Origin: an uncultured Gemmatimonadaceae bacterium
GTDB taxonomy: Bacteria; Gemmatimonadota; Gemmatimonadetes; Gemmatimonadales; Gemmatimonadaceae
Reading direction: 5' to 3'
Assembly: GCA_963829055.1 (NCBI GenBank)
Contig: CAWHHI010000020.1
Span: 352,001-416,000 of the forward strand
Length of the DNA stretch: 64,000 bases
A program made the translations under genes and the position numbers. The notes under the pieces are model-generated. The model was not told the origin of the DNA. It did no database searches and saw only the letters and a program-made list of their open reading frames with translations. This document shows positions 1-64,000 of this stretch, piece after piece. The first letter of the stretch is position 1; every line of letters starts with the position of its first letter.

Positions 1-1778
1 CTCCACCCAGATCCGGCCGCCGTGCGCTTCCACGATGCCGCGCGCGATCGCCAGTCCGAGCCCGCTCCCTCGCCGCGGCGTCGACTGCGCCTGCCAGAAC
101 CGGTCGAAGATCCGCGGCTGCGCCTCCGGATCGATCCCGATGCCCGTGTCCTCGACCGTCACCACGACACCGGTCGGCGTGCTCGTCGCCCGCACGACGA
201 TGCGGCCACCGGGATCCGTGAACTTGACGGCGTTGCCCATGAGGTTCGTCAGCACCTGTACGATGCGCCGGTCATCTACGTTCACCGTCGGGAGGTCCGA
301 CGCGATGTCGACGTCGAGATCGATCGATCGCTGGTCGATCTCTCCGCTGATCATTCCGGCAGCGGTCGACACGATCGACGCGAGCGTCGTCGGCCGACGA
401 TCGATCGACAGCCGGCCGGCCTCGATGGCGGACACGTCGAGCAGGTCGCGGATCAACTGCTGCATCCACACCGTCGCTTCCGTGATCGCGGTCAGCATCT
501 TCTCACGCTCGGCCGGGTCGTCAGGCGGCGCTTCGCGGAGAATGCGCGCGCACATCGCGATCGCGCTGATCGGATTCCGCAGATCGTGCGACACGAGCGC
601 GAGCACTTCGTCGCGCGCGCTCGTCGCCCGCCGGGCCGCGCCGTAGAGACGTGCATTCTCGAGCGCGAGCGCTGCGCCGCGGGTGAACTCGTCGATGATC
701 CGACGCGTGTCAGGCCCGAAACGTCCCGGCTGTCGTCCGAGATCGAGCAGCGTGATCGCGCCGAACGTCCGGTCACCCACGCTGAGCGGCATGATCAACA
801 ATGACCTGACGTCGAGTGAGCGCCATTGTGTGATGGCGTCGGCATCCTCTTCCGTAGACGCGAGCCAGTCCTCGTCCACGTGCTCCACGAGCTCCGGACG
901 CCCACGTCGCAACACGTCGACAACTGGCGCCGGCGAGTCCCACGTGGGCGCGAACTCATCCGCCAGTCGACGCATGTGACGCTGCGGTCTCGTCGCCTGG
1001 CCGAGTACGCGGTCCGTCGAATGATGCGACTCTCCTCGACGACATCCAGGAAGCACGCATCCGCAAGCGTCGGGATCACCGCGTCGCTGATCGCGGCCAG
1101 TACGTCCCGCGTCTCGAGCGACCTGACGAGCTTCGTCCCCGTGTCCGCGAGAAATCGCTCGGCATCCTCGGCGCGCTTCCGCTCCGTGATGTCGCGCAGC
1201 ACGACGGTGAAGATGCGCGTCCCACCGGGAAGCTCGAGCTTCGAGATCGACGCCTCGGCCGGAAACTCGGAGCCGTCCTTCCTGAGCCCCGCCACCTCAC
1301 GTCGATGCCCCATGCGACGCGCCGGCTCGGCGGTACGCCCGAAGGCGTTGATGTGCTCGTCGTGCGTCGCGCGGAATCGCTCGGGGAGCAGGACCGACAG
1401 CGGCTGCCCCAATGCCTCGTTCGTCGAGTAGCCGAAGGTCTCCTCGGCGCCGTGATTGAAGTGGAGGATGCGATGCGACTCGTCGATCGTGATGATCGCG
1501 TCCGCGGCGATGCTGAGGATGCCGGAGAACTTCGCCTCCGACGCGCGGAGCTCCTCGTCCATCCGACTCTGCGCCCGCAGTCGCTGCTCCAGGAAGCGCT
1601 GCCGGCCGGCCGCGACTCCCACGGCCGTGATCGCGGTACCAAGTGCGGCGAGGCGGATCCAGGGCTGCGCGCCGCCGGTCCTCACGACATCGATGACAGC
1701 CAACGCAGTCGGAAACAGCAGCGCACCGAGCGCGATGCGTAAAGCGTTGGTGACCAATCGGCTCTGAACAGCTGGCAT
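1..1778 (-). CDS. Membrane PAS(-GAF) sensor histidine kinase with FixL-like PAS; frameshift near 975; runs off the left edge
   Basis: ORF 795..1778 has two hydrophobic segments and a PAS domain (ADAIITID...FNHGAEETFGY...HDEHINAF...GLRKDGSEFPAE). A shifted frame gives the H-box VSHDLRNP and GSGLGLAIARGIVEAHGGRIWVE at the window edge. Confidence 0.85.
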
Positions 1779-1829
1779 CGAGGTCAGTTCACCTCGGCCG
1801 ACGTGCTTCGATGCGGGCGACGTGGCGCC

Positions 1830-2510
1830 TCAGGGGCCCCGCGGCGCGTGCGCCTGGCCCAACACTCCGATCTTGAGCGCGAAATCGACGTATTCGGAAC
1901 GGTGAGAGATGCCAAGCTTTTCGTTGACCCGTTGCTTGTAGGTGTCCACGGTTTTCGGGCTGATGAACAGCTGCTCACCAATTTCCGGCGCCGAGTAACC
2001 CTGTGCAACCAGCCGCAGCACGTCACGCTCGCGTTGTGTCAACGCGTTGTACCGGTCCCGATCGACCTGGGCTGGGTCCTTCTTCGTCAGGCCCTTGATG
2101 AGAACGTGCGACGCCGACGCGCTGACGTACGGATCGCCGTGGGCCACCGCGCGAACGGCCGCCACGAGCTCGAGATCGGCCGCACTCTTGACAAGGTATC
2201 CGGAGGCCCCGGCCTCGAGCAGCGGCAGCAGGTATTCCTCTTCGGCGTGCATCGTGAGCACGAGCACACGCGTGCCGAGATTTTTCGCGTGAATCGCCTT
2301 CGTTGCCGCCGCGCCATCCATGTCCGGCATCGACAGGTCCATGATCACGACGTCGGGCGTGAACCGCTCGACCAGCGCGACAGCCTCACGACCGTTCGAG
2401 GCCTCGCCAATGACGGAGATGTCCTTGGCCTGACTCAGCACCGCGCGCAGTCCCGCGCGAACCACGGCGTGGTCATCGACCAGCATTACACGAATCACGT
2501 CACCCGGCAT
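1830..2510 (-). CDS. NarL/LuxR-family DNA-binding response regulator
   Basis: IRVMLVDDHAVVRAG receiver; LTQRERDVL...ISPKTVDTYKQRVNEKL HTH; GGAGA SD before the ATG at 2510. Confidence 0.92.
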   Translation of the reverse strand: MPGDVIRVMLVDDHAVVRAGLRAVLSQAKDISVIGEASNGREAVALVERFTPDVVIMDLSMPDMDGAAATKAIHAKNLGTRVLVLTMHAEEEYLLPLLEAGASGYLVKSAADLELVAAVRAVAHGDPYVSASASHVLIKGLTKKDPAQVDRDRYNALTQRERDVLRLVAQGYSAPEIGEQLFISPKTVDTYKQRVNEKLGISHRSEYVDFALKIGVLGQAHAPRGP

Positions 2511-3626
2511 GTGGGGTCTCCGATTGCTCGAGTTGGCGCGCGGCCCGGCAGACACGGCGGTGGTGGGACGAGCGAGTGGAATGCGCACGCGGACAGAGGT
2601 CCCTCGATCCGGCGTTGACGCGATCTCGAACGTGCCGTTGGCGAGGGTCGCGCGTTCACGCATTGTGAACAGTCCCATGGCTGGGCTCTCGCGCTCGACT
2701 CTGGTCGAGTCGAATCCCGTGCCGTTGTCATCAACGTGCATGATGATCCGTCCGTCTGCCAGCCCGACGCGGACGTCGATCGCGGTTGCCGCCGCGTGGC
2801 GGCTCGCGTTGGTGATCGCCTCGCGAGCGATCCAGTAGAGTGCCGCCGCTGTCTCGGGCGGAATCGAGCGCATGTCCGCTTCCGAACCGCCCGTGACCGT
2901 CACGGTTGCGGGCGCGCGGCCATTGGTGGTCCGCACCAGGTGCTTGAGCGCGGGCACCAGTCCGAGATCGTCGAGGATCTGCGGATGGACCGTGTGCGAC
3001 AGGAGCCGCACCTGTTCCAGGAGGTCGCCGGCAGAAAGGCGCACTGCCTCGATGCGGTCTGTGAGCCCAGTCTCCGCCGCTTCCCGCTCGATGGCGATCA
3101 ATTGATACCGCAACGCGGCGATCGCCTGCGCAACCGAATCATGGAGCTCGCGGCCCACACGAGCGCGTTCGCGATCACCGGTGCGCACGACTTCGGAGGC
3201 GAGCACACGAACGCGCGCGCGATCCCGTTCGAGCGAGCCGAGGAGATAGTTGACCGTTCCCGCGACGTGCTCGAGGTCTGCGTCCGCGACCGCGGAGTCA
3301 GGGACGCGCGTCCCCAGGTCGCCAGCCAGGACCCGCATGGCCGTTCGCTCCAGGTCTCGAATCGGTCGCAGCGCAACCGCGACGAGCACGAGATTCACGA
3401 CGAGTCCGGCGACCATGACAACGGTGAGCACACCGAGAAAGCGCCAGTCGGCGGATGTCCGATGCGTCGCGTAGGCGACCGCCCACATGGCGAGCACCAC
3501 CACGAGGTTCGCCCCCGCCAGTTTCGCGAGCAGCGGAACGCGCAGTACGCGGCGCACACCTTCGTGCGCCGCGTTGAAAGGCTGCTCGTGGCTCGCGGCT
3601 GAGCGCGCGCGGTAGGTCAGTTCCAC
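2511..3626 (-). CDS. HAMP/HisKA_3 sensor histidine kinase, in frame with the downstream regulator with no stop
   Basis: Two TM segments, HAMP (LRPIRDLE), ERARVGRELHDSVAQ, EAITNASRH, DDNGTGFD, GLFTMRERA. GTG start just after the oxidase stop is inferred. Confidence 0.85.
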
Positions 3627-3631
3627 GGGCT

Positions 3632-4720
3632 CTACTTCTGAACTACCAGCGCGGTCACCATCCCGAACATCCCGTGGTCTGATTCCGCGTGCGGGAGGAT
3701 GTGGCAATGGAACGCCCACGTACCAGGGTTGGTGCAGTGCACGATGACGTCCCAGCGTTCGCCGGGGGCCACGTTCAAGGTATCGCACTTCCAGGGCGCC
3801 GGCTGCGCCCAGCCGTCCTTGTCGATCACCGTCATGTGCATCCCGTGCAGATGCATCGGATGGATCATCATCCCTTCGTTCATGAAGCGAATGCGGATCC
3901 GTTCGCCCAGCTTCGCCGTGAGCGGCTCTGTCGCCGGGAAGCCCTTGCCGTTGAACGTGTAGCCGTGCGAGCCGTCGTTCAGGATGAACACGTAGTCGTG
4001 GTCGACCTTCTCGATCGCTCGCGGTGACTTCGGCTCCACGATGAACGCGCCGAGCAGTCCACCGCCGACCTGTTTCGTCGCGTTGTGATGGGAGTGGTAC
4101 ATGTGCGAGCCCGAGTTGCCGTTAGGCACCGTGAACTCGTACGTGAACGACTCGCCCGGCTTGATGGGCGGCTGCGTGATGAACGGCACGCCGTCCTGGT
4201 CCATCGGCAGCTCGAGACCGTGGAAGTGGATGGCGGTCGATTCCGACATCTTGTTGTGCAGAATGACACGGACCCGGTCGCCTTCACGCACGCGGATCTG
4301 CGGACCCGGCACCTGTTCATTGTACGCCATGGCGCTGACGCGCTGGCCGGGCGAGACCTCCCACTGCAGTTCAGTGGCGGTGAGCTCGTAGACCTTGACG
4401 CCATTGTCGATGCGTGGATCGAGCAGCTGGTTGCCCTTCCCTTCCGTCTTCGCGGGGAAGGCCTTGATCCCCGCCTCGTGCATCCGGTCCATCTCGTCCG
4501 ACTTGGCTCGGGGCGACAATGCGACTGGTGCTGCGGCCGCGGCTTTCGCCGGCGTCGTGGGTGTCGATGGCGCTGGTGCAGCGTTGCTCTTGCTGCACGC
4601 GGCCAGTGCGCCTGCACCGAGCGCGGCCAGAGCACCGTCGCGCAGGAAGCGGCGGCGATCGGTTGGGGCGGCTGTGGGAACCAACGCGTCCACTGTATTG
4701 GGCAATGAGGTATCGGGCAT
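3632..4720 (-). CDS. Tat-exported two-domain multicopper oxidase (small-laccase type)
   Basis: TDRRRFLR Tat motif, possible lipobox LAAC; HFHG and YHSH in domain 1; HPMHLHG and HCHILPHAESDHGM in domain 2. Confidence 0.9.
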   Translation of the reverse strand: MPDTSLPNTVDALVPTAAPTDRRRFLRDGALAALGAGALAACSKSNAAPAPSTPTTPAKAAAAAPVALSPRAKSDEMDRMHEAGIKAFPAKTEGKGNQLLDPRIDNGVKVYELTATELQWEVSPGQRVSAMAYNEQVPGPQIRVREGDRVRVILHNKMSESTAIHFHGLELPMDQDGVPFITQPPIKPGESFTYEFTVPNGNSGSHMYHSHHNATKQVGGGLLGAFIVEPKSPRAIEKVDHDYVFILNDGSHGYTFNGKGFPATEPLTAKLGERIRIRFMNEGMMIHPMHLHGMHMTVIDKDGWAQPAPWKCDTLNVAPGERWDVIVHCTNPGTWAFHCHILPHAESDHGMFGMVTALVVQK

Positions 4721-5018
4721 ATGTGATTTGCTCCGGTTGTCGTCGGCGGCAGTCGGGACAACCGGATAGTCGTCGCTCGGGGCACCTCAGTATGTCGGGC
4801 GGGCGTCTCGACCTGCCTCGGTGGATCCGGAGCCTTTCTGTAGGGGATCTCCCGACACTGCGAGTGGCCGCAGGGGATCCCGCCCGTTCGCGTGCGTGAA
4901 ATCCCTGAGATGGATTGCGGCAACCACCCGACGCTCCCGTCGCGTCGGTTGCACGACCTTCGGGTTGACACCGCCGCTCGGCTCGTGACCGCGGTGGTCC
5001 GCCCGACGGAGGTTCGCG

Positions 5019-5701
5019 ATGACATTCCCGATGAGATTCCCGGTGACGTTGGGTATCCTGGCAGCGGCGTTGTGGACCGTGGCGCCGGCGGGAGCCCGTT
5101 CGGCTGCCGCGCGCGGCGCCCAGGAAGACCCCGTGCGCGCTGAGAGTCGAGTCTGGATCACCGGCTCATCAACATCCGCCGGTTCACGTGCCGCGCGGGT
5201 GGATTGTCGGCCAGCGTCGCGTTGCGCGCGGACGCCACGCACCAGGCGTCGCTCACCGGCCACAACGTGGCCCAGGCGCCGTCACTGACGGTGCCGTTCG
5301 CGCAGCTGGATTGCGGCATCGGGATCATGAATCGGCATCTGCAGCAGACCGTGCATGCCGACGCTCACCCTGCCGTGAGCTTCCGGCTCGAACGGTACGA
5401 AGCCGTCGTCGCCGGTGCTGTGCCGACCGTGCGCCTCGTCGGACGCCTCGCCATTGCCGGGGTCGAGAAGCCTGTCGTGGTCGACGCACGATTGGCGGCC
5501 GACTCGTCGGGCGTCCTCCACGTCCAGGGCGTCTACGTCGTCCGCATGACCGATTTCGGCGTCACGCCGCCGCGGCGGTTCGGTGGCCTGCTCGCGGTAC
5601 GTGACAGCGTCACCGTGCACTTCGATGTGGTGCCGACGGATGACGACGCGCTCGATTCGAACTCCATCCCTGACGTGCTCGCCGCACCTCTGACCCTCTG
5701 A
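5019..5701 (+). CDS. YceI-family protein (frameshift near 5175)
   Basis: Signal peptide and ESRVWITGSS in ORF 5019..5288; LDCG..MNRHL...GRLAIAGVEK...MTDFGVTPP in ORF 5204..5701. Confidence 0.8.
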
Positions 5702-5713
5702 CGCGACCTTCCC

Positions 5714-6640
5714 ATGTGCCCGATAGCCGACACCGCACCCACCATGACGACGCCGACCACGGACGCGCCTAACGCCCCAGTGCTCGTGGCAACCGACGGC
5801 CTGCACGATTCCGACGGATCCGTTCGCGTCGGACTCGCGCTCGCGCGGCGTGACGGCACTTGTGTCGAACTGTTCAGCGTGGTCGAGCCAATGCCCCAGT
5901 TCGATGAAATGGTCGCTGCCAGCGACATCGACCTGCTCACGAGCATCACGAGAGAGTCGCGGAACGCAGCCCTTCTCGCGCAGCGCGATCGTACACACCC
6001 CGGCATGCGCGACTGGCCGTTTACCATTCAGACCGGCGATCGCGTGGAACGCATCGTCGAGACCGCCGAATCGATTCGGGCGTCGTTCATCGTTCTCGGG
6101 CTGGGAGCGCACGGCCTCACAGCGCGCCTGCTTCAGCGGGAGACCGCGGTGCGCGTGATGCGGGCGTCTCGCACCCCTGTCCTGGCCGTGCCTAACGATG
6201 CGTGGGGCGTCCCGCACAGTGCCCTGGCGGCGATCGACTTCACCGCGTCGAGTGACCGCGCAGCGCGCGCCGCACTCCGGCTGCTCGGAACGGAAGGCAG
6301 GCTCTATCTCGCGCACGTCACACCGCGCATCCCGATGCCACTCGCCGACTCTCGGCAGTGGGACGACCTGACTGGCGCCGGCGTGTTGTCGCGACTCTCC
6401 GTGCTCGCGAAGCGCCTGGCACCTCCGCCGGGCGTGGAGATCGAGTTCGTGTCGCTGCACGGGGAACCGGCTCACGAGCTGCTGGCGTTCGCCGACCAGC
6501 GTCACATCGACCTCGTTGCCGCCGGCGCGCACGGCAAATCGGCTTTCGAGCGGCTCGTGCTCGGGAGCGTGTCGACGACGCTGGTCCGTACCGCGCGGTG
6601 CTCTGTGCTCGTCGCGCCCGCGGACGGGTCGGCGACGTAG
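5714..6640 (+). CDS. Tandem-domain universal stress protein
   Basis: VLVATDG...IVLG; second domain AIDFT...GAHGKSAFERLVLGSVSTTLVRTARCSVLV. Confidence 0.92.
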   Translation: MCPIADTAPTMTTPTTDAPNAPVLVATDGLHDSDGSVRVGLALARRDGTCVELFSVVEPMPQFDEMVAASDIDLLTSITRESRNAALLAQRDRTHPGMRDWPFTIQTGDRVERIVETAESIRASFIVLGLGAHGLTARLLQRETAVRVMRASRTPVLAVPNDAWGVPHSALAAIDFTASSDRAARAALRLLGTEGRLYLAHVTPRIPMPLADSRQWDDLTGAGVLSRLSVLAKRLAPPPGVEIEFVSLHGEPAHELLAFADQRHIDLVAAGAHGKSAFERLVLGSVSTTLVRTARCSVLVAPADGSAT

Positions 6641-6872
6641 GCGCCTCACGAGTACTGGGGCTACCCCGAGTATTCAGCGGCCGGTCTCGCGTGCACTATA
6701 GGGGGTCTCCTACGGCGAGCGCGCGTGATCGGTCGTTGGCTCACCATGCTGAATCTGCTCTGGTCGATCGTCTGAACGGCGTGCCGCCATCAGCTATCAG
6801 CTGGCGAACGGCGCGAACAGCGCAGCCCTCCACCGCTCCGGCGTGAGGTGGCAAGCCGATGGACTGCGTGAG

Positions 6873-7895
6873 TCAGGAAAGTCCGCTACGCGACCGCGGC
6901 CAGTGTGACATTCTCGCGGATTCGCGGCTGCCTCGGATGGCCGCCACGAGAAACAGGATGCCAGCGAAGGGAATTCCGACGAATGCCCAGGGCAAGAAGC
7001 TCCGGCTCCGCAACAGGAACGCCTCGGCGGGATCCTCGGGATCGTAGAACGCCGTATAGTCGCCCCCGATCGCATAACGCGAAGTCACGCGCCGAGCCCA
7101 GTCTCCACTGCGACTTTCCCGGAGCGGCGTCACGCGACTGGCCGTGTACTCCCGGTCCGCCACACGATACCGGTACACCACCACCGGCTCGTACGTGCTT
7201 CCGTCGGAGTCGCTGTGCTCTTCCACACGCGCACTCAACACGGTCGCGGTCACCGGTTCGAACATCAACAGTCGCCGCTGTTCCTTGATCAGCATCGTCA
7301 CGCCGATGCCGAGAAAGAGGCAGCAGGCCGCACCCATGATGAACAGACCGACGCGGCCGCGACGCGCCGCGCGCTCGTCACCGACCGTCGTCGCGCCGGT
7401 GCCGAGCACGGGACTCGCGTCGAATCCGAGAAACTCGCGCACGACCTCCACCACCGCGCGCTTCGAGACGTACCCACTCGTGTAGTACGACGTCCAGGCC
7501 ACACGCCGCTGATCCATGAGCGTCACCGACACGCGATAGGTGCTTCCGCTGTCGCCGGACGTCGATTCTTCGACGGAGACATCCGCGATGTCGCGCAGCG
7601 GGATCGTCTGACGCTCGACACGGCCGAAGCGCTCTTTCGCGATCACGAACAGGCGCTCGGTCTTGCTGAACGCGAACGTCTTGCGCGACGGCAAGGCGAA
7701 CAGTGCAAGCCCGCCGAGCGCTATGAGGGATCCGAGAACGACGGGGACGGTGCCGACGCGTCCGTCCGAATCCTGAGTCATTCCGACCCAGATGGCGAAG
7801 GCCCCTAACGCCGCCAGGAATATCCCAAAGCCGCGCAGGGTCAGCGCGGAATCGCGGATGATCAACTCCGTCGGAGTACGGGCAACGATCTTCAT
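6873..7895 (-). CDS. Membrane protein with DUF3592-like domain
   Basis: Several TM segments; VTATVLSARV...TYEPVVVYRYRV..EYT...FYDPEDPAEAFL pattern; start MKIVARTP. Confidence 0.7.
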   Translation of the reverse strand: MKIVARTPTELIIRDSALTLRGFGIFLAALGAFAIWVGMTQDSDGRVGTVPVVLGSLIALGGLALFALPSRKTFAFSKTERLFVIAKERFGRVERQTIPLRDIADVSVEESTSGDSGSTYRVSVTLMDQRRVAWTSYYTSGYVSKRAVVEVVREFLGFDASPVLGTGATTVGDERAARRGRVGLFIMGAACCLFLGIGVTMLIKEQRRLLMFEPVTATVLSARVEEHSDSDGSTYEPVVVYRYRVADREYTASRVTPLRESRSGDWARRVTSRYAIGGDYTAFYDPEDPAEAFLLRSRSFLPWAFVGIPFAGILFLVAAIRGSRESARMSHWPRSRSGLS

Positions 7896-8116
7896 GTATC
7901 GTCGGTGCTTCGCGGGCTCGTGAGATCCACCGGCCGCTGATCCCGGTGGAGATACTGTATACAGTCTCCCTTCTGACTGCTGAGCCGGTCCGCCAATAAC
8001 GGATCGGTGCACGCGCCGGGCAACCAACTTTTTCGCAGGACGCCAGGGACTGCTTCACCACGCATCTCAGACGAAGGACACGAACGGATTCGTCTGATCT
8101 GTCGGATTGATTCCGT

Positions 8117-8226
8117 TGTCATCCCGAGGGGTGAAACGACGAGGGACCTTCTGTGAACTGGCATCGTAGCCAGACACCGGCCACGATGACCGTCGAGAAG
8201 GTCCCTCGCTGACGCTCGGGATGACA
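8117..8226. repeat. REP-like long stem-loop
   Basis: TGTCATCCCGAG (8117) / CTCGGGATGACA (8215) and inner CGAGGGACCTTCT (8140) / AGAAGGTCCCTCG (8196) inverted repeats. Confidence 0.8.
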
Positions 8227-8266
8227 GGCGACCGGGATGACACACCTCCTTCCCGAGGCCTCCTTC

Positions 8267-9491
8267 CTAAGGCCTCGTTACGCGTGAGCTTCGTCCCGAC
8301 GTACGCGCCAACCATCGCGCGAGCAACGTGAAGCGCTCGTAGTACGCCCACTTCAGCCACCGCCTGAAGTACACGAAGATCCGCGAATCGGCCCAGAGGG
8401 CACGGTACAACACCAGGCTGTGCCGAGGGCCGAGCGAGAGTCCGTAGAAGAACTCGCGACGAAGCTGATGTTCGGGCCCCTCGTCATCACCCCACGGCCT
8501 GGCCATCCGTCGCGCGAGCAGCGCGCCCTGCCAGATGGCCTCGATCGCCCGCTGCATCGTGGGCCATGCGGAGCCGTCGACGACGACCTGCGCGGCATCG
8601 CCGATCGCGTAGACGCCGTCGACGTCGTGCACAGCGAGGCGACGCGTGATCGCAATGCGGCCGTCCGACGTGAGCGGAAGCCCGAACGCTTTCACAACAG
8701 GGTTCGGTCGAACACCTCCAGCCCAGACGACGACATCACTCGGCACGTGTTCACCGTCGTCGAGCACTACCGAGTCGGCGGTGACATCGCTGACCATGCG
8801 GCCCAGGATGCGGCGGACCGCCGAGGCGGTCGAGCACCACCCCCGCGTGGTGGGCGACGCCTGGCGCGAATTCGGGAAGTAACCTCGCCTCGCGCCCGAC
8901 GACGGTCACCACGGGCTGTAGACCGCCGATCGGGCTCGCCGAGAGCTCCGCTGCCCACTCGACCCCCGTGATCCCGATGCCGACGATCGTTAGGCGCGCC
9001 GGCACTCCGGTGGCCGTGTGTACTCCATGAATTCGTTCGCGGAGCTCGAGCCCGTCGGTGATCCACTTTGCGGGGACGATTCCGCGCTGGGCGAGGGCCG
9101 CCGGGATTGCCGACTCGCTACCGACCGCAACCACGAGCCGGTCGTACGGCACAGGCGAGCCGCCGTCGATGTGGAGCAGTCGGGCGCGCGTATCGACGCC
9201 GGTTGCGGCATCGCGAATGAAACCGGCCCCGATCGACGCGCAGAACGCTTCGATGTCGAAGAGGAGGGACTGGGGTGCAGTCACCCCGCCTGCTGCCTCG
9301 TGGGCGAGCGGGACATAGGGGTGGTGAGAGCGGGGCTCGACGACGGTCAGCTCACCCGGGGAGAGCCGGCCTCGGCGACGGGTGTAGCGGTACAGGAACT
9401 CGAGCCCCGCGAAGGAACACCCCACGAGCACGATCCGGGGACGCGTCACTTCCCGTCTCCCCACCTTCGCTGCGCTCGCTTCCGAAGACAA
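8267..9491 (-). CDS. NDH-2-like FAD-dependent pyridine nucleotide-disulfide oxidoreductase (frameshift near 8815)
   Basis: RIVLVGCSFAG, VPYDRLVVAVGS, IVGIGITGVEWAAEL; C-terminal ORF VVVWAGGVRPN...VYAIGDAA. Confidence 0.8.
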
Positions 9492-9508
9492 CGACCGCCG
9501 AGCGAGAG

Positions 9509-9543
9509 AGAGGGCGCCCCGGGTAGTTGACGAGGCGCCCTCT
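9509..9543 (-). terminator. Hairpin downstream of the cold-shock gene
   Basis: AGAGGGCGCC...GGCGCCCTCT stem; only a weak U-tract. Confidence 0.5.
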
Positions 9544-9582
9544 GCCTAACGAAAACGTGCGGTGCTGCGACTCGACTGGATC

Positions 9583-9936
9583 TCAGTCGCGCCCGCGCCC
9601 GCCGCGGCCGCCACCACCGCCACCGTAGCCACCACCACCGCCGCCGCCGTAACCGCCGCCGCCACCACCGCCGTAACCACCACCACCACCGCCGCCGCCC
9701 TTACCGCGGCCGCCGCCGGGAGTTCCGCCGCCGAGGCGCGTCACGTTCTCCGCCGCCGGTCCCTTCTGACCCTGGACGACGTCGAACTCAACGCTCTCGC
9801 CTTCGTCCAATGACTTGAACCCGCCTCCCTGGATCGCGGAGTGGTGGACGAACAGGTCCTTACTCCCGTCCTCCGGGGTTATGAACCCGAAGCCCTTGTC
9901 GTTGTTGAACCACTTCACGGTTCCCTTGGTGCGCAT
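9583..9936 (-). CDS. Cold-shock domain protein with Gly/Tyr/Arg-rich tail
   Basis: [16 protein letters not shown] (RNP1), DLFVHHSAI (RNP2), GPAAENV, then Gly runs interrupted by three Tyr and RGG motifs. Confidence 0.95.
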
Positions 9937-10181
9937 CGGACGGTCTCCATCTGAAGACATAGGGTGTTGGTGCCGGCATGACCGCCCAAAGTTGGGCGGC
10001 CGAGTCTGACACCGCAGTTTCCGCTCCAGAAGGAGCGGGATGCCGCGCTTCCACGCGACGGAGTGCTTCGGTCGGCAGTATCGAACGAGCATCTCTCCGG
10101 CGTTGTATAGGGCCGACCATGCCCTCAGGTCAAGAGTTGCACGCACCAATCGAGATGCGCCAGCGGTTGGACGGAGCGATC

Positions 10182-10751
10182 CTACGGTGTGCCGGCAGCC
10201 AGTTTGGCCAGCACGCCCTTCTGGATTCGCTCTTCGAGGCGGCCCGTCGTCCCGCAGGCAATGCGGTCGCTGGAGGCGCCGTCCATCTTCTGCGCCTGCG
10301 CGCTGAACGCCGTCTCGAGCTCCGACGCGCCATGGCCGTCAGGCCGTACCACGGAGATCAGCGACATGTAGATCCGGTCGTTGTCGGCGGCCGAGCCCTC
10401 GAGCGAGTTGCCGCAGTTCAGGTACACCGAGATCGGCTCGTTCCCGAGCTTGTGCGTCTTGTAGAAGTTGGTGTTCCCCACGCGCCCGGTCGCGGGGTCG
10501 TACGTGCCGGGCGGGATGCCCAGCTCCGCGTGTACCGCTCGCAGCGCCTCGACGGCTCTACCCGGCACCGCGGGGATGGGCACCTTCGCGTTCGGCGCCA
10601 CGGACGTGCGATACGTGGTGTGGTTGTCGGTGGCGACTACCCGGTCGGTCGGCGTCACTATTTCCGTACCGGGCGACGAGCCCGACGAGGCACACGACCA
10701 CGCGGTGACGGGCAGCGCGAGCAGGAACACCGGGAACATGAGGCGGCGCAT
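10182..10751 (-). CDS. Hypothetical lipoprotein
   Basis: MRR plus hydrophobic stretch and AWSC lipobox-like site; protein-like composition. Confidence 0.7.
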
Positions 10752-10953
10752 CTCGGATCCTCGGCCAGGAGGGTTGCGGATACGTTACTGCCGCGACGGC
10801 TTCTCGGGTAGCAGGCACCGGTCCCTTCCCGCGTCCACCAGGGGCTCGTCGTGCGCTCACGTTAGGCTGGGCGGACGTCGAGCCCGCCGGCAACGAGTCG
10901 GCGGGCTCGACCTCAAGAGCGGGATTGCAGGATGGTGGCTGCTTGCTGCTTTG

Positions 10954-11019
10954 CAACTGCCACTGCAACTACAACTGCCACTGCAACTACAACTACAACT
11001 ACAACTACAACTACAACTA
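10954..11019. repeat. Hexamer microsatellite (CAACTA/CAACTG/CCACTG) x11
   Basis: Read directly; ends in six perfect CAACTA units. Confidence 0.95.
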
Positions 11020-11023
11020 CATG

Positions 11024-11239
11024 ACAGGATTGGCAGGATGGACAGGATTGAACAGAGGCTCCGTGTCGCGCCCAACGCCCCTCCCGCAACGAGCCCAGGA
11101 TGAGAGGAACAGCCGCTCGGGACGCCACTCTCCCCGAGATGTGTTCCTACATTCGTTAGGCCCCGGCGACGCGCTCCCCGACGCCGAAGCGGTCATCTTC
11201 TCAATCCTGCCAATCCTGGCCATCCTGTCCTGCAGTTGC
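11024..11239. repeat. Inverted pair of (NNCAGGATN)3 nonamer arrays
   Basis: ACAGGATTGGCAGGATGGACAGGATTGA (11024) versus TCAATCCTGCCAATCCTGGCCATCCTGT (11201), followed by GCAGTTGC complementary to the microsatellite. Confidence 0.8.
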
Positions 11240-11393
11240 TGTTTACGCCGCGAGAAATCCCCGCATCCCAGTGGTTGGAGTGTCCCGCCACGGTCAGAAC
11301 GACGTCCGGTGATCGAAGGCGACGTCGTCAGGCGTGGAGCGCGCCCTTGATGCTCGTGATTGCCTGCTGAATCGCTCCTCGTCGTGCAGACTT

Positions 11394-11906
11394 CTACGCG
11401 GGGCTCCCGGTCGATGCGCCTCGCAGCGCCGCTTCCAGCGCGCGAGCGTCGCGCGCACCGGTATACCTGACTCCGTTGATGAACATCGTCGGCGTTCCGT
11501 GAACGCCCAGGGCGAGTCCGCTCCGCACGTCGGCTTCCACGCGTTCGGCGTAGGCATGCGTGCGCAGCGCGTCTCGCGCCCGAGTCTCGTCGATGCCGAG
11601 CTCCGTCGCGTACCTAACGAGATCCGCGTCCTCCAGCTCATGCTGATGTTTGAACAGCTGGACGTGCATCTCCCAGAACTTTCCTTCCGCGTCCGCCAGC
11701 TCGGCGGCTTCGGCGGCGTGCTGGGCGTGCGGGTGGATCGTCCGGAGCGGGAAGTGGCGATACACGTAGCGCAGTGTATCACCGAGTCGTGGCCGCACGC
11801 GCTGGAGCGCGACGTGGGCGACTCGCGTATCCGGGCACTCGTAGTCACCGTAGACGATGAGCGTCACCGGGGCATCGTCGGGGCCGTCCACGTGCTCTGC
11901 GCTCAT
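11394..11906 (-). CDS. DsbA-family thioredoxin-fold protein
   Basis: GPDDAPVTLIVYGDYECPDT, YRHFPL, AAEAA, FWEMH, GVHGTPTMFING. Confidence 0.9.
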   Translation of the reverse strand: MSAEHVDGPDDAPVTLIVYGDYECPDTRVAHVALQRVRPRLGDTLRYVYRHFPLRTIHPHAQHAAEAAELADAEGKFWEMHVQLFKHQHELEDADLVRYATELGIDETRARDALRTHAYAERVEADVRSGLALGVHGTPTMFINGVRYTGARDARALEAALRGASTGSPA

Positions 11907-11927
11907 CTCGGCTCGATCAGTGTCCGA

Positions 11928-12986
11928 TCAGTATCCGGCGACTTCGATGACAGCGTCGGCAAAGGCCTTCGGTGCCTCCTGCGGCAGATTGTGGCCGACG
12001 CCCTTGATGATCCGGTGGGTTCGCTTGCCCGTGAACTTGCTGGCGTACGATGAACCGTCTGTGGCAGGGGCGACACCATCGGAATCGCCATCGAGCGTGA
12101 TCGTGGGCACGCCAATCGCCGGGCCTAACGCCAGCTTCTTTTCGAGCTCGGCGTATTGCGGCTCGCCGTCGGCCAGGCTCAGACGCCAGCGGTAGTTGTG
12201 GATCACGATGCTGATGTAATCCGGGTTGTCGAACGACGCCGCGGCGCGATCGAACGCGGCGTCACTGAAGTTCCACTTCGGTGAGTTCGCCTTCCAGATG
12301 AGATTCGCGAATTCGCGCCGGTTCGCGTCGTACCCCGCGCGGCCGCGTTCCGTCGCGAAGTAGAACTGGTACCACCATCCGTGCTCGACCTTCGGCGGCA
12401 ACGGCAGCTTGTTGCGCTCGAGGTTGTTGATCAGGTACCCGTTCACCGACACCATGGCCTTGCACCGCTCCGGCCAGAGCGCCGCGATGATGTTGGCGGT
12501 TCGCGCTCCCCAATCATAGCCGGCCAGGATCGGCTTCTCGATCCGGAGCGCATCCATGAACGCGATGATGTCGAGTGCGACGGCGGCCTGCTGCGCATTT
12601 CTGAAGGTGGCGTCTGAAAGAAAACGCGTGGTGCCGTGCCCGCGCAGATGCGGCACGATCACGCGGAAGCCGGCTGAGGCGAGCAGAGGCGCGACATCGA
12701 CGAAGCTGTGGATGTCGTACGGCCAGCCGTGCAGCAGCATCACCACGGGACCGTTCGCCGGTCCGGATTCGGCGTATCCGACGTTCAGCACCCCGGCGTC
12801 GATCTGCTTGAGCGGCCCGAACGACGTGTTCGTTTCTGACTTCATCGGCGGAAGGCGCGCGGGCAACGTCTCACTGGCGTCGGCGTCGCCAGCGCTGAAC
12901 ATGCCGAGTCCCGCACCGGCGATGGTCATGGCCGCGGTGCCTAACAGGCGACGGCGGTCGTGATCGACGTGCTCATTGATATTCAC
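11928..12986 (-). CDS. Tat-signal alpha/beta hydrolase (epoxide-hydrolase-like)
   Basis: DHDRRRLLG leader; LLHGWP, GYDWGA, GHNLPQE. Confidence 0.9.
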   Translation of the reverse strand: MNINEHVDHDRRRLLGTAAMTIAGAGLGMFSAGDADASETLPARLPPMKSETNTSFGPLKQIDAGVLNVGYAESGPANGPVVMLLHGWPYDIHSFVDVAPLLASAGFRVIVPHLRGHGTTRFLSDATFRNAQQAAVALDIIAFMDALRIEKPILAGYDWGARTANIIAALWPERCKAMVSVNGYLINNLERNKLPLPPKVEHGWWYQFYFATERGRAGYDANRREFANLIWKANSPKWNFSDAAFDRAAASFDNPDYISIVIHNYRWRLSLADGEPQYAELEKKLALGPAIGVPTITLDGDSDGVAPATDGSSYASKFTGKRTHRIIKGVGHNLPQEAPKAFADAVIEVAGY

Positions 12987-13021
12987 CGTGCCTCCATGTC
13001 CCGTTCACGTTGTGCATTCTG

Positions 13022-13258
13022 TTAGGCAGCGCCGTCGGCCGGAGCGAGCACGGCACGGGCTGCGTCGAGCGCGTCTGCCGGCACGCGCACGGTCGCGCCG
13101 CGGGCGGTCGCACCCAGGAACCCAGGGCCAAAGATGCCGACCGTGTCATTGCTGTCGCGCACCGCGCGGATGCCTGCCGCTTCCAGCTGGGCTACCGCGA
13201 GATCCGCCTCGAATCCCGACGAGAACGTAACCACATCGACCCACCCGCTTGCTGTCAT
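13022..13258 (-). CDS. DUF2007-like small protein
   Basis: WVDVVTF..FEADLAVAQLEAAGI...VRVPADALDAARAVL; GGAGAGG SD. Confidence 0.75.
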   Translation of the reverse strand: MTASGWVDVVTFSSGFEADLAVAQLEAAGIRAVRDSNDTVGIFGPGFLGATARGATVRVPADALDAARAVLAPADGAA

Positions 13259-13417
13259 GGCCTCTCCCCCGTGGTTGCTTCGTGCCCCTTACCGTGAGAT
13301 GACACGTGAGATGACAATGCGGCATTCCAGGGCGGACGTCGATCATCCTTTGGTGTCGGTCTGCGGCCAGCATGGGCGACTGAGCGCTCCATGGATGCCT
13401 AACGCCACGAGATGGGC

Positions 13418-13433
13418 CGATACCATCGTGTAA
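13418..13433. promoter_or_regulatory. Class A 6-4-6 operator (CGATAC-CATC-GTGTAA)
   Basis: Reverse complement of the box at 23136; lies in a divergent intergenic region. Confidence 0.65.
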
Positions 13434-13589
13434 TGGAGCCGCCGCCACGATCGGGGCATCTGTGTATCGCATTCCAGTGCACCAACGCGCGATGACAGAG
13501 TGAGCATCCGAGTTCTCGTCGCTCACGAGCGAAGGCTCGCGGGCGCGAGCCGGACCGGGCGCCCACGCACCGAGAGGGAGTACACCACC

Positions 13590-14423
13590 ATGACCAGCAG
13601 CCGCATCGTCCGAGTCTCGCTCGCCGCCCTGACCGCCGCTGGGCTCTCCAGTGTCCTCGGCGCCCAATCCACGTTCGCCGGGATCGCGCCGCCGAGCGTG
13701 GCGGCTGAACGCGAAAGCGCCGGCGCGAGGCATGTCGCCCGGCCAACCATCGTCCTCGTCCACGGCGCGTTCGCCGACGGAACAGGATGGCAGCACGTGA
13801 TCCCGATCCTCGAGCGCGATGGCTACACCGTCATCGCGGTCCAGAATGCGCTCGCCTCGCTCGCCGGCGACGTGGAGACGACCAAGCGGGTGATCGACGC
13901 TCAGCAGGGCCCGGTAGTCGCCGTCGGCCACTCGTACGGAGGTGCGGTGATCACCGGCGCTGCGGCCGGAAACGCGAACGTGAAGGCACTCGTGTACATC
14001 GCCGCCTTCGCGCCCGAAGCCAACGAGCCCGTCGGCGCGTACAACGAGAAGTATCCGTCCGCCCTCGGCTCGGCGCTCAAGCCGGACGCGGCCGGGTTCC
14101 TCTACATCGACCGGGCGAAGTTCCGCGATCTTTTCGCAAGGGACGTGTCGGTGACGGAAGCGAGCGTGATGGCGGCGGCGCAGAAACCGGTGATCGGTAC
14201 GGCATTCGCCGCGTCCGTCCGCCAGGCGGCATGGAAGACCATACCGTCATGGTACGTGGTCGCGCAGGAAGACCGGGCCATCAATCCCGAGCTCGAGCGA
14301 TTCTACGCCAAGCGGATGGGCGCGAAGACCACCGAGATCAAGTCGAGTCACGTACCCTTCATCTCACACCCCGCGGAGATTGCGCGGCTGATCGAACAGG
14401 CGGCGAGTGCCGCGGTGAAATAG
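13590..14423 (+). CDS. Secreted alpha/beta hydrolase (Abhydrolase_6 type)
   Basis: Signal peptide; IVLVHGAFADG, GHSYGG, SSHVPFISHP; GAGGGAG SD. Confidence 0.9.
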   Translation: MTSSRIVRVSLAALTAAGLSSVLGAQSTFAGIAPPSVAAERESAGARHVARPTIVLVHGAFADGTGWQHVIPILERDGYTVIAVQNALASLAGDVETTKRVIDAQQGPVVAVGHSYGGAVITGAAAGNANVKALVYIAAFAPEANEPVGAYNEKYPSALGSALKPDAAGFLYIDRAKFRDLFARDVSVTEASVMAAAQKPVIGTAFAASVRQAAWKTIPSWYVVAQEDRAINPELERFYAKRMGAKTTEIKSSHVPFISHPAEIARLIEQAASAAVK

Positions 14424-14512
14424 CGCGTCCGATCCTGGTGGGCGCACACGAGCGGAGCGGTGGGCCGGCGCAACGCGGTCCGCCGCCCGGCATGATCGAT
14501 GGGAGGAACGAT

Positions 14513-15049
14513 ATGAACGAGCAGGAAGGAAGGGCTCGCTCGGCAGTCGCCAGCGAGCGGAAGACTGAGGTGGCCGTGCTCGCTGGCGGCTGCTTCTGGG
14601 GCGTCGAGGAGATCCTGCGCGATGTGCCCGGCGTGATCGACACCGACGTCGGGTACACCGGCGGGTGGCTGGAGAATCCGACGTACCACGACACGCACGA
14701 CAGCAAGTCGGGCCACGCCGAGTCCATTCGCGTGACGTTCGACCCGTCGGTGCTCAGCTACGAAGACCTGCTCGAGCAGTGGTTCTTCAAGCTGCACGAC
14801 CCGACGACGCTCAACCGGCAGGGCAACGACATCGGGACGCAATACCGCTCAGCGATTTTCCCGCAGACGCCGGAGCAGAAAGCCACGGCAGAGCGGGTGA
14901 TTGCCCGTGTGCAGGCGTCGGGCAAATGGAAGCGGCCGATCACGACGAGCATCGAGCCCGCGTCCACGTGGTACAGCGCGGAGGGGTATCACCAGGACTA
15001 CCTGCGCAAGAATCCCGGCGGGTACACCTGCCACTTCATGCGCGACTAG
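14513..15049 (+). CDS. msrA: Peptide-methionine (S)-S-oxide reductase
   Basis: GGCFWG, HDPTTLNRQGNDIGTQYRS, AEGYHQDY, GYTCH; GGAGG SD. Confidence 0.95.
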   Translation: MNEQEGRARSAVASERKTEVAVLAGGCFWGVEEILRDVPGVIDTDVGYTGGWLENPTYHDTHDSKSGHAESIRVTFDPSVLSYEDLLEQWFFKLHDPTTLNRQGNDIGTQYRSAIFPQTPEQKATAERVIARVQASGKWKRPITTSIEPASTWYSAEGYHQDYLRKNPGGYTCHFMRD

Positions 15050-15284
15050 TCTAGAACACGCACGCCGCACGGGGGCCCTACGGCGCGCGTGAATTGCAAG
15101 CGAACGGCGCCGGCCGGTACTCCGCGACGCAGGTCGCTCTCCACTCGCAGACCTCGCAGCGAAACTGCACAGCAACGGCATTTCTTTCTGCGTTTTCTGC
15201 GCATGGCCGCGCAGCGCTCTCGCGTTCTGCGTTCCGAGTCGCACACCCGCGAGTGACAGGCGACATGTACTCGCAGGTTCCACA

Positions 15285-16377
15285 CTACCCGAACGTGAAC
15301 ACGAAGGCCTCCGCGCCCGCATCGAGGAACTCGATCGTGAACTGTCGATCGGCGATCGGCTTCGGGTGGCGAATCAGCTGATACAACCGCTGTTCGACCA
15401 CCGTGCCATTGCCCTGGTCATCGACGTCGACGCCGTGCGCTGCGCCCGGAGCCTGTCCATCGACCAGCACCCGAAACCGAACCGGTACGCCCCGCACCGC
15501 AGGGCCCATGACCAGATTGAGGTCGCGAGCGTGGAAGCAGTAGGTGATCTTCCCGTTAGGCGTGTTGAGCGCCGCAGCGCCCTGGCTCACCGTCCAGTCA
15601 CCGGAGAGGGCCCACTGATTGAGTCGCAATCGCGGTGGACCGGCATACACGTGGCGCTCGTCCACCGCGGCGCCGCCAGGTGACGCGAAGTTCTCGGCTC
15701 GTCCGTAGCCGACATAGTTCTCGGCAGACTTGAGGCTGCCCCAATCGGCCGCAACTTCAGCGCCTTGGGGCACGACGGAAACGAGCTCGGAACCCGAAGC
15801 CGCGCGCCCCGGCGTCCTTCAGCAGCCGCTGAATGTTGCGCTCTGATTGATCGTACGCCTCTTCGCCGAAGTGCTGGTAGCGGATTCGCCCATCACCGTC
15901 GAGCAGATAGAGCGCGGGCCAATAGTTGTTGTCGAACGCGCGCCAGATGGAGAAGTCGTTGTCGACCGCGATCGGATAGTCGACCCGCATCTCCTTTGCC
16001 GATCGGCGAATGTTCTCGAGGTCGTGCTCGAACGGGAACTCGGGCGAGTGCACGCCGATCACGACGAGTCCATGCGCTTTGTACTTCTCGGCCCACGCGC
16101 GGACGTACGGAAGGGTGCGCAGCCAGTTGACGCAGGTGTAGGTCCAGACGTCGATGAGGACGACCTTTCCACGGAGGTCACCGGCTGTGAGCGGTGGCGA
16201 GTTGAGCCACGCGGTCGCCGTCCGAAGAGAGGCCAACTGACCTTCACCGGCCAGGTGAGGCAGCGGATGTGTCATGGTTCGCCTGAGAGGATTGTAGAGG
16301 CCCAGCCGCGCACCGGCGACGGCCATCGCTCCGGCGCCTAACAAGCGGCGGCGGTCGTGGTCGATGAAGTCTGACAT
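15285..16377 (-). CDS. Tat-signal redoxin with DipZ-like C-terminal domain (frameshift near 15790)
   Basis: DHDRRRLLG; WLNSPPL..LRGKVVLIDVWTYTCVNW, GVHSPEF, NNYWPALY; C-terminal KSAENYVGY...RLYQLI...AFVFTFG. Confidence 0.85.
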
Positions 16378-16409
16378 GGTATCTCCAGGGTGTCCTGAAC
16401 TTCGCCGCA

Positions 16410-17629
16410 CTACGGTCGCAGCGACCTGAACGCGGCCCGGATCTCCTGAGCGAAGAGCTGCGGCTGCTCCCACGCCGCGAAGTGACCGCCCTTATCGACC
16501 TCGTGCCAGTAGATGAGCCTGGGAAAGGTCTTCTCGCCCCAGCTTCGTGGCGCGCGGTAGATCTCGCCGGGGAACACCGTCACCGCGACCGGCACTTTCG
16601 TATTCTCGAAGGCGTTGAACGGCCCGCCTCCGCCCTGCGCAGCGTCCCAGTAGGACCGCGACGAGGACGTGCCGGTGTTCGTCAGCCAGTAGAGCGTGAC
16701 GTCGTCGAGCATCTCATCGCGCGTGAACACTTTCTCCGGCTCGCGACCACTATCCGTCCACTCCGCGAACTTGTCGTAGTAGAACGCGAGCATGCCGACC
16801 GGCGAATCCGCGAGACTGTAGCCGATGGTCTGCGGGCGCGTGTTCATCATCTCGGCGTAGCCGAACCCCTTCCGGTAGAAGTACTCGAGCCCCGCGAACG
16901 CCGTCTTCTCCGCGTCAGAGAGGTTCGCGGGTGCCGGCTTGCGGTTGCGAATGAGCTCCAGCACGCTGGGCGGCACGGTGCCAGGCATGTTGATGTGGAT
17001 GCCTAACAAGCCTTCCGGCGCCTGCACCGCCATTATCTCCGAGATGATCGCGCCCCAGTCGCCGCCCTGCGATACGTATTGCGTGTATCCAAGGCGCTGC
17101 ATCAGCTCGTGCCACGCCTGGGCGACATGGGCCGGACCCCAGTTAGCGTCTTTTGGCTTGCCCGAGAAGCCGTAGCCCGGATACGTGGGCAGCACGAGGT
17201 CGAACGCGTCTTCCGCACGCCCGCCATACGCGGTCGGATCAGTCAGCGGACCAATCACCTTGAGCAGCTCGAGCGGCGAGCCCGGCCAGCCGTGCGTCAT
17301 GAGCAGCGGCATCGCCTTCGGGTGGCGAGATTTCACGTGGATGAACTGAATGTCCAGGCCGTCGATCGTCGTCACGAACTGCGGCAGCGCATTGAGCTTC
17401 GTCTCCGCCTTCCGCCAGTCGTAGTTCGTCCCCCAGTACTTCGCGAGCGCCTCGATCTTCGCCAGTTGCGCTCCCTGCGAGTGATCGGAGACGTTCTCTC
17501 GCTCGGGCCACCGGGTGGCCGCAATGCGTCGCTTGAGGTCGACGAGCGCCGCATCGGGGACGCTGATGCGGAACGGGCGGATGGTCTTGTCACTGGCCGC
17601 GGAGCGCGGCGCGTCGCGAGTTGCGTCAA
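16410..17629 (-). CDS. Epoxide hydrolase (EHN plus alpha/beta fold), paralog 1; N-terminus uncertain or frameshifted
   Basis: IRPFRI, YDWRKAE, THGWPGS, QGGDWG, GGHFAAWEQP. Confidence 0.9.
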
Positions 17630-17730
17630 GGTCGACTCCGTGCGTGATGACGGTTTGGCCTGAGGCTCGAGGCGTGCGCCCTGGGCTAAACGCACGGAGG
17701 CAAACTTGCCGGACGCGGATGGCAGTGCCA

Positions 17731-17951
17731 TTGCACGATGGTATCGACCACCGGCGAGGCGCGTTAGGCAGTATGCTACCGCCGGCGTGCGACACGCGGG
17801 AGCTGCTGGGGCGCCGCCACCCGCCCGCGAGCGGCTCGTCCTCGAGCCCGCGTGCCGTCGATGTCGGCCGGATGCCGCCGCTCGGTGGGGCGACCCACAG
17901 CCGCCCGGCCTCACGTGCGGCTCGCCTTCCCGGATCAATACCAAGGTATGA
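17731..17951. promoter_or_regulatory. Two class A operators in a divergent promoter region
   Basis: TTGCAC-GATG-GTATCG (17731) and CAATAC-CAAG-GTATGA (17936). Confidence 0.65.
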
Positions 17952-18013
17952 TGGACGCTCAGTGCGCGACCGGGACATCATTCCGCAGCGGGCAATGTCG
18001 CCCAGGGAGCCTC

Positions 18014-20514
18014 ATGGAGAACGAAATCGCCCGCTTCGTCGATGCGCTTCCAGGATCGGTCTTCACGGCACCCCCTGACGGACGTTTCGACCTCGTCAGA
18101 TCGGTTCTCGACGACCTTCCGGTGCTCAGTGCGGTCATGGACGCATCCGGTCGGCTCGAATTCGCCAATCGCCAGCTCCTGGCGTACTTCGGGAAATCGC
18201 TCGAGGAGCTGAAGGATTGGGGAAGTGCGGGCATCATTCATCCGGATGACCTTCCGGGCGTATGCGAGGCGTGGGAGTCGAGCGCTCCAGAGCGGCACGC
18301 CGTTGGACATCGAGTATCGCAATCGCTGCGCCGATGGCGTCTACCGGTGGTTCCAGACACGCGGGTCGCCCATCCGGGACGCGGAAGGGCGCATCGTCCT
18401 CTGGCACATCGTTCCGTTGGACATCGACGACCGGAAACGGGCCGAGACCGAGCTCGCCGGCGAGAAACAACTCCTGGAGATGATCGCGTCGGGGCGTCCG
18501 CTTCCGGACGTGCTCGACGCGTTATGCAAGTTCTTCGAAACGGCGGCCACCGGCTGTTTGTGCGGCGTCTACCCTATCGACTGGAGCGGTCCGACGTTCC
18601 AGAACGCGGCGGCACCATCGCTCCCCGCCAGCTACATCGCCCCGATGGAGGGCCTGCCTGTGCGTCTGGACGTCGCCCCGTGTGGGGTAGCAGCCCAGAC
18701 GAGGACGCAGGTGATCGTCGAGGACATTCGAGTCGGACTCGCGCTGGCGCGACTCGTCGTATCGGGCCCACGTATTGGGGCATGCCCTGAGATCGGTGTG
18801 GAGCACGCCAATCTCCTCACTCGATGGCCGCGTCCTCGGCACGTTCTGCATCTACCGACGCACGCCGGCGACGCCGTCCTCGCATCAGCAGGAGCTCATC
18901 GCACAGGTCACACACATCGCGAGCATCGCCCTCGACCGCGAGCGAAAGGAGGCGGAGCTCAAGCGGAGCGAAGCGTTCCTGGCGCAGGCCCAACGGCTGA
19001 CATTCACGGGTAGCCTCTGGTGGAAGACATCGACCGGCGAGATTACCTGGTCGGAGGAGAGCTACCGGCTCCTGGAGTACCCCGTCACCGTGACGCCGAC
19101 GGTAGAGTTGATTCTGAGGCGGTGTCACCCGGAGGACCTGCCGCTGGTGCAGGAGAAAGTCGCGTCAGCCGTCCGTGATGGCGTCAACACGGACTTCGAG
19201 CATCGACTCGTCATGCCTAACGGCGCTGTCAAGCACATACACATTGTCATGCAGAACGTCGGGTTCGATTCCGGCGCCCCCGAGTTCGTGGGGGCTGTCA
19301 CCGACATCACGGAGTGGAAGCTGGCGCAGGAGAAGCTGCGCCAGAGCGAGACGTATCTGGCCGAAGCGCAGAAGTTGAGTCTCACGGGCAGCATCGGGTG
19401 GCGTGTTGCCGACGACCAACATTTCTGGTCCGACGAGACGTACCGCATCTTCGGCTACCACCCGTCCACGCTCATATCGTTTCCCCTGATTCTCCAGCGC
19501 GTGCATCCCGAGGATCTCGAGCTGGTGCAGCAAGCGCTGGCCGAGGCGCAGGATGGCAGGGACTTCGACTACGAATATCGGCTGCTCATGCCGGATGGCT
19601 CGGTCAAGCACCTCCATCTCGTCGCGCACGGGATGCGGGACCAGAACGGTCGGCTGGAATACATTGGGGCCGTTCAGGACGTCACCCAGCAGCGGCGCTC
19701 GGAAGAAGCACTCGGCGAGCTCCGGTCGGAGCTCGCGCACGTCTCCAGAGTGACGAGCCTCGGGACGCTGACCGCGTCGATCGCGCACGAAGTCAGTCAG
19801 CCGCTCTCGGGGATCATCACGAACGCGAGCACGTGCCTTCGGATGCTGGCGAGCGAGCCGCCTAACGTCGACGGCGCGCGCGAGACGGCGCGGCGGACGA
19901 TCCGCGACGGCCATCGCGCGTCGGAAGTGATCACACGATTGCGCGCGCTCTTCGCGAGAAAGACCCCCACGATGGAGCCCGTAGAGCTGAACGAGGCGAC
20001 GCGAGAGGTGATGGCGCTGTCGCGGAGCGAGCTGCAGCGAAGCCGGACGACGATCCGTATGGAACTGGCCGAAGACCTTCCGCTCGTGATGGGGGATCGC
20101 GTCCAGCTGCAGCAGGTCATCATGAACCTGCTCCGAAACGCGTCGGAGGCGATGAGCGAGGTCGACGATCGGCCACGGGAGATCGTGATCAGGACGGCGC
20201 GCGACGAGGACGATCGAGTCGTCGTGAGCGTGCAGGACGCGGGATCTGGTTTCGAGCCGCACAGCGCGGAGAAGATGTTCGACGCGTTCTATACGACGAA
20301 GCAGCATGGGATGGGCATCGGACTTTCCGTGAGCCGATCGATCATCGAGAGCCATCGTGGCCGCCTGTGGGCAGTCCCTAACGATGGCCCTGGCGTCACG
20401 TTCTCGTTTTCGATCCCTCGAAGCCTGGAGGAAGAGGGGGTCGAAGCGCATGAACATGGTGATTTCTCGACGTCGCTCGTCGCGCCTGACGTGCCCGCGC
20501 TGGGCACCGTATGA
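18014..20514 (+). CDS. Cytoplasmic multi-PAS/GAF histidine kinase (NodV-like); frameshifts near 18285 and 18730
   Basis: Repeated PAS/PAC (IHPDD, YRWF, VHPED, DGSVKHLH), GAF; SIAHEVSQPL, QLQQVIMNLLRNA, GMGIGLSVSRSIIESHRG. Confidence 0.88.
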
Positions 20515-20885
20515 CGACAAGTCGTTCGCTCGTGTCGGTCGTCGATGACGACGAATCAGTGCGCGAGTCCCTGCCCGACCTGTTGCGGGAATTCGGGTTC
20601 GCCGCCCGGGCGTTCGCGTCCGCGGAGGAGTTCCTCGCATCCGATTGTGTCGCTCATACCAACTGCCTGATCCTCGACATCGCGATGCCGGGCATGGGCG
20701 GGCCTGCGCTGCAGCGCGAGCTGTCACGCCGTCAGTGGGCCATTCCCATCGTCTTCATCACCGCCAACCGGGACGACAGCATTCGTCCTCGGCTGCTCGA
20801 GGCCGGCGCGGTGGACTGTCTGTTCAAGCCGTTCAGCGAAACGGCGCTACTGGAGGCGCTCAGTGTTGCTCTTCGGAGCAACTGA
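20511..20885 (+). CDS. Single-domain response regulator
   Basis: VVDDDESVR, CLILDIAMPGM, FITA, LFKPF. Confidence 0.92.
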   Translation: MTTSRSLVSVVDDDESVRESLPDLLREFGFAARAFASAEEFLASDCVAHTNCLILDIAMPGMGGPALQRELSRRQWAIPIVFITANRDDSIRPRLLEAGAVDCLFKPFSETALLEALSVALRSN

Positions 20886-20920
20886 GCGACGGACCCCATG
20901 GTTGACCGCGGTGCACACGC

Positions 20921-21583
20921 ATGAGCTCAGCGACCTTGCCTAACGTCTCGACGAAACCGACCGACGCTCACCCCACACCGATCGTGTTCGTCGTCGACGA
21001 CGATGTGTCGGTACGCGAGTCGTTGGAGCTGTTGATTCACTCCGCCGGCTGGTCCCCGGAGACGTTCCCGTCCGCGGCGGCATTCCTGGCGAGGCCTCGT
21101 GTCGACGTTCCGAGTTGCCTGGTGCTCGACGTCTCGCTCCCCGACCTCAACGGCCTCGAGCTTCAGACGCGCATTGCCGACGATCGGTTCGAGCTGCCCA
21201 TCATCTTCATCACGGGGTACGGCGATGTGCCGATGACCGTCCGCGCGATGAAGGCCGGCGCCGTCGAGTTCCTGACGAAGCCCTTCAACGACGACGTGCT
21301 GTTGGGCGCCATCGCGGGTGCGCTCGAGCGGAGCAGCGCCGCACTCGGTCACGAGGCGGCGGTACGCGACGTCCGGGAGCGATACGCCTCCCTCAGCCGC
21401 CGCGAGCGGGAAGTGATGGCACGTGTGGTCTCGGGGATGCTCAACAAACAGATCGCCGGTGAGCTTCAGATCAGCGAGATCACCGTGAAGGCGCACCGTG
21501 GCAAGGTGATGCGAAAGATGAAGGCCGACTCGGTTGCCGACCTGGTGACCATCGCGGCGAGGCTCAAGATCCGTCATTCGTGA
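20921..21583 (+). CDS. FixJ/NodW/TodT-family response regulator
   Basis: VVDDDVSVRESL, FITGYGDVPMTVRAMKAGAVEFLTKPF, LNKQIA..ISEITVKAHRGKVMRKM. Confidence 0.95.
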   Translation: MSSATLPNVSTKPTDAHPTPIVFVVDDDVSVRESLELLIHSAGWSPETFPSAAAFLARPRVDVPSCLVLDVSLPDLNGLELQTRIADDRFELPIIFITGYGDVPMTVRAMKAGAVEFLTKPFNDDVLLGAIAGALERSSAALGHEAAVRDVRERYASLSRREREVMARVVSGMLNKQIAGELQISEITVKAHRGKVMRKMKADSVADLVTIAARLKIRHS

Positions 21584-21620
21584 CGGAGAAGTCGCGATCG
21601 TCATCGCCTAACGTGGGAAA

Positions 21621-21661
21621 CGCAGGAAAGCCGGAGGGCTCAGCCCTCCGGCTTTCCTGCG
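21621..21661. terminator. Hairpin between convergent genes, probable terminator
   Basis: CGCAGGAAAGCCGGAGGGCT / AGCCCTCCGGCTTTCCTGCG perfect inverted repeat. Confidence 0.8.
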
Positions 21662-21672
21662 CGCCAGTCACG

Positions 21673-23040
21673 CTAGGTCCGCAGTGATGTGCGCAATGAG
21701 CTGAAGCCCTTGCGCATCTCGCCAACGAAGAGCTCCGGCTGCTCCCACGCCGCGAAGTGCCCGCCTTTCGGGAGCTTGTTGAAGTAAATCAGCTTGGGAT
21801 ACGCGCGTTCGGCCCAACTCTTTGGAGCTGCGTAGATCTCGTCCGGAAAGACAGTCACGACAACGGGGATCTGGACGTGCCTTGGGTCGAAGAAGCCGCC
21901 CTTTGCCGTTTGTGTATCGTCCCAATATAGGCGCGCCGACGAGACCGCCGTGTTTGTCAGCCAGTACATCGTGATGTTGTCGAGAATGTCGTCTCGCGTT
22001 AGGCCCTCGGGCTTGCCGTCAAAGACGCGCGCTATCAGCGCGTAACTGCGCGCGTCGTGGTCGAGTATCCACGCCGCCAGGCCGACGGGTGAATCCGCGA
22101 TCGCGTAGAGTGTCTGCGGCCGGAGCGACATCTCCTGCGCGTACGCCAGGCCCTTCAAATAGAACACGGCGAGCTGATCCCACGCGTTGCGTTCGTCGGC
22201 CGACAGGGTGGGTGGCGGCGGGCTTCCCCCAAAGATTGCCTTGCTGATCTCGGGCGGAACCGTCGCCGGCATGTTGGTGGAGATGCCGAGCAGCTCAGGA
22301 GGTGCCAGCAGACCCATCTTCTCCGAGACGGCGTTGCCCCAATCGCCACCCTGCGCCACGAACTTCGTGTATCCGAGGCGCTTCATCAGAGTCGTCCACG
22401 CACGTGCGACGCGTGCCGGGTCCCACCCGGGAGCGGTTGGCTTGCCCGAAAATCCATGGCCCGGCAGCGACGGGATCACCACATCGAACGCATCCTCGGC
22501 TTTCCCACCATGGGCAACCGGGTCGGTCAGTGGGGCGATGACCTTCATCTGCTCGATGAACGAGCCCGGCCATCCATGCGTGATGATGATCGGCATCGCA
22601 TTCTTTTCCTTGGACTTCACGTGAATGAAGTGAATGTCCAGGCCATCGATGTTGGTGATGAAGTTCGGAACCGCATTGATCTTCGCCTCGGCCTTGCGCC
22701 AGTCGTGCTCCGTGGCCCAGTAGCTCGCGAGCTTCTGCGTCGTCGCGAACTGGACACCCTGCGATGCATCGCTGACCGTTTCTTTCTCGGGCCATTTCGT
22801 TGCCTTGATGCGTCGGCGCAGATCGACCACGTCGGCTTCAGGAATACTCACACGAAATGGGCGAATGTCGGTCGTACCAGTGCCTGTCTGTGCTGCAACA
22901 TCAGTCGGAGTCGCAGTCGTTGCTCCAGTCATAGCGTCCAACCTCCTGGGAAAAGCGAGCAGACCCAGCTGGTTCGCGGCAACGGTTGCGGCCGCAGCAC
23001 CAAGAAAGCGTCGGCGATCGAGATCGTGCATTGTGGTCAC
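21673..23040 (-). CDS. Tat-signal epoxide hydrolase, paralog 2
   Basis: DLDRRRFLG; THGWPGS, QGGDWG, GGHFAAWEQP. Confidence 0.93.
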   Translation of the reverse strand: MTTMHDLDRRRFLGAAAATVAANQLGLLAFPRRLDAMTGATTATPTDVAAQTGTGTTDIRPFRVSIPEADVVDLRRRIKATKWPEKETVSDASQGVQFATTQKLASYWATEHDWRKAEAKINAVPNFITNIDGLDIHFIHVKSKEKNAMPIIITHGWPGSFIEQMKVIAPLTDPVAHGGKAEDAFDVVIPSLPGHGFSGKPTAPGWDPARVARAWTTLMKRLGYTKFVAQGGDWGNAVSEKMGLLAPPELLGISTNMPATVPPEISKAIFGGSPPPPTLSADERNAWDQLAVFYLKGLAYAQEMSLRPQTLYAIADSPVGLAAWILDHDARSYALIARVFDGKPEGLTRDDILDNITMYWLTNTAVSSARLYWDDTQTAKGGFFDPRHVQIPVVVTVFPDEIYAAPKSWAERAYPKLIYFNKLPKGGHFAAWEQPELFVGEMRKGFSSLRTSLRT

Positions 23041-23135
23041 CTCTATGCGCGGCTCCGCGTGACCGGCTATCGGTCTCGCATGTCCGATTCAAACGGACGC
23101 GATACACAGATACGCCCAGCCTGGCAGCGCTTCTA

Positions 23136-23151
23136 TTACACGATGGTATCG
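23136..23151. promoter_or_regulatory. Class A operator
   Basis: TTACAC-GATG-GTATCG about 95 bp upstream of paralog 2. Confidence 0.65.
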
Positions 23152-23175
23152 ATAACACCTGGTGGAACGAGTTGA

Positions 23176-23305
23176 AGATGTTGAGAGCGGGCGATTCTGG
23201 CCCGTAGCCAGAATTGGCAAATGCGCTCCGCCTCTCGCCTGTCACGGGAGGTCTGCCCTTTGCCAATTCTGGCTATAGGGCCTGCCTCGCCCGCTCTCAA
23301 CATCT
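23176..23305. repeat. 130-bp long inverted-repeat element (MITE-like or REP-like)
   Basis: AGATGTTGAGAGCGGGCGA / TCGCCCGCTCTCAACATCT and TAGCCAGAATTGGCAAA / TTTGCCAATTCTGGCTA. Confidence 0.8.
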
Positions 23306-23347
23306 AACGCGCAATCCACCAGGTATTGCCTAACGCTGGTGGTGTGA

Positions 23348-23749
23348 TCACTTCACCAGCGTAACGAGCGGCTTCCCTTTCTCGACGACATACGTGGCGA
23401 GCTCCGCCCCGTTGCCGCTGCCGACGTTCTTCGCCGCGTGGATCGCTCCGGCCGGAACGAGCAGGACGTCGCCGGCCTTGTAGGTCGCCGGTGGCCGGCC
23501 CTCGACCTGGTACTCCAGCGTGCCTTCGAGGACATAAATGATCTCTTCGCCGAAATGCGTGTGCCTGGGAGAGACATACCCCGGGTCGAAATCGACGCGT
23601 ACCTGGACCACCTCTCGTCCGGGAACGCTGAGATCGTGCCGCTGCAGGTCGGTGCGTCTGGTTCCCGCCTGCTGCAACGCCGCCCCATCTGGTGCCAAAC
23701 CGGTTCCGACGATCAGCATCGCTACTCCTATGATGACTGTCACTCTCAT
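23348..23749 (-). CDS. Secreted cupin-domain protein
   Basis: Signal peptide; HTHFGEEIIYVLEG, GDVLLVPAGAIH. Confidence 0.9.
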   Translation of the reverse strand: MRVTVIIGVAMLIVGTGLAPDGAALQQAGTRRTDLQRHDLSVPGREVVQVRVDFDPGYVSPRHTHFGEEIIYVLEGTLEYQVEGRPPATYKAGDVLLVPAGAIHAAKNVGSGNGAELATYVVEKGKPLVTLVK

Positions 23750-23840
23750 GTGGATCTTCTCCGTCCTGACCACTGGAGTGATGGAATGCGGGAGCAGACG
23801 ACGCGCACGTTAGGCGCATCGTCTGCTCCCTGACAACGCG

Positions 23841-25283
23841 TTACCGCAGCGACTTGAACGCCGCGCGCAGCTCCGCCGCGAACAGCTCCGGGTACTCCCA
23901 CATGGCGAAGTGACCGCCTCTGTCGACTTCGTTGAAGTAGCTCAGTGTGGGGAAGGCACGACGGGCCCAGGGCTCCTGGGCGCGAAGGATTTCGTCCGGG
24001 AACAGGGTGACGGCCACCGGCACCTTGATCTCGGCGGACTTCTGGTCGCCAGCACTGGTCAGATTCGTTCCCCGGTTCTCCCAGTAGATCCGCGCCGACG
24101 AGGCGGCGGTGTTCGTCAGCCAGTACAGCGAGAAGTTGTCCAGCACGTCGTCCCGCGTCGGTGACTGCTTGGGGTCCTTGCCGTATGACCACTTCGTGAA
24201 CCCCGAGTGCTGGAGCATGAACCCCGCGAGGCCGGCGGGGGAATCCGTGACGCCATAGCCGACCGCCTGCGGCCGCGCGCCCATCATCGTTAGGTAAGCC
24301 AGGCCCCCGCCACCCACGTACGCTCCCAGGTCCCTGACGGCCAAGCGCTCCTTCTCGGACATCGCCGCCAGCGCGGCCTTGTCGCCGCCAAGCGCGCCGC
24401 CTACTTCGGCAGTGATCACCGCCGGGAAGTTGGTGTGGATGCCGAGCAGCCCCGCCGGCGCCTGCCGGCCCATCGCTTCGACGACGCCCGCGCCCCAGTC
24501 TCCGCCCTGCGCGACATAGCGCGTGTACCCCAGCCGCTTCATGAGGACGGCCCACGCGGCGCCGATACGCTCCAACCCCCAACCCGCCTCGGTCGGATGC
24601 CCCGAGAACCCGAAGCCAGGCAGCGACGGAATCACGACGTCGAACGCATCCTCGGCGCGACCGCCGAACTTCGTCGGATCGGTGAGCGGGCCAATGAGCT
24701 TGATCTGCTCGAACACGGAGCCCGGCCATCCGTGCGTGATGATCAGCGGCATCGCGTTAGGGTGGGGCGACTTGACGTGGATGAAGTGGATGTCGACGCC
24801 GTCAATGTTCGTCATGAACTGCGGCAGAGCGTTGAGCTTTGCCTCACCCTTGCGCCAGTCGTAGCCGTTGCCCCAGTAGCGCACCAGCTCCTGGAGCTGC
24901 GCCAGCTGCGCGCCCTGCGACGCATCGGCGACGGTTTCCTTGTCGGGCCACCGCGTCATCTGGAGCCGGCGGCGGAGGTCGGCCACTGCTTCGTCCGACA
25001 CGCGTGCCCGGAACGGTCGGATCGAGGTGTCTGCCGTTCCCGCGCGAGTCGCCGGCGTTGCAAGCGGCAGGTCAACGGTGCTGAGCTCTGTCATGGTCTT
25101 GCTCCGATTGAGTGTGGCGCGAGCATCGCGGCTCGCGGTGACGGCCTGGGCCTGCGCGAGCGCTGACAGCGACACGAAAAGACCCAAGCTGAGTGCCCAG
25201 ATCGAGAGGAGATGGGTGGTGCTGTCCCGGGCTCGCCCGACGTCCCTGGTGACGCCGGCGGCCTCGATAGTCGTGGTTCCCAT
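23841..25283 (-). CDS. Epoxide hydrolase, paralog 3 (Sec-type leader)
   Basis: SLSALAQAQ leader; THGWPGS, QGGDWG, GGHFAMWEYP. Confidence 0.92.
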   Translation of the reverse strand: MGTTTIEAAGVTRDVGRARDSTTHLLSIWALSLGLFVSLSALAQAQAVTASRDARATLNRSKTMTELSTVDLPLATPATRAGTADTSIRPFRARVSDEAVADLRRRLQMTRWPDKETVADASQGAQLAQLQELVRYWGNGYDWRKGEAKLNALPQFMTNIDGVDIHFIHVKSPHPNAMPLIITHGWPGSVFEQIKLIGPLTDPTKFGGRAEDAFDVVIPSLPGFGFSGHPTEAGWGLERIGAAWAVLMKRLGYTRYVAQGGDWGAGVVEAMGRQAPAGLLGIHTNFPAVITAEVGGALGGDKAALAAMSEKERLAVRDLGAYVGGGGLAYLTMMGARPQAVGYGVTDSPAGLAGFMLQHSGFTKWSYGKDPKQSPTRDDVLDNFSLYWLTNTAASSARIYWENRGTNLTSAGDQKSAEIKVPVAVTLFPDEILRAQEPWARRAFPTLSYFNEVDRGGHFAMWEYPELFAAELRAAFKSLR

Positions 25284-25386
25284 GGCGGACTCCGCGAAAG
25301 AGGTGACGGTGAAGCGCATTCGCTTCGCTTGGGACGCAATGCGCTGATCGCGGAGACAATGTCTCGAGTTCGCGAAAACCATCGTA

Positions 25387-25420
25387 TTGCACGATGGTAT
25401 CGATCGATACCTAGGTATCG
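25387..25420. promoter_or_regulatory. Tandem class A operators
   Basis: TTGCAC-GATG-GTATCG, AT, then the perfect palindrome CGATAC-CTAG-GTATCG. Confidence 0.75.
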
Positions 25421-25552
25421 CCTAACGATTTCTCGCCATGACCGCCCGGCCACGGCTCGTGCCGATCCGCGCGAAAGCGAGATAGCCGGGTAGCACAGCG
25501 GCGCGCCTAACGGGCGCGCCACTGACTGTACGACCGGCGAGCTGGCGGTGAG

Positions 25553-26996
25553 CTACCGGACCGATTTGAACGCCGCGCGCAGCTCCGCCGCGAAGAGCTG
25601 CGGCTGTTCCCAGGCGGCGAAGTGCCCACCTTTGTCGACCTTGTTGAAGTAGATGAGCTTGGGGTACGCCCGCTCCGTCCAGCTCCGCGGAGCCTCGTAC
25701 TGCTCGCTGGGAAAGACGCTCACGGCCACCGGAATGGAGACGCCCTTCGTATTGAAGAAACCGCCCTTGTATTCCCAGTAGAGACGCGACGCGGAGACCC
25801 CCGTGTTCGTGAGCCAGTAGAGCGTGATGTTGTCGAGGATCTCGTCCCGCGTCAGTTCGCCCGTGGCGCTCGTCTTCCGCGTTAGGGCCGAGGCGACCGC
25901 CACCGCCGGCTGGCCATCAGCGTCATTGTGGTCGAGCAGCCACGCGGCCAACCCGACCGGCGAATCGGCGATGCCGTACAGCGTCTGCGGGCGCGCCGCC
26001 ATGTACTTGGCGTAGTCGACCTGCTTGAACGTCCGTACCAGCTGCTCGTAGGCGCGTCGTTCCTCAGCTGAGAGACCCGATGGCGGCGGGGCTCCGGCCA
26101 GGAGGGCCTTGTCGACGTCCGCTGGAACGGTGGCGGGCATGTTGGTGTGGATGGCGAGCAATCCGGCAGGTGCTTGCAATCCCATCTGGTCGACGACGAA
26201 CGCGCCCCAGTCGCCGCCCTGGGCCACATAGCGGGTGTAGCCGAGGCGCTTCATCAGTTCTGCCCAGGCTCGGCCCATGCGCTCGGGGCCCCAGCCGGTG
26301 CTCGTCGGTTTGCCGGAGAAGCCGTAGCCCGGCATCGACGGGATCACGACGTCGAACGCGTCCTCTGCTCGGCCGCCGTACCTGGTCGGGTCGGTGAGCG
26401 GGCCGATGAGCTTGAGCTGCTCGATGACCGAGCCGGGCCACCCGTGGTTGATGACGAGCGGCAACGCATTCGCGTGTTTCGAACGCACGTGAATGAAATG
26501 AATGTCCAGCCCGTCGATCGTCGTGATGAACTGCGGGAGGGCATTCAGCTTCGCTTCGACCTTGCGCCAGTCGTAGTCCGTCGCCCAATAGCGCGCGAGT
26601 TGCTGCATCGTCGCCAGCGGCACGCCCTGCGATTCATCGGCAACGGTCTCCTTCTCGGGCCACTGCGTCGCGAGAATTCTTCGACGGAGGTCGGCGAGCT
26701 TCTCGTCGGACATGCTGACGCGGTACGGTCGGATCGACTTGTCCTCCGATGCGGTGCGCGGTGCCGGGTGCCGCGAGCGGCGCATCCACGGTGTTCAGCT
26801 CTGTCATGGTCGTGCTCCGGTTGAGTGATGGGCGAGCGTCGCGGCTCGGGCTGGAGACCTGAGCGTGCGCAAGCGCGGAGAGCGACGTCCACATGGCAAT
26901 GCCGAGCGCGACGATGAAGCAGAGACGGACCATGCCGTCTTTCGCCGGGCGTGCCTCGGGCCTGGTGTCCCAGCTCTCGATGCTCACGTTTCTCAT
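25553..26996 (-). CDS. Epoxide hydrolase, paralog 4 (frameshift near 26770)
   Basis: Leader SLSALAHAQ in ORF 26634..27278; NHGWPGS, QGGDWG, GGHFAAWEQP in ORF 25553..26785. Confidence 0.9.
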
Positions 26997-27100
26997 GGCT
27001 GCCTCCAGAAGAGAGTTGTCCGCGTTATGCATCCGTGTTGCGCGGATGACTCTTGCGCGAACGTGGACAGAATCTCTGGGAGGGCGCGGCCAGCATCGTA

Positions 27101-27134
27101 TTGCACAATGGTATCGACCGATACCTAGGTATCG
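27101..27134. promoter_or_regulatory. Tandem class A operators
   Basis: TTGCAC-AATG-GTATCG, AC, CGATAC-CTAG-GTATCG; near-identical to the 25387 site. Confidence 0.75.
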
Positions 27135-27149
27135 ATTGCGACGCGCTCG

Positions 27150-30100
27150 ATGCCGCGTAAGATCAGCGTCATGGTGACCACCGGTGTACGCGCTGCAGTC
27201 GCGTGCGCGTTCATCGCTGCCGCAGCGCCCACGCTTCGAGGCCAGCGTCCCCCGCCGGCGGTGGGCGAGCTGGAACACACGGTGTGGACGATTCGCGATG
27301 GCGCGCCGCCCGGCGTAACCGCGTTCGCCCAGTCGGCAGACGGAGTGCTGTGGATCGGCGCCACCACGGGGCTGTACCGATTCGATGGCGTACGCTTCGA
27401 GCTGTTCGAGCCACCCGCTTCGCAGCCGCTACCGTTCCTCTCCATCAGCGCGCTGCTCGCGCTCCCGGACAGCACACTCTGGGTTGGCTACACATTCGGC
27501 GGTGCAAGCGTGCTGGCCCGCGGGCGGGTGGTGAGCTACAGCCAGCGCGACGGCCTGCCCGAAGGAACGATCAACGCAATCGCGCGCGATTCAGCGGGAG
27601 ATATCTGGGCGGCTACGACAACCGGCCTCGCGCGACTGTACGGCGGCCGCTGGCAACGTATCGGCGCGGAGAACGGATACCCGGGCGGCCCGGCGTCCGA
27701 CCTTCTCGTCGACCGACGTGGAACGCTGTGGGCCCCGACGGGCGCTGGCGTCTTCGTCCTTCCGCGTGGCGCAATCCGATTCATGCGGCAGGCGCCTCCG
27801 CTCGATGCGGCGGGCAATGGCAGCGCTGGTGTACCGCGTGAGGCGCCGGACGGTTCCGTCTGGGGTGCGTCCACCACGCTCGGCCTAACGCGACTCTCCG
27901 ATTCCGCTGGGCGAGCCACGCCAGCTCGGCCGGCGGCCGAGCGCCTGCGCGAAGCGTGGTCGCTCTTCGTGGACCGTCGCGCGCACGCATGGCTCGACGG
28001 GCCCGGCGGCCTCGTCCGAGTCTCGCTCACGGCGAGGAATGCCAGTGAGTCCGTGAGCAGCCTAACGCCGGCCGGGTTCCCGGTGGAGCGAGTCCCGCTG
28101 CGAACCGGCCCGCAGGGGTACTCGGCGTTCGAAGACCGCGAAGGCAACGTGTGGGTCGGAACGGCCGGCGGCATCGAGCGGTTCCGGCAGACGAAGCTCA
28201 CACCCGTCGTGCTCCCGGAACCCATGGATGGGCCTGCGCTCGCGGCTGCGGCCGACGGATCAGTGTGGCTCGCAAGCTACGTCAACACGCTGCTCGAGGT
28301 CGGCGATCGTGTGGTCGTCCACGCCGGAGTTCCCGCCAACATCACGTCTGCCTACCGCGACCTCAGTGGCGGCGTGTGGCTCGGCGGCCCAGGGGGGATG
28401 TGGAACGCGCCAGGCGGCTCGTCTTCCTCGAGCACTCGCTTCACGCGCGTCCCGCTGCCCGACGAAGCCGGACCCGGCGAAGTCCAGGCCATCGCGCGGA
28501 CGCCCGACGGCGACCTGTGGGTCTCGATCCGCGGCCAGCGAATGAAGGGCGTCTTCCGACGACGCGATGGCGTGTGGTCACGCGCTCCGTTGCCAACGGG
28601 TTTTGCGGACCAGCTCGCGCTGACGGTCGTCGCCGACAGCGGGGGTCGGATCTGGCTGGGGTACACGGGAAATCGCCTCCTGCTCGCCACCGGTGATTCG
28701 ATTCGCGTCTATTCCGACGGCGATGGGCTTCAGCTCGGCAGCGTGACCGCGCTCGTAGTGCGCGGCCCCCGCGTCTGGATCGGCGGCGAGTCGGGCCTAA
28801 CGAGCCTGGTCGACGACCGCTTCCGATCCGTGGCCGCCACGGAGACGCTCCGTGGCATCACAGGGATCATCGAGGCCCCGGACGGCGACATCTGGCTCAA
28901 CGGCGTCGGCGGCGTCACCCACATCGAGGCCACCGAGATCCGTCGTGCGCTCGAGAATCCCGCTTATCGCGCGCACGCGGAACGCTTCGATTACCACGAC
29001 GGTCTCAACGGCCAGGCCCCGCAAATCCGGCCGTTCCCCACGGCGATCCAGGGCACCGACGGACGTCTGTGGTTCACGACCGAAAGAGGCGTCGCGTGGA
29101 TCGATCCGACCAACATCACGCGAAACAGGCTTCCACCTCCGGTTCAGATTCGCGCGATGAGTGTGGCGGGCAAGCAATACGACGTCCACGATCGCGTTGC
29201 GCTACCCGCGCGCACCACCCAGATCCAGATCGCGTACACAGCACTGAGTCTCGCGATGCCGGATCGTGTCAGGTTCCGCTACCGGCTCGCGGGCGTCGAC
29301 ACGTCGTGGGCAGAAGCCGGGACGCGACGCGAGGCATTCTACACCAACCTCGAGCCAGGGTCGTATCGATTCCAGGTGATCGCGGCCAACGAGGATGATG
29401 TCTGGAACGAGACCGGGGCGAGCGTGGTCTTCGACATCCCGCCCACGTTCACCCAAACAAAGGCGTTCGTGGCATTGATGGCGACCGCCGCCCTGTCTGC
29501 CGTGCTGCTTCTCGCGCTCTGGCGGCAGCGGCAGTTGGCCCGCACGCTCCGTGCGCAGTTCGAGGGCACGCTCGCCGAACGCGCACGAGTCGCCCGGGAG
29601 CTGCACGACACGCTGCTCGGCGACATGGCCGGCGTGGCGATGCAGCTGAATGCGGGTGCGCGGCGCATCGACGCAGCCGGCGGCGCCAACGCGCCGGTCG
29701 TCGATCTGCTGTCGGCACTGAGCAAACAGGTCCAGCGCTCGCTCGTCGAGGCCAGGCGTTCGGTGACAGCCATGCGCGGGTCGCCTGAAGAGCTACCTCC
29801 GCTCCACGAGCAGCTCGCCAACGCGGCGCGCCGGACGTTCGCCGACAGCGGAATCGCCCCGCATGTCGAGCACGCGGGGTCCGCGCGGCCGTACCCACCT
29901 AACGTGGAAGCGGAGATCGTCGGCATTGTGAGCGAGGCAATGGCGAACGCGCGCAAACACGCCGGGTGCGAACGCGTAACGATCACGTGCAGCTACGCGC
30001 CACGGGAGTTGCGTGTGCGTGTGCGCGACGACGGCCGGGGATTCGATCAGTCGCAGGCGACGCCGACCGGTCATTGGGGTCTGGTCGGGATGCGTGAACG

Positions 30101-30233
30101 GGCCGCGTCGATAGGCGCCAGGCTCGCCGTCACGAGCGCCGCGACAGTCGGGACCGAGGTCGTCCTCGTCGTGCCAGGAGGACCGGGCCGATGGACCTGG
30201 TGGAACCGATCGATTTCACCCACGCAGGGCTGA
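27150..30233 (+). CDS. Periplasmic beta-propeller/Y_Y_Y sensor histidine kinase (HisKA_3)
   Basis: Repeats such as DGVLWIGATTGLYRFDG and DREGNVWVGT; YTNLEPGSYRFQVIAAN; ERARVARELHDTL; HWGLVGMRERA. Confidence 0.93.
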   Translation: MPRKISVMVTTGVRAAVACAFIAAAAPTLRGQRPPPAVGELEHTVWTIRDGAPPGVTAFAQSADGVLWIGATTGLYRFDGVRFELFEPPASQPLPFLSISALLALPDSTLWVGYTFGGASVLARGRVVSYSQRDGLPEGTINAIARDSAGDIWAATTTGLARLYGGRWQRIGAENGYPGGPASDLLVDRRGTLWAPTGAGVFVLPRGAIRFMRQAPPLDAAGNGSAGVPREAPDGSVWGASTTLGLTRLSDSAGRATPARPAAERLREAWSLFVDRRAHAWLDGPGGLVRVSLTARNASESVSSLTPAGFPVERVPLRTGPQGYSAFEDREGNVWVGTAGGIERFRQTKLTPVVLPEPMDGPALAAAADGSVWLASYVNTLLEVGDRVVVHAGVPANITSAYRDLSGGVWLGGPGGMWNAPGGSSSSSTRFTRVPLPDEAGPGEVQAIARTPDGDLWVSIRGQRMKGVFRRRDGVWSRAPLPTGFADQLALTVVADSGGRIWLGYTGNRLLLATGDSIRVYSDGDGLQLGSVTALVVRGPRVWIGGESGLTSLVDDRFRSVAATETLRGITGIIEAPDGDIWLNGVGGVTHIEATEIRRALENPAYRAHAERFDYHDGLNGQAPQIRPFPTAIQGTDGRLWFTTERGVAWIDPTNITRNRLPPPVQIRAMSVAGKQYDVHDRVALPARTTQIQIAYTALSLAMPDRVRFRYRLAGVDTSWAEAGTRREAFYTNLEPGSYRFQVIAANEDDVWNETGASVVFDIPPTFTQTKAFVALMATAALSAVLLLALWRQRQLARTLRAQFEGTLAERARVARELHDTLLGDMAGVAMQLNAGARRIDAAGGANAPVVDLLSALSKQVQRSLVEARRSVTAMRGSPEELPPLHEQLANAARRTFADSGIAPHVEHAGSARPYPPNVEAEIVGIVSEAMANARKHAGCERVTITCSYAPRELRVRVRDDGRGFDQSQATPTGHWGLVGMRERAASIGARLAVTSAATVGTEVVLVVPGGPGRWTWWNRSISPTQG

Positions 30234-30349
30234 CGGACAGCCTCGCCTCGACTCCCCAAATGGGGAAGCGCAAGACCGGTCATCTCGGCGATGTTCTCCT
30301 GGGTGCGGCGGGGGCATTGTTCCGCACACCACCATACGCGGAGAGACCC

Positions 30350-31166
30350 ATGGAGTCGCACGCCCTCGTCCAGGCCTTCGGAATGACCGCCCAGGGCACG
30401 CACTTCCAGGCGTCGCGCTTCCCGAATCAGAGATCCCGGTATCGCGAATCGAAGATGCCAGCGCGACCAACCATCATCCTCGTTCACGGCGCGTTCGTCG
30501 ACGGCTCGGCTTGGCAAGCGGTGCAGAGGATCCTGCGGGACGACGGCTACACCGTCCGCATTGCGCAGAACCCGACGACATCGCTGGCCGACGACGCGGC
30601 CGCAATTCGCCGCGCCGTGGACGCGCAGGACGGGCCGGTGATCCTCGTCGGCCACTCGTACGGCGGCGCCGTCATCACCGAGGCGGGCAGCCATCCGAAG
30701 GTCACGGGCCTCGTCTACATCGCGGCGTTCGCGCCCGACGAGGGCGAGTCCGTTTCCTGGCTCATGAATGATCCAACGCCGGGCGCGCCAGTGCCGCCCA
30801 TTGTCCCAGCGCAGCAGGACGGATTCCTGCTGCTCGATCGCACGAAGTTCGCGGCATCGTTCGCGGCCGACGTGGACGCGGAGACCGCGCGGCACATGGC
30901 CGAGTCGCAGGTACCCTGGGGGATCGGGGCGCTGACTGGTGCCGTCACCGAACCGGCGTGGCGGAGGAAACCCAGCTGGTATCTCGTTGCGGCCGACGAC
31001 AGAGATGATCCCTGCGCGAGCGCAATGGGCGATGGCGAAACGTGCGGGGTCACGCGTGACGGAGACCGGCGGGAGCCACGCGCTGTACGTGTCGAAGCCG
31101 GCCGTCGTGGCGTCGGCCATCGCCACCGCAGCGCGTGGCACGACCGTGGCCGCGAGATGTGCCTAA
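30350..31166 (+). CDS. Alpha/beta hydrolase (frameshift near 31000)
   Basis: IILVHGAFVDGS, GHSYGG; C-terminal GSHALYVSKP in ORF 30939..31166; GGAGA SD at 30350. Confidence 0.85.
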
Positions 31167-31183
31167 CGACTACAACAGGCGAC

Positions 31184-31825
31184 ATGATGATGTCCGAAGG
31201 CGTGCGCATCCGCGTTCTCACGGCCGACGACCATCCCGTGGTTCGCGCCGGCATCGCGGCCATGATCGGGATCGAGCCCGACATGGACATCGTGGCCGAG
31301 GCGCGAGACGGAGCGGAAGCCATTGCGCTGTTCGAGGCGCATCGCCCGGATGTCGTACTGATCGACCTCCGGATGCCGAAGTTGGACGGCGTGTCGGCGA
31401 TTCGCGCGATTCGCGCCATCGAGCCTAACGCACGCGTAATCGCCCTCACGACCTACGACGGCGACACCGACATTCATCGCGCGCTGAGCGCGGGCGCGTG
31501 CGCGTACCTGATCAAGGATGCGATGATCGAGCAGCTCGTTGCCGCCATCCGCTCGGCCGCCTCTGGGAAACGGGTCATTCCCTCGGACGTCGCGACCAGG
31601 CTCGCCGAATTCACGCCGAGGGTAGATCTGAGTGCCCGCGAGCAGGAAGTGTTGGGCCACGTCGCCAGAGGACTCGGGAACAAGGAGATCGCGCAGGCGA
31701 TCGGCCGATCGGCCGAGACGGTGAAGGCTCACCTCGAGAGTGTTTTCGAAAAGCTTGGCGCCAGGGATCGCACGCACGCGGTGACGATCGCGCTGCAGCG
31801 CGGGATCATACACCTCGATGAGTGA
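31184..31825 (+). CDS. NarL-family response regulator
   Basis: IRVLTADDHPVVR, LTTYDGD, LSAREQEVL, LGARDRTHAV. Confidence 0.93.
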   Translation: MMMSEGVRIRVLTADDHPVVRAGIAAMIGIEPDMDIVAEARDGAEAIALFEAHRPDVVLIDLRMPKLDGVSAIRAIRAIEPNARVIALTTYDGDTDIHRALSAGACAYLIKDAMIEQLVAAIRSAASGKRVIPSDVATRLAEFTPRVDLSAREQEVLGHVARGLGNKEIAQAIGRSAETVKAHLESVFEKLGARDRTHAVTIALQRGIIHLDE

Positions 31826-32042
31826 CATCCATGTCGGACGCTCCCGTATGAACGGAACGCATCGCGCACATGCGTGATGTGCGTTCGGACCATGCAGGGC
31901 GATCTCCTACGTTCGAATAGCGTCGCGGTGAAATGCCGCGAGGATATTCGAACCGGGAGATCCGATGCTCGGTGTGGCATTCCTCGCGAGGCGCAAAGCG
32001 CTCAGCGCCATTGCGGTTCTTACGTGGCCCGCCGCGACGCGG

Positions 32043-32639
32043 TCACGGTTTGGTGGTGTCGCGGCGCGCCGTCGAATCGCGACGGAGCGAGTCTCGGCGC
32101 GTGCTATCGCGTCGCAGCGCCGAGTCGCGGCGCGCGCGGACGTCCGCGCGGTATGTGGTGTCCGGCCGCAGCACGGGCGGCAGGACAGTCGTATCTCGCC
32201 GCGGCGGAGCCGGCTCGGCGACCGCGGGCGTGGGCGGCGGCGCGGCCGGCCTTGCGAAACTGACATTGAGGGCCGTCAGCACTGGCTCGAGATCCGCACC
32301 AGTCAGGTGTTGCTGGCTGCGAAAGCACTCGAATCCGCGGATTGTTCGCTGCCCGATGACCCCGTCAGCGGTTCCGGCGTCGCACCCAGCGCGCGTCAGC
32401 GCCTGCTGAACTTCCGCTGCTTGTTCGGCCGAGAACCCGTAATTGGGAAAAACCGCGCTGAAACGCGTACCCAGACGGGTGAGGTCGGTTTCACCACGAG
32501 ACTCAGCCTGAACTCGACGCGCCGTGTCCTGCGGCTGCGGTGCCCGAGTCGTGTCCCGGCGACGTGTCGTGTCCGACTGTGCCGACGCGATCGCCGGTAG
32601 GACCGCGACGGCCAGAAGCGTAAGCGTTATCCGAGACAT
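32043..32639 (-). CDS. Secreted protein with peptidoglycan-binding-like domain and RRD(S/T) repeats
   Basis: Signal peptide ASAQ; VQQALTRAG.DAGTADGVIGQRT; AGGAG SD. Confidence 0.75.
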   Translation of the reverse strand: MSRITLTLLAVAVLPAIASAQSDTTRRRDTTRAPQPQDTARRVQAESRGETDLTRLGTRFSAVFPNYGFSAEQAAEVQQALTRAGCDAGTADGVIGQRTIRGFECFRSQQHLTGADLEPVLTALNVSFARPAAPPPTPAVAEPAPPRRDTTVLPPVLRPDTTYRADVRARRDSALRRDSTRRDSLRRDSTARRDTTKP

Positions 32640-32785
32640 CCTCCTCTCCTGTCGGACAACTCCGACGACTGCGACGCTTTCCGTCGACGCTCCCCTGAGC
32701 GTCAACCAGAGCAGTACGCTCGTCGCAATCCGTACGCCGGCTCGGGTTCGGCGGACGAAGTCCCCGTCGAGGCACTAAGTCATTC

Positions 32786-33628
32786 CTAGTAGATGTAGAC
32801 TTGCGTCTCGAGTGGGATGACCTGGTAGAGCCAGAGGATGTCCTCGTCGCGGAGGCGAATGCAGCCGTGCGTCGCCGCCTCGCCGATGGATGCCTTGTGA
32901 GGTGTGCCGTGCAGGAGGATACCGTCGCCGGTGTCGAGGGAGTGGAAGCCGAGCTCTCCTTCGATCCTACGGTTCACGCTGCTCACAGGTGGAATGAACA
33001 ACGTGCCGTCGAAGACGATCTCTTCGTTGGTTGGCAGCGTCGCGAACTCGCGCGATGCGGCGTCAACGACACCGACGGTGTCGTTGCGGACCTCGAGCCA
33101 GTTGCCGTCACTCAGTATCGTCCGCCGCCGCTTCATCGCCGCGAGCGCGAGCGAGTGATCACGCGCGACCTCGGCGTAGTGCCAGTCGGGAGGAATCCAT
33201 ACCGGGTTCTCGTGCTTCGCGAGCACGCTGCGTATGCCGCGCGGCGTTTCGAAGCGCCACGTCTTGCCGCTGTACTCGAGCGTCGAGTCCGTGGAGACCG
33301 CGACCGGGGCGCTGTACAGCGTGTCGGAGCCCAGCATCAGCCACAGCTGGCGGTCGTTGAGCGAGATGACGATGCGGAGACCCGTTTCGAGAAGCGCCGC
33401 GCTGCGCGTACGCACCGACGCAACGCTATCCCTGCGCGAGCGATAGCGAGAGGGCATCACCAGTGCGGGCGCGAGCGTGTCGAACGTCGAGTCTACTTCA
33501 CCGTCGGCCGATGCTCTCCGAGCAGGCTTGGACCTCGGGTGACCCTGCGCCCACGCGAGCTCGCTGACAGTGACGATCGCACAGACGGCGAGCAGTGGGC
33601 GCGATATGCTCGGTGCGAGATGAAACAA
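32786..33628 (-). CDS. L,D-transpeptidase (YkuD family)
   Basis: IVISLNDRQLW, NPVWIPP, LLHGTP...THGCIRL. Confidence 0.9.
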   Translation of the reverse strand: MFHLAPSISRPLLAVCAIVTVSELAWAQGHPRSKPARRASADGEVDSTFDTLAPALVMPSRYRSRRDSVASVRTRSAALLETGLRIVISLNDRQLWLMLGSDTLYSAPVAVSTDSTLEYSGKTWRFETPRGIRSVLAKHENPVWIPPDWHYAEVARDHSLALAAMKRRRTILSDGNWLEVRNDTVGVVDAASREFATLPTNEEIVFDGTLFIPPVSSVNRRIEGELGFHSLDTGDGILLHGTPHKASIGEAATHGCIRLRDEDILWLYQVIPLETQVYIY

Positions 33629-33707
33629 GGTGTGGTTGCGTTAGGTCACGGGCGAGGTGCAATCACCTCGGCCACCAGAGCTTAGACCCAGGCGAGGAGC
33701 ACGACAG

Positions 33708-33723
33708 TTGGACTTTGGTCCAA
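33708..33723. promoter_or_regulatory. Class B 6-4-6 operator with perfect arms
   Basis: TTGGAC-TTTG-GTCCAA, 80 bp upstream of the L,D-transpeptidase. Confidence 0.7.
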
Positions 33724-33743
33724 ACGCCACCCGTTGAGGCCGT

Positions 33744-34157
33744 TCAGAGTGCCGTCTCGCGCGGAGTGGTCATCACTCGCTCGATGGCGGCGAGTAGCTG
33801 ATCAGCTCCGATGGGCTTCCGCAGATACTCGGTGACACCGGTGGCGACGTAGCGCGCCTGGGCTTCGGGCGCGTCATCGGCGGTGTACACGATGGTCGGA
33901 AGGTTCACACCACGGTGGGCGAGATGCTGGTGCAGCTCCAGCCCGGTCATCCGCGGCATGTGCGCGTCCAGCAGCAGGCAGTCGGGGCGCGTCGCGCCGG
34001 CCTCGAGCGAGTCGATGAGCTCGCGGCCGGAGGCATAGATGGCGGGGTTCAAGCCGAGTGCGCCGCAGAGTCGGCGGAGAGCGATACGAACCGACTCCTC
34101 GTCATCGACGATCGCGATCGAGATGCAGTTGGGCGGCGGCATATGATCAGAGGACAT
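33744..34157 (-). CDS. Single-domain response regulator
   Basis: IVDDEESVR, CLLLDAHMP, YLRKP. Confidence 0.9.
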   Translation of the reverse strand: MSSDHMPPPNCISIAIVDDEESVRIALRRLCGALGLNPAIYASGRELIDSLEAGATRPDCLLLDAHMPRMTGLELHQHLAHRGVNLPTIVYTADDAPEAQARYVATGVTEYLRKPIGADQLLAAIERVMTTPRETAL

Positions 34158-36258
34158 CGGTTGACACGCGTGAAAGGTTGGTCGGTCCGCCTAACGCCAC
34201 TGCCCGCGGGGGCGCGACCGGCGCGGAGCTGAGCAGGCAGTGGACGGTGGCGCCTCGATCGGCGTTGTTCTGGGCCCACATGCGGCCACCATGCGCTGCG
34301 ACGATGGTCCTCGAGATCGAGAGTCCGAGACCGAGCCCTTCGGGCTTCGTCGTCACGAACGGCTCGAACAGTCGATCGATCACGGCCGCGGGAATCCCCG
34401 TGCCGCAATCGTGCACGGACAGATGCACGTTGCCCCTCGCATCGGAGTTCACGATCACGGACAACCTCCGATCGACCGGCGGCGTGGAGCTCATCGCCTC
34501 GCATGCGTTGACGACCACATTCAGCAACACCTGCTGTAGCTGCACACGATCGCCGAACACCGGAGAAATGTCGGGGGCGAAGAGCGCAGTCGCGACGACA
34601 CGACGGGCAATCAGCTCGGCATGTGCCAGCTCGAGTACCTCGTTGACCAGCTCTACCGGAGCTAGCAGCTGGGAACATACCTCGTTGCGATCGAGCAGCG
34701 CCCGAAGGCGTTGAATGACGTCGGCGGCGCGCTGGTTGGACGTGATGATGTCCCGAACGATCGCATCGAGCTCCTCGAGATCTGGCTGGTCGCGCGTGAG
34801 CAGAATTCGCGCGGCGCCCGCGTTGCCGGCGATGGACGCCAGCGGCTGATTCAACTCGTGCGCGAGAGCGCCCGAGAGTTGGCCTAACAGGGTGACCCGC
34901 GCGAGGTGCGAAAGCGCGCGTCGCTGCTCCTCGATTTCCATCAGCGCGTGGCGGCGTTTGGTCTCGTCGGCTCGCGTCACGACGGCACCGCCATCAGGTC
35001 GCTCGAGCGTTTCGACGCTGAAGACGGACCACGTCCGTTGGCCGTTCCGTTCGTGATCGTACTCCATCTCGAAGCGGTGTTGGTCGCGATTGAGCACGCG
35101 CAGGACGCCGGTCAACGCTCGGGCCGCGATGGGATCCCCTGTCTCTGCACCCAGGCGACACGCGCCCGCGTAATCGTCTCCCACACCGGCGCGCTCGAAT
35201 CTCAACACGCCGGACGTCTCGGCGAACCGCCGCCACGCGTCGTTCACCTCGAGGATAGTGCCGCGCGCATCGATGATGGCGACGTGATCGGGGAGTGACG
35301 CCAGAAGCGCGCGATGGAGCTGTACTACGCCATGCCTCGCCGTACTGACCGCGGCAATGCAGAGCACCGGGAGCGCCGTCAGGAGCACGAAGCCCTGCAG
35401 CACGAGCACGTTCTGGGCAGGCGATGATTCGAGAAACGGTCCGAAGCCGCGGTCGGCGCCCAGCAATGAGATGAACGTGGCCGCCGTGAGCGTGAGGCTC
35501 GCGCCCGCGGATCCGAAGCGAAGCGCCGCCCAGATGAGGACTGGCAACGGCGCGTACAACCGCTGAAGTGCGAAGTGCCACGGGCCGCTCGGAGGGACGA
35601 GGAACGCGATCGCGGTTGTCGCGACCAGCGCCCCGGCGAGCGCCATCGCCTCGCCCACTCGCCGTTTGTCCGCCCGGTGCCAGGGCCGTCGCAGGCCGCT
35701 CGTGGCCAGGAGAACGAATGCCGGAAGCATCGTTAGGCCGGTGAGCGCGTTGGACAGGAACCAGGCGCTCCACAGCTGCCGGTACGTCCCCGATCCACCA
35801 TGCAGCACGGCGTTTGCGGCGCCTATCGTCGCCCCGACCGCCGGTGCGATCAGCGCTGCACAGGCAACGAACATCCCCAGACTTCTGACGCTATCGAGAC
35901 GCGGTGGTCCCTTGAACACACGACCCAACAGCACGGCGGCGGTCAACGCGCGCGCGATGTTGGCGACGTCGGAGAGCAGGACCCACGACACGCTCCACCG
36001 CGGCCAACTCGTCACGAAGTGCATGAGCATGGCCACCAGGATGTATGGCAGCCACTTGCGCCGTGGTGATACGAGGAGCGCCGCGGTGAGCACCGCGTAC
36101 GGCGGAAAAAGAACGGCGCTTCCGAGGTCGGGGTAGCGGAACAGCGATCCGACCAGATTGCCTAACAAGCAGGCCAGCGTGAACATCCAGAGCCCGGGCG
36201 CCAGGGATTGCGTCCGTGCGTCCGCTTCGGGATCCGTAGTCGCGCGGTCTTCGCTCAT
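34147..36258 (-). CDS. MASE1-PAS sensor histidine kinase
   Basis: MASE1-type TM region (PAVGATIGA, WFLSNALTGL, LIWAALRFG); LAHELNQPL, QLQQVLLN, GLGLGLSISRTI. Start MSEDRAT inferred. Confidence 0.88.
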   Translation of the reverse strand: MSEDRATTDPEADARTQSLAPGLWMFTLACLLGNLVGSLFRYPDLGSAVLFPPYAVLTAALLVSPRRKWLPYILVAMLMHFVTSWPRWSVSWVLLSDVANIARALTAAVLLGRVFKGPPRLDSVRSLGMFVACAALIAPAVGATIGAANAVLHGGSGTYRQLWSAWFLSNALTGLTMLPAFVLLATSGLRRPWHRADKRRVGEAMALAGALVATTAIAFLVPPSGPWHFALQRLYAPLPVLIWAALRFGSAGASLTLTAATFISLLGADRGFGPFLESSPAQNVLVLQGFVLLTALPVLCIAAVSTARHGVVQLHRALLASLPDHVAIIDARGTILEVNDAWRRFAETSGVLRFERAGVGDDYAGACRLGAETGDPIAARALTGVLRVLNRDQHRFEMEYDHERNGQRTWSVFSVETLERPDGGAVVTRADETKRRHALMEIEEQRRALSHLARVTLLGQLSGALAHELNQPLASIAGNAGAARILLTRDQPDLEELDAIVRDIITSNQRAADVIQRLRALLDRNEVCSQLLAPVELVNEVLELAHAELIARRVVATALFAPDISPVFGDRVQLQQVLLNVVVNACEAMSSTPPVDRRLSVIVNSDARGNVHLSVHDCGTGIPAAVIDRLFEPFVTTKPEGLGLGLSISRTIVAAHGGRMWAQNNADRGATVHCLLSSAPVAPPRAVALGGPTNLSRVSTDVL

Positions 36259-36750
36259 CGCGTGCCGCTCGAGACATTCACTGGAGGAATCCGCCGCGCC
36301 GCGCCATCCGACCGCGACGTTGTCCAAAGCTGCCCCGAAGAGTTCCGCGACGCCACTCACGCCAATCGGTGGCGCGGCGTCCTCACCGGCACACTCGGGC
36401 ACGCGCCGGAGCAGATCCAGCGATGTACGACGCCACATCTTCGACGAGGCGCCGGAAGCGCGGGGCCTCCGACGGACGCATGCGCGAGAGCGTGTCGAGC
36501 GCATCGCGCACCGCCGCCACGACGTCAGGCCGTATCCGTTGATCGTCCTGGCGCGCGCGAACAAGGCGGCGACGCCGCCCATCATTCCGGCCTGCACGAT
36601 CGTGTATGCTCGCCATGCGTTGGTCCCTGGGTTCGCTGCGAAGTCGACGGAGGCAGCCTGATCGTTAGGCTCCGCCGACTGCCGTGTCCGGCAAGCCTAT
36701 CCACGAGGCAGCCAGCCAGTCATTGGACTTTCGGCCTAGTGGCCCGGGAA

Positions 36751-39700
36751 TCACAACAGCAATCGGGCAAACCGACCGAGCCGGCGCTGCCATTTGCTGT
36801 AGGGTGGTATCAACTTGTCGAGCTCGGCTTCCGTCTCGATCCAGGTACTTCGCGTCATGAGCGAGAAAAGATCGAAGAGTCCCACAGCGCCGCTCATGCC
36901 CGACAGAACGAACAACGCTTCGCCATCGAGGAGCATACCGCGAGGGTCCTGATTCATCGTGCCGACGGTGAAGTAGAATGACATACGCGCACTGTCGGCT
37001 GGCGGACGGTTCGCGAGATACGCTTTGAGCAGGGTCTGGATCGCGGCTGCCCCTGCTGTCGTAACGCTGTCGTCGTACAGGCCGGTCTTGGTGCCGCGCT
37101 GGGCTTGCAGGGCGCGGGCGATGATCGTCTGGATCACGACCTCGCGCCACTCCGGCCGCGAGGCGAGCCGGGCGAGCGCAGCGGAATCGGCGAAGAATTG
37201 CGTCTTCCGATGCAACTGTGGCAACCGTGGTACTTCGTCGCGGCCGAGCTCGAACGGACGGTATCCCTTGCGTTCGAGTACGGCCGGCGCACTGTCGAGG
37301 ACCGCGAGGACACCTGGCGCGAGCGGGACCAGGTCGTGAAGCCACGGGTACCGATCCATTCCCGCGCGCACCGCACGTGACTGCTGGACAATGTCGTTCA
37401 CGTCTTCCTTGGCCGTATAGAGCCCGACTCGCAGCTCGCCGCCGGCTTTTTTGATCTCGTTTGTGAATTCATGGCGCACCTCCAGGAGCCGCAGCATCAC
37501 CTCCTGGATGCGTGACATTCTGCGGAAAGCCCGCGCTCGGTGCATTGGCGAGTGCCGGCGCGACGATGAACACGCGGCAGCCGCGGAGGGCTGCACCCGC
37601 GAGCATCCCCGCCCACCCGCTCGCGAGCCAGAGTCCGTCGGGGACGATGATGACGTTGCCGGGAGGCGACAGCGTGTAGAGCATTGCGCGCGCAATCGAT
37701 GCCTGCTTGGCTCCGAAGCCGGGCTCGTTATTCACCAGGAGCGCCCGACCCAGCTCGCTCGCCGCGACCGCGTCGCCATCATCGAGCGAGGCGTTCGTCG
37801 CCCGGCACGTATCGCAGCGAGGTGTTTCACGGAGCACCGGCGGAATCTCGGACGTCCTTGAAGCTGTTCAGTTTGAGCAATCGTCTCGCGGCGGCCCGCA
37901 CCTCCAATATGGCAGGCCCGCGAACGAGCATGCCGCGATCCTCCCAGGTCGGGGTCGCGTAATGCTCTCCGATACCCACCCCGGACAGCAGCATCCCACC
38001 CCGCTGCGGCGCCGATTCGGTGACGTCGTAGAACGCGATCTTCCGGTGGTCGCGCATGAGGTTATCCGGAAGCAGCGGCAGATTCGAAACGAGATGGTGG
38101 CTGCGGAACGTGAAGTCGCTCGGTTGCGTGATGCTCACGTGCACCTTGACGGTCCGTCGCAGCCAGTCTTCGCCACCGTGGCGGGCCGCGAGAGCCTGGA
38201 GCCCGTGCGACTGCAGGACCGCCTCACGCAGCGTTCGCTGCCGGTCGCGGAGGATCGTCTCCAGCGAGTCGTTTCCGCGCGGTAATTTGATCGTCGCGCC
38301 TAACGGGTCTTCCAGAATCGACATCCAGAGACGCCCGTTGTCAGGCTCGTAGAAGTTCTGGTCGAGAAAGAAGTAGTACGTCGTCAGGCTCCCTGTGCTG
38401 TCGAATCGCGCGACGGCCTGTGTGAGCGCCGGGAAGTACACGTTGGCCGTCTGCGCGAAGCCGACGCGGTCGACGTTTCCGGACGATCGCTGTCCGGCAT
38501 AGTCGTGAAGCCAGAGGACATGGTAGTCACGCGCCGCCAGGATCGTCCGGGCGAGCTCGATCTGCAGACGGTCCTCGCGCAGGTACGTGATCTCGTTCCC
38601 TCGCGTGAACGGTCGCCCGACGACCCGCGCGATGAGGGCGTCGACCTCTGCCTGATCGTCGTGCTGGTCCGGCGTGAGAGCGAACTGCAGCGGAAGCCAG
38701 ACGCGGCGCGAGTCGGACCACTGATTGGCGAGATGGTCATGGACGGCGACCACGGACGCGAGCCATTCCTCGTGCACGCGGACGACCGCGAGCCGCGATT
38801 CGTTCGTTAGGCCTGACGAGTCGGCCATCCACGCCTGCAAGTCGGCCCGCGTGGCATTGAGCAGCGGTGAGAGGAGGCTACCGCGCTCGCGTTCCTTGAC
38901 CTGGCCGAACAGTGCGTCGTACGGGATCAGGAACTGGGCGAGCAGTCCCGCGCGCGCGCGCCGAGCGACGATGCTGCCCAGCGCCGTGTCGCCGACGGCG
39001 ATGGCGAACGCCCGCTGGAGCGACGCTGCGTACACGCGCTCGGCCTCCTTGAACGTGTGCCCTTGAGGGTAGTCGGCCGAGACACGCAGCATGGTCTCGC
39101 GCGCGACTCGGGACATTTCGCGCATCTTCTCCGCGTCCTTCGCGCGATCGGTCTCGTGACGTTCGCTGAAAAAGTTGCTGGAGGCGGCGATCAGGAATGC
39201 GGCCTCTCGGACGAGACCGAGCGCGGTGTCGGCACTCGCCGGCAACGGTCGTGCCGGCCGCGCGCGTGACTGTTTCGCGCGGGTTGGTGATCGAGCGCGT
39301 GCGGTCCGTCGCACTACGGCGAGCAGCCTCGCGCAACAGATGCCCCGGTATTCTGCGGACGCGTTCTCCCAGCGTATCGCTGCCAGAGCGGGAGCGTGAT
39401 GCCGACATTGAATCCGCTGCTCCGCGACGGAATCCAATCGACGCGAAGTGTCGACCCGTTACCGAAGAGGCCACCGCGTCGAATCGCCGTGTTCAATGAC
39501 AGCATGAACGCGAAGTTGTTTTCCCGCGCGTCCCAGTCGACGCCGTAGCCGAGGTTCGCGGCGCGCGTCACGCCGAGGAGACGGAGGCCTCCCGTCGCAC
39601 CCCCGTCGGCCGCCAACACATACGCTTCGGACGAGAGTCCGAACATCCCGTTGACCGGGCTGCCTCTGGGGTGGAACAGACCGATCACCAGCCCGCCCAC

Positions 39701-39934
39701 CGCGTCGTTGTTGCGTCCGAAGGTGGCAACGGCCGACGTGTAGGCTTGCCAGAGCGGTGGTTGGCCCATTGACGTGATGGACGGAATCGCCGGCGGGCCG
39801 ACGGGAGACTGCGCGTCGGCTGGCGCGGACGCGGCAGTCGCGGCAAGCGCCACCCACCCGGAGATTGCCACCCGCGCCAGCGCGCGCGACGCGCGACACG
39901 CGACGGATGCGTCGCCTAGCAAGTCGTTAGGCAT
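36751..39934 (-). CDS. Large secreted phospholipase D-superfamily protein (3 frameshifts)
   Basis: Pieces 39314..40069, 37827..39437, 37469..37837, 36751..37695; DHRKIAFYD and LHRKTQFFAD (HKD-type), VGTMNQDPRG; signal-like SAPADAQ. Confidence 0.7.
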
Positions 39935-40657
39935 CGAACAGTCTCCGATGCATGCGGTGAGGCCCACGCTCGTGACGCATCGCCGGCGCGAGCCAACGGG
40001 GCTCGGCGCGCGACGCGAGATGAGGAACTGAGTGAACATCGCGCCAAGAACACGCACGGGCGCTTCCACTTAGGTCCAATGGACCAGCGCAGCGTCGATC
40101 CGAGATTTCGCGAGAACAGCGCGTCGACTCGACCGACTCATCCGTGGTCATGCCTGCCCTCTGACTGCGACGCGCCGCCGCGTTCGCGCGTCCACGGCGA
40201 GGCGCACCGGCGGAGAACACATGCGAAGCGCGCTGCCGGTTTGGCGGGTGGGGGCGGCCTTAGCCTGGGCGCACAACGCTCAGGGCGTCGCGGACGTTAG
40301 GGAGGTATGAAGGTGTACAGCCGTGTGATCGCGTCGCCGCCCCAGTCGGGACGGCCGCGCCCAGGCTAGCGTGAGTCCGCGATGCTATTGGCCTAAAGTC
40401 TTATGTAGGCAGGAAACCGCCGCCTGCGGCCCCTCCTGTCAGTCATCGCGGGAAATCGCTAACCTTGCAGGCATGCCCACGTCGCAGGCATGCCCACCTC
40501 GTCCGAACTGGCGCGAGGCAGGGCGATCAATCAGTGGTCCAAACTGGGTCTTGGATCAGATGGTGGCTGACCGCCTCCATCCTTGTGCGCAACACCTGAG
40601 GCCCATGATATTCGCCCACAATTGGGAGAGTGTGTGGTACTGCCAATTCCAAGCGCC

Positions 40658-41308
40658 ATGACTGACGAGACACCAACGATCACGATCGTCGACGATGATG
40701 ATTCGGTGCGCCGCGCACTCTCACGCCTGCTCCGCGCGAGCGGGTATCTCGTCAAGACCTATTCCTCAGCGCCGGAATTTCTGAGCGACCGGTCCCCGAT
40801 CGACGCCAGGACCAGCCTGTCTGCTCATCGACGTTCGAATGCCCGGCCTCAGCGGGCTCGAGCTGCAGGCCCTTCTCAACGACGCGAAGAACGACTCGGC
40901 GGTCGTATTCATGACGGGCCACGGCGACGTGCCCACCGGCGTCAAAGCGATGAAGTCCGGGGCGATCGACTTTCTCCTGAAGCCGTTCACTCGACGATGA
41001 GCTGCTCAACGCCGTGAGCCGGGCGCTCCAGTGGAACGCCGAGTTACGGCGTCCGGCGCCGGGACATCGACGAGCTCGAGCGTCGGGAGGCAAAGCTGAC
41101 TCGCCGTGAACGAGAGGTATGCGCTCTCGTCGTCACGGGGAGGCTCAACAAGCAGATTGCCGCCACGCTTGGCACGAGCGAGAAGACGGTGAAGGTGCAT
41201 CGATCGCGCGTCATGACCAAGATGGAAGTCGCATCACTCGCGGAGCTCGTCCGGACGGTCGAGCGACTCAATCGGGCTCATTCGAGCGCCGAGGCGAGCG
41301 GACCGTAA
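40658..41308 (+). CDS. FixJ/NodW-family response regulator (frameshifted)
   Basis: IVDDDDSVRRAL; shifted frames give FMTGHGDVPTGVKAMKSGAIDFLLKPF and LNKQIA..GTSEKTVKVHRSRVMTKM. Confidence 0.85.
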
Positions 41309-41346
41309 GCCCGTCCATGCGTTGAGACCTCGAGTGCTGAGTACCC

Positions 41347-44300
41347 ATGCCCCCTCCCTCGACCATCGACGCACGCCAGGTTGAATCCGGCTGGCGACGC
41401 GCGCACGCCCCGGGTACGCCTGGCGCTGGCATGCGTGGCGGTGGCCGTGGCGTATTACGCCGGTGCGAAGGCCGGGTTCGTACTCACGCCGAAGACGCAG
41501 CCCGTCTCGACGCTCTGGCCACCTAACGCGATTCTGATGGGCGCGCTGCTGCTCGCGCCAGCCCGGGCGTGGTGGCCGTCCTCCTGCTCGCGGCTCTCCC
41601 CGCGCACCTCGCCGTGGAGTTAGGCAGCGGAGTGCCGTTCGGGATGGTGCTGTCGTGGTTCGTCAGCAATTCGGCCGAAGCGCTGATCGGTGCGGCCATC
41701 GTCCGCCGCTTCATCAAGCCTCCGCTGCAGTTCGACACCTTTCGCAGCGTCGGGATTTTCGTGGTGGGCGCGGCGCTCGTCGCGCCGTTCGCTCTCCTCG
41801 TTCCTGGATGCCGCGTTCGTGCAGTGGAACGCGTGGGGAACCGCCGGCTACTGGGAAGTATGGCACGTCCGATTCTTCTCGAACGTCCTCACGATCCTGA
41901 TCATCGTGCCGGTGATCGTTTCGTGGGACCAGTCGGAACGCTGCAGTCGCTTCGCGCGATCACGGCTCGTCGGGCGCTCGAAGCGGGCCTGCTCGTCTCC
42001 ACGCTCCTCGTCGTGTCCACCATCGTGTTCGTGCGGCCGGCGTTAGGCGGCCCACGTGACGCGTGGCGCTGCTGGCCGCCCCGTTGCCATTTCTGCTGTG
42101 GGCCGCCCTCCGATTCGGACCGGCGGGCGCGAGCGGATGCCTGCTGGTAGTCGCCGTGCTCTCGGTGTGGGGTGCGATCCATGGGCAGGGTCCGTTCGTC
42201 GGCCTATCCGATCGCTGACTACGTCCTCTCGCTCCAGCTGTTCCTGATCGTCACGTATATCCCGATCTTCGCGCTCACGGCCGCCATTCGCGAATGCGTC
42301 AGAGCGGAGGAAGCCGCTCGGCGCAGCGAGGAGCGGCTCACGCTGTCGTTGAGCGCTGCACAGGTTGGCGCGTGGGACTGGAACATTCCGGCGGCCATCC
42401 GACAGGCGCCCGAGAGCACGAACGGACTGTTCGGCCAGCCCGCGACGGGCAACGGGGCGACCAACGGGAAGATCGATCACCCGGCGTTTCTCGACACGGT
42501 GAACGCCGACGACCGGCTGATCGTTCGTCGACGGCATCAGCGACGCCATCGAATACGCGAAGCCCTACGAGGTCGAGTTCCGCACCGCCGGCTCGAACGG
42601 AGCGATGCGGTGGATGTTGAGCAAGGGGACGGTCGTTCGCGACGGGACAGGTCGTCCGATCCGCATGGTCGGCGTCAATGCCGACATCACGGACGCGGAA
42701 GCGGGCCGAAGACGTCCTGCGGCAGCGAAGCCATGCGCGAGGAGAGTGACGCGCGGCTCCGGGCACTCGCGGACGCGATGCCGCAGATCGCGTTCACGGC
42801 GCGTCCCGATGGCGTGATCGACTACTTCAACGGAAAGTGGTACGAGTTCACCGGGCATGCCGAGGGATCAGGTCATCGACGAGACGCTGGGTCAACGTCA
42901 TCCACCCGAGTGGATCGGAATGGATGCGTGGAATCCTGGCACCAGGACGTCTCCAGGGGACGGCCGCACGAGCACGAGGGTCGCTTCTGGAACGCGCGGA
43001 CGGGTCGCTACCGATGGTTCCTCGCGCGCGCGCTTCCCGTGCGTGACGAGTCAGGCGCCATCATCCGCTGGTACGGCACGGCGACCGACATCGAGGATCA
43101 AAAACGCACGGAACACGCGCTGCGCGAGAGCGAAGGCAGCCTGCGCACCTTGCGATCGGAGCTCGAGTACCGCGTGTCGGAAGCGGACGCTGGCGCTCAG
43201 GCGATCGAACGTGACGCTGCACGAGGAGATCGACACTGCGCGTGCGAATCGAGCAGGCGCTTCGCGCGTCGGAGGAACGATTCGCCAAGGCGTTTCGCGC
43301 GAGCCTCGACGCCATCTCCATCTCGCAGCCATCCGGACGCGCGCATCCTCGAGATCAACGAGCGGCGCGAAGCGATGTTCGGGTATCGCGCGCGACGAGG
43401 TGATCGGGCGGACGATCGACGAGCTCGCAGATCTTCGCGCACCAGAAGAGACCGAAAGCGATTTCTCCGAGCTCATGCGAAGTCGCACGGGAATGTGCAC
43501 GAGCTCGAGCTCGACATGAGACACAAGAACGGCACGCTGCTGCGAGCCGTGCTGTCGGCGGAGACGGTCGAGGTTGGAGGCGATCCGTGCCTCATCATGA
43601 TGGTTCGCGACATCACGGAGCGTCAGCGCGCGGAGCGGAAGATCGCCGAGCAGCAGCGCGAGCTCGCGCACCTCGGCCGCGTCGCGATGCTCGGCGAATT
43701 GTCTGGGGCGCTGGCGCACGAGCTCAATCAGCCGCTCGCCGCCATTCTGGCGAATGCGCCGTGCGGCGCAGCGCCTGCTGACGCGCGGTGACGTCGATCA
43801 GACCGAGTTGCGCGCGATTCTCGATGACATCGTGTCTGACGATCGGCGGGCGGGAGAGGTGATCCGCCGCGTCCGGGCCATGCTTCGGAAGGACGAGACC
43901 GAGCTGCAACCGATCGCGCCGAACGATATCGTGACCGATGTGCTCGAGCTGGCGCACAGTGATCTGATTCAGCGCGGCGTGATCGTTTCGACGGACCTCG
44001 CGCCGTCGTTGCCGTATGTGCTGGCCGACGGTGTGCAGCTGCAGCAGGTGATGTTGAATCTGATCGTCAACGCGTGCGACGCGATGACGGAGTACCCGCC
44101 CGACGAGCGGATTCTGACCATATCGACGGGGCACGATCGGCACCACCGTCCGCGTGTCCGTCACCGACAACGGGACCGGTCTCACCAGTGAGCGGCTCGA
44201 GACCGTGTTTCAGCCCTTCGTGACGTCGAAGCGTCACGGGCTCGGCCTCGGCCTCACGATCTGTCGATCGATCGTCGAGGCGCACGGTGGGCGCATGTAG

Positions 44301-44414
44301 GCCGCCAACAACGTCGGCCGCGGCGCGACGTTTCACGTGGTGTTGCCGGCGTCATCGGAGCAGGGTCGGCCCACGGCCATGGCCCCGGCCGAGTCGGCAC
44401 CGGCAGCGCTGTAG
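41347..44414 (+). pseudogene. MASE1 multi-PAS histidine kinase with many frameshifts and an in-frame TAG (true pseudogene or assembly error)
   Basis: STLWPPNAIL MASE1 start, PAS/PAC (YRWFLARA..IIRWYGT), LAHELNQPL, QLQQVMLNL; HGGRM*AANN with TAG at 44298. Confidence 0.75.
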
Positions 44415-44432
44415 CGCGGCGGGCGCGCTCGG

Positions 44433-46592
44433 TCAGTTTCGGCGCGCGTTGCCTAACGGGATGGCGACGATGAACGCCGCCCCACCGGCCGTCGGATCAC
44501 TCTCGCACCAGATGACGCCGCCGTGCGCCTCGACGATCGTGCGGCTGATGGACAGGCCCACACCGAGGCCGTTCTTCTTCGAGGTGATGAACGGCTCGAA
44601 GATCGCCGCCTGGCGCTCGAGAGCGACGCCGGGTCCCGTGTCGCGGACCGTGAGGACGGCCGTATGCGTCGCGGCACGTGCGGTCTCGATGCGGACGAGC
44701 CGCTCGGCGTCCGGCGGCTGATCGGTGACCGCCTCGAGGGCGTTGAGCACGAGGTTCAGCGCGACCTGCTGCAGCTGCACGCGGTCGCCGACTACGATGA
44801 GTGGTTCGTGCGTGAGAACGAATCGGATCTCGACGCGGCGACGGATGCGTGTCGTGCCTAACGATTTGCACGGCTTCGCGCACCACCGTGTTGAGGTCGA
44901 TCGGTCCCCGCTCCACCTCGTCCTTCCTGGCGAATGCCCGCATGCGCTGGATCACCTCACCGGCGCGGCGGCCGTCGGCCGCGAGCTGATGGAGAATCTC
45001 TCGCACCGCCTCGGGATCGCGCGGCTGGGCGTCGAGCACCCGCATGGCGGTCTGAGAGTTGATGAGGATTGCCGTGAGCGGTTGACGGATCTCGTGCGCC
45101 AGCGCCGCGGCCAGCTCGCCGACCGTGGTCGTGCGCGCAACGTGCGCGAGCTCGCGGCTGCGCTGGGCAGTCGCCAGCTCGGCCGCCCTGAGCTCGGTGA
45201 TGTCCGTGACTGTACCGACGAGCCGTCCGGATTCCGGTTCATCGGGTAGCCGAGGCGCGGCACGGTCTCGAAACCAGCGCACGTTTCCATTGACGTCGAG
45301 CATCCGGAAGTCGAACGGCTCTGTCGGCGCCGTCATCTCTGCCCTGCCGTCGCGCGTTCCACACCTGGTGCAGCGCCGCGGTGTCATCGGGATGCACCTG
45401 CCGCCACCACCAGCCGGGCGACTCCATGTCCGACGCGGCGAGACCGAGGAGCCTGCCTAACGGGCCATCGGTGCTCACCGCGTCCGACGTCGGGATCATG
45501 GGCGTAGACGAACACGCCTCCCGCTTGCGTGGCGAGCGCGTATCGCGCGTCGTTCTGCGTCAACTGCGAGGTGACACGCCGGCGTTCGTCGATCGCGACC
45601 GCGAGAAAGAGCAGCGGGGTGGCCAGCGCGAGCAACACCAGTTGCTGCGCGACGATGCCAGTGGTCGTCGACGGTGAGCGAAAGGGCGGGACCCCGTGCA
45701 CCGCACCTCCTATGGCGACGCAGGCTCCGATCAGAAGCGCCGACGCCGCGCCCGCCAGCCCGAACCTGAGTGCAGCGATCATCACGAGCACGATCGGAGC
45801 GCACAGCACGATGGCGCGACCAACCACGTCGTCTGGCGATCGCATGAACAGCAGTGCGGCCAACAGCGCGGCAGCTCCGCCAAGGCAGAGCGCCTCGATC
45901 ACGCGCGCCCATCGTATGACCGACTGCGATTCGGTAGCGAACGTGCTGCTTCACCGTGGCGTGTGCGGCGAGTCCCACAGGCACGACGATCAGATAGGCC
46001 AGCGTATGACCCAGGATGGCGATCAGCCCGGGTGTCGAGTCGCCGGCCCCGAACGCCGTCCGCATTGCCTGGCGCGACGGGAAGGTCGATCTGAAACAGC
46101 GCCGCCGATCCGAGGAACACGAGCATTGGCGACACGCACGCGATGATCGTGAAGGCACCGATGGAGCCCACTGTATCGAGCCCCCACTTCAGGTCTACGT
46201 ACCGTCGTATCAGGGTGGCGGCGAGGACCGTGCTCGCCGCGTCGACCGCGAACGATGCGAGGATGTACGCGACGGATGCGTCCTGTCCGACCGACGTCAC
46301 CCAGCGGCCGACGAGCGCGGACGCGAGCACCGCCCACCAGCGAGCCGGCGGTGTGAGCAGGAGCGCAACCAGCACGAACGCGCTGGGAATGGACAGCGCT
46401 GGCGGGAACTGCGGCACCGACAGGTTCGCCTGCGTGAACCGTGGCGGCGATCGCGTAGGACACGGCGAACGCCGCCACGTTGCGTGCGAAGCGCAGCAGC
46501 TCGGGCCCATCGATCGCGCTGGGCTCGACGTTGGGGCGACGCATGGGCGTAGCCAAGCGAGACATGGGCGGAGCCAAGGGTATGCGTGCCAT
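44433..46592 (-). CDS. MASE1-PAS histidine kinase (several frameshifts)
   Basis: TM region (PARWW, AALRFG), VHPDD, LAHEIRQPL, QLQQVALNL, GLGVGLSISRTIVEAHGG across ORFs 45899, 45384, 44497 and 44433. Confidence 0.82.
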
Positions 46593-46596
46593 CTCG

Positions 46597-46719
46597 TTAG
46601 GCCTGCGCCATAACGAGTGCCGCGAACGCGTACACGAACCCGAGGCCGATCCAGAGCGCGGCGGCCGGCTCTATCATGAGTCGCATCCACTGCAGCGCTT
46701 GCGCGAACTGGCTTTCCAT
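46597..46719 (-). CDS. Putative 40-aa single-TM peptide
   Basis: MESQFAQALQWMRLMIEPAAALWIGLGFVYAFAALVMAQA fills the gap between FGE and the kinase. Confidence 0.4.
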   Translation of the reverse strand: MESQFAQALQWMRLMIEPAAALWIGLGFVYAFAALVMAQA

Positions 46720-46756
46720 AACGGTCGAGCGCCTCGTGCTCGTGGAGTGTACGGAC

Positions 46757-47734
46757 TCAGGGCTCCGGAACGCGGAGAATACACCGGAATCCAACGTGAC
46801 TGGCCGAGGTGTCGATCGGCTCCGGAAAGCGCGCCGCTGGCCGGTAGCGCTGGCAGTAGTTCGGCGAGCAGAGATGCGACCCACCCTTCAGCACCTTTCG
46901 CGGAATGTTCGCGGTGTCGCGCGTCGTCGCAACTCGCCCGCCCGTCGTCGTGCGAGCAACACGCCTTCGCTCGGTTCGGCCGAGTGACGGGGACGATACC
47001 AGTCGGTGGTCCACTCCCACACGTTGCCGATCATGTCGTGGACACCGTACGCGTTAGGCGGGAAGGCGTCCACCGGCGATGTGAAGTCGTAGCCGTCGCG
47101 CCCGCTCGTTCTGCCATGGGAACTCACCCTGCCACGTATTCGCGCGATGACGCCCGTCAGGCACCAGCTCATCACCCCAGGCGTACTCGGCGTCGTGAAG
47201 TCCACCACGAGCCGCACGCTCCCACTCCACTTCGGTCGGCAGTTCCTTTCCGGCCCACAGCGCGTACGCCGCCGCGTCACCGTAGGTCACGTGCACGACG
47301 GGATGGCGGTGCAGGCCCTCGAGGCTGCTCGATGTGCCGCGCGGGTGGCGCCATTGCGCGCCCCGCGTGAACGACCACCACTGTCGCGAGTCGTGCAACG
47401 GGACGCGTACCGGCGGTTTCGTGAATACGAGCGAGCCCGCATACATCATCTCCGGGAGCGCGCCAGGATAGTCCGCCGGGTTCGGCGGCAGCTCGGCGAA
47501 CGTCACGTACCCGGTGTCATCGACGAAGCGACTGAATTGCTCGTTCGTCACGGGATACGGATCGATCCAGAATCCGTTCACCGTCGCGTCATGGGCGGGC
47601 CCTTCCTCGGAATAGTGGCGGTCCGATCCCATGCGAAACGTGCCGCTCGGGACCCAGATCATGTCGGCAGTCGATGCGCGTCCTGGCCGGACGAACTCGG
47701 CCGGTGCTTGAAGCATCGCGAGCAGGTTGCTCAT
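46757..47734 (-). CDS. Formylglycine-generating enzyme (SUMF1 family; frameshifted)
   Basis: [68 protein letters not shown]. Confidence 0.92.
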
Positions 47735-47789
47735 AGTTGGGCCTTCAGGGTGCGCAAACGACGATGCACCCCTTGGGGAAGCGGACCCA

Positions 47790-47835
47790 TTGGACCTTGG
47801 AGCAACACATGGCCGGTGCCTAACCAAAGGTCCAA
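47790..47835. promoter_or_regulatory. Two class B operators in a divergent promoter
   Basis: TTGGAC-CTTG-GAGCAA (47790) and CTAACC-AAAG-GTCCAA (47820). Confidence 0.6.
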
Positions 47836-47930
47836 TGTCGTCGCGCCCAAGCTGCGCACCACTCTGCGGCATGCACGCGAGCTCGCATCGAGCTTGACGA
47901 GAGCGTGCCGATCCCAACGCCCGTTGGCGA

Positions 47931-50275
47931 ATGATTCGATCGCGCGCGGCCGCTCTGACGTTGCTCTATCTGCTCGTCGTGTGCGCTGTCGGAATGCTGC
48001 ACCCGGTTCGCAACGCGCTCGTGCTCGGCGCTCTCGGTGGAAGCGGCTTCTACAAGGTGTATCTCGCGAGCGCGCTGGTGGCGTTCGCCATCGTGCCGTT
48101 CAATCGTCTGGCCGCCCGCATCCCGCAGCAGCGCCTAACGCCGGCGGTCGCCACATTCTTCGCCGTCAACCTGGTCCTGTTCCGGGTGTTCTTCCCGGGT
48201 GGTGTGCTGTTCGGCGTGCTGTTCTACGCCTGGCACGACTTCTACGCCGGCATCCTCATCTCGCAGTTCTTCCTCGCCACGTCCGAGGTCCTCGACCAGC
48301 GCAATGCGAAGAAGGCGCTCCCGGTCATCATCGCTGCCGGGTCGGTCGGCGCGGCGATAGGCGGCGCGGTCACAGGGTTTCTTGCCCCGGCGATCGGCGT
48401 AGCCAACCTGCTCCTCATCGCGGCCGCATTGACGTTCATCTTCGCCATCGCGTTACCCGCGATTACCGGTGGGGCGACGCCCAAGTCCGATTCACACGTG
48501 CGCGTTGTCGAACCTACCCTTCGCGCGCCCATCCGCGACGTCGTCAGAAACCGCCAGGTGCAGCTCATCGCCGGGACTGTCGTGCTGACCGTGCTCGTCA
48601 AGCAGATCGTCGACTACCAGTTCAACACCGCCACGCGCGTCGCTCGGCGACCGCGAAGCGGTCAGCACCTTCCAGGGAAAGTTCAACGCCGCGACGCAAT
48701 GTCTGCCGCTGCGTAGCCGCGCTGGCCATTCGTCCCGCACTCGCGCAATGGGGCGTGGGGGCCGCGCTACTCATGCTCCCGGCAGGCATGATCGTGACGA
48801 ACCTGATTGTCGGCTGGCGCGGTGGACTCGGCCCCGCCGCGCTCGCGAAGGGTACAGAAATGACACTGCGGTATTCCGCCGAGCGGACCGGGCGCGAGAT
48901 CCTGTACATGCCGGTGTCAGCAACGATCCGCGCGCGAGCGAAGCCGATCATCGACGTCGGGTTGGAGAGTGGACTGGCCAAGGCGTTGAGCGCCGGGGTG
49001 ATCTTCGTGCTGCTCGCGACCGTCGGTCCGAGCCGCCTGGCGTGGTCGTGTGTCGCGCTGTCAGTCATCTGGCTCGGCGCCGCGGTCGCGCAGCGTCGAG
49101 TGTACGTGCGGTCGCTCGCCAGCGCGGTGCGCGTCCCGATGACCGGACTCGCCGAGCTGTCGGCCACGCTCAACGAGCCGGCCATGCAGGAGGTAGTTAG
49201 GCAGACACTCGCCAGTGGCACTCCGGCGCAGATCGCATTCATCCGCGATCTGCTGGCGGAGTCCGCGACGCCGACCGCGCGATCGAGCGACCCGGCCGAG
49301 GGAGCGGATGGTCTTCTCGACACCGCCGCTGACGGCGCACTCGAGCTTCCGGTGCGAACTGCCGCGCTGCACAAGCTTCGCCGATTGCGCACCGTTGAGC
49401 CGACGACCAACATCGCCCGCGACGTCGTCCAGCGCATCATCGGCACGCACCTCGACGCAGCGGAACGCTACCGAGCCGCCGGTGCGACGCTCCAGCGGAG
49501 TACCGCACCGACCGAACGCGATCGCCTGCTGCAACGCGCGATCATCGAAGCGTGGCAAACGCGCCAGACAGCCGTGTTCGACGGGCTCGGAGTGATCCAC
49601 GAGTCTCGCGTCGTCGAGGGATGCTACCGTGCGATCACCGGCAGCAACGAGCGGCATCGTGCCTCGGCGTTGGAGCTGATCGAGGAAGCAGGTTCGCGAC
49701 AGTGGGTGCGGCGACTCGACCCCATCCTCCGTGCCACGCCCGACTACAGCTCGTACCCCACGATTGGCGATCGCAGCGAGGTCATCGCCGAGCTCCAGAA
49801 TGACGACGACTGGTGGGTCGCGCAGTGTGCCGCCTATTCCGCGAACGCCGCCGGGGGACACGAGACGATGCAGATCATCGAGCGGGTTTTCTTACTCCAG
49901 CGCGTCGACATCTTCGCTGCGACGGCCAGTCAACATCTCGCGCGTATCGCGCTCGTCACGCGGGAGGTCGAAGCAGACGACGGAGCCGTGCTGCTCCATG
50001 CGGACCAGCCGGCCGACGCGATGTATGTCGTCATCGACGGTGAGCTCCGCGCCAGTGCCAGAGGAGCAACGAGGTCCATCACCGCTGGTGAGGCGGTTGG
50101 CGCACTCGCGTTGCTCGATGATACGCCGCTCGCGCTCGACGTCCGGGCGGTGAAGAACAGTCGTCTGTTGCGCCTAACGAAGCGTGATCTCCACGACCTC
50201 CTGCACGATCACCCTGATCTTGCCGTGTCGCTCCTGCACGGCATGGCGACCCGCCTGCGAGGAATGGCATCATGA
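47931..50275 (+). CDS. Npt1/TLC ATP/ADP-translocase-like MFS transporter with helical repeat region and C-terminal cNMP-binding domain (frameshift near 48640)
   Basis: LHPVRNALVL; QFF...DQRNAKKALPVI..GSVGAAIGG; LRYSAERTGREILYMPV...AKPIIDV; C-terminal IERVFLLQRVDIF...MYVVIDG...GEAVGALALLD. Confidence 0.8.
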
Positions 50276-51223
50276 GACGTCTCGTATTGGTCGTTGGCGG
50301 CCTCCTGGCCTCGGGCGTAGCTGCGCACGTTGGGGCGCAGGACGCGAACATCATGCTGCCGGCGGCGCGAGTGGAAGCGCTGCTGCGCGAGGGCCCGATC
50401 AAGCCGGTGGCGAACGAGGGGTCGCGGTACCACGGGGACCGGACCGAGCACGTGCTGCTGTCCTTCGACGATACCACGACGTTCGAGGTGAAGTGGGCGG
50501 TATCGGCTCCCGGCGGCGAGGCATTCAACAATCAACCGCGGTACGAGACCGCTGCGTACCTGCTGCAAAAGCTCTTTCTCGACGAGCGCGACTACGTCGT
50601 GCCGCCCACCGCCCTGCGCATGCTCCCGCAGGCCGCGTTCATCGAGGGGCTCCGTGGTGAGCGAACGTTCGCCGATGACCCATACGTGCTCGTCGCGCTG
50701 CAATACTGGACGGCGGATGTGACGAGTGACGGCGTGTTCGACAAGAAACGCGCCGAGCGCGACTCGGTGTACGCTCGGCACCTCGGCGACCTGAACATCC
50801 TCACCTACCTGATTCGGCAGCGCGACGCGAACAAGGGGAACGTGCTGATCGCGACCGACTCCACCAGGCCGCGGCTGTTCGCTGTCGATAACGGCGTAGC
50901 GTTCGAGAGCCAGCCGAGCAACCGTGGCACCGATTGGCAGTACATGCGAGTGTCGCGAGTCAGCGCGGCGACGGCTGCTCGCCTCCGGACGATCACCGAG
51001 GCGAACCTGGTGCAAGCGCTCGCGGTCGTGGCGCAGTTCGAGCGGCGCGGGTCAGACTACGTCGCCGGCGGCGCTCGGTGAGAGCCTCGACAAGAAACGT
51101 GGCGTGCGTCGCACGGCGACCGCGCTGCAACTCGGACTGACGTCGTCCGAGATCGAGGGAGTTCAAACCCGGCTCCGCAGCCTGCTCAAGGACATCGACC
51201 GCGGGAAGATCAAGACGTTCTAG
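50272..51223 (+). CDS. Secreted atypical kinase-fold protein (Fam20/PI4K-like; frameshift near 51070)
   Basis: Signal peptide; VKW, ETAAYLLQKLFL...VVPPT, YLIRQRDANKGNVL, AVDNGVAF; ATGA overlap with the transporter stop. Confidence 0.65.
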
Positions 51224-51261
51224 GCACGCATGGCCTAGGCACGCGTGGCGGACGGGGCTGG

Positions 51262-51645
51262 TCAGCGCAGCGATCGAGCGTGCACGACACGCCGCACGAG
51301 GGCGAGGAGTTGATCGCCGTCGAACGGCTTCCGTAAATACCCATCCGGGCCCGCACGGCGTTCCAGCTCGGCCGAGGACACCTCGTCGTGCGCGGTGATG
51401 AAGACGATCGATACCCGAGATCCTGACGCGATCAGGCGATCCTGGAGGTCGAACCCACTCATGCTGCCCAAGTGCACATCGAGCACGAGACACGTCGGCT
51501 CGCGTTCGAGCGCGGCGCTCAGGTACTCGTGTGCGGACGCATACGTCTCGACGGCGATGCCGGCGGTGCGCAGCACGCGACCCAGCGCCGAGCGCACCGA
51601 CGGATCATCATCGACGATGGCAACCCATCGGTCGTTCGGCGCCAT
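51262..51645 (-). CDS. Single-domain response regulator
   Basis: IVDDDPSVR, CLVLDVHL, FITAHD, YLRKPF. Confidence 0.9.
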   Translation of the reverse strand: MAPNDRWVAIVDDDPSVRSALGRVLRTAGIAVETYASAHEYLSAALEREPTCLVLDVHLGSMSGFDLQDRLIASGSRVSIVFITAHDEVSSAELERRAGPDGYLRKPFDGDQLLALVRRVVHARSLR

Positions 51646-51866
51646 CTCCGCTCCGCTCGCTCTCGCAGCGTCGCGTGGCGGCTCTCCATGCTGTGGCATC
51701 AGGTGACCAGCTCCCCGCGCCCCGCCGCTGCGGCCTAACGCGAGTCGGCCGACGAAGGAGGCACGCCATTGCCGTTAGGCAGATCGACGCGAATGTCATG
51801 CGTGGCCGCGCGCAGCCCGCCAGCAAGGGTAGGAGGCTTCGGGCGACGCGCCCATTATACCTTCGG

Positions 51867-52623
51867 TCAATCGGCGTGCGCGTGCAGGGCGTGGTGGGCG
51901 TGCTCGCGCGTGAACCCGACCGCGTTGGAGAACCCCAGGGGACCGCTGTCGAACGTTGGCGGCAGCGCCACGGGCACGTCGCGCCACGTCGCGCGATCGA
52001 ACTGGTCACTCGCGCGATCGAACAGGTCCATCGCCCGAACGAGGTCGGCGAGCGAGCCCGCGTGCATCTTCCGCATGACGCGGGAGCGATGGACCTTCAC
52101 CGTCTGTTCGCACATCCCGAGCTCGGCGGCGATCTGCTTGTTGAGCCGGCCCGCGACGACGCGATGGCAGACCTCGTGCTCTCGCGGAGTCAGCGTGTCG
52201 TACACCGATTTGATCTCGGCGACCCGACGACGCGTCGTATCGGACAGCGAGCTCTCGCTTGATGGCGCGGCGCACCGCATTGAGCACCGCCTCCTCCTCC
52301 ACCGGCTTGAGGAGAAAGTCCTCCGCGCCGGCCTTCATCGCCTGCACGCTGGTCGTCACGTCATCGCTTCCGGTGACGAATACCGTGGCGATGTCACGCC
52401 CGGACTGTATGAGCGCGTTCTTGACCTCGAGCCCCGTCATATCGGGCATCCGAACGTCGAGGAGCAGACAGGCTGCTTTCCCGGTGGTTCCGTGCTCGAG
52501 GAAGTCAGTGCCGCTGTCGAACGTGGCTACCTGGTAGCCCGCCGTGATGAGAAGCCAGCGGAGGGAACGTCTGACGGACTCGTCGTCGTCGACAACCAGG
52601 ACGAGTCGCTGAACATCATCCAT
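51867..52623 (-). CDS. FixJ/NodW-family response regulator (frameshift near 52240)
   Basis: VVDDDESVRRSL...AMKAGAEDFLLKP; LTPREHEV..LNKQIA..EQTVKVHRSRVMRKM. Confidence 0.88.
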
Positions 52624-52779
52624 AACGTGAGCTCCCGCGAGGCATAGGACATTACGACGGCACGCCAGTGGCGGCCCGCCATGTGCGCGCGTCGGTATCT
52701 CGTTCGGAGCTACGATGGTAAGAATCGGTCAATGTGGCTACGTCCCAAAGGTCCAACTCAGGGACAGCAGAAGCGCGGG

Positions 52780-55700
52780 TCAGAACCGCCAGACGCGATC
52801 GAAGTCCAACCCCCACTGTCGGGGCGTGAGGGCGCTACCTCGAGCGGCTGCTTCGTTCGCGCACGTGGCCCCGTTCGTCGACGGCGCAGAGCTCACCGAT
52901 CCCAGCAGCCCACGGTGGAATCGATAGTCGAGCGAGACGCCCAACGTCTCGCCGAGGTTGGTCGACGTTGTTCCGCCGGTCAGCGCACAGAGCCCGGCAT
53001 CGACCTTCAGGAAGAGACGACTCGTCAGCTGCTTCCCGACTCCCAACCGGCTGGCATAGAAGGCGTTGGCCGCGCTCTGCGAGCTACCATCGTTCCGGTC
53101 CGTCGCGGCACCCGGTGTCACGTTCACGACGTCGAACATGCCACCAGCGAGCCGCTGGGCGACCGCGCTCGTCGCCGTTGCCACGAGCTCACTGGTAACC
53201 GCGCCCTGGTTGAACGCATTCCCCACTGCGTGACCCGACTGGCCAGTGATGAGATAACTCATGAGCTCGGCCTGACTCAGCTTCGAGTCCGCACTCGATA
53301 ACGTCAGGACCGGTCGCTCCAATGTGCCGCCCAGGTGCGCCCGAACGCGTGGTGCGCGTCCGCCAGAGCTCCGGGAGGATTCATCGGCCTCGCGTGCATA
53401 CACGGCATTGATGTCGAGGCGCGGATTCATCTCGGGTTCGCCGGTGAATTGAACCGAGCCCTGCTCGAGCTCGAACGTCCTCGTGAATGCACCGAGATTG
53501 AGCCGATAGGTACCGCGCTGGGTCACGAGGGCGCCACGAAGCGCTATCTGCCCACCCGCGACGCCCGGCTGAGACGCTGCCCTCTCGAGCCCAATGGATC
53601 CGCCCAGCTGCACGCTGGCTTCAGCGGAGCGCAGCCAGACGTTAGGCCCCATCGCCACGTTGACATCGGCGATCGCTACCCGCTGGAGGATGGATGAGGT
53701 GTCGCTGCGCTCCAGATGGGCGGGCGCCAGGCTGTCGACGAGTCGCACGAACGCCGTATCGTCGACCCCGACGACGCCTGCCCGGCCCATGTCCGGCAGT
53801 CGCAGGACTCCACGGTCCACGGTGATTTTTCCAGAGAGCGTCGGACGCGTCGCGGAGCCAGCAAGGCGTAGGTCGGTCGTCACGTCGAGGTCGGCCGTTT
53901 CAGCCAGGCGCATCAGCGCCATGGATGACGTGCGGAGACGCAGATCAACGGTGCTCGTGTCCGAGATTCCGAGTACGCCCTTCAGCTCGGCGCGTCCTCC
54001 AGCATCGCCGTCGCCACGAACCGTCGCCTGGGCAATCGTGATGCGGTCCGATGCCAGCTCGATTGCCGCGTTTGCGTCATGGACGCCGATGCCGAGCGCG
54101 TCGATTCGTGCAGCCCCACCACTCAACGACGCAGTCCCCACCGCTCGTGGTCGGCGTGCGGTTCCCGACAGCGTGATCTGGGTGCGGAGCACGCCCGCTG
54201 CTATGTGAATGCCCGGTATGAGCCTCGTGATATCGGGAAGGTAGAGGCTGTCGATCGCCACGGTCCCGGTGATCGGCTCATCGAGCAGCTCCGCCTTCGC
54301 GGGCGACAGCGATAGTCGCACCGGTCCGTCCGCTCGCGCTGCCAGAAGACTTCTGGCGCCTTGGCGCGCCTCGACGCTGACACGCACCTTGTTCTCGGCG
54401 TACGAGACATCGGCAACGACGCTGTCGACGTACATCGAGTCGAGCTGGGGCAGACGGGCGCGCAGTCGGCCCGTTCCCCGCGGTACGAGCGCGGTTCCCT
54501 CGAGGCGTGCCGTCGCATCGATCAGGACGCGGAGCGAATCGCGCGGGCCGCCAGGGCCGGGAATCAGCAGCGGGACGTCGGCGACGTCGAGCGCGACGGC
54601 AATCGATCCGGTATCGCGGTAGACGCCCGAGAGTCTCGCCAGCGCGCCGCGCCCCCCGCGGAGCTCCATCGTGTCGAGCGCGATGGTGCCGTCGCCCACG
54701 CGCCGGAACCGTGTGGGCCGAGTCAGATGCACATCCACGCCAGGATACCGAACCGCGAGCGAATCGAGATCGACCGCGACGGTATCGCCGCGGACGGAGA
54801 CCGCGCCTAACGCACCGCCGCCGAGTTGATCGGCGTCGGCGGTGGCCAGCGCCACCTCCCAGCGGTGTCCGTCGTCGCTCCGCGCGGTGGCGGACAGCGA
54901 GGCGAACGACAAGCCACCCGCGGTCACCGAATCGACGCGGAGCGTCGCCTGGCCGCGCGGGGTCGACCGAAGGCCGGTCATCGTCGCAGTCGCCCGTGCG
55001 CGGGCGACGTTCCCGGACGGCGATGTCATGCCCGTCACCTCGACCTCGCCGCTGGCGTCCAGCGAATCGACCGAACCGGTGAGGCGGGCCCGCGCCACCA
55101 ACGTCCCTGCGATCGAGTCGATTTGACTGCGTTTCTCCGACTGCGCCGTCTCGCGTGCGACCGTATCGCCGACGCCTAACGCGCGCAGGATCGGACCCAG
55201 CTCGGCGAGCGACAGCGAGGTGGTCAGGTTCAGCGTGTCGCCAACGTTGGCGTGGAGGCCGAGCGCGCCGTGTAGCTGCACCGTTCCAGCAGACGTGGCC
55301 ACGACGACACTGTCCGCCACGACGCGCGACTCCGTGAGCGTGAGCCGCACGTTGGATGGCTGGACCGTGATGCCAGCGATCGTGCCGTTCAGGTTCGTCA
55401 GCGCCGCGGTTCCACGAAGCGCGCTGAACGACTCGCCGGCGAGGTCGACGTCCACAGAGGCGTCGAGCGCTCCGTCCGGCACGCTCGGGCGACCGGTCGC
55501 CGCGCGAGCGTTCGCGCCGCGCACCTGTGCCGTCGCGCGAATCGCCGGGCCCGACTTGTCGTCATGGTACCGGCCGACGAGCGTCACTGATCCAGCGATA
55601 CTACGAGCCGTGCCATCCAGCGAGAGGTCGCGAGCTGTTCCGCGAACGCGAAACTGGCCATCGACGTTCGGGATGTTCGCGAGCTCGGGGTAGCTCTGCG

Positions 55701-57315
55701 CGACGGCTCCCGGTGCGAATGGTCGCGCGTTCACCTCGAAGTCGAACGTGGGCTCGTCGTCGTCGAGGTCGACGCGTCCACTCCCGAGAATGCGCAGTGG
55801 CATCGCGTCGCGTTCGGCGTATCGAATATCGGCGTCGACGATGCGCAGATGCTGCGGCGTGGAGTCCAGCGTCACGGATCCGACGAAGCGTCCGCTGAGC
55901 GGCGGCAGCGCCGGCACGATGCCGCGGATCGTGCGCGCGTCGATGGGATTCGCCGCCAGCACCAGCTTCGAGAATGCGACACCGGCCTCACCGCCTAACG
56001 TGATCGACCCGTGGCCGGTCACGCGATTCGCGCTGCCTGGCACGGTCTCATCGGCATACCGGGCGTCGAGACTGTCGATGTGGAGCGCGGGATCGGTCGC
56101 GCTCCCATGGGCAACGACGCGTCCGGTCAGTCCGCCGCGCAGCGCGGGTGGGATCGCGTCCCCGGCCAGGATGCGCAGCAGGTCCGTATGCAGCGGAGCC
56201 AGGTCGAGCGCCGCGTGTTGGATCGTCACTGCATTCGCTTCGCTCGATGCGCTCACCTCGACGCTCACGTCGCCACGCAGACCCGAGCGCGCGGCGTGCA
56301 GGTCGGCCCCGGAGACGCGGTACGTGGTCGGCTGGCTCCCCCCCGCCGACGTCACCGCGAGCTCGAGGCGTCCTCCCCCAACCGTCGGCAGGTCAGGCAG
56401 AAACGCCGCGAGGTCCGCGAGTGCGAGCGTATCGGCAGTGATCGTCGCGTCGATCATGGGCGTCCCGGCCGCGCCCCAGTCCACGTGCCCGCGCGCGTGC
56501 AGTGCAGTCAGACCGACGGCCACGGTTGGCAGGTCCACCGTGGCAGCCTCTCCGACCAGCGCGACGCGACCCGCGATGCGATGCACCGCGAGCGGCGGGT
56601 CGTCGACGGCGACGGAGAGGCTCGTCAGGTTCGCGATCGCCGTGGTATCGCCGATCTCGGTGCGAATGAGCGGCGCATCGATGGTGATCGCCGTGATCGC
56701 CCGGCGTCTGACGAGCGCGGTGCCGACGCGGCGAACGACCGGCAGATGGCTGGTGAGCGCGGCGGCGATCGCACGGTCGCGCGCCGCGCCACGCAACGAG
56801 TCGGGTGGTGCCCACGGCACCTCGAGGAACACCGCGCCCTGAGACACGTGCACCGAGCCATCGACAACCACGCGTGCCGGTCCGGTGCTTGGCGTTGGTG
56901 GTGACGTGTCTGGTCGAATGGCGCGCGACCAGTTCCACACACCCGACGGGGCTTGACGCACGACGACGTACGGCCGCGCCACGTCGAGTGACGTGACAAC
57001 GAGCCGCTGCTGAATCAGCGCGCCGAACCGGCACGTGGCGCGCGTGGGACCAAGCGCCACGAGCAGCGAGTCATCCGGGCCGCGAAGGGAAACCGAGTCG
57101 ATCGCCAGCGCGCATCCGGGGCCGAACCGCAGCGCGCCGAGGTGCAGCGACCCGAGCAGGTAGCGCTCGGCGATCTGCACGGCCACCTGCCTAACGCGCT
57201 CACGGCCGAACGCGGATTGCGTCACGAGCACGAACGCGACGAGCAGCACGCCGATGAGCGTCGTCAGGCCCACGCCGGCCCACCTGATGCCGCGGACCCA
57301 CCAGGGGCGCGCCAT
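52780..57315 (-). CDS. tamB: Translocation and assembly module TamB
   Basis: 1511 aa, N-terminal TM, long beta-rich region, C-terminal GSVQFTGEPEMNPRLDI...LGGTLERPVLTL, ends WRF; adjacent to an Omp85 gene. Confidence 0.9.
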   Translation of the reverse strand: MARPWWVRGIRWAGVGLTTLIGVLLVAFVLVTQSAFGRERVRQVAVQIAERYLLGSLHLGALRFGPGCALAIDSVSLRGPDDSLLVALGPTRATCRFGALIQQRLVVTSLDVARPYVVVRQAPSGVWNWSRAIRPDTSPPTPSTGPARVVVDGSVHVSQGAVFLEVPWAPPDSLRGAARDRAIAAALTSHLPVVRRVGTALVRRRAITAITIDAPLIRTEIGDTTAIANLTSLSVAVDDPPLAVHRIAGRVALVGEAATVDLPTVAVGLTALHARGHVDWGAAGTPMIDATITADTLALADLAAFLPDLPTVGGGRLELAVTSAGGSQPTTYRVSGADLHAARSGLRGDVSVEVSASSEANAVTIQHAALDLAPLHTDLLRILAGDAIPPALRGGLTGRVVAHGSATDPALHIDSLDARYADETVPGSANRVTGHGSITLGGEAGVAFSKLVLAANPIDARTIRGIVPALPPLSGRFVGSVTLDSTPQHLRIVDADIRYAERDAMPLRILGSGRVDLDDDEPTFDFEVNARPFAPGAVAQSYPELANIPNVDGQFRVRGTARDLSLDGTARSIAGSVTLVGRYHDDKSGPAIRATAQVRGANARAATGRPSVPDGALDASVDVDLAGESFSALRGTAALTNLNGTIAGITVQPSNVRLTLTESRVVADSVVVATSAGTVQLHGALGLHANVGDTLNLTTSLSLAELGPILRALGVGDTVARETAQSEKRSQIDSIAGTLVARARLTGSVDSLDASGEVEVTGMTSPSGNVARARATATMTGLRSTPRGQATLRVDSVTAGGLSFASLSATARSDDGHRWEVALATADADQLGGGALGAVSVRGDTVAVDLDSLAVRYPGVDVHLTRPTRFRRVGDGTIALDTMELRGGRGALARLSGVYRDTGSIAVALDVADVPLLIPGPGGPRDSLRVLIDATARLEGTALVPRGTGRLRARLPQLDSMYVDSVVADVSYAENKVRVSVEARQGARSLLAARADGPVRLSLSPAKAELLDEPITGTVAIDSLYLPDITRLIPGIHIAAGVLRTQITLSGTARRPRAVGTASLSGGAARIDALGIGVHDANAAIELASDRITIAQATVRGDGDAGGRAELKGVLGISDTSTVDLRLRTSSMALMRLAETADLDVTTDLRLAGSATRPTLSGKITVDRGVLRLPDMGRAGVVGVDDTAFVRLVDSLAPAHLERSDTSSILQRVAIADVNVAMGPNVWLRSAEASVQLGGSIGLERAASQPGVAGGQIALRGALVTQRGTYRLNLGAFTRTFELEQGSVQFTGEPEMNPRLDINAVYAREADESSRSSGGRAPRVRAHLGGTLERPVLTLSSADSKLSQAELMSYLITGQSGHAVGNAFNQGAVTSELVATATSAVAQRLAGGMFDVVNVTPGAATDRNDGSSQSAANAFYASRLGVGKQLTSRLFLKVDAGLCALTGGTTSTNLGETLGVSLDYRFHRGLLGSVSSAPSTNGATCANEAAARGSALTPRQWGLDFDRVWRF

Positions 57316-59600
57316 CAGAACGCCTGCCCGATCGAGAAGTGGATCGTCAATCGATCGAAGAACCCACTCGGGCGACTCGGCTGGAACGTGGAGGGGCAGA
57401 ACCCTTCGGCCTGCGTCGGCAGAATGGGATTACCCTGCGCGTCCGTTTGCCCGAACCCGCTAACCGGGAGCGTGTTGCCGATACTCACGCAGTACAACGG
57501 CGCGTTGGCGTACCCGACGGGCGCGTCCCGATAGGCAGGCCCCAGCGGACTCCGGTACGAGTTTCCCGCGATGTCCAATCGGATCGGACCGATCGGCGTC
57601 GAGATGCGCACCCCTAGTCCCGGGGTGAGAAACAGTGTCGTGTTGGTGAGCTGTGGCTCACCGATGACCCACACGTTGCCTGCATCGACGAATAGCACGA
57701 ACTGCAGGAGCGACGTGAGGATGGGGGGCCGAATCCGGAGCTCGAGATTTGCGACCGCCGATGCCGAGCCGCCGGTTGGGACGGCGCGCCACTCGGTGCT
57801 GTCGGGCGGCAGCGCCCAGAGGAGCGTGTCGGTACCCTGCACCACCGCGCGAATGCTGTCCGCGAGGTAGACACGCGGCCCGACCTCGTTCTGGTGGAAC
57901 CCGCGCACCGTCGACGCGCCGCCGGCGAAGAGTCGCTCGGCCTGCGGAATGAAGTCGCCCCCCGGAAGTCCGGCGACGACCGACGCCTGCGCGCGCGCTG
58001 CCAACACCATGGTTGGCGTGAGCGGAAAATAGGCCGCGGCGTTGACTCGCCCGCCGATGATCTGCTGACGCACCGCCGTGCCCAGCCACTGCGGGGCAAT
58101 CCGCATCTCCGTCTGGAACGATCGCCCGCGGGTCGGATCCGTCGGCGTGTCGGTGTTGTCGTACGTCACGACGACGCTGGCCAGCCCGAACGGCAATGCC
58201 TCCGTGAACTGCTCCCGGTCGGACGCGAGGCACGCCGAGAAGGTCGCGCACAACACGGCCGGCTGTGCCTCGGTGCGTCCGTAGCTCAGGTCGTACACGA
58301 GTGCGCCGCGCCAACGACGACCGATCGCGCGCGACGCCGATGCCGAGCCGCCAATGCTCGTCGTTTTCAGGTACGCGAGATACTCGGACCGCCGCTCGGT
58401 GTACAGCGACACGGAACGCGTCCAGGCGCCTAACGATGCCAGCGCATACGTGCCGCCGACGTAGTAGTTCAATTTGGCACTGTACGGATCGGCCTGGGCC
58501 TCGCTCGAGCAGGCGCTGGGCGCAAAATCGAGCGGGTCGCCGACGGCGACCTTGGACAGACGCGTCGTGAGCTCGAGGCGCCCTGGTTGGTTGAATACGC
58601 CCGTCCGACGGGCCTGCAACTGGAGGCGAAAGCAATCGAGCGTTGCGTAGCCGGCGCGCAAACGCACCTCGTGTGGCGGCCCTTCAACGACAGCCACGTT
58701 GACATTGGCCGTCCCGTCGCCTCCATCACCGCTCGCCGGACTGCGAATGCTGTCCAGCGTGATCCGAACCTCCTCGAAGAGCCCGACGGCGTCGAGCCCG
58801 CGTCTGGCCTCGCTCAGTTCCTGGGTGCCGAGGACGGACCCGGTCTTGAGTCGCGTGAGGCGCTCGACCTGAGACTCGGGAATGCGCGGCGCGCCGCTGT
58901 CCGCGCCGCGCGCCTCGATCCGCAGCTCGCCCAGGCGGACGCGCGTACCCCGGTCGACATCGATCCATGCCACGCCGTGCTGCGCTCCGGAATCCACACG
59001 CTCGCCGCGTCGCGCGGTCGCGGCGAGATAGCCGGCTCGGCGCAGCCCTACTACCATGGAGGCGCTCGACGCGTCGAGCGAGAAGCGATCGAGTGGCTCG
59101 CCGGGGCGCAGCTTGATGGCGCGTGCGAGCGAGGCGCGCATTGCCGAGTCCTCCACGCCGCGGACTTCGATCGAGTCGACGATGGTCGGCGCATTCTCTC
59201 GAATGGCGAATCGCACTTTCACCGCGCCAAAGCCAGCCGTGTCGACGGCGGCGTCGACGACGACACGCGGATAGCCCTTGCGACGATAGAGCAGCATCAG
59301 CCGCGCGGCGTCACGAAGCAGGGCCCCCTGGACCAGGCATCGACGCGCTCCGAACAGGCGAGTGACGCGTCGCACGCTCGATGACGGTGCCGTCTCGATG
59401 ATGTCCTCGAGCGTCAGGGACGGAATCGCCTTGTTCCCGCTGAACGAGATGGCCTTCACCTCGGGCGCGGACCCGCTGCACGTCGCCTGCGCGAGCGCGC
59501 GAACGGGAACGACGGCACCGAGGCTGAGGACGAGTAACGTCGCGAGTGCCACGCCGCGACGTCGCGCCGGTGGCCTCGCTGCGCCATGGATGGGGATCAC
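57315..59600 (-). CDS. tamA: Omp85-family outer-membrane protein (TamA/BamA-like) with POTRA domains
   Basis: ISFSGNK POTRA; RLFAGGASTVRGF, FVDAGNVW, GVRISTPIGPIRLD, HFSIGQAF. Confidence 0.88.
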   Translation of the reverse strand: MIPIHGAARPPARRRGVALATLLVLSLGAVVPVRALAQATCSGSAPEVKAISFSGNKAIPSLTLEDIIETAPSSSVRRVTRLFGARRCLVQGALLRDAARLMLLYRRKGYPRVVVDAAVDTAGFGAVKVRFAIRENAPTIVDSIEVRGVEDSAMRASLARAIKLRPGEPLDRFSLDASSASMVVGLRRAGYLAATARRGERVDSGAQHGVAWIDVDRGTRVRLGELRIEARGADSGAPRIPESQVERLTRLKTGSVLGTQELSEARRGLDAVGLFEEVRITLDSIRSPASGDGGDGTANVNVAVVEGPPHEVRLRAGYATLDCFRLQLQARRTGVFNQPGRLELTTRLSKVAVGDPLDFAPSACSSEAQADPYSAKLNYYVGGTYALASLGAWTRSVSLYTERRSEYLAYLKTTSIGGSASASRAIGRRWRGALVYDLSYGRTEAQPAVLCATFSACLASDREQFTEALPFGLASVVVTYDNTDTPTDPTRGRSFQTEMRIAPQWLGTAVRQQIIGGRVNAAAYFPLTPTMVLAARAQASVVAGLPGGDFIPQAERLFAGGASTVRGFHQNEVGPRVYLADSIRAVVQGTDTLLWALPPDSTEWRAVPTGGSASAVANLELRIRPPILTSLLQFVLFVDAGNVWVIGEPQLTNTTLFLTPGLGVRISTPIGPIRLDIAGNSYRSPLGPAYRDAPVGYANAPLYCVSIGNTLPVSGFGQTDAQGNPILPTQAEGFCPSTFQPSRPSGFFDRLTIHFSIGQAF

Positions 59601-59881
59601 GGGTCTCGCGGTCGGATCGACCTGGGGTCGCTTCTAGGTTGCGCGCGAGTTTCGGGAGCGCCCATTGGTCCAAGGTATACTGGGCGCGCTATCCGGCGCG
59701 GGCGCATGGTGGAGACAGACGCGGCCGTCCCGGCAGCGAACGAGGAGTCCTATGAGCACTGCGATGTCTGGCGCGCCTTCACCCAGCCCTGCGTCACCGG
59801 CGCGCGCCGAAGCGGCGCGCGCCCGTGACGCGCCGAGGTAGTGGAATTCGCCGTCAACTTTCTGCTGTGAGGTCGACAGCC

Positions 59882-61516
59882 ATGTATGAGTTGGCGTGGC
59901 GTGACAGAGCGATCGTGGTCCTGCTCGCGATGGTCGCGTCGGCCGGCTTCCTCGGCGCGCAGTCCAGCCAGGAACCAAAGCCGGCACCACCGGTGCCGTC
60001 GCCTAACGGGACCGTGTCGTCTATCCAGATCGAGCGCGAGAACGTGTTCGACAAGGCCGAGCGTGAGCGATGGCTCGCGCGCGTGATGAACGGGCTGCAC
60101 ATCGTGACGCGCGAGCCGGTGGTGGCTCGTGAGATGCTGTTTCGCCAGGGCCAGCCGTTCGATTCTACAGAGTTCGCGGAGACGGCGAGAAATCTTCGAA
60201 AGCTCGATGTCTTTCGTGCCGTTTCGGTCGACAGTGCCACGACGGATTCCGGGCTCGTCGCGCTCGTCACCACGCGTGATGCCTGGACGACCCAGCCCTA
60301 CGCGACCTTCAAGTCCGCCGGCGACCAGATCACGTGGGGCATCGGGATGCGGGAGAAGAACCTGCTCGGGTTGGGGATCAAAGCCGGCGTCCGCTATACG
60401 AGCGATCCGGACCGGTCTACCACGTCGTTCACGGCCAACCTCCCTCGCATCTTGCAGGACCGGGTCGATTTTTCAGGGTCGTACGACCTGCTCTCCGACG
60501 GAGAGCGGGGGCGCTTCACCGTGGCGGCGCCGTACACGGCGCTCACGACTCCACGGTCGGCGTCCTTCGAGTGGCTGTACGACGACATCGATATCCTCCG
60601 GTTCTACAACGGTGAGGAAGAGGCGAGCGATACGGTGCGCCGCCTGATGTCCAGTGTGACGCTGCGCGGCGGGCGGGCCAAGAAGGCGTCGCGCGTCGGC
60701 TATCTCAGAACCGGCGTGGCGCTCCGGGCCCGTCGCGACGACTTCCGCGACCTGACCGAGCCGGAGATCGCCAAGGCGGATCGCTCGGTCTTCGGTGATC
60801 TCGAGATGAGCCTCGAGTCGAGCAGCTCGAAGTACCTGGTAATACGCGGGTATCGGAATCTCGTCATGAACGAGGACGTCGATCTCAGTCGCACCATCCG
60901 CGTGAGCCTCTGGGTCGCGCCGTCAGCGCTGGGCTACGAACGAACGGGATTCGGTCCGGCGATGACCATGCACACGGGCAGGCAGTTTTCGAAGGGGTTC
61001 ACGTATTCGGATCTGCGCGCGTCGTCGCTGTTCACCAGCAGCGGTCTCGATTCGGGAAGTGTCGCGGGTCTGGCCGTCCTCTTACTGCACCCAGCACCGC
61101 GGCATGCGGTGGTGTTCAACGTCAACGCCGGGATGCAGAAGAACGCGCATCCCGGGGCGGAATTCGACCTCGGCCTAACGTTTGGGCCGCGCGGCTTTCC
61201 GGCCCACTCGTTCACGGGCGACCGCGCGTTCTTCACGACGGCGGAATATCGGTGGCTCGCCATCCCGGATATCATGGGGCTGGTCGCCGTGGGGCTGGCC
61301 GGGTTCGCCGACTACGGCGGCGCGTGGTACTCCGGATCGCCGAGCCGCACCGGCACGGATGTGGGCATCGGGCTCCGATTCGGGTCCATCCGGGGATCGG
61401 CAACCAAGGGCGCGACCCGCATCGATCTCGCGCACCGGTTCGCGAATGACGCGTTAGGCGCGAAGTGGGTCATCGCCATCGGCTCCGGCTTTGCGTTCGA
61501 CCGACCGCCGCCGTAA
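59882..61516 (+). CDS. Omp85-like surface-antigen protein with one POTRA
   Basis: TREPVVAREMLF..G..FD...ETARNLR, EKNLLGLG, PRGFP, FADYGGAW, DVGIGLRF. Confidence 0.8.
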   Translation: MYELAWRDRAIVVLLAMVASAGFLGAQSSQEPKPAPPVPSPNGTVSSIQIERENVFDKAERERWLARVMNGLHIVTREPVVAREMLFRQGQPFDSTEFAETARNLRKLDVFRAVSVDSATTDSGLVALVTTRDAWTTQPYATFKSAGDQITWGIGMREKNLLGLGIKAGVRYTSDPDRSTTSFTANLPRILQDRVDFSGSYDLLSDGERGRFTVAAPYTALTTPRSASFEWLYDDIDILRFYNGEEEASDTVRRLMSSVTLRGGRAKKASRVGYLRTGVALRARRDDFRDLTEPEIAKADRSVFGDLEMSLESSSSKYLVIRGYRNLVMNEDVDLSRTIRVSLWVAPSALGYERTGFGPAMTMHTGRQFSKGFTYSDLRASSLFTSSGLDSGSVAGLAVLLLHPAPRHAVVFNVNAGMQKNAHPGAEFDLGLTFGPRGFPAHSFTGDRAFFTTAEYRWLAIPDIMGLVAVGLAGFADYGGAWYSGSPSRTGTDVGIGLRFGSIRGSATKGATRIDLAHRFANDALGAKWVIAIGSGFAFDRPPP

Positions 61517-61710
61517 CACACGGAGCGCACTGCGTAGCGCCGCTTTCCATCGCGCAACGACGCGCACTCGCGGCGCGGACGGCGGTTACCTACGAAGGTC
61601 CAATGGTCTCCCCTTCCCCGGTGCGCGATGGTGGAGATGAGAGCAGGACCCATCTGATAACGAGTCGCGTCGACGTGCAGCAAGGCGTCCAATCCGGGGC
61701 AGGAGGAACG

Positions 61711-62412
61711 ATGAGAATGAAGCAGATTTCGGTAGCCGTACTTGGCGCAGCCGCCGTACTGACGTGCGTCACGGCGGCCGCCGTCGCTCAGGGTTCGGGG
61801 TCGTCGAACGTCGAGCTGGTCGCGCAGTATGCGACCGACAAGCTCAAGTCCGAGCTCACGCTGACGGAGGACCAGATTCCGAAGGTGCACAAGGTCAACC
61901 TTGCTGCCTCGAAGGATCTCCAGACGCTTCTCCTGAAATACGACGCCGATACGAGCGCCGCCTCGGACGCCGAGTTGGCGCGCGGTCTCGTCACCGCGAG
62001 GCGCGCCCAACAAACCGAGCTGAAGAAGGTCCTCACGCCATCGCAGTGGACGTTGCATCAGCAACACAAGGCGGAGAACCTGGCGCTCTCGCAAACCGAG
62101 ATCATGGCGCAGGACCTCAACCTGACGCGGAGCCAGATCCTGGACGTCAGCAGGATCAACCAGGACGGCGCGAACAAGTTGGTGAAAGCGCTCGACAAAC
62201 CGCTGAGCGCCACGAAGCCCGTTCCGGCCGCGATACGCGAGGCCGCCATGCCGGTCATCGAGGCGCGAGATCGCCAGCTCGAGAAGGTGCTGACCGTCGA
62301 TCAGTTCAAGAAGATGCAGGCGAACCGGCGCGCCCTGATGGAGTTGTTCCTGAGCGAGGCAAGTACCAACGCAACGACGTCGGCAGCCGCCGCTTCGAAG
62401 CCGAAATCCTGA
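61711..62412 (+). CDS. Periplasmic helical protein with internal duplication (Spy/CpxP-like pattern)
   Basis: AGGAGG SD, signal peptide; ELTLTEDQI...LKKVLTPSQW and DLNLTRSQI...LEKVLTVDQF. Confidence 0.75.
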   Translation: MRMKQISVAVLGAAAVLTCVTAAAVAQGSGSSNVELVAQYATDKLKSELTLTEDQIPKVHKVNLAASKDLQTLLLKYDADTSAASDAELARGLVTARRAQQTELKKVLTPSQWTLHQQHKAENLALSQTEIMAQDLNLTRSQILDVSRINQDGANKLVKALDKPLSATKPVPAAIREAAMPVIEARDRQLEKVLTVDQFKKMQANRRALMELFLSEASTNATTSAAAASKPKS

Positions 62413-62476
62413 AAACGCGACCCACACCGTGGTCGCGTCTCACTCCCATTCATCCAATCCCTTTCGGAGGTTCGTG

Positions 62477-63041
62477 ATGCCCTGGCTCATTCGACGCGCG
62501 CACCGCGCATCAACCACTCGGCGTGGTGCCGGAGCTGTCCCTCTCGTGGCGGCGGCACTGGTGCTCGCAGGCTGTGCGAGCTCCGTCCATGTGGCCACCG
62601 ACTACGATCGCGGCAGCGAACTTCACGTCGTACAAGACGTACTCGTGGCGGGACGGAACGAAGCTGCCCAATCCACTCATGTCCGAGCGCCTGGTTAGTG
62701 CCGTGGACGCGCAGCTCGCGTCGAAGGGCCTCTCGAAAGTCGAGACCGGTGGCGACCTCACGGTGACGTACCACGCCTCGGCCGAGAAGTCGGTCGACGT
62801 GCAGACGTTCCAGACGGGCGGGACGTACGGGTGTTGGGGTGGGTGCGGATCGACGTCCACGAGTGTCACCCCGGTGACCCACGGCACGATCATCGTCGAT
62901 CTCGTCGATGGGAAGAGCAACAAGATGCTCTGGCGCGGCACCGCGTCCGACGCGGTGTCGGATAACCCGAAGGAGAACGAGGGGAAGATCAACGAAGGTG
63001 TCGCGAGGATGTTCAAGGACTACCCGCCGAAGAAGGCCTGA
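62477..63041 (+). CDS. DUF4136-like lipoprotein (frameshift near 62610)
   Basis: LAGC lipobox, VATDYD; FTSYKTYSW...GTIIVDLVD..LWRG...FKDYPP. Confidence 0.82.
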
Positions 63042-63198
63042 TCACCTCGCCTAGCGGGTGATTAGCGAAGCCCGGCCGGTCGAAGCACGATCCACCGCGG
63101 CAGTAACGACTCCGGGTCGGAGTCCACGCTGCTCGCGGTGGATCGCGTTCATGGCGCTGCTGGCGACGATCCAGGAAATCGGACGGTAGCGACCCTTC

Positions 63199-64000
63199 GT
63201 GCACATCAAACTGGCGGGCCTTTGCCTCGCGTTAGGCGCCGGAGTGGCCGAGGCGCAAAAAACCGATTCAGTTTGGATCCGCAACGGAGACCGGATCACC
63301 GGCGAGGTGAAGTCGCTCTCCCGGGCACTGCTCAAGTATTCCACCGATGACCTTGGCACGATTTACATCGAGTGGGACAAGGTCGCTCGAATCAGCAGCC
63401 CGGCCACGTACGAGGTGCAACTGAGCTCGGGGCAGAAGTACTTCGGAACCCTCGGGTTGTCTCGCGAAGGTACGTTGGTGATCGGCGTCGACACGCTTTC
63501 CCTGGTCGACATCGTGACGATCACGCCGATCAAGGGACAGCTGCTCTCACGCATTGACGGCTACCTGGATCTCGGATTCTCCTACCAGAAGGCCAACAAG
63601 ACGGTCCAGCTCACGAGCTCGGCGAGGGTCGTGTACCGGGGACCGCTCGCGGAGACCACCTTCGATATCACCACGTTCCGTGAGGATCGGGAAGACGCGG
63701 AGGAGACCGCACGACTCTCGACCAGCCTCACCGAGCGGTTGCTGCTCCCGGACCGCTGGAACACGGGGTTCGTTCTTGGCTACGACAGAAACGAAGAGCT
63801 GGATCTGGCGGGGCGCGGACGGCTCGTCGGTTTCGGAGGCCGGTCGCTCAACCGATCCAACCACATCGACGCCCGGGCCAGCGCAGGCCTCGTGCTCACG
63901 CGCGAGCGATACTTCTCCGTTGATTCGACGTCCACCGGCGTCGAGGGACTCGTCGGGATCTGGTTCGCCGCGTTTCGCTACGATCGTCCCAAGCTCGATG
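63199..64000 (+). CDS. DUF481-like outer-membrane beta-barrel protein, partial
   Basis: Open frame to the window edge: AQKTDSVWIRNGDRITGEVKSL...IDGYLDLGFSYQKAN. Confidence 0.72.
   Translation, partial: MHIKLAGLCLALGAGVAEAQKTDSVWIRNGDRITGEVKSLSRALLKYSTDDLGTIYIEWDKVARISSPATYEVQLSSGQKYFGTLGLSREGTLVIGVDTLSLVDIVTITPIKGQLLSRIDGYLDLGFSYQKANKTVQLTSSARVVYRGPLAETTFDITTFREDREDAEETARLSTSLTERLLLPDRWNTGFVLGYDRNEELDLAGRGRLVGFGGRSLNRSNHIDARASAGLVLTRERYFSVDSTSTGVEGLVGIWFAAFRYDRPKLD

What the first reader, a model, noticed from the sequence alone, without database searches (positions are those of the whole stretch)
4120..63237. Highly iterated non-palindromic octamer GCCTAACG / CGTTAGGC, a possible uptake-sequence-like genome signal
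Seen: by hand I count 51 perfect copies, 32 as GCCTAACG (e.g. 5767, 6190, 9544, 19215, 27883, 28060, 50172, 54805, 60001) and 19 as CGTTAGGC (e.g. 4120, 8988, 21997, 35731, 53640, 63230), plus about 19 one-off variants keeping CCTAAC. That is about one per 1.25 kb; a zero-order estimate at ~67% GC gives 2-3 copies. It occurs between genes and inside genes in five frames: CCT-AAC (Pro-Asn), CTA-ACG (27883, 28060, 50172), TTA-GGC (54805, 55174, 55993), GTT-AGG (57189) and as the TAA stop (31161, 46595). CTA, TTA and AGG are normally avoided at this GC, so the bias acts on DNA, not protein. Known: similar density and frame independence characterise Neisseria DUS, Pasteurellaceae USS and cyanobacterial HIP1. 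Inference: an uncharacterised DNA-uptake, recombination (Chi-like), nucleoid-protein or methylation/repair-linked signal. I know of no description of it.
Basis: partly seen in the sequence, partly recalled or inferred. Interest (0 to 1): 0.88.

Follow-up and report, generated by a model that had tools for sequence, protein, structure and literature searches.

The report
Hyper-abundant genome word GCCTAACG
This soil-type bacterium has written one eight-letter DNA word about five thousand times through its genes and spacers against its own codon habits, in the way known from bacteria that tag their own DNA for uptake, and the word is spelled like the core recombination site of integron gene cassettes, but what reads it is still unknown.

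Summary
GCCTAACG occurs 51 times in the window (32+/19-) against 1.2 in shuffles. It occurs 5004 times in the 7.78-Mb genome: 19x an order-3 Markov expectation, and 21x a synonymous-codon shuffle of predicted genes. It is a bare 8-mer, on both strands, with no replichore skew, in all four stop-free frames and between genes.

New here:
- Copies repel each other below about 400 bp.
- 51% of sites sit at the same codon position in a congener with saturated silent sites, against 21% for one-off variants.
- Richness is patchy. It was found only in this order among 301 genomes of the phylum, and it switches on and off within one genus.
- Word-poor relatives carry the word mainly as the R' core (C|GTTAGGC) of their integron attC arrays.

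No tested candidate reader tracks richness: IntI, ComEC, pilins, Vsr, VirB4, four methylase families and an AddA-like nuclease.

Best reading (0.4): an uptake-sequence-like self tag kept by a recombination-linked drive. Its function is untested. The scan noted this word before, on other Gemmatimonadota windows.

The parts
4120..4127 (-). word copy, intergenic
5767..5774 (+). word copy in Usp gene 5714-6640(+), read G-CCT-AAC-G
6190..6197 (+). word copy in gene 5714-6640(+), read G-CCT-AAC-G
8988..8995 (-). word copy in gene 8751-9491(-), read GC-CTA-ACG
9544..9551 (+). word copy, intergenic
10860..10867 (-). word copy, intergenic
11154..11161 (-). word copy, intergenic
12123..12130 (+). word copy in hydrolase gene 11928-12986(-), read CG-TTA-GGC
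13397..13404 (+). word copy, intergenic
15554..15561 (-). word copy in gene 15285-15773(-), read G-CCT-AAC-G
17762..17769 (-). word copy in epoxide hydrolase gene 16410-17981(-), read G-CCT-AAC-G
19215..19222 (+). word copy in histidine kinase gene 18775-20514(+), read G-CCT-AAC-G
19860..19867 (+). word copy in gene 18775-20514(+), read G-CCT-AAC-G
20938..20945 (+). word copy in response regulator gene 20921-21583(+), read G-CCT-AAC-G
21606..21613 (+). word copy, intergenic
21997..22004 (-). word copy in gene 21673-23040(-), read GC-CTA-ACG
23328..23335 (+). word copy, intergenic
23808..23815 (-). word copy, intergenic
25420..25427 (+). word copy, intergenic
25505..25512 (+). word copy, intergenic, 85 bp after the previous one
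27883..27890 (+). word copy in sensor kinase gene 27150-30233(+), read GC-CTA-ACG
28060..28067 (+). word copy in gene 27150-30233(+), read GC-CTA-ACG
28795..28802 (+). word copy in gene 27150-30233(+), read GC-CTA-ACG
31423..31430 (+). word copy in gene 30191-31825(+), read G-CCT-AAC-G
34189..34196 (+). word copy in kinase gene 34147-36597(-), read CG-TTA-GGC
35731..35738 (-). word copy in gene 34147-36597(-), read GC-CTA-ACG
36663..36670 (-). word copy, intergenic
38298..38305 (+). word copy in gene 37827-39437(-), read CG-TTA-GGC
38805..38812 (-). word copy in gene 37827-39437(-), read GC-CTA-ACG
39925..39932 (-). word copy, intergenic
42041..42048 (-). word copy in my call 41569-42150(+), read CG-TTA-GGC
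44451..44458 (+). word copy in gene 44433-44780(-), read CG-TTA-GGC; kept in 4 of 4 aligned congener loci
44856..44863 (+). word copy, intergenic; congeners have GCCTGACG (0 of 4 kept)
45455..45462 (+). word copy in gene 45384-45902(-), read C-GTT-AGG-C; kept in 4 of 4 congener loci
47052..47059 (-). word copy, intergenic; kept in 3 of 4 congener loci
48133..48140 (+). word copy in gene 47147-50275(+), read G-CCT-AAC-G; kept in 1 of 1 congener locus
50172..50179 (+). word copy in gene 47147-50275(+), read GC-CTA-ACG; kept in 1 of 1
51733..51740 (+). word copy, intergenic, first of a convergent pair 40 bp apart
51773..51780 (-). word copy, intergenic, second of the convergent pair
53640..53647 (-). 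word copy in TamB-like gene 52780-57315(-), read G-CCT-AAC-G; 0 of 1 kept
54805..54812 (+). word copy in TamB-like gene, read CG-TTA-GGC; 0 of 2 kept
55174..55181 (+). word copy in TamB-like gene, read CG-TTA-GGC; 2 of 2 kept
55993..56000 (+). word copy in TamB-like gene, read CG-TTA-GGC; 2 of 2 kept
57189..57196 (+). word copy in TamB-like gene, read C-GTT-AGG-C; 0 of 2 kept
58428..58435 (+). word copy in Omp85/TamA-like gene 57315-59600(-), read CG-TTA-GGC; 3 of 3 kept
60001..60008 (+). word copy in gene 59825-61516(+), read G-CCT-AAC-G
61173..61180 (+). word copy in gene 59825-61516(+), read GC-CTA-ACG; 0 of 2 kept
61452..61459 (-). word copy in gene 59825-61516(+), read CG-TTA-GGC
63230..63237 (-). 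word copy in gene starting 63199(+), read CG-TTA-GGC

Best explanation
GCCTAACG/CGTTAGGC is a genome-wide, DNA-level 'self' word of the uptake-sequence kind (the DUS of Neisseriaceae, the USS of Pasteurellaceae). Some factor of the cell prefers DNA that carries the 8-mer. Most likely it acts when DNA is taken up or recombined. Alleles that carry the word therefore replace alleles that lack it. Over time the word is written in wherever the protein tolerates it, and it is then held in place. One copy serves a stretch of a few hundred bases, so a second copy close by gains nothing. That would give the observed exclusion zone. The word is spelled exactly like the R' core (C|GTTAGGC) of this order's own integron attC sites. 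Shown: the abundance, the DNA-level nature, the strand and frame independence, the spacing rule, the positional conservation, the patchy on/off distribution and the identity with the attC core. Inferred: that a reader exists, that it acts in uptake or recombination, and that accumulation is a drive and not site-by-site selection.
For: Abundance. There are 5004 copies in 7.78 Mb, 19.4x an order-3 Markov expectation and the top word of all 8-mers with at least 400 copies. In predicted genes there are 3178 copies against 136-163 in 10 synonymous-codon shuffles, and 1242 of 2862 TTA codons lie in the word. Word-poor relatives of similar G+C hold only about 3-8 copies per Mb.
Form. It is a bare 8-mer; no flank carries more than 0.13 bit.
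Placement. Strand counts are 2457 to 2547, with no skew in 50-kb bins. All four stop-free frames are used, and 1495 copies are intergenic.
Spacing. Pair density is 0.17 of expectation at 0-50 bp and rises about linearly to 1 near 400 bp, for every relative orientation. Adjacent pairs under 200 bp number 213 against 604 expected. The same dip is seen in G014 and G001. Even spacing is a reported property of uptake sequences (PMC1939737, passage seen).
Conservation. 48 of 94 sites are shared with congener G001, where third-codon-position identity is 57%. The figure is 35 of 163 for one-off variants and 17.8% for all 8-mers. In genus g46, 17 of 22 sites are shared between G241 and G298.
Writing-in. 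Where a relative lacks a site it has G+C-rich synonyms or near-synonyms, such as GCG-CTC-GGC for GCG-TTA-GGC. The peptide is identical at 9 of 38 to 20 of 46 of the sites that are not shared.
On/off trait. Richness was found only in this order among 301 genomes of the phylum, in about a dozen genera. G294 has 66 copies beside congeners with 3896 and 4141, and shows no relics at 24 aligned sites.
Machinery. ComEC was found in 40 of 41 relatives. G000 itself has DprA, a secretin and 5 pilin-like genes.
attC identity. The arrays in G027 and G025 have attC sites of about 90 nt that end in C|GTTAGGC.
Against: No uptake or transformation has been shown for this organism or its phylum by anything I saw. 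The competence genes found are equally present in word-poor relatives, so they explain nothing about the difference. The three pilin paralogues are present in rich and poor members of genus g46 alike. Closely spaced inverted pairs, common for the DUS, are depleted here: 14 convergent pairs under 100 bp against about 78 expected. The exclusion zone of about 200-400 bp is shorter than the kilobase fragments usually assumed for transformation. A strong intracellular conversion bias or a per-site function would give the same conservation. Earlier scan notes say the same word fills genomes of other phyla. I did not verify that. If true, it needs either a horizontally mobile reader or a very conserved one.
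Confidence: 0.4

Rival explanations
1. The copies are genomic sites for the integron integrase or a related tyrosine recombinase. On this reading, thousands of perfect R' cores act as attG-like landing sites for cassettes, or as binding sites of a recombinase-derived DNA-binding protein.
For: The word is letter for letter C + GTTAGGC. That fits the attC core-site consensus GTTRRRY, and its reverse complement fits RYYYAAC (passages of PMC3053210 and PMC12901181). It is the R' end of nearly every attC in the arrays of word-poor relatives, and of the attC-like hairpins beside G000's own IntI at C20:208041-208958. PMC12901181 cites Loot et al. 2024 for cassette insertion at genomic attG sites; I saw the citation only and did not read the paper. 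Chance identity of the top 8-mer with the clade's own R' 8-mer is about 1 in 30,000 (my own estimate).
Against: IntI over the cut-off is found in 24 of 41 relatives, including many word-poor ones. It is not found intact in the rich genomes G002, G004 and G014. Solitary 8-mers lack the attC hairpin: at most about 55 loci of 5004 copies look attC-like by a loose filter. I can see no step of integrase chemistry that would write lone 8-mers. Landing sites inside genes would be harmful, and second-order selection would not hold 50% of sites in place.
Confidence: 0.15
2. The word is an intracellular recombination or repair signal of the Chi type. It would be read on single strands by a helicase-nuclease and would protect or activate broken DNA.
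For: It is a non-palindromic 8-mer, like Chi of E. coli (recalled). Each orientation occurs about once per 3 kb. G000 has two PDDEXK nuclease domains 3.6 kb apart at C15, an AddAB-like layout.
Against: There is no orientation bias with replication or G+C skew. The RecC family was not found in G000, which is 86% complete. The AddA-like fragment of G000 was not found with that query in the rich genomes G241, G298 and G014, but was found in the poor G294. The AddAB-like frames in G000 are short and look broken. An enrichment of 20-100x against codon usage is far beyond known Chi (recalled). A Chi model does not predict a 400-bp exclusion zone.
Confidence: 0.1
3. The word is a methylation-linked mark like HIP1 of cyanobacteria. 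A cognate methylase would mark it, and the mark would help incoming or resident DNA.
For: HIP1 is also an 8-mer, conserved and quasi-periodically spaced, and is now linked to transformation (abstract of PMC13756078).
Against: The word is not a palindrome. C5 methylase (PF00145) was found in 0 of the 8 rich genomes. PF01555 was found in 0 of 7 genomes of genus g1, and PF02384 in 1 of 7. PF02086 is in all 7 of g1 but also in poor genomes (one of them the unpublished G013), and was not found in the rich G014. Base modification could not be read here.
Confidence: 0.1
4. The word is a pure by-product of a context-specific mutation or mismatch-repair bias (very-short-patch type) and has no reader-dependent function.
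For: A strong conversion bias would both create and hold sites, and could be switched on in single lineages.
Against: Vsr was found in 0 of 5 genomes, 3 of them rich, and no C5 methylase in rich genomes. A local repair bias does not predict that copies avoid each other within 400 bp. Many sites differ from the relatives' sequence at two or more positions.
Confidence: 0.08
5. The copies are an artefact of assembly, or remnants of a mobile repeat.
For: None found.
Against: The same excess is in 7 of 7 assemblies of the genus and in other genera. Sites are conserved at orthologous codons. There is no conserved flank.
Confidence: 0.01

Closest known systems
DNA uptake enhancing sequences: USS of Pasteurellaceae and DUS of Neisseriaceae
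   Same: A short non-palindromic word at about one per 1-1.5 kb. It occurs on both strands without replichore skew, inside genes in several frames and between genes. It is more evenly spaced than chance, shared by related species, and lineage-specific (passages of PMC1939737).
   Different: No uptake bias has been shown. The word is 8 bp with no informative flanks. No inverted pairs serve as terminators. Among the genomes searched it occurs in one order of Gemmatimonadota (the phylum is a lead). The trait is all-or-none between close relatives with no alternative 'dialect' word: G008 has none. The spelling equals the integron attC core.
Integron attC sites (core site R' GTTRRRY, inverse core R'' RYYYAAC)
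   Same: GTTAGGC/GCCTAAC is a perfect instance of the consensus. Relatives' attC arrays and G000's own attC-like sites end in C|GTTAGGC.
   Different: Nearly all of the 5004 copies are solitary 8-mers with no partner box, no hairpin, no cassette and no neighbouring integrase.
HIP1 (GCGATCGC) of cyanobacteria
   Same: A hyper-abundant 8-mer, conserved, quasi-periodic, with an unknown or emerging role in transformation (abstract of PMC13756078).
   Different: HIP1 is a palindrome with cognate methylases. Here the word is asymmetric and no methylase family tracks it. A VirB4-type secretion ATPase was not found in 5 genomes.
Chi and KOPS-type architecture words
   Same: An asymmetric 8-mer spread over the chromosome.
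   Different: No strand or replichore polarity. The excess is far stronger and runs against codon usage.

Membership tests
DUS/USS (DNA uptake enhancing sequences) | Cells take up DNA carrying the word in preference to DNA lacking it | not testable with these tools
   Needs a competent isolate and labelled fragments.
DUS/USS (DNA uptake enhancing sequences) | Genomic excess of hundreds to thousands of copies over expectation | tested here: met
   5004 copies against 257.5 (order-3 Markov). 3178 against about 151 (codon shuffle).
DUS/USS (DNA uptake enhancing sequences) | Both orientations, no replichore bias, in and between genes | tested here: met
DUS/USS (DNA uptake enhancing sequences) | Spacing more even than random | tested here: met
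   The property is cited from a passage of PMC1939737.
DUS/USS (DNA uptake enhancing sequences) | Competence machinery present (ComEC, DprA, type IV pilus) | tested here: met
   The ComEA-like hit is weak (35 bits). The same genes occur in word-poor relatives, so this is permissive only.
DUS/USS (DNA uptake enhancing sequences) | A dedicated receptor (ComP-type minor pilin for DUS) | tested here: inconclusive
   Two of the 5 pilin-like proteins of G000 were searched in 5 genomes. Paralogues are present in rich and poor alike.
DUS/USS (DNA uptake enhancing sequences) | Frequent inverted pairs at terminators (DUS) | tested here: not met
   14 convergent pairs under 100 bp against about 78 expected.
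Integron attC site | Core GTTRRRY and inverse core RYYYAAC | tested here: met
   By direct reading of the word against the consensus quoted.
Integron attC site | Imperfect inverted repeat of 57-141 bp that folds, with both boxes | tested here: not met
   No conserved flank. At most about 55 attC-like loci in the genome by a loose filter.
Integron attC site | Arrayed beside an integron integrase | tested here: not met
   True only for a few sites at C20:173-205 kb beside IntI, not for the window's 51 copies.
Chi | Orientation bias with replication | tested here: not met
Chi | Cognate RecBCD/AddAB in the genomes that carry the word | tested here: inconclusive
   RecC not found in G000. AddAB-like domains are in G000, but an AddA-like match was not found with that query in G241, G298 and G014.
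HIP1-type methylated palindrome | Palindromic word | tested here: not met
   GCCTAACG is not its own reverse complement.
HIP1-type methylated palindrome | Cognate methylase co-distributed with the word | tested here: not met
   Four methylase families were searched in 41 genomes and none tracks richness. Other families were not searched.
KOPS/AIMS | Strong skew towards the leading strand | tested here: not met
REP/MITE-type dispersed repeat | Conserved sequence beyond the core | tested here: not met
   Flank information is at most 0.13 bit.

The most novel reading that the evidence does not exclude
Genome-wide self-tagging and integron cassette traffic use one and the same recognition word. 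On this reading a factor with integrase-like (R' core) specificity reads DNA in word-rich lineages. Every attC-bearing cassette is then a pre-tagged, preferred substrate for capture. The chromosome itself becomes a field of about 5000 perfect core sites. The trait can be switched on within a genus and then writes thousands of copies.
Probability: 0.15. Interest if true: 0.9.

Novelty: new variant of a known kind. Interest (0 to 1): 0.72.

Why it matters
Sequence-tagged self-recognition of DNA is so far established for two proteobacterial families, and is suspected for cyanobacteria. A third or fourth case in an abundant, mostly uncultured soil phylum would show that such tags are a general solution.

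This case has three features of particular use. It has natural on/off contrasts between congeners, which makes the unknown reader findable by comparative genomics. It has a measurable spacing rule of a few hundred bases. It has the same spelling as the integron core site, which bears on how cassettes move and are captured in soil communities.

On the practical side, the word is so sharp a signature that it exposes foreign blocks in metagenome bins.

Tried and rejected
- Maximal-order Markov model. The word does not stand out, because its own 7-mers are equally enriched. This test is uninformative, not a refutation.
- Xer/dif link. Two dif-like candidates were found. Neither holds the word, and only 6 word copies follow TTAT.
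- IntI as the discriminating gene, and ComEC likewise. Both are present in rich and poor genomes.
- Pilin repertoire. No presence/absence difference in genus g46.
- Vsr and VirB4. Found in 0 of 5 genomes each.
- Four methylase families. No association with richness.
- AddA-like nuclease. Found only in the poor G294 among the 5 genomes searched.
- Dense clusters of the word as a pointer to a reader gene. Nothing structured was found, apart from a few attC-like pairs.
- Word-free stretches of 10-16 kb as mobile elements. They hold ordinary metabolic genes. Their number (13 over 10 kb) is near the exponential tail (about 7), so no claim is made.
- TamB orthologues across 41 genomes. The window's gene is a paralogue with true orthologues in three genomes only, so the loci were not used for site mapping.
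- An alternative 'dialect' word in the poor G008. None was found in 400 kb.
- Literature. In the rows listed (20 of 478, 15 of 807 and 12 of 210 papers), the word appears only in unrelated papers, seemingly as primers, and no paper joins Gemmatimonadota with uptake sequences.

Full report
**Observation**

In 100 dinucleotide-preserving shuffles the mean is 1.21 and the largest count is 5.

By my own crude gene calls, 34 copies lie in predicted genes and 17 between them. These calls come from a codon-usage scorer trained on long frames of this genome; they cover 74% of the genome and are certainly imperfect. The frames are CCT-AAC x11, CTA-ACG x10, TTA-GGC x11 and GTT-AGG x2. The genes around the copies are ordinary chromosomal ones: two-component systems, four epoxide-hydrolase paralogues, and a TamA/TamB-like pair.

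**Genome-wide**

The window is G000:C20:352001-416000, in a genome of 7,784,024 bases in 20 contigs at 66.7% G+C. The word occurs 5004 times, 2457 forward and 2547 reverse. That makes it the 14th commonest of all octamers although three of its letters are A or T.

- An order-3 Markov model expects 257.5 copies. At 19.4x the word tops all 8-mers with at least 400 copies, and the rest of the top list consists of its own overlapping words.
- A maximal-order model is blind to the word, because its 7-mers are equally enriched.
- Shuffling synonymous codons within each predicted gene gives 136-163 copies in 10 shuffles, against 3178 observed.
- 1242 of 2862 TTA codons, 586 of 4235 CTA codons and 456 of 7355 AGG codons lie inside the word.
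- The signal is a bare 8-mer: no flanking position carries more than 0.13 bit.
- Of the 5004 copies, 1495 are intergenic, 351 straddle a predicted gene end, 1469 are in sense and 1689 in antisense. All four frames without a stop are used.
- In 50-kb bins the two orientations stay balanced. Word skew correlates weakly with G+C skew (rho -0.20, p 0.02) and not with gene-strand skew (rho -0.11).

**Spacing**

Copies avoid each other at short range. The counts of adjacent pairs are:

| Distance between adjacent copies | Observed | Expected for random placement |
|---|---|---|
| under 50 bp | 28 | 158 |
| under 100 bp | 69 | 312 |
| under 200 bp | 213 | 604 |
| under 400 bp | 719 | 1135 |

Over all pairs, the density relative to expectation runs 0.17, 0.26, 0.39, 0.52, 0.73, 0.81, 0.92 in successive 50-bp bins. 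It reaches 1 near 400 bp, alike for direct, convergent and divergent pairs, and without an overshoot.

The dip is also seen in 295 kb of G014 (0.24 and 0.47 in the first two 100-bp bins) and in 338 kb of G001 (0.25, 0.08, 0.33). Uneven density would produce the opposite effect, so the dip is real.

A linear ramp is what one expects if one copy serves a unit of DNA a few hundred bases long and a second copy within the same unit adds nothing. A hard steric footprint would give a gap followed by an overshoot. This interpretation is my inference.

**Conservation**

In BLASTN alignments of window 44001-64000 to congeners at about 70% identity, 20 of 32 site-by-genome pairs keep the word, against 9.1% of other octamer windows.

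I then built codon alignments from one-way best hits, with G000 proteins against sampled DNA. Orthology rests on the best G000 query for each region plus thresholds on identity and coverage. The results are:

| Compared genome | Orthologues | Amino-acid identity | Third-position identity | G000 sites shared | Other genome's sites shared | Background identical octamers |
|---|---|---|---|---|---|---|
| G001 (same genus, rich) | 169 | 81% | 57% | 48 of 94 | 48 of 84 | 17.8% |
| G014 (another genus, richer) | 135 | 63% | 45% | 10 of 53 | 10 of 137 | 6.8% |
| G008 (word-poor) | 61 | 56% | 49% | 0 of 38 | none present | 6.3% |

The excess over background is significant for G001 (binomial p 2e-13) and for G000's sites against G014 (p 0.003), but not for G014's sites against G000 (p 0.73). 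One-off variants of the word are kept only at 35 of 163 positions in G001, so the conservation is specific to the perfect word.

Most sites therefore arose separately in the two rich genera. Where one genome has the word and the other does not, the other has G+C-rich synonyms or near-synonyms (GCCGAGCG, GCCGAACG, GCCCAACG). The commonest case is Ala-Leu-Gly written GCG-TTA-GGC instead of GCG-CTC-GGC. The encoded peptide is identical at 20 of 46, 8 of 43, 33 of 127 and 9 of 38 sites that are not shared. Amino-acid identity at word codons is equal to or slightly below the background. So the word is written into tolerant positions, mostly silently, and is then held.

**Distribution**

Among 41 relatives, all 7 genomes of the genus are rich (2501 to 5112 copies), and G014 has 6360 copies in 5.1 Mb. 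Several genera are intermediate, with 170-600 copies. The rest hold 3-65 copies, well below a reversed-word control.

Among 301 genomes sampled evenly from the phylum, rich genomes occur only in the window's own order. They belong to about a dozen genera of family f1 (for example G305 with 4469, G241 with 3896, G298 with 4141) and to one genus of f2 (181-1061). No genome of the other families or classes exceeds 70 copies. These tallies include the unpublished genomes G013, G086, G125 and G204.

The word-poor G008 has no other hyper-abundant word in 400 kb; its top octamer reaches an observed/expected ratio of about 4. The trait is therefore present or absent, not replaced by a dialect.

Within genus g46, G294 has 66 copies beside 3896 and 4141 in its congeners. 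G241 and G298 share 17 of 22 and 17 of 21 aligned sites. At 11 and 13 aligned sites G294 has no copy, and every listed word there differs at two or more letters. The trait was thus most likely switched on after that split, and thousands of copies accumulated within genus-level divergence.

The phylum is probably Gemmatimonadota. This is only a lead, from the nearest protein clusters of the TamA-like gene.

**The integron link**

I tested this.

- In word-poor relatives the few copies are clustered on one strand about 600 bp apart. At G027:C95 and G025:C3 each such copy is the right end of an inverted-repeat site of about 90 nt, reading GCCTAACA...C|GTTAGGC. That is a textbook attC array.
- The consensus is RYYYAAC for the inverse core and GTTRRRY for the core, with crossover after the G. 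I take this from passages of PMC3053210 and PMC12901181.
- G000 has an integron integrase at C20:208041-208958, scoring 265.7 bits against a cut-off of 265.
- Beside that integrase lie attC-like hairpins with the same core, for example L030:9101-9191 (91 nt, -22.9 kcal/mol), and a loose series back to C20:173 kb.
- The bulk of the 5004 copies are not attC sites. They have no conserved flank. Convergent pairs at attC distances are depleted. A permissive scan finds at most about 55 attC-like loci.
- Integrase presence does not track richness. It is over the cut-off in 24 of 41 genomes, many of them poor. It is only fragmentary or missing in the rich G014, G002 and G004.

That the top octamer should equal the clade's own R' octamer by chance is about 1 in 30,000 by my estimate. 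Any explanation must account for this, but I cannot say how.

**Search for a reader**

| Candidate | Result |
|---|---|
| ComEC | in 40 of 41 relatives |
| Competence-type genes in G000 | DprA, a secretin, a weak ComEA-like hit, five pilin-like genes |
| Two pilin-like proteins of G000 | paralogues in rich and poor members of g46 alike |
| Vsr | 0 of 5 genomes |
| VirB4 | 0 of 5 genomes |
| C5 methylase (PF00145) | 4 of 41, none of them rich |
| PF02384 | 16 of 41; 1 of 7 in the genus |
| PF01555 | 16 of 41; 0 of 7 in the genus |
| PF02086 | 17 of 41; all 7 of the genus, several poor genomes, not the rich G014 |
| RecC | not found in G000 (86% complete) |
| AddA-like fragment of G000 | matched only the poor G294 among 5 genomes |

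No dif-like site carries the word. All absences above mean 'not found in those searched'.

**Reading**

The features are those of uptake enhancing sequences: extreme excess against codon usage, strand and frame independence, over-even spacing, conserved positions, and restriction to particular lineages. Even spacing and the lack of orientation bias are quoted for those sequences in PMC1939737.

I therefore favour an uptake- or recombination-linked drive, at 0.4. Against it stand several points:
- No transformation is known to me for this group.
- The competence genes do not discriminate rich from poor genomes.
- Inverted pairs are absent.
- The exclusion zone is short.

The rivals are an integrase-related role (0.15), a Chi-like signal (0.1), a methylation-linked mark like HIP1 (0.1; abstract of PMC13756078), and a bare repair bias (0.08).

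**Novelty**

Three searches of the paper library found the word only in unrelated papers, seemingly as primers, and found no paper joining Gemmatimonadota with uptake sequences (only the 20, 15 and 12 rows listed, of 478, 807 and 210 papers, were seen).

The scan itself has noted the same word before, on other Gemmatimonadota windows (e1-7736792, e1-7820584, e1-7737463). By its notes, the word is also in another soil group and, as TCGTTAGGC, in Verrucomicrobia (e1-7819028, e1-3015718). I did not verify the cross-phylum claims.

**A caution about the assembly**

Three blocks without a single copy lie at contig ends: C6:5440-55037, C11:1-46789 and C6:591808-623330. The first two hold housekeeping genes. 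FtsK, DAHP synthase, peptidase M17 and FolD each have a second copy elsewhere in G000 at 47-59% identity. These blocks are most likely DNA of another, word-poor organism joined into the bin.

Noticed in passing
G000 contigs outside the window: C6:5440-55037, C11:1-46789, C6:591808-623330, C2:33099-43593: Blocks of 10-50 kb at contig ends hold not one copy of the word. The first two hold housekeeping genes whose second copies lie elsewhere in the genome at 47-59% identity. C2's end holds a 98% identical piece of the block's FtsK. This is probably foreign DNA joined into the bin. The word could serve as a check on binning.
   Followed up: partly
G000:C20:173000-209000 (about 144 kb before the window): An integron. 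The integrase is at C20:208041-208958(-), and attC-like hairpins lie downstream on the same strand (for example C20:205101, 197207, 192696, 183882, 173525). Their spacing of 4-10 kb is much wider than usual cassettes.
   Followed up: partly
L001/L002 (G027:C95:1-24000) and L003 (G025:C3:1-8000): Large integron cassette arrays in word-poor relatives. There are about 31 and 8 cassettes of roughly 500-700 bp, with very uniform attC sites of about 90 nt that end in CGTTAGGC.
   Followed up: partly
window 16410-26785: Four paralogous epoxide-hydrolase genes (EHN N-terminal domain plus alpha/beta hydrolase) lie within 10 kb, all on the - strand, interleaved with a two-component system.
   Followed up: no
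G000:C4:2850-3281 (L031): A 143-residue frame holds only the N-terminal SAM-like domain of an integron integrase (105 bits, model positions 2-104). It is cut off beside an ABC transporter. It looks like a remnant.
   Followed up: partly
genus g1, 7 genomes: Three major DNA methylase families are almost unrepresented in these 5.7-7.8 Mb genomes: PF00145 in 0 of 7, PF01555 in 0 of 7, PF02384 in 1 of 7. That is unusual for large soil genomes.
   Followed up: no
G000 generally; e.g. C15:11616-16049, L022-L029: Many frames are short and match only parts of Pfam models (AddAB-like, chorismate synthase, methylmalonyl-CoA mutase). My gene caller covers only 74% of the genome. The assembly may carry frameshift errors.
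   Followed up: no
G000:C18:97494-97548: A perfect 55-nt palindrome bounded by the word on both arms (GCCTAACGAAACAG...CTGTTTCGTTAGGC), folding at -32.6 kcal/mol.
   Followed up: no
G000:C20:119251-119513: Four copies alternate in orientation at 83, 90 and 82 bp. They look like two adjacent attC-like sites without cassettes, far from the integrase.
   Followed up: no
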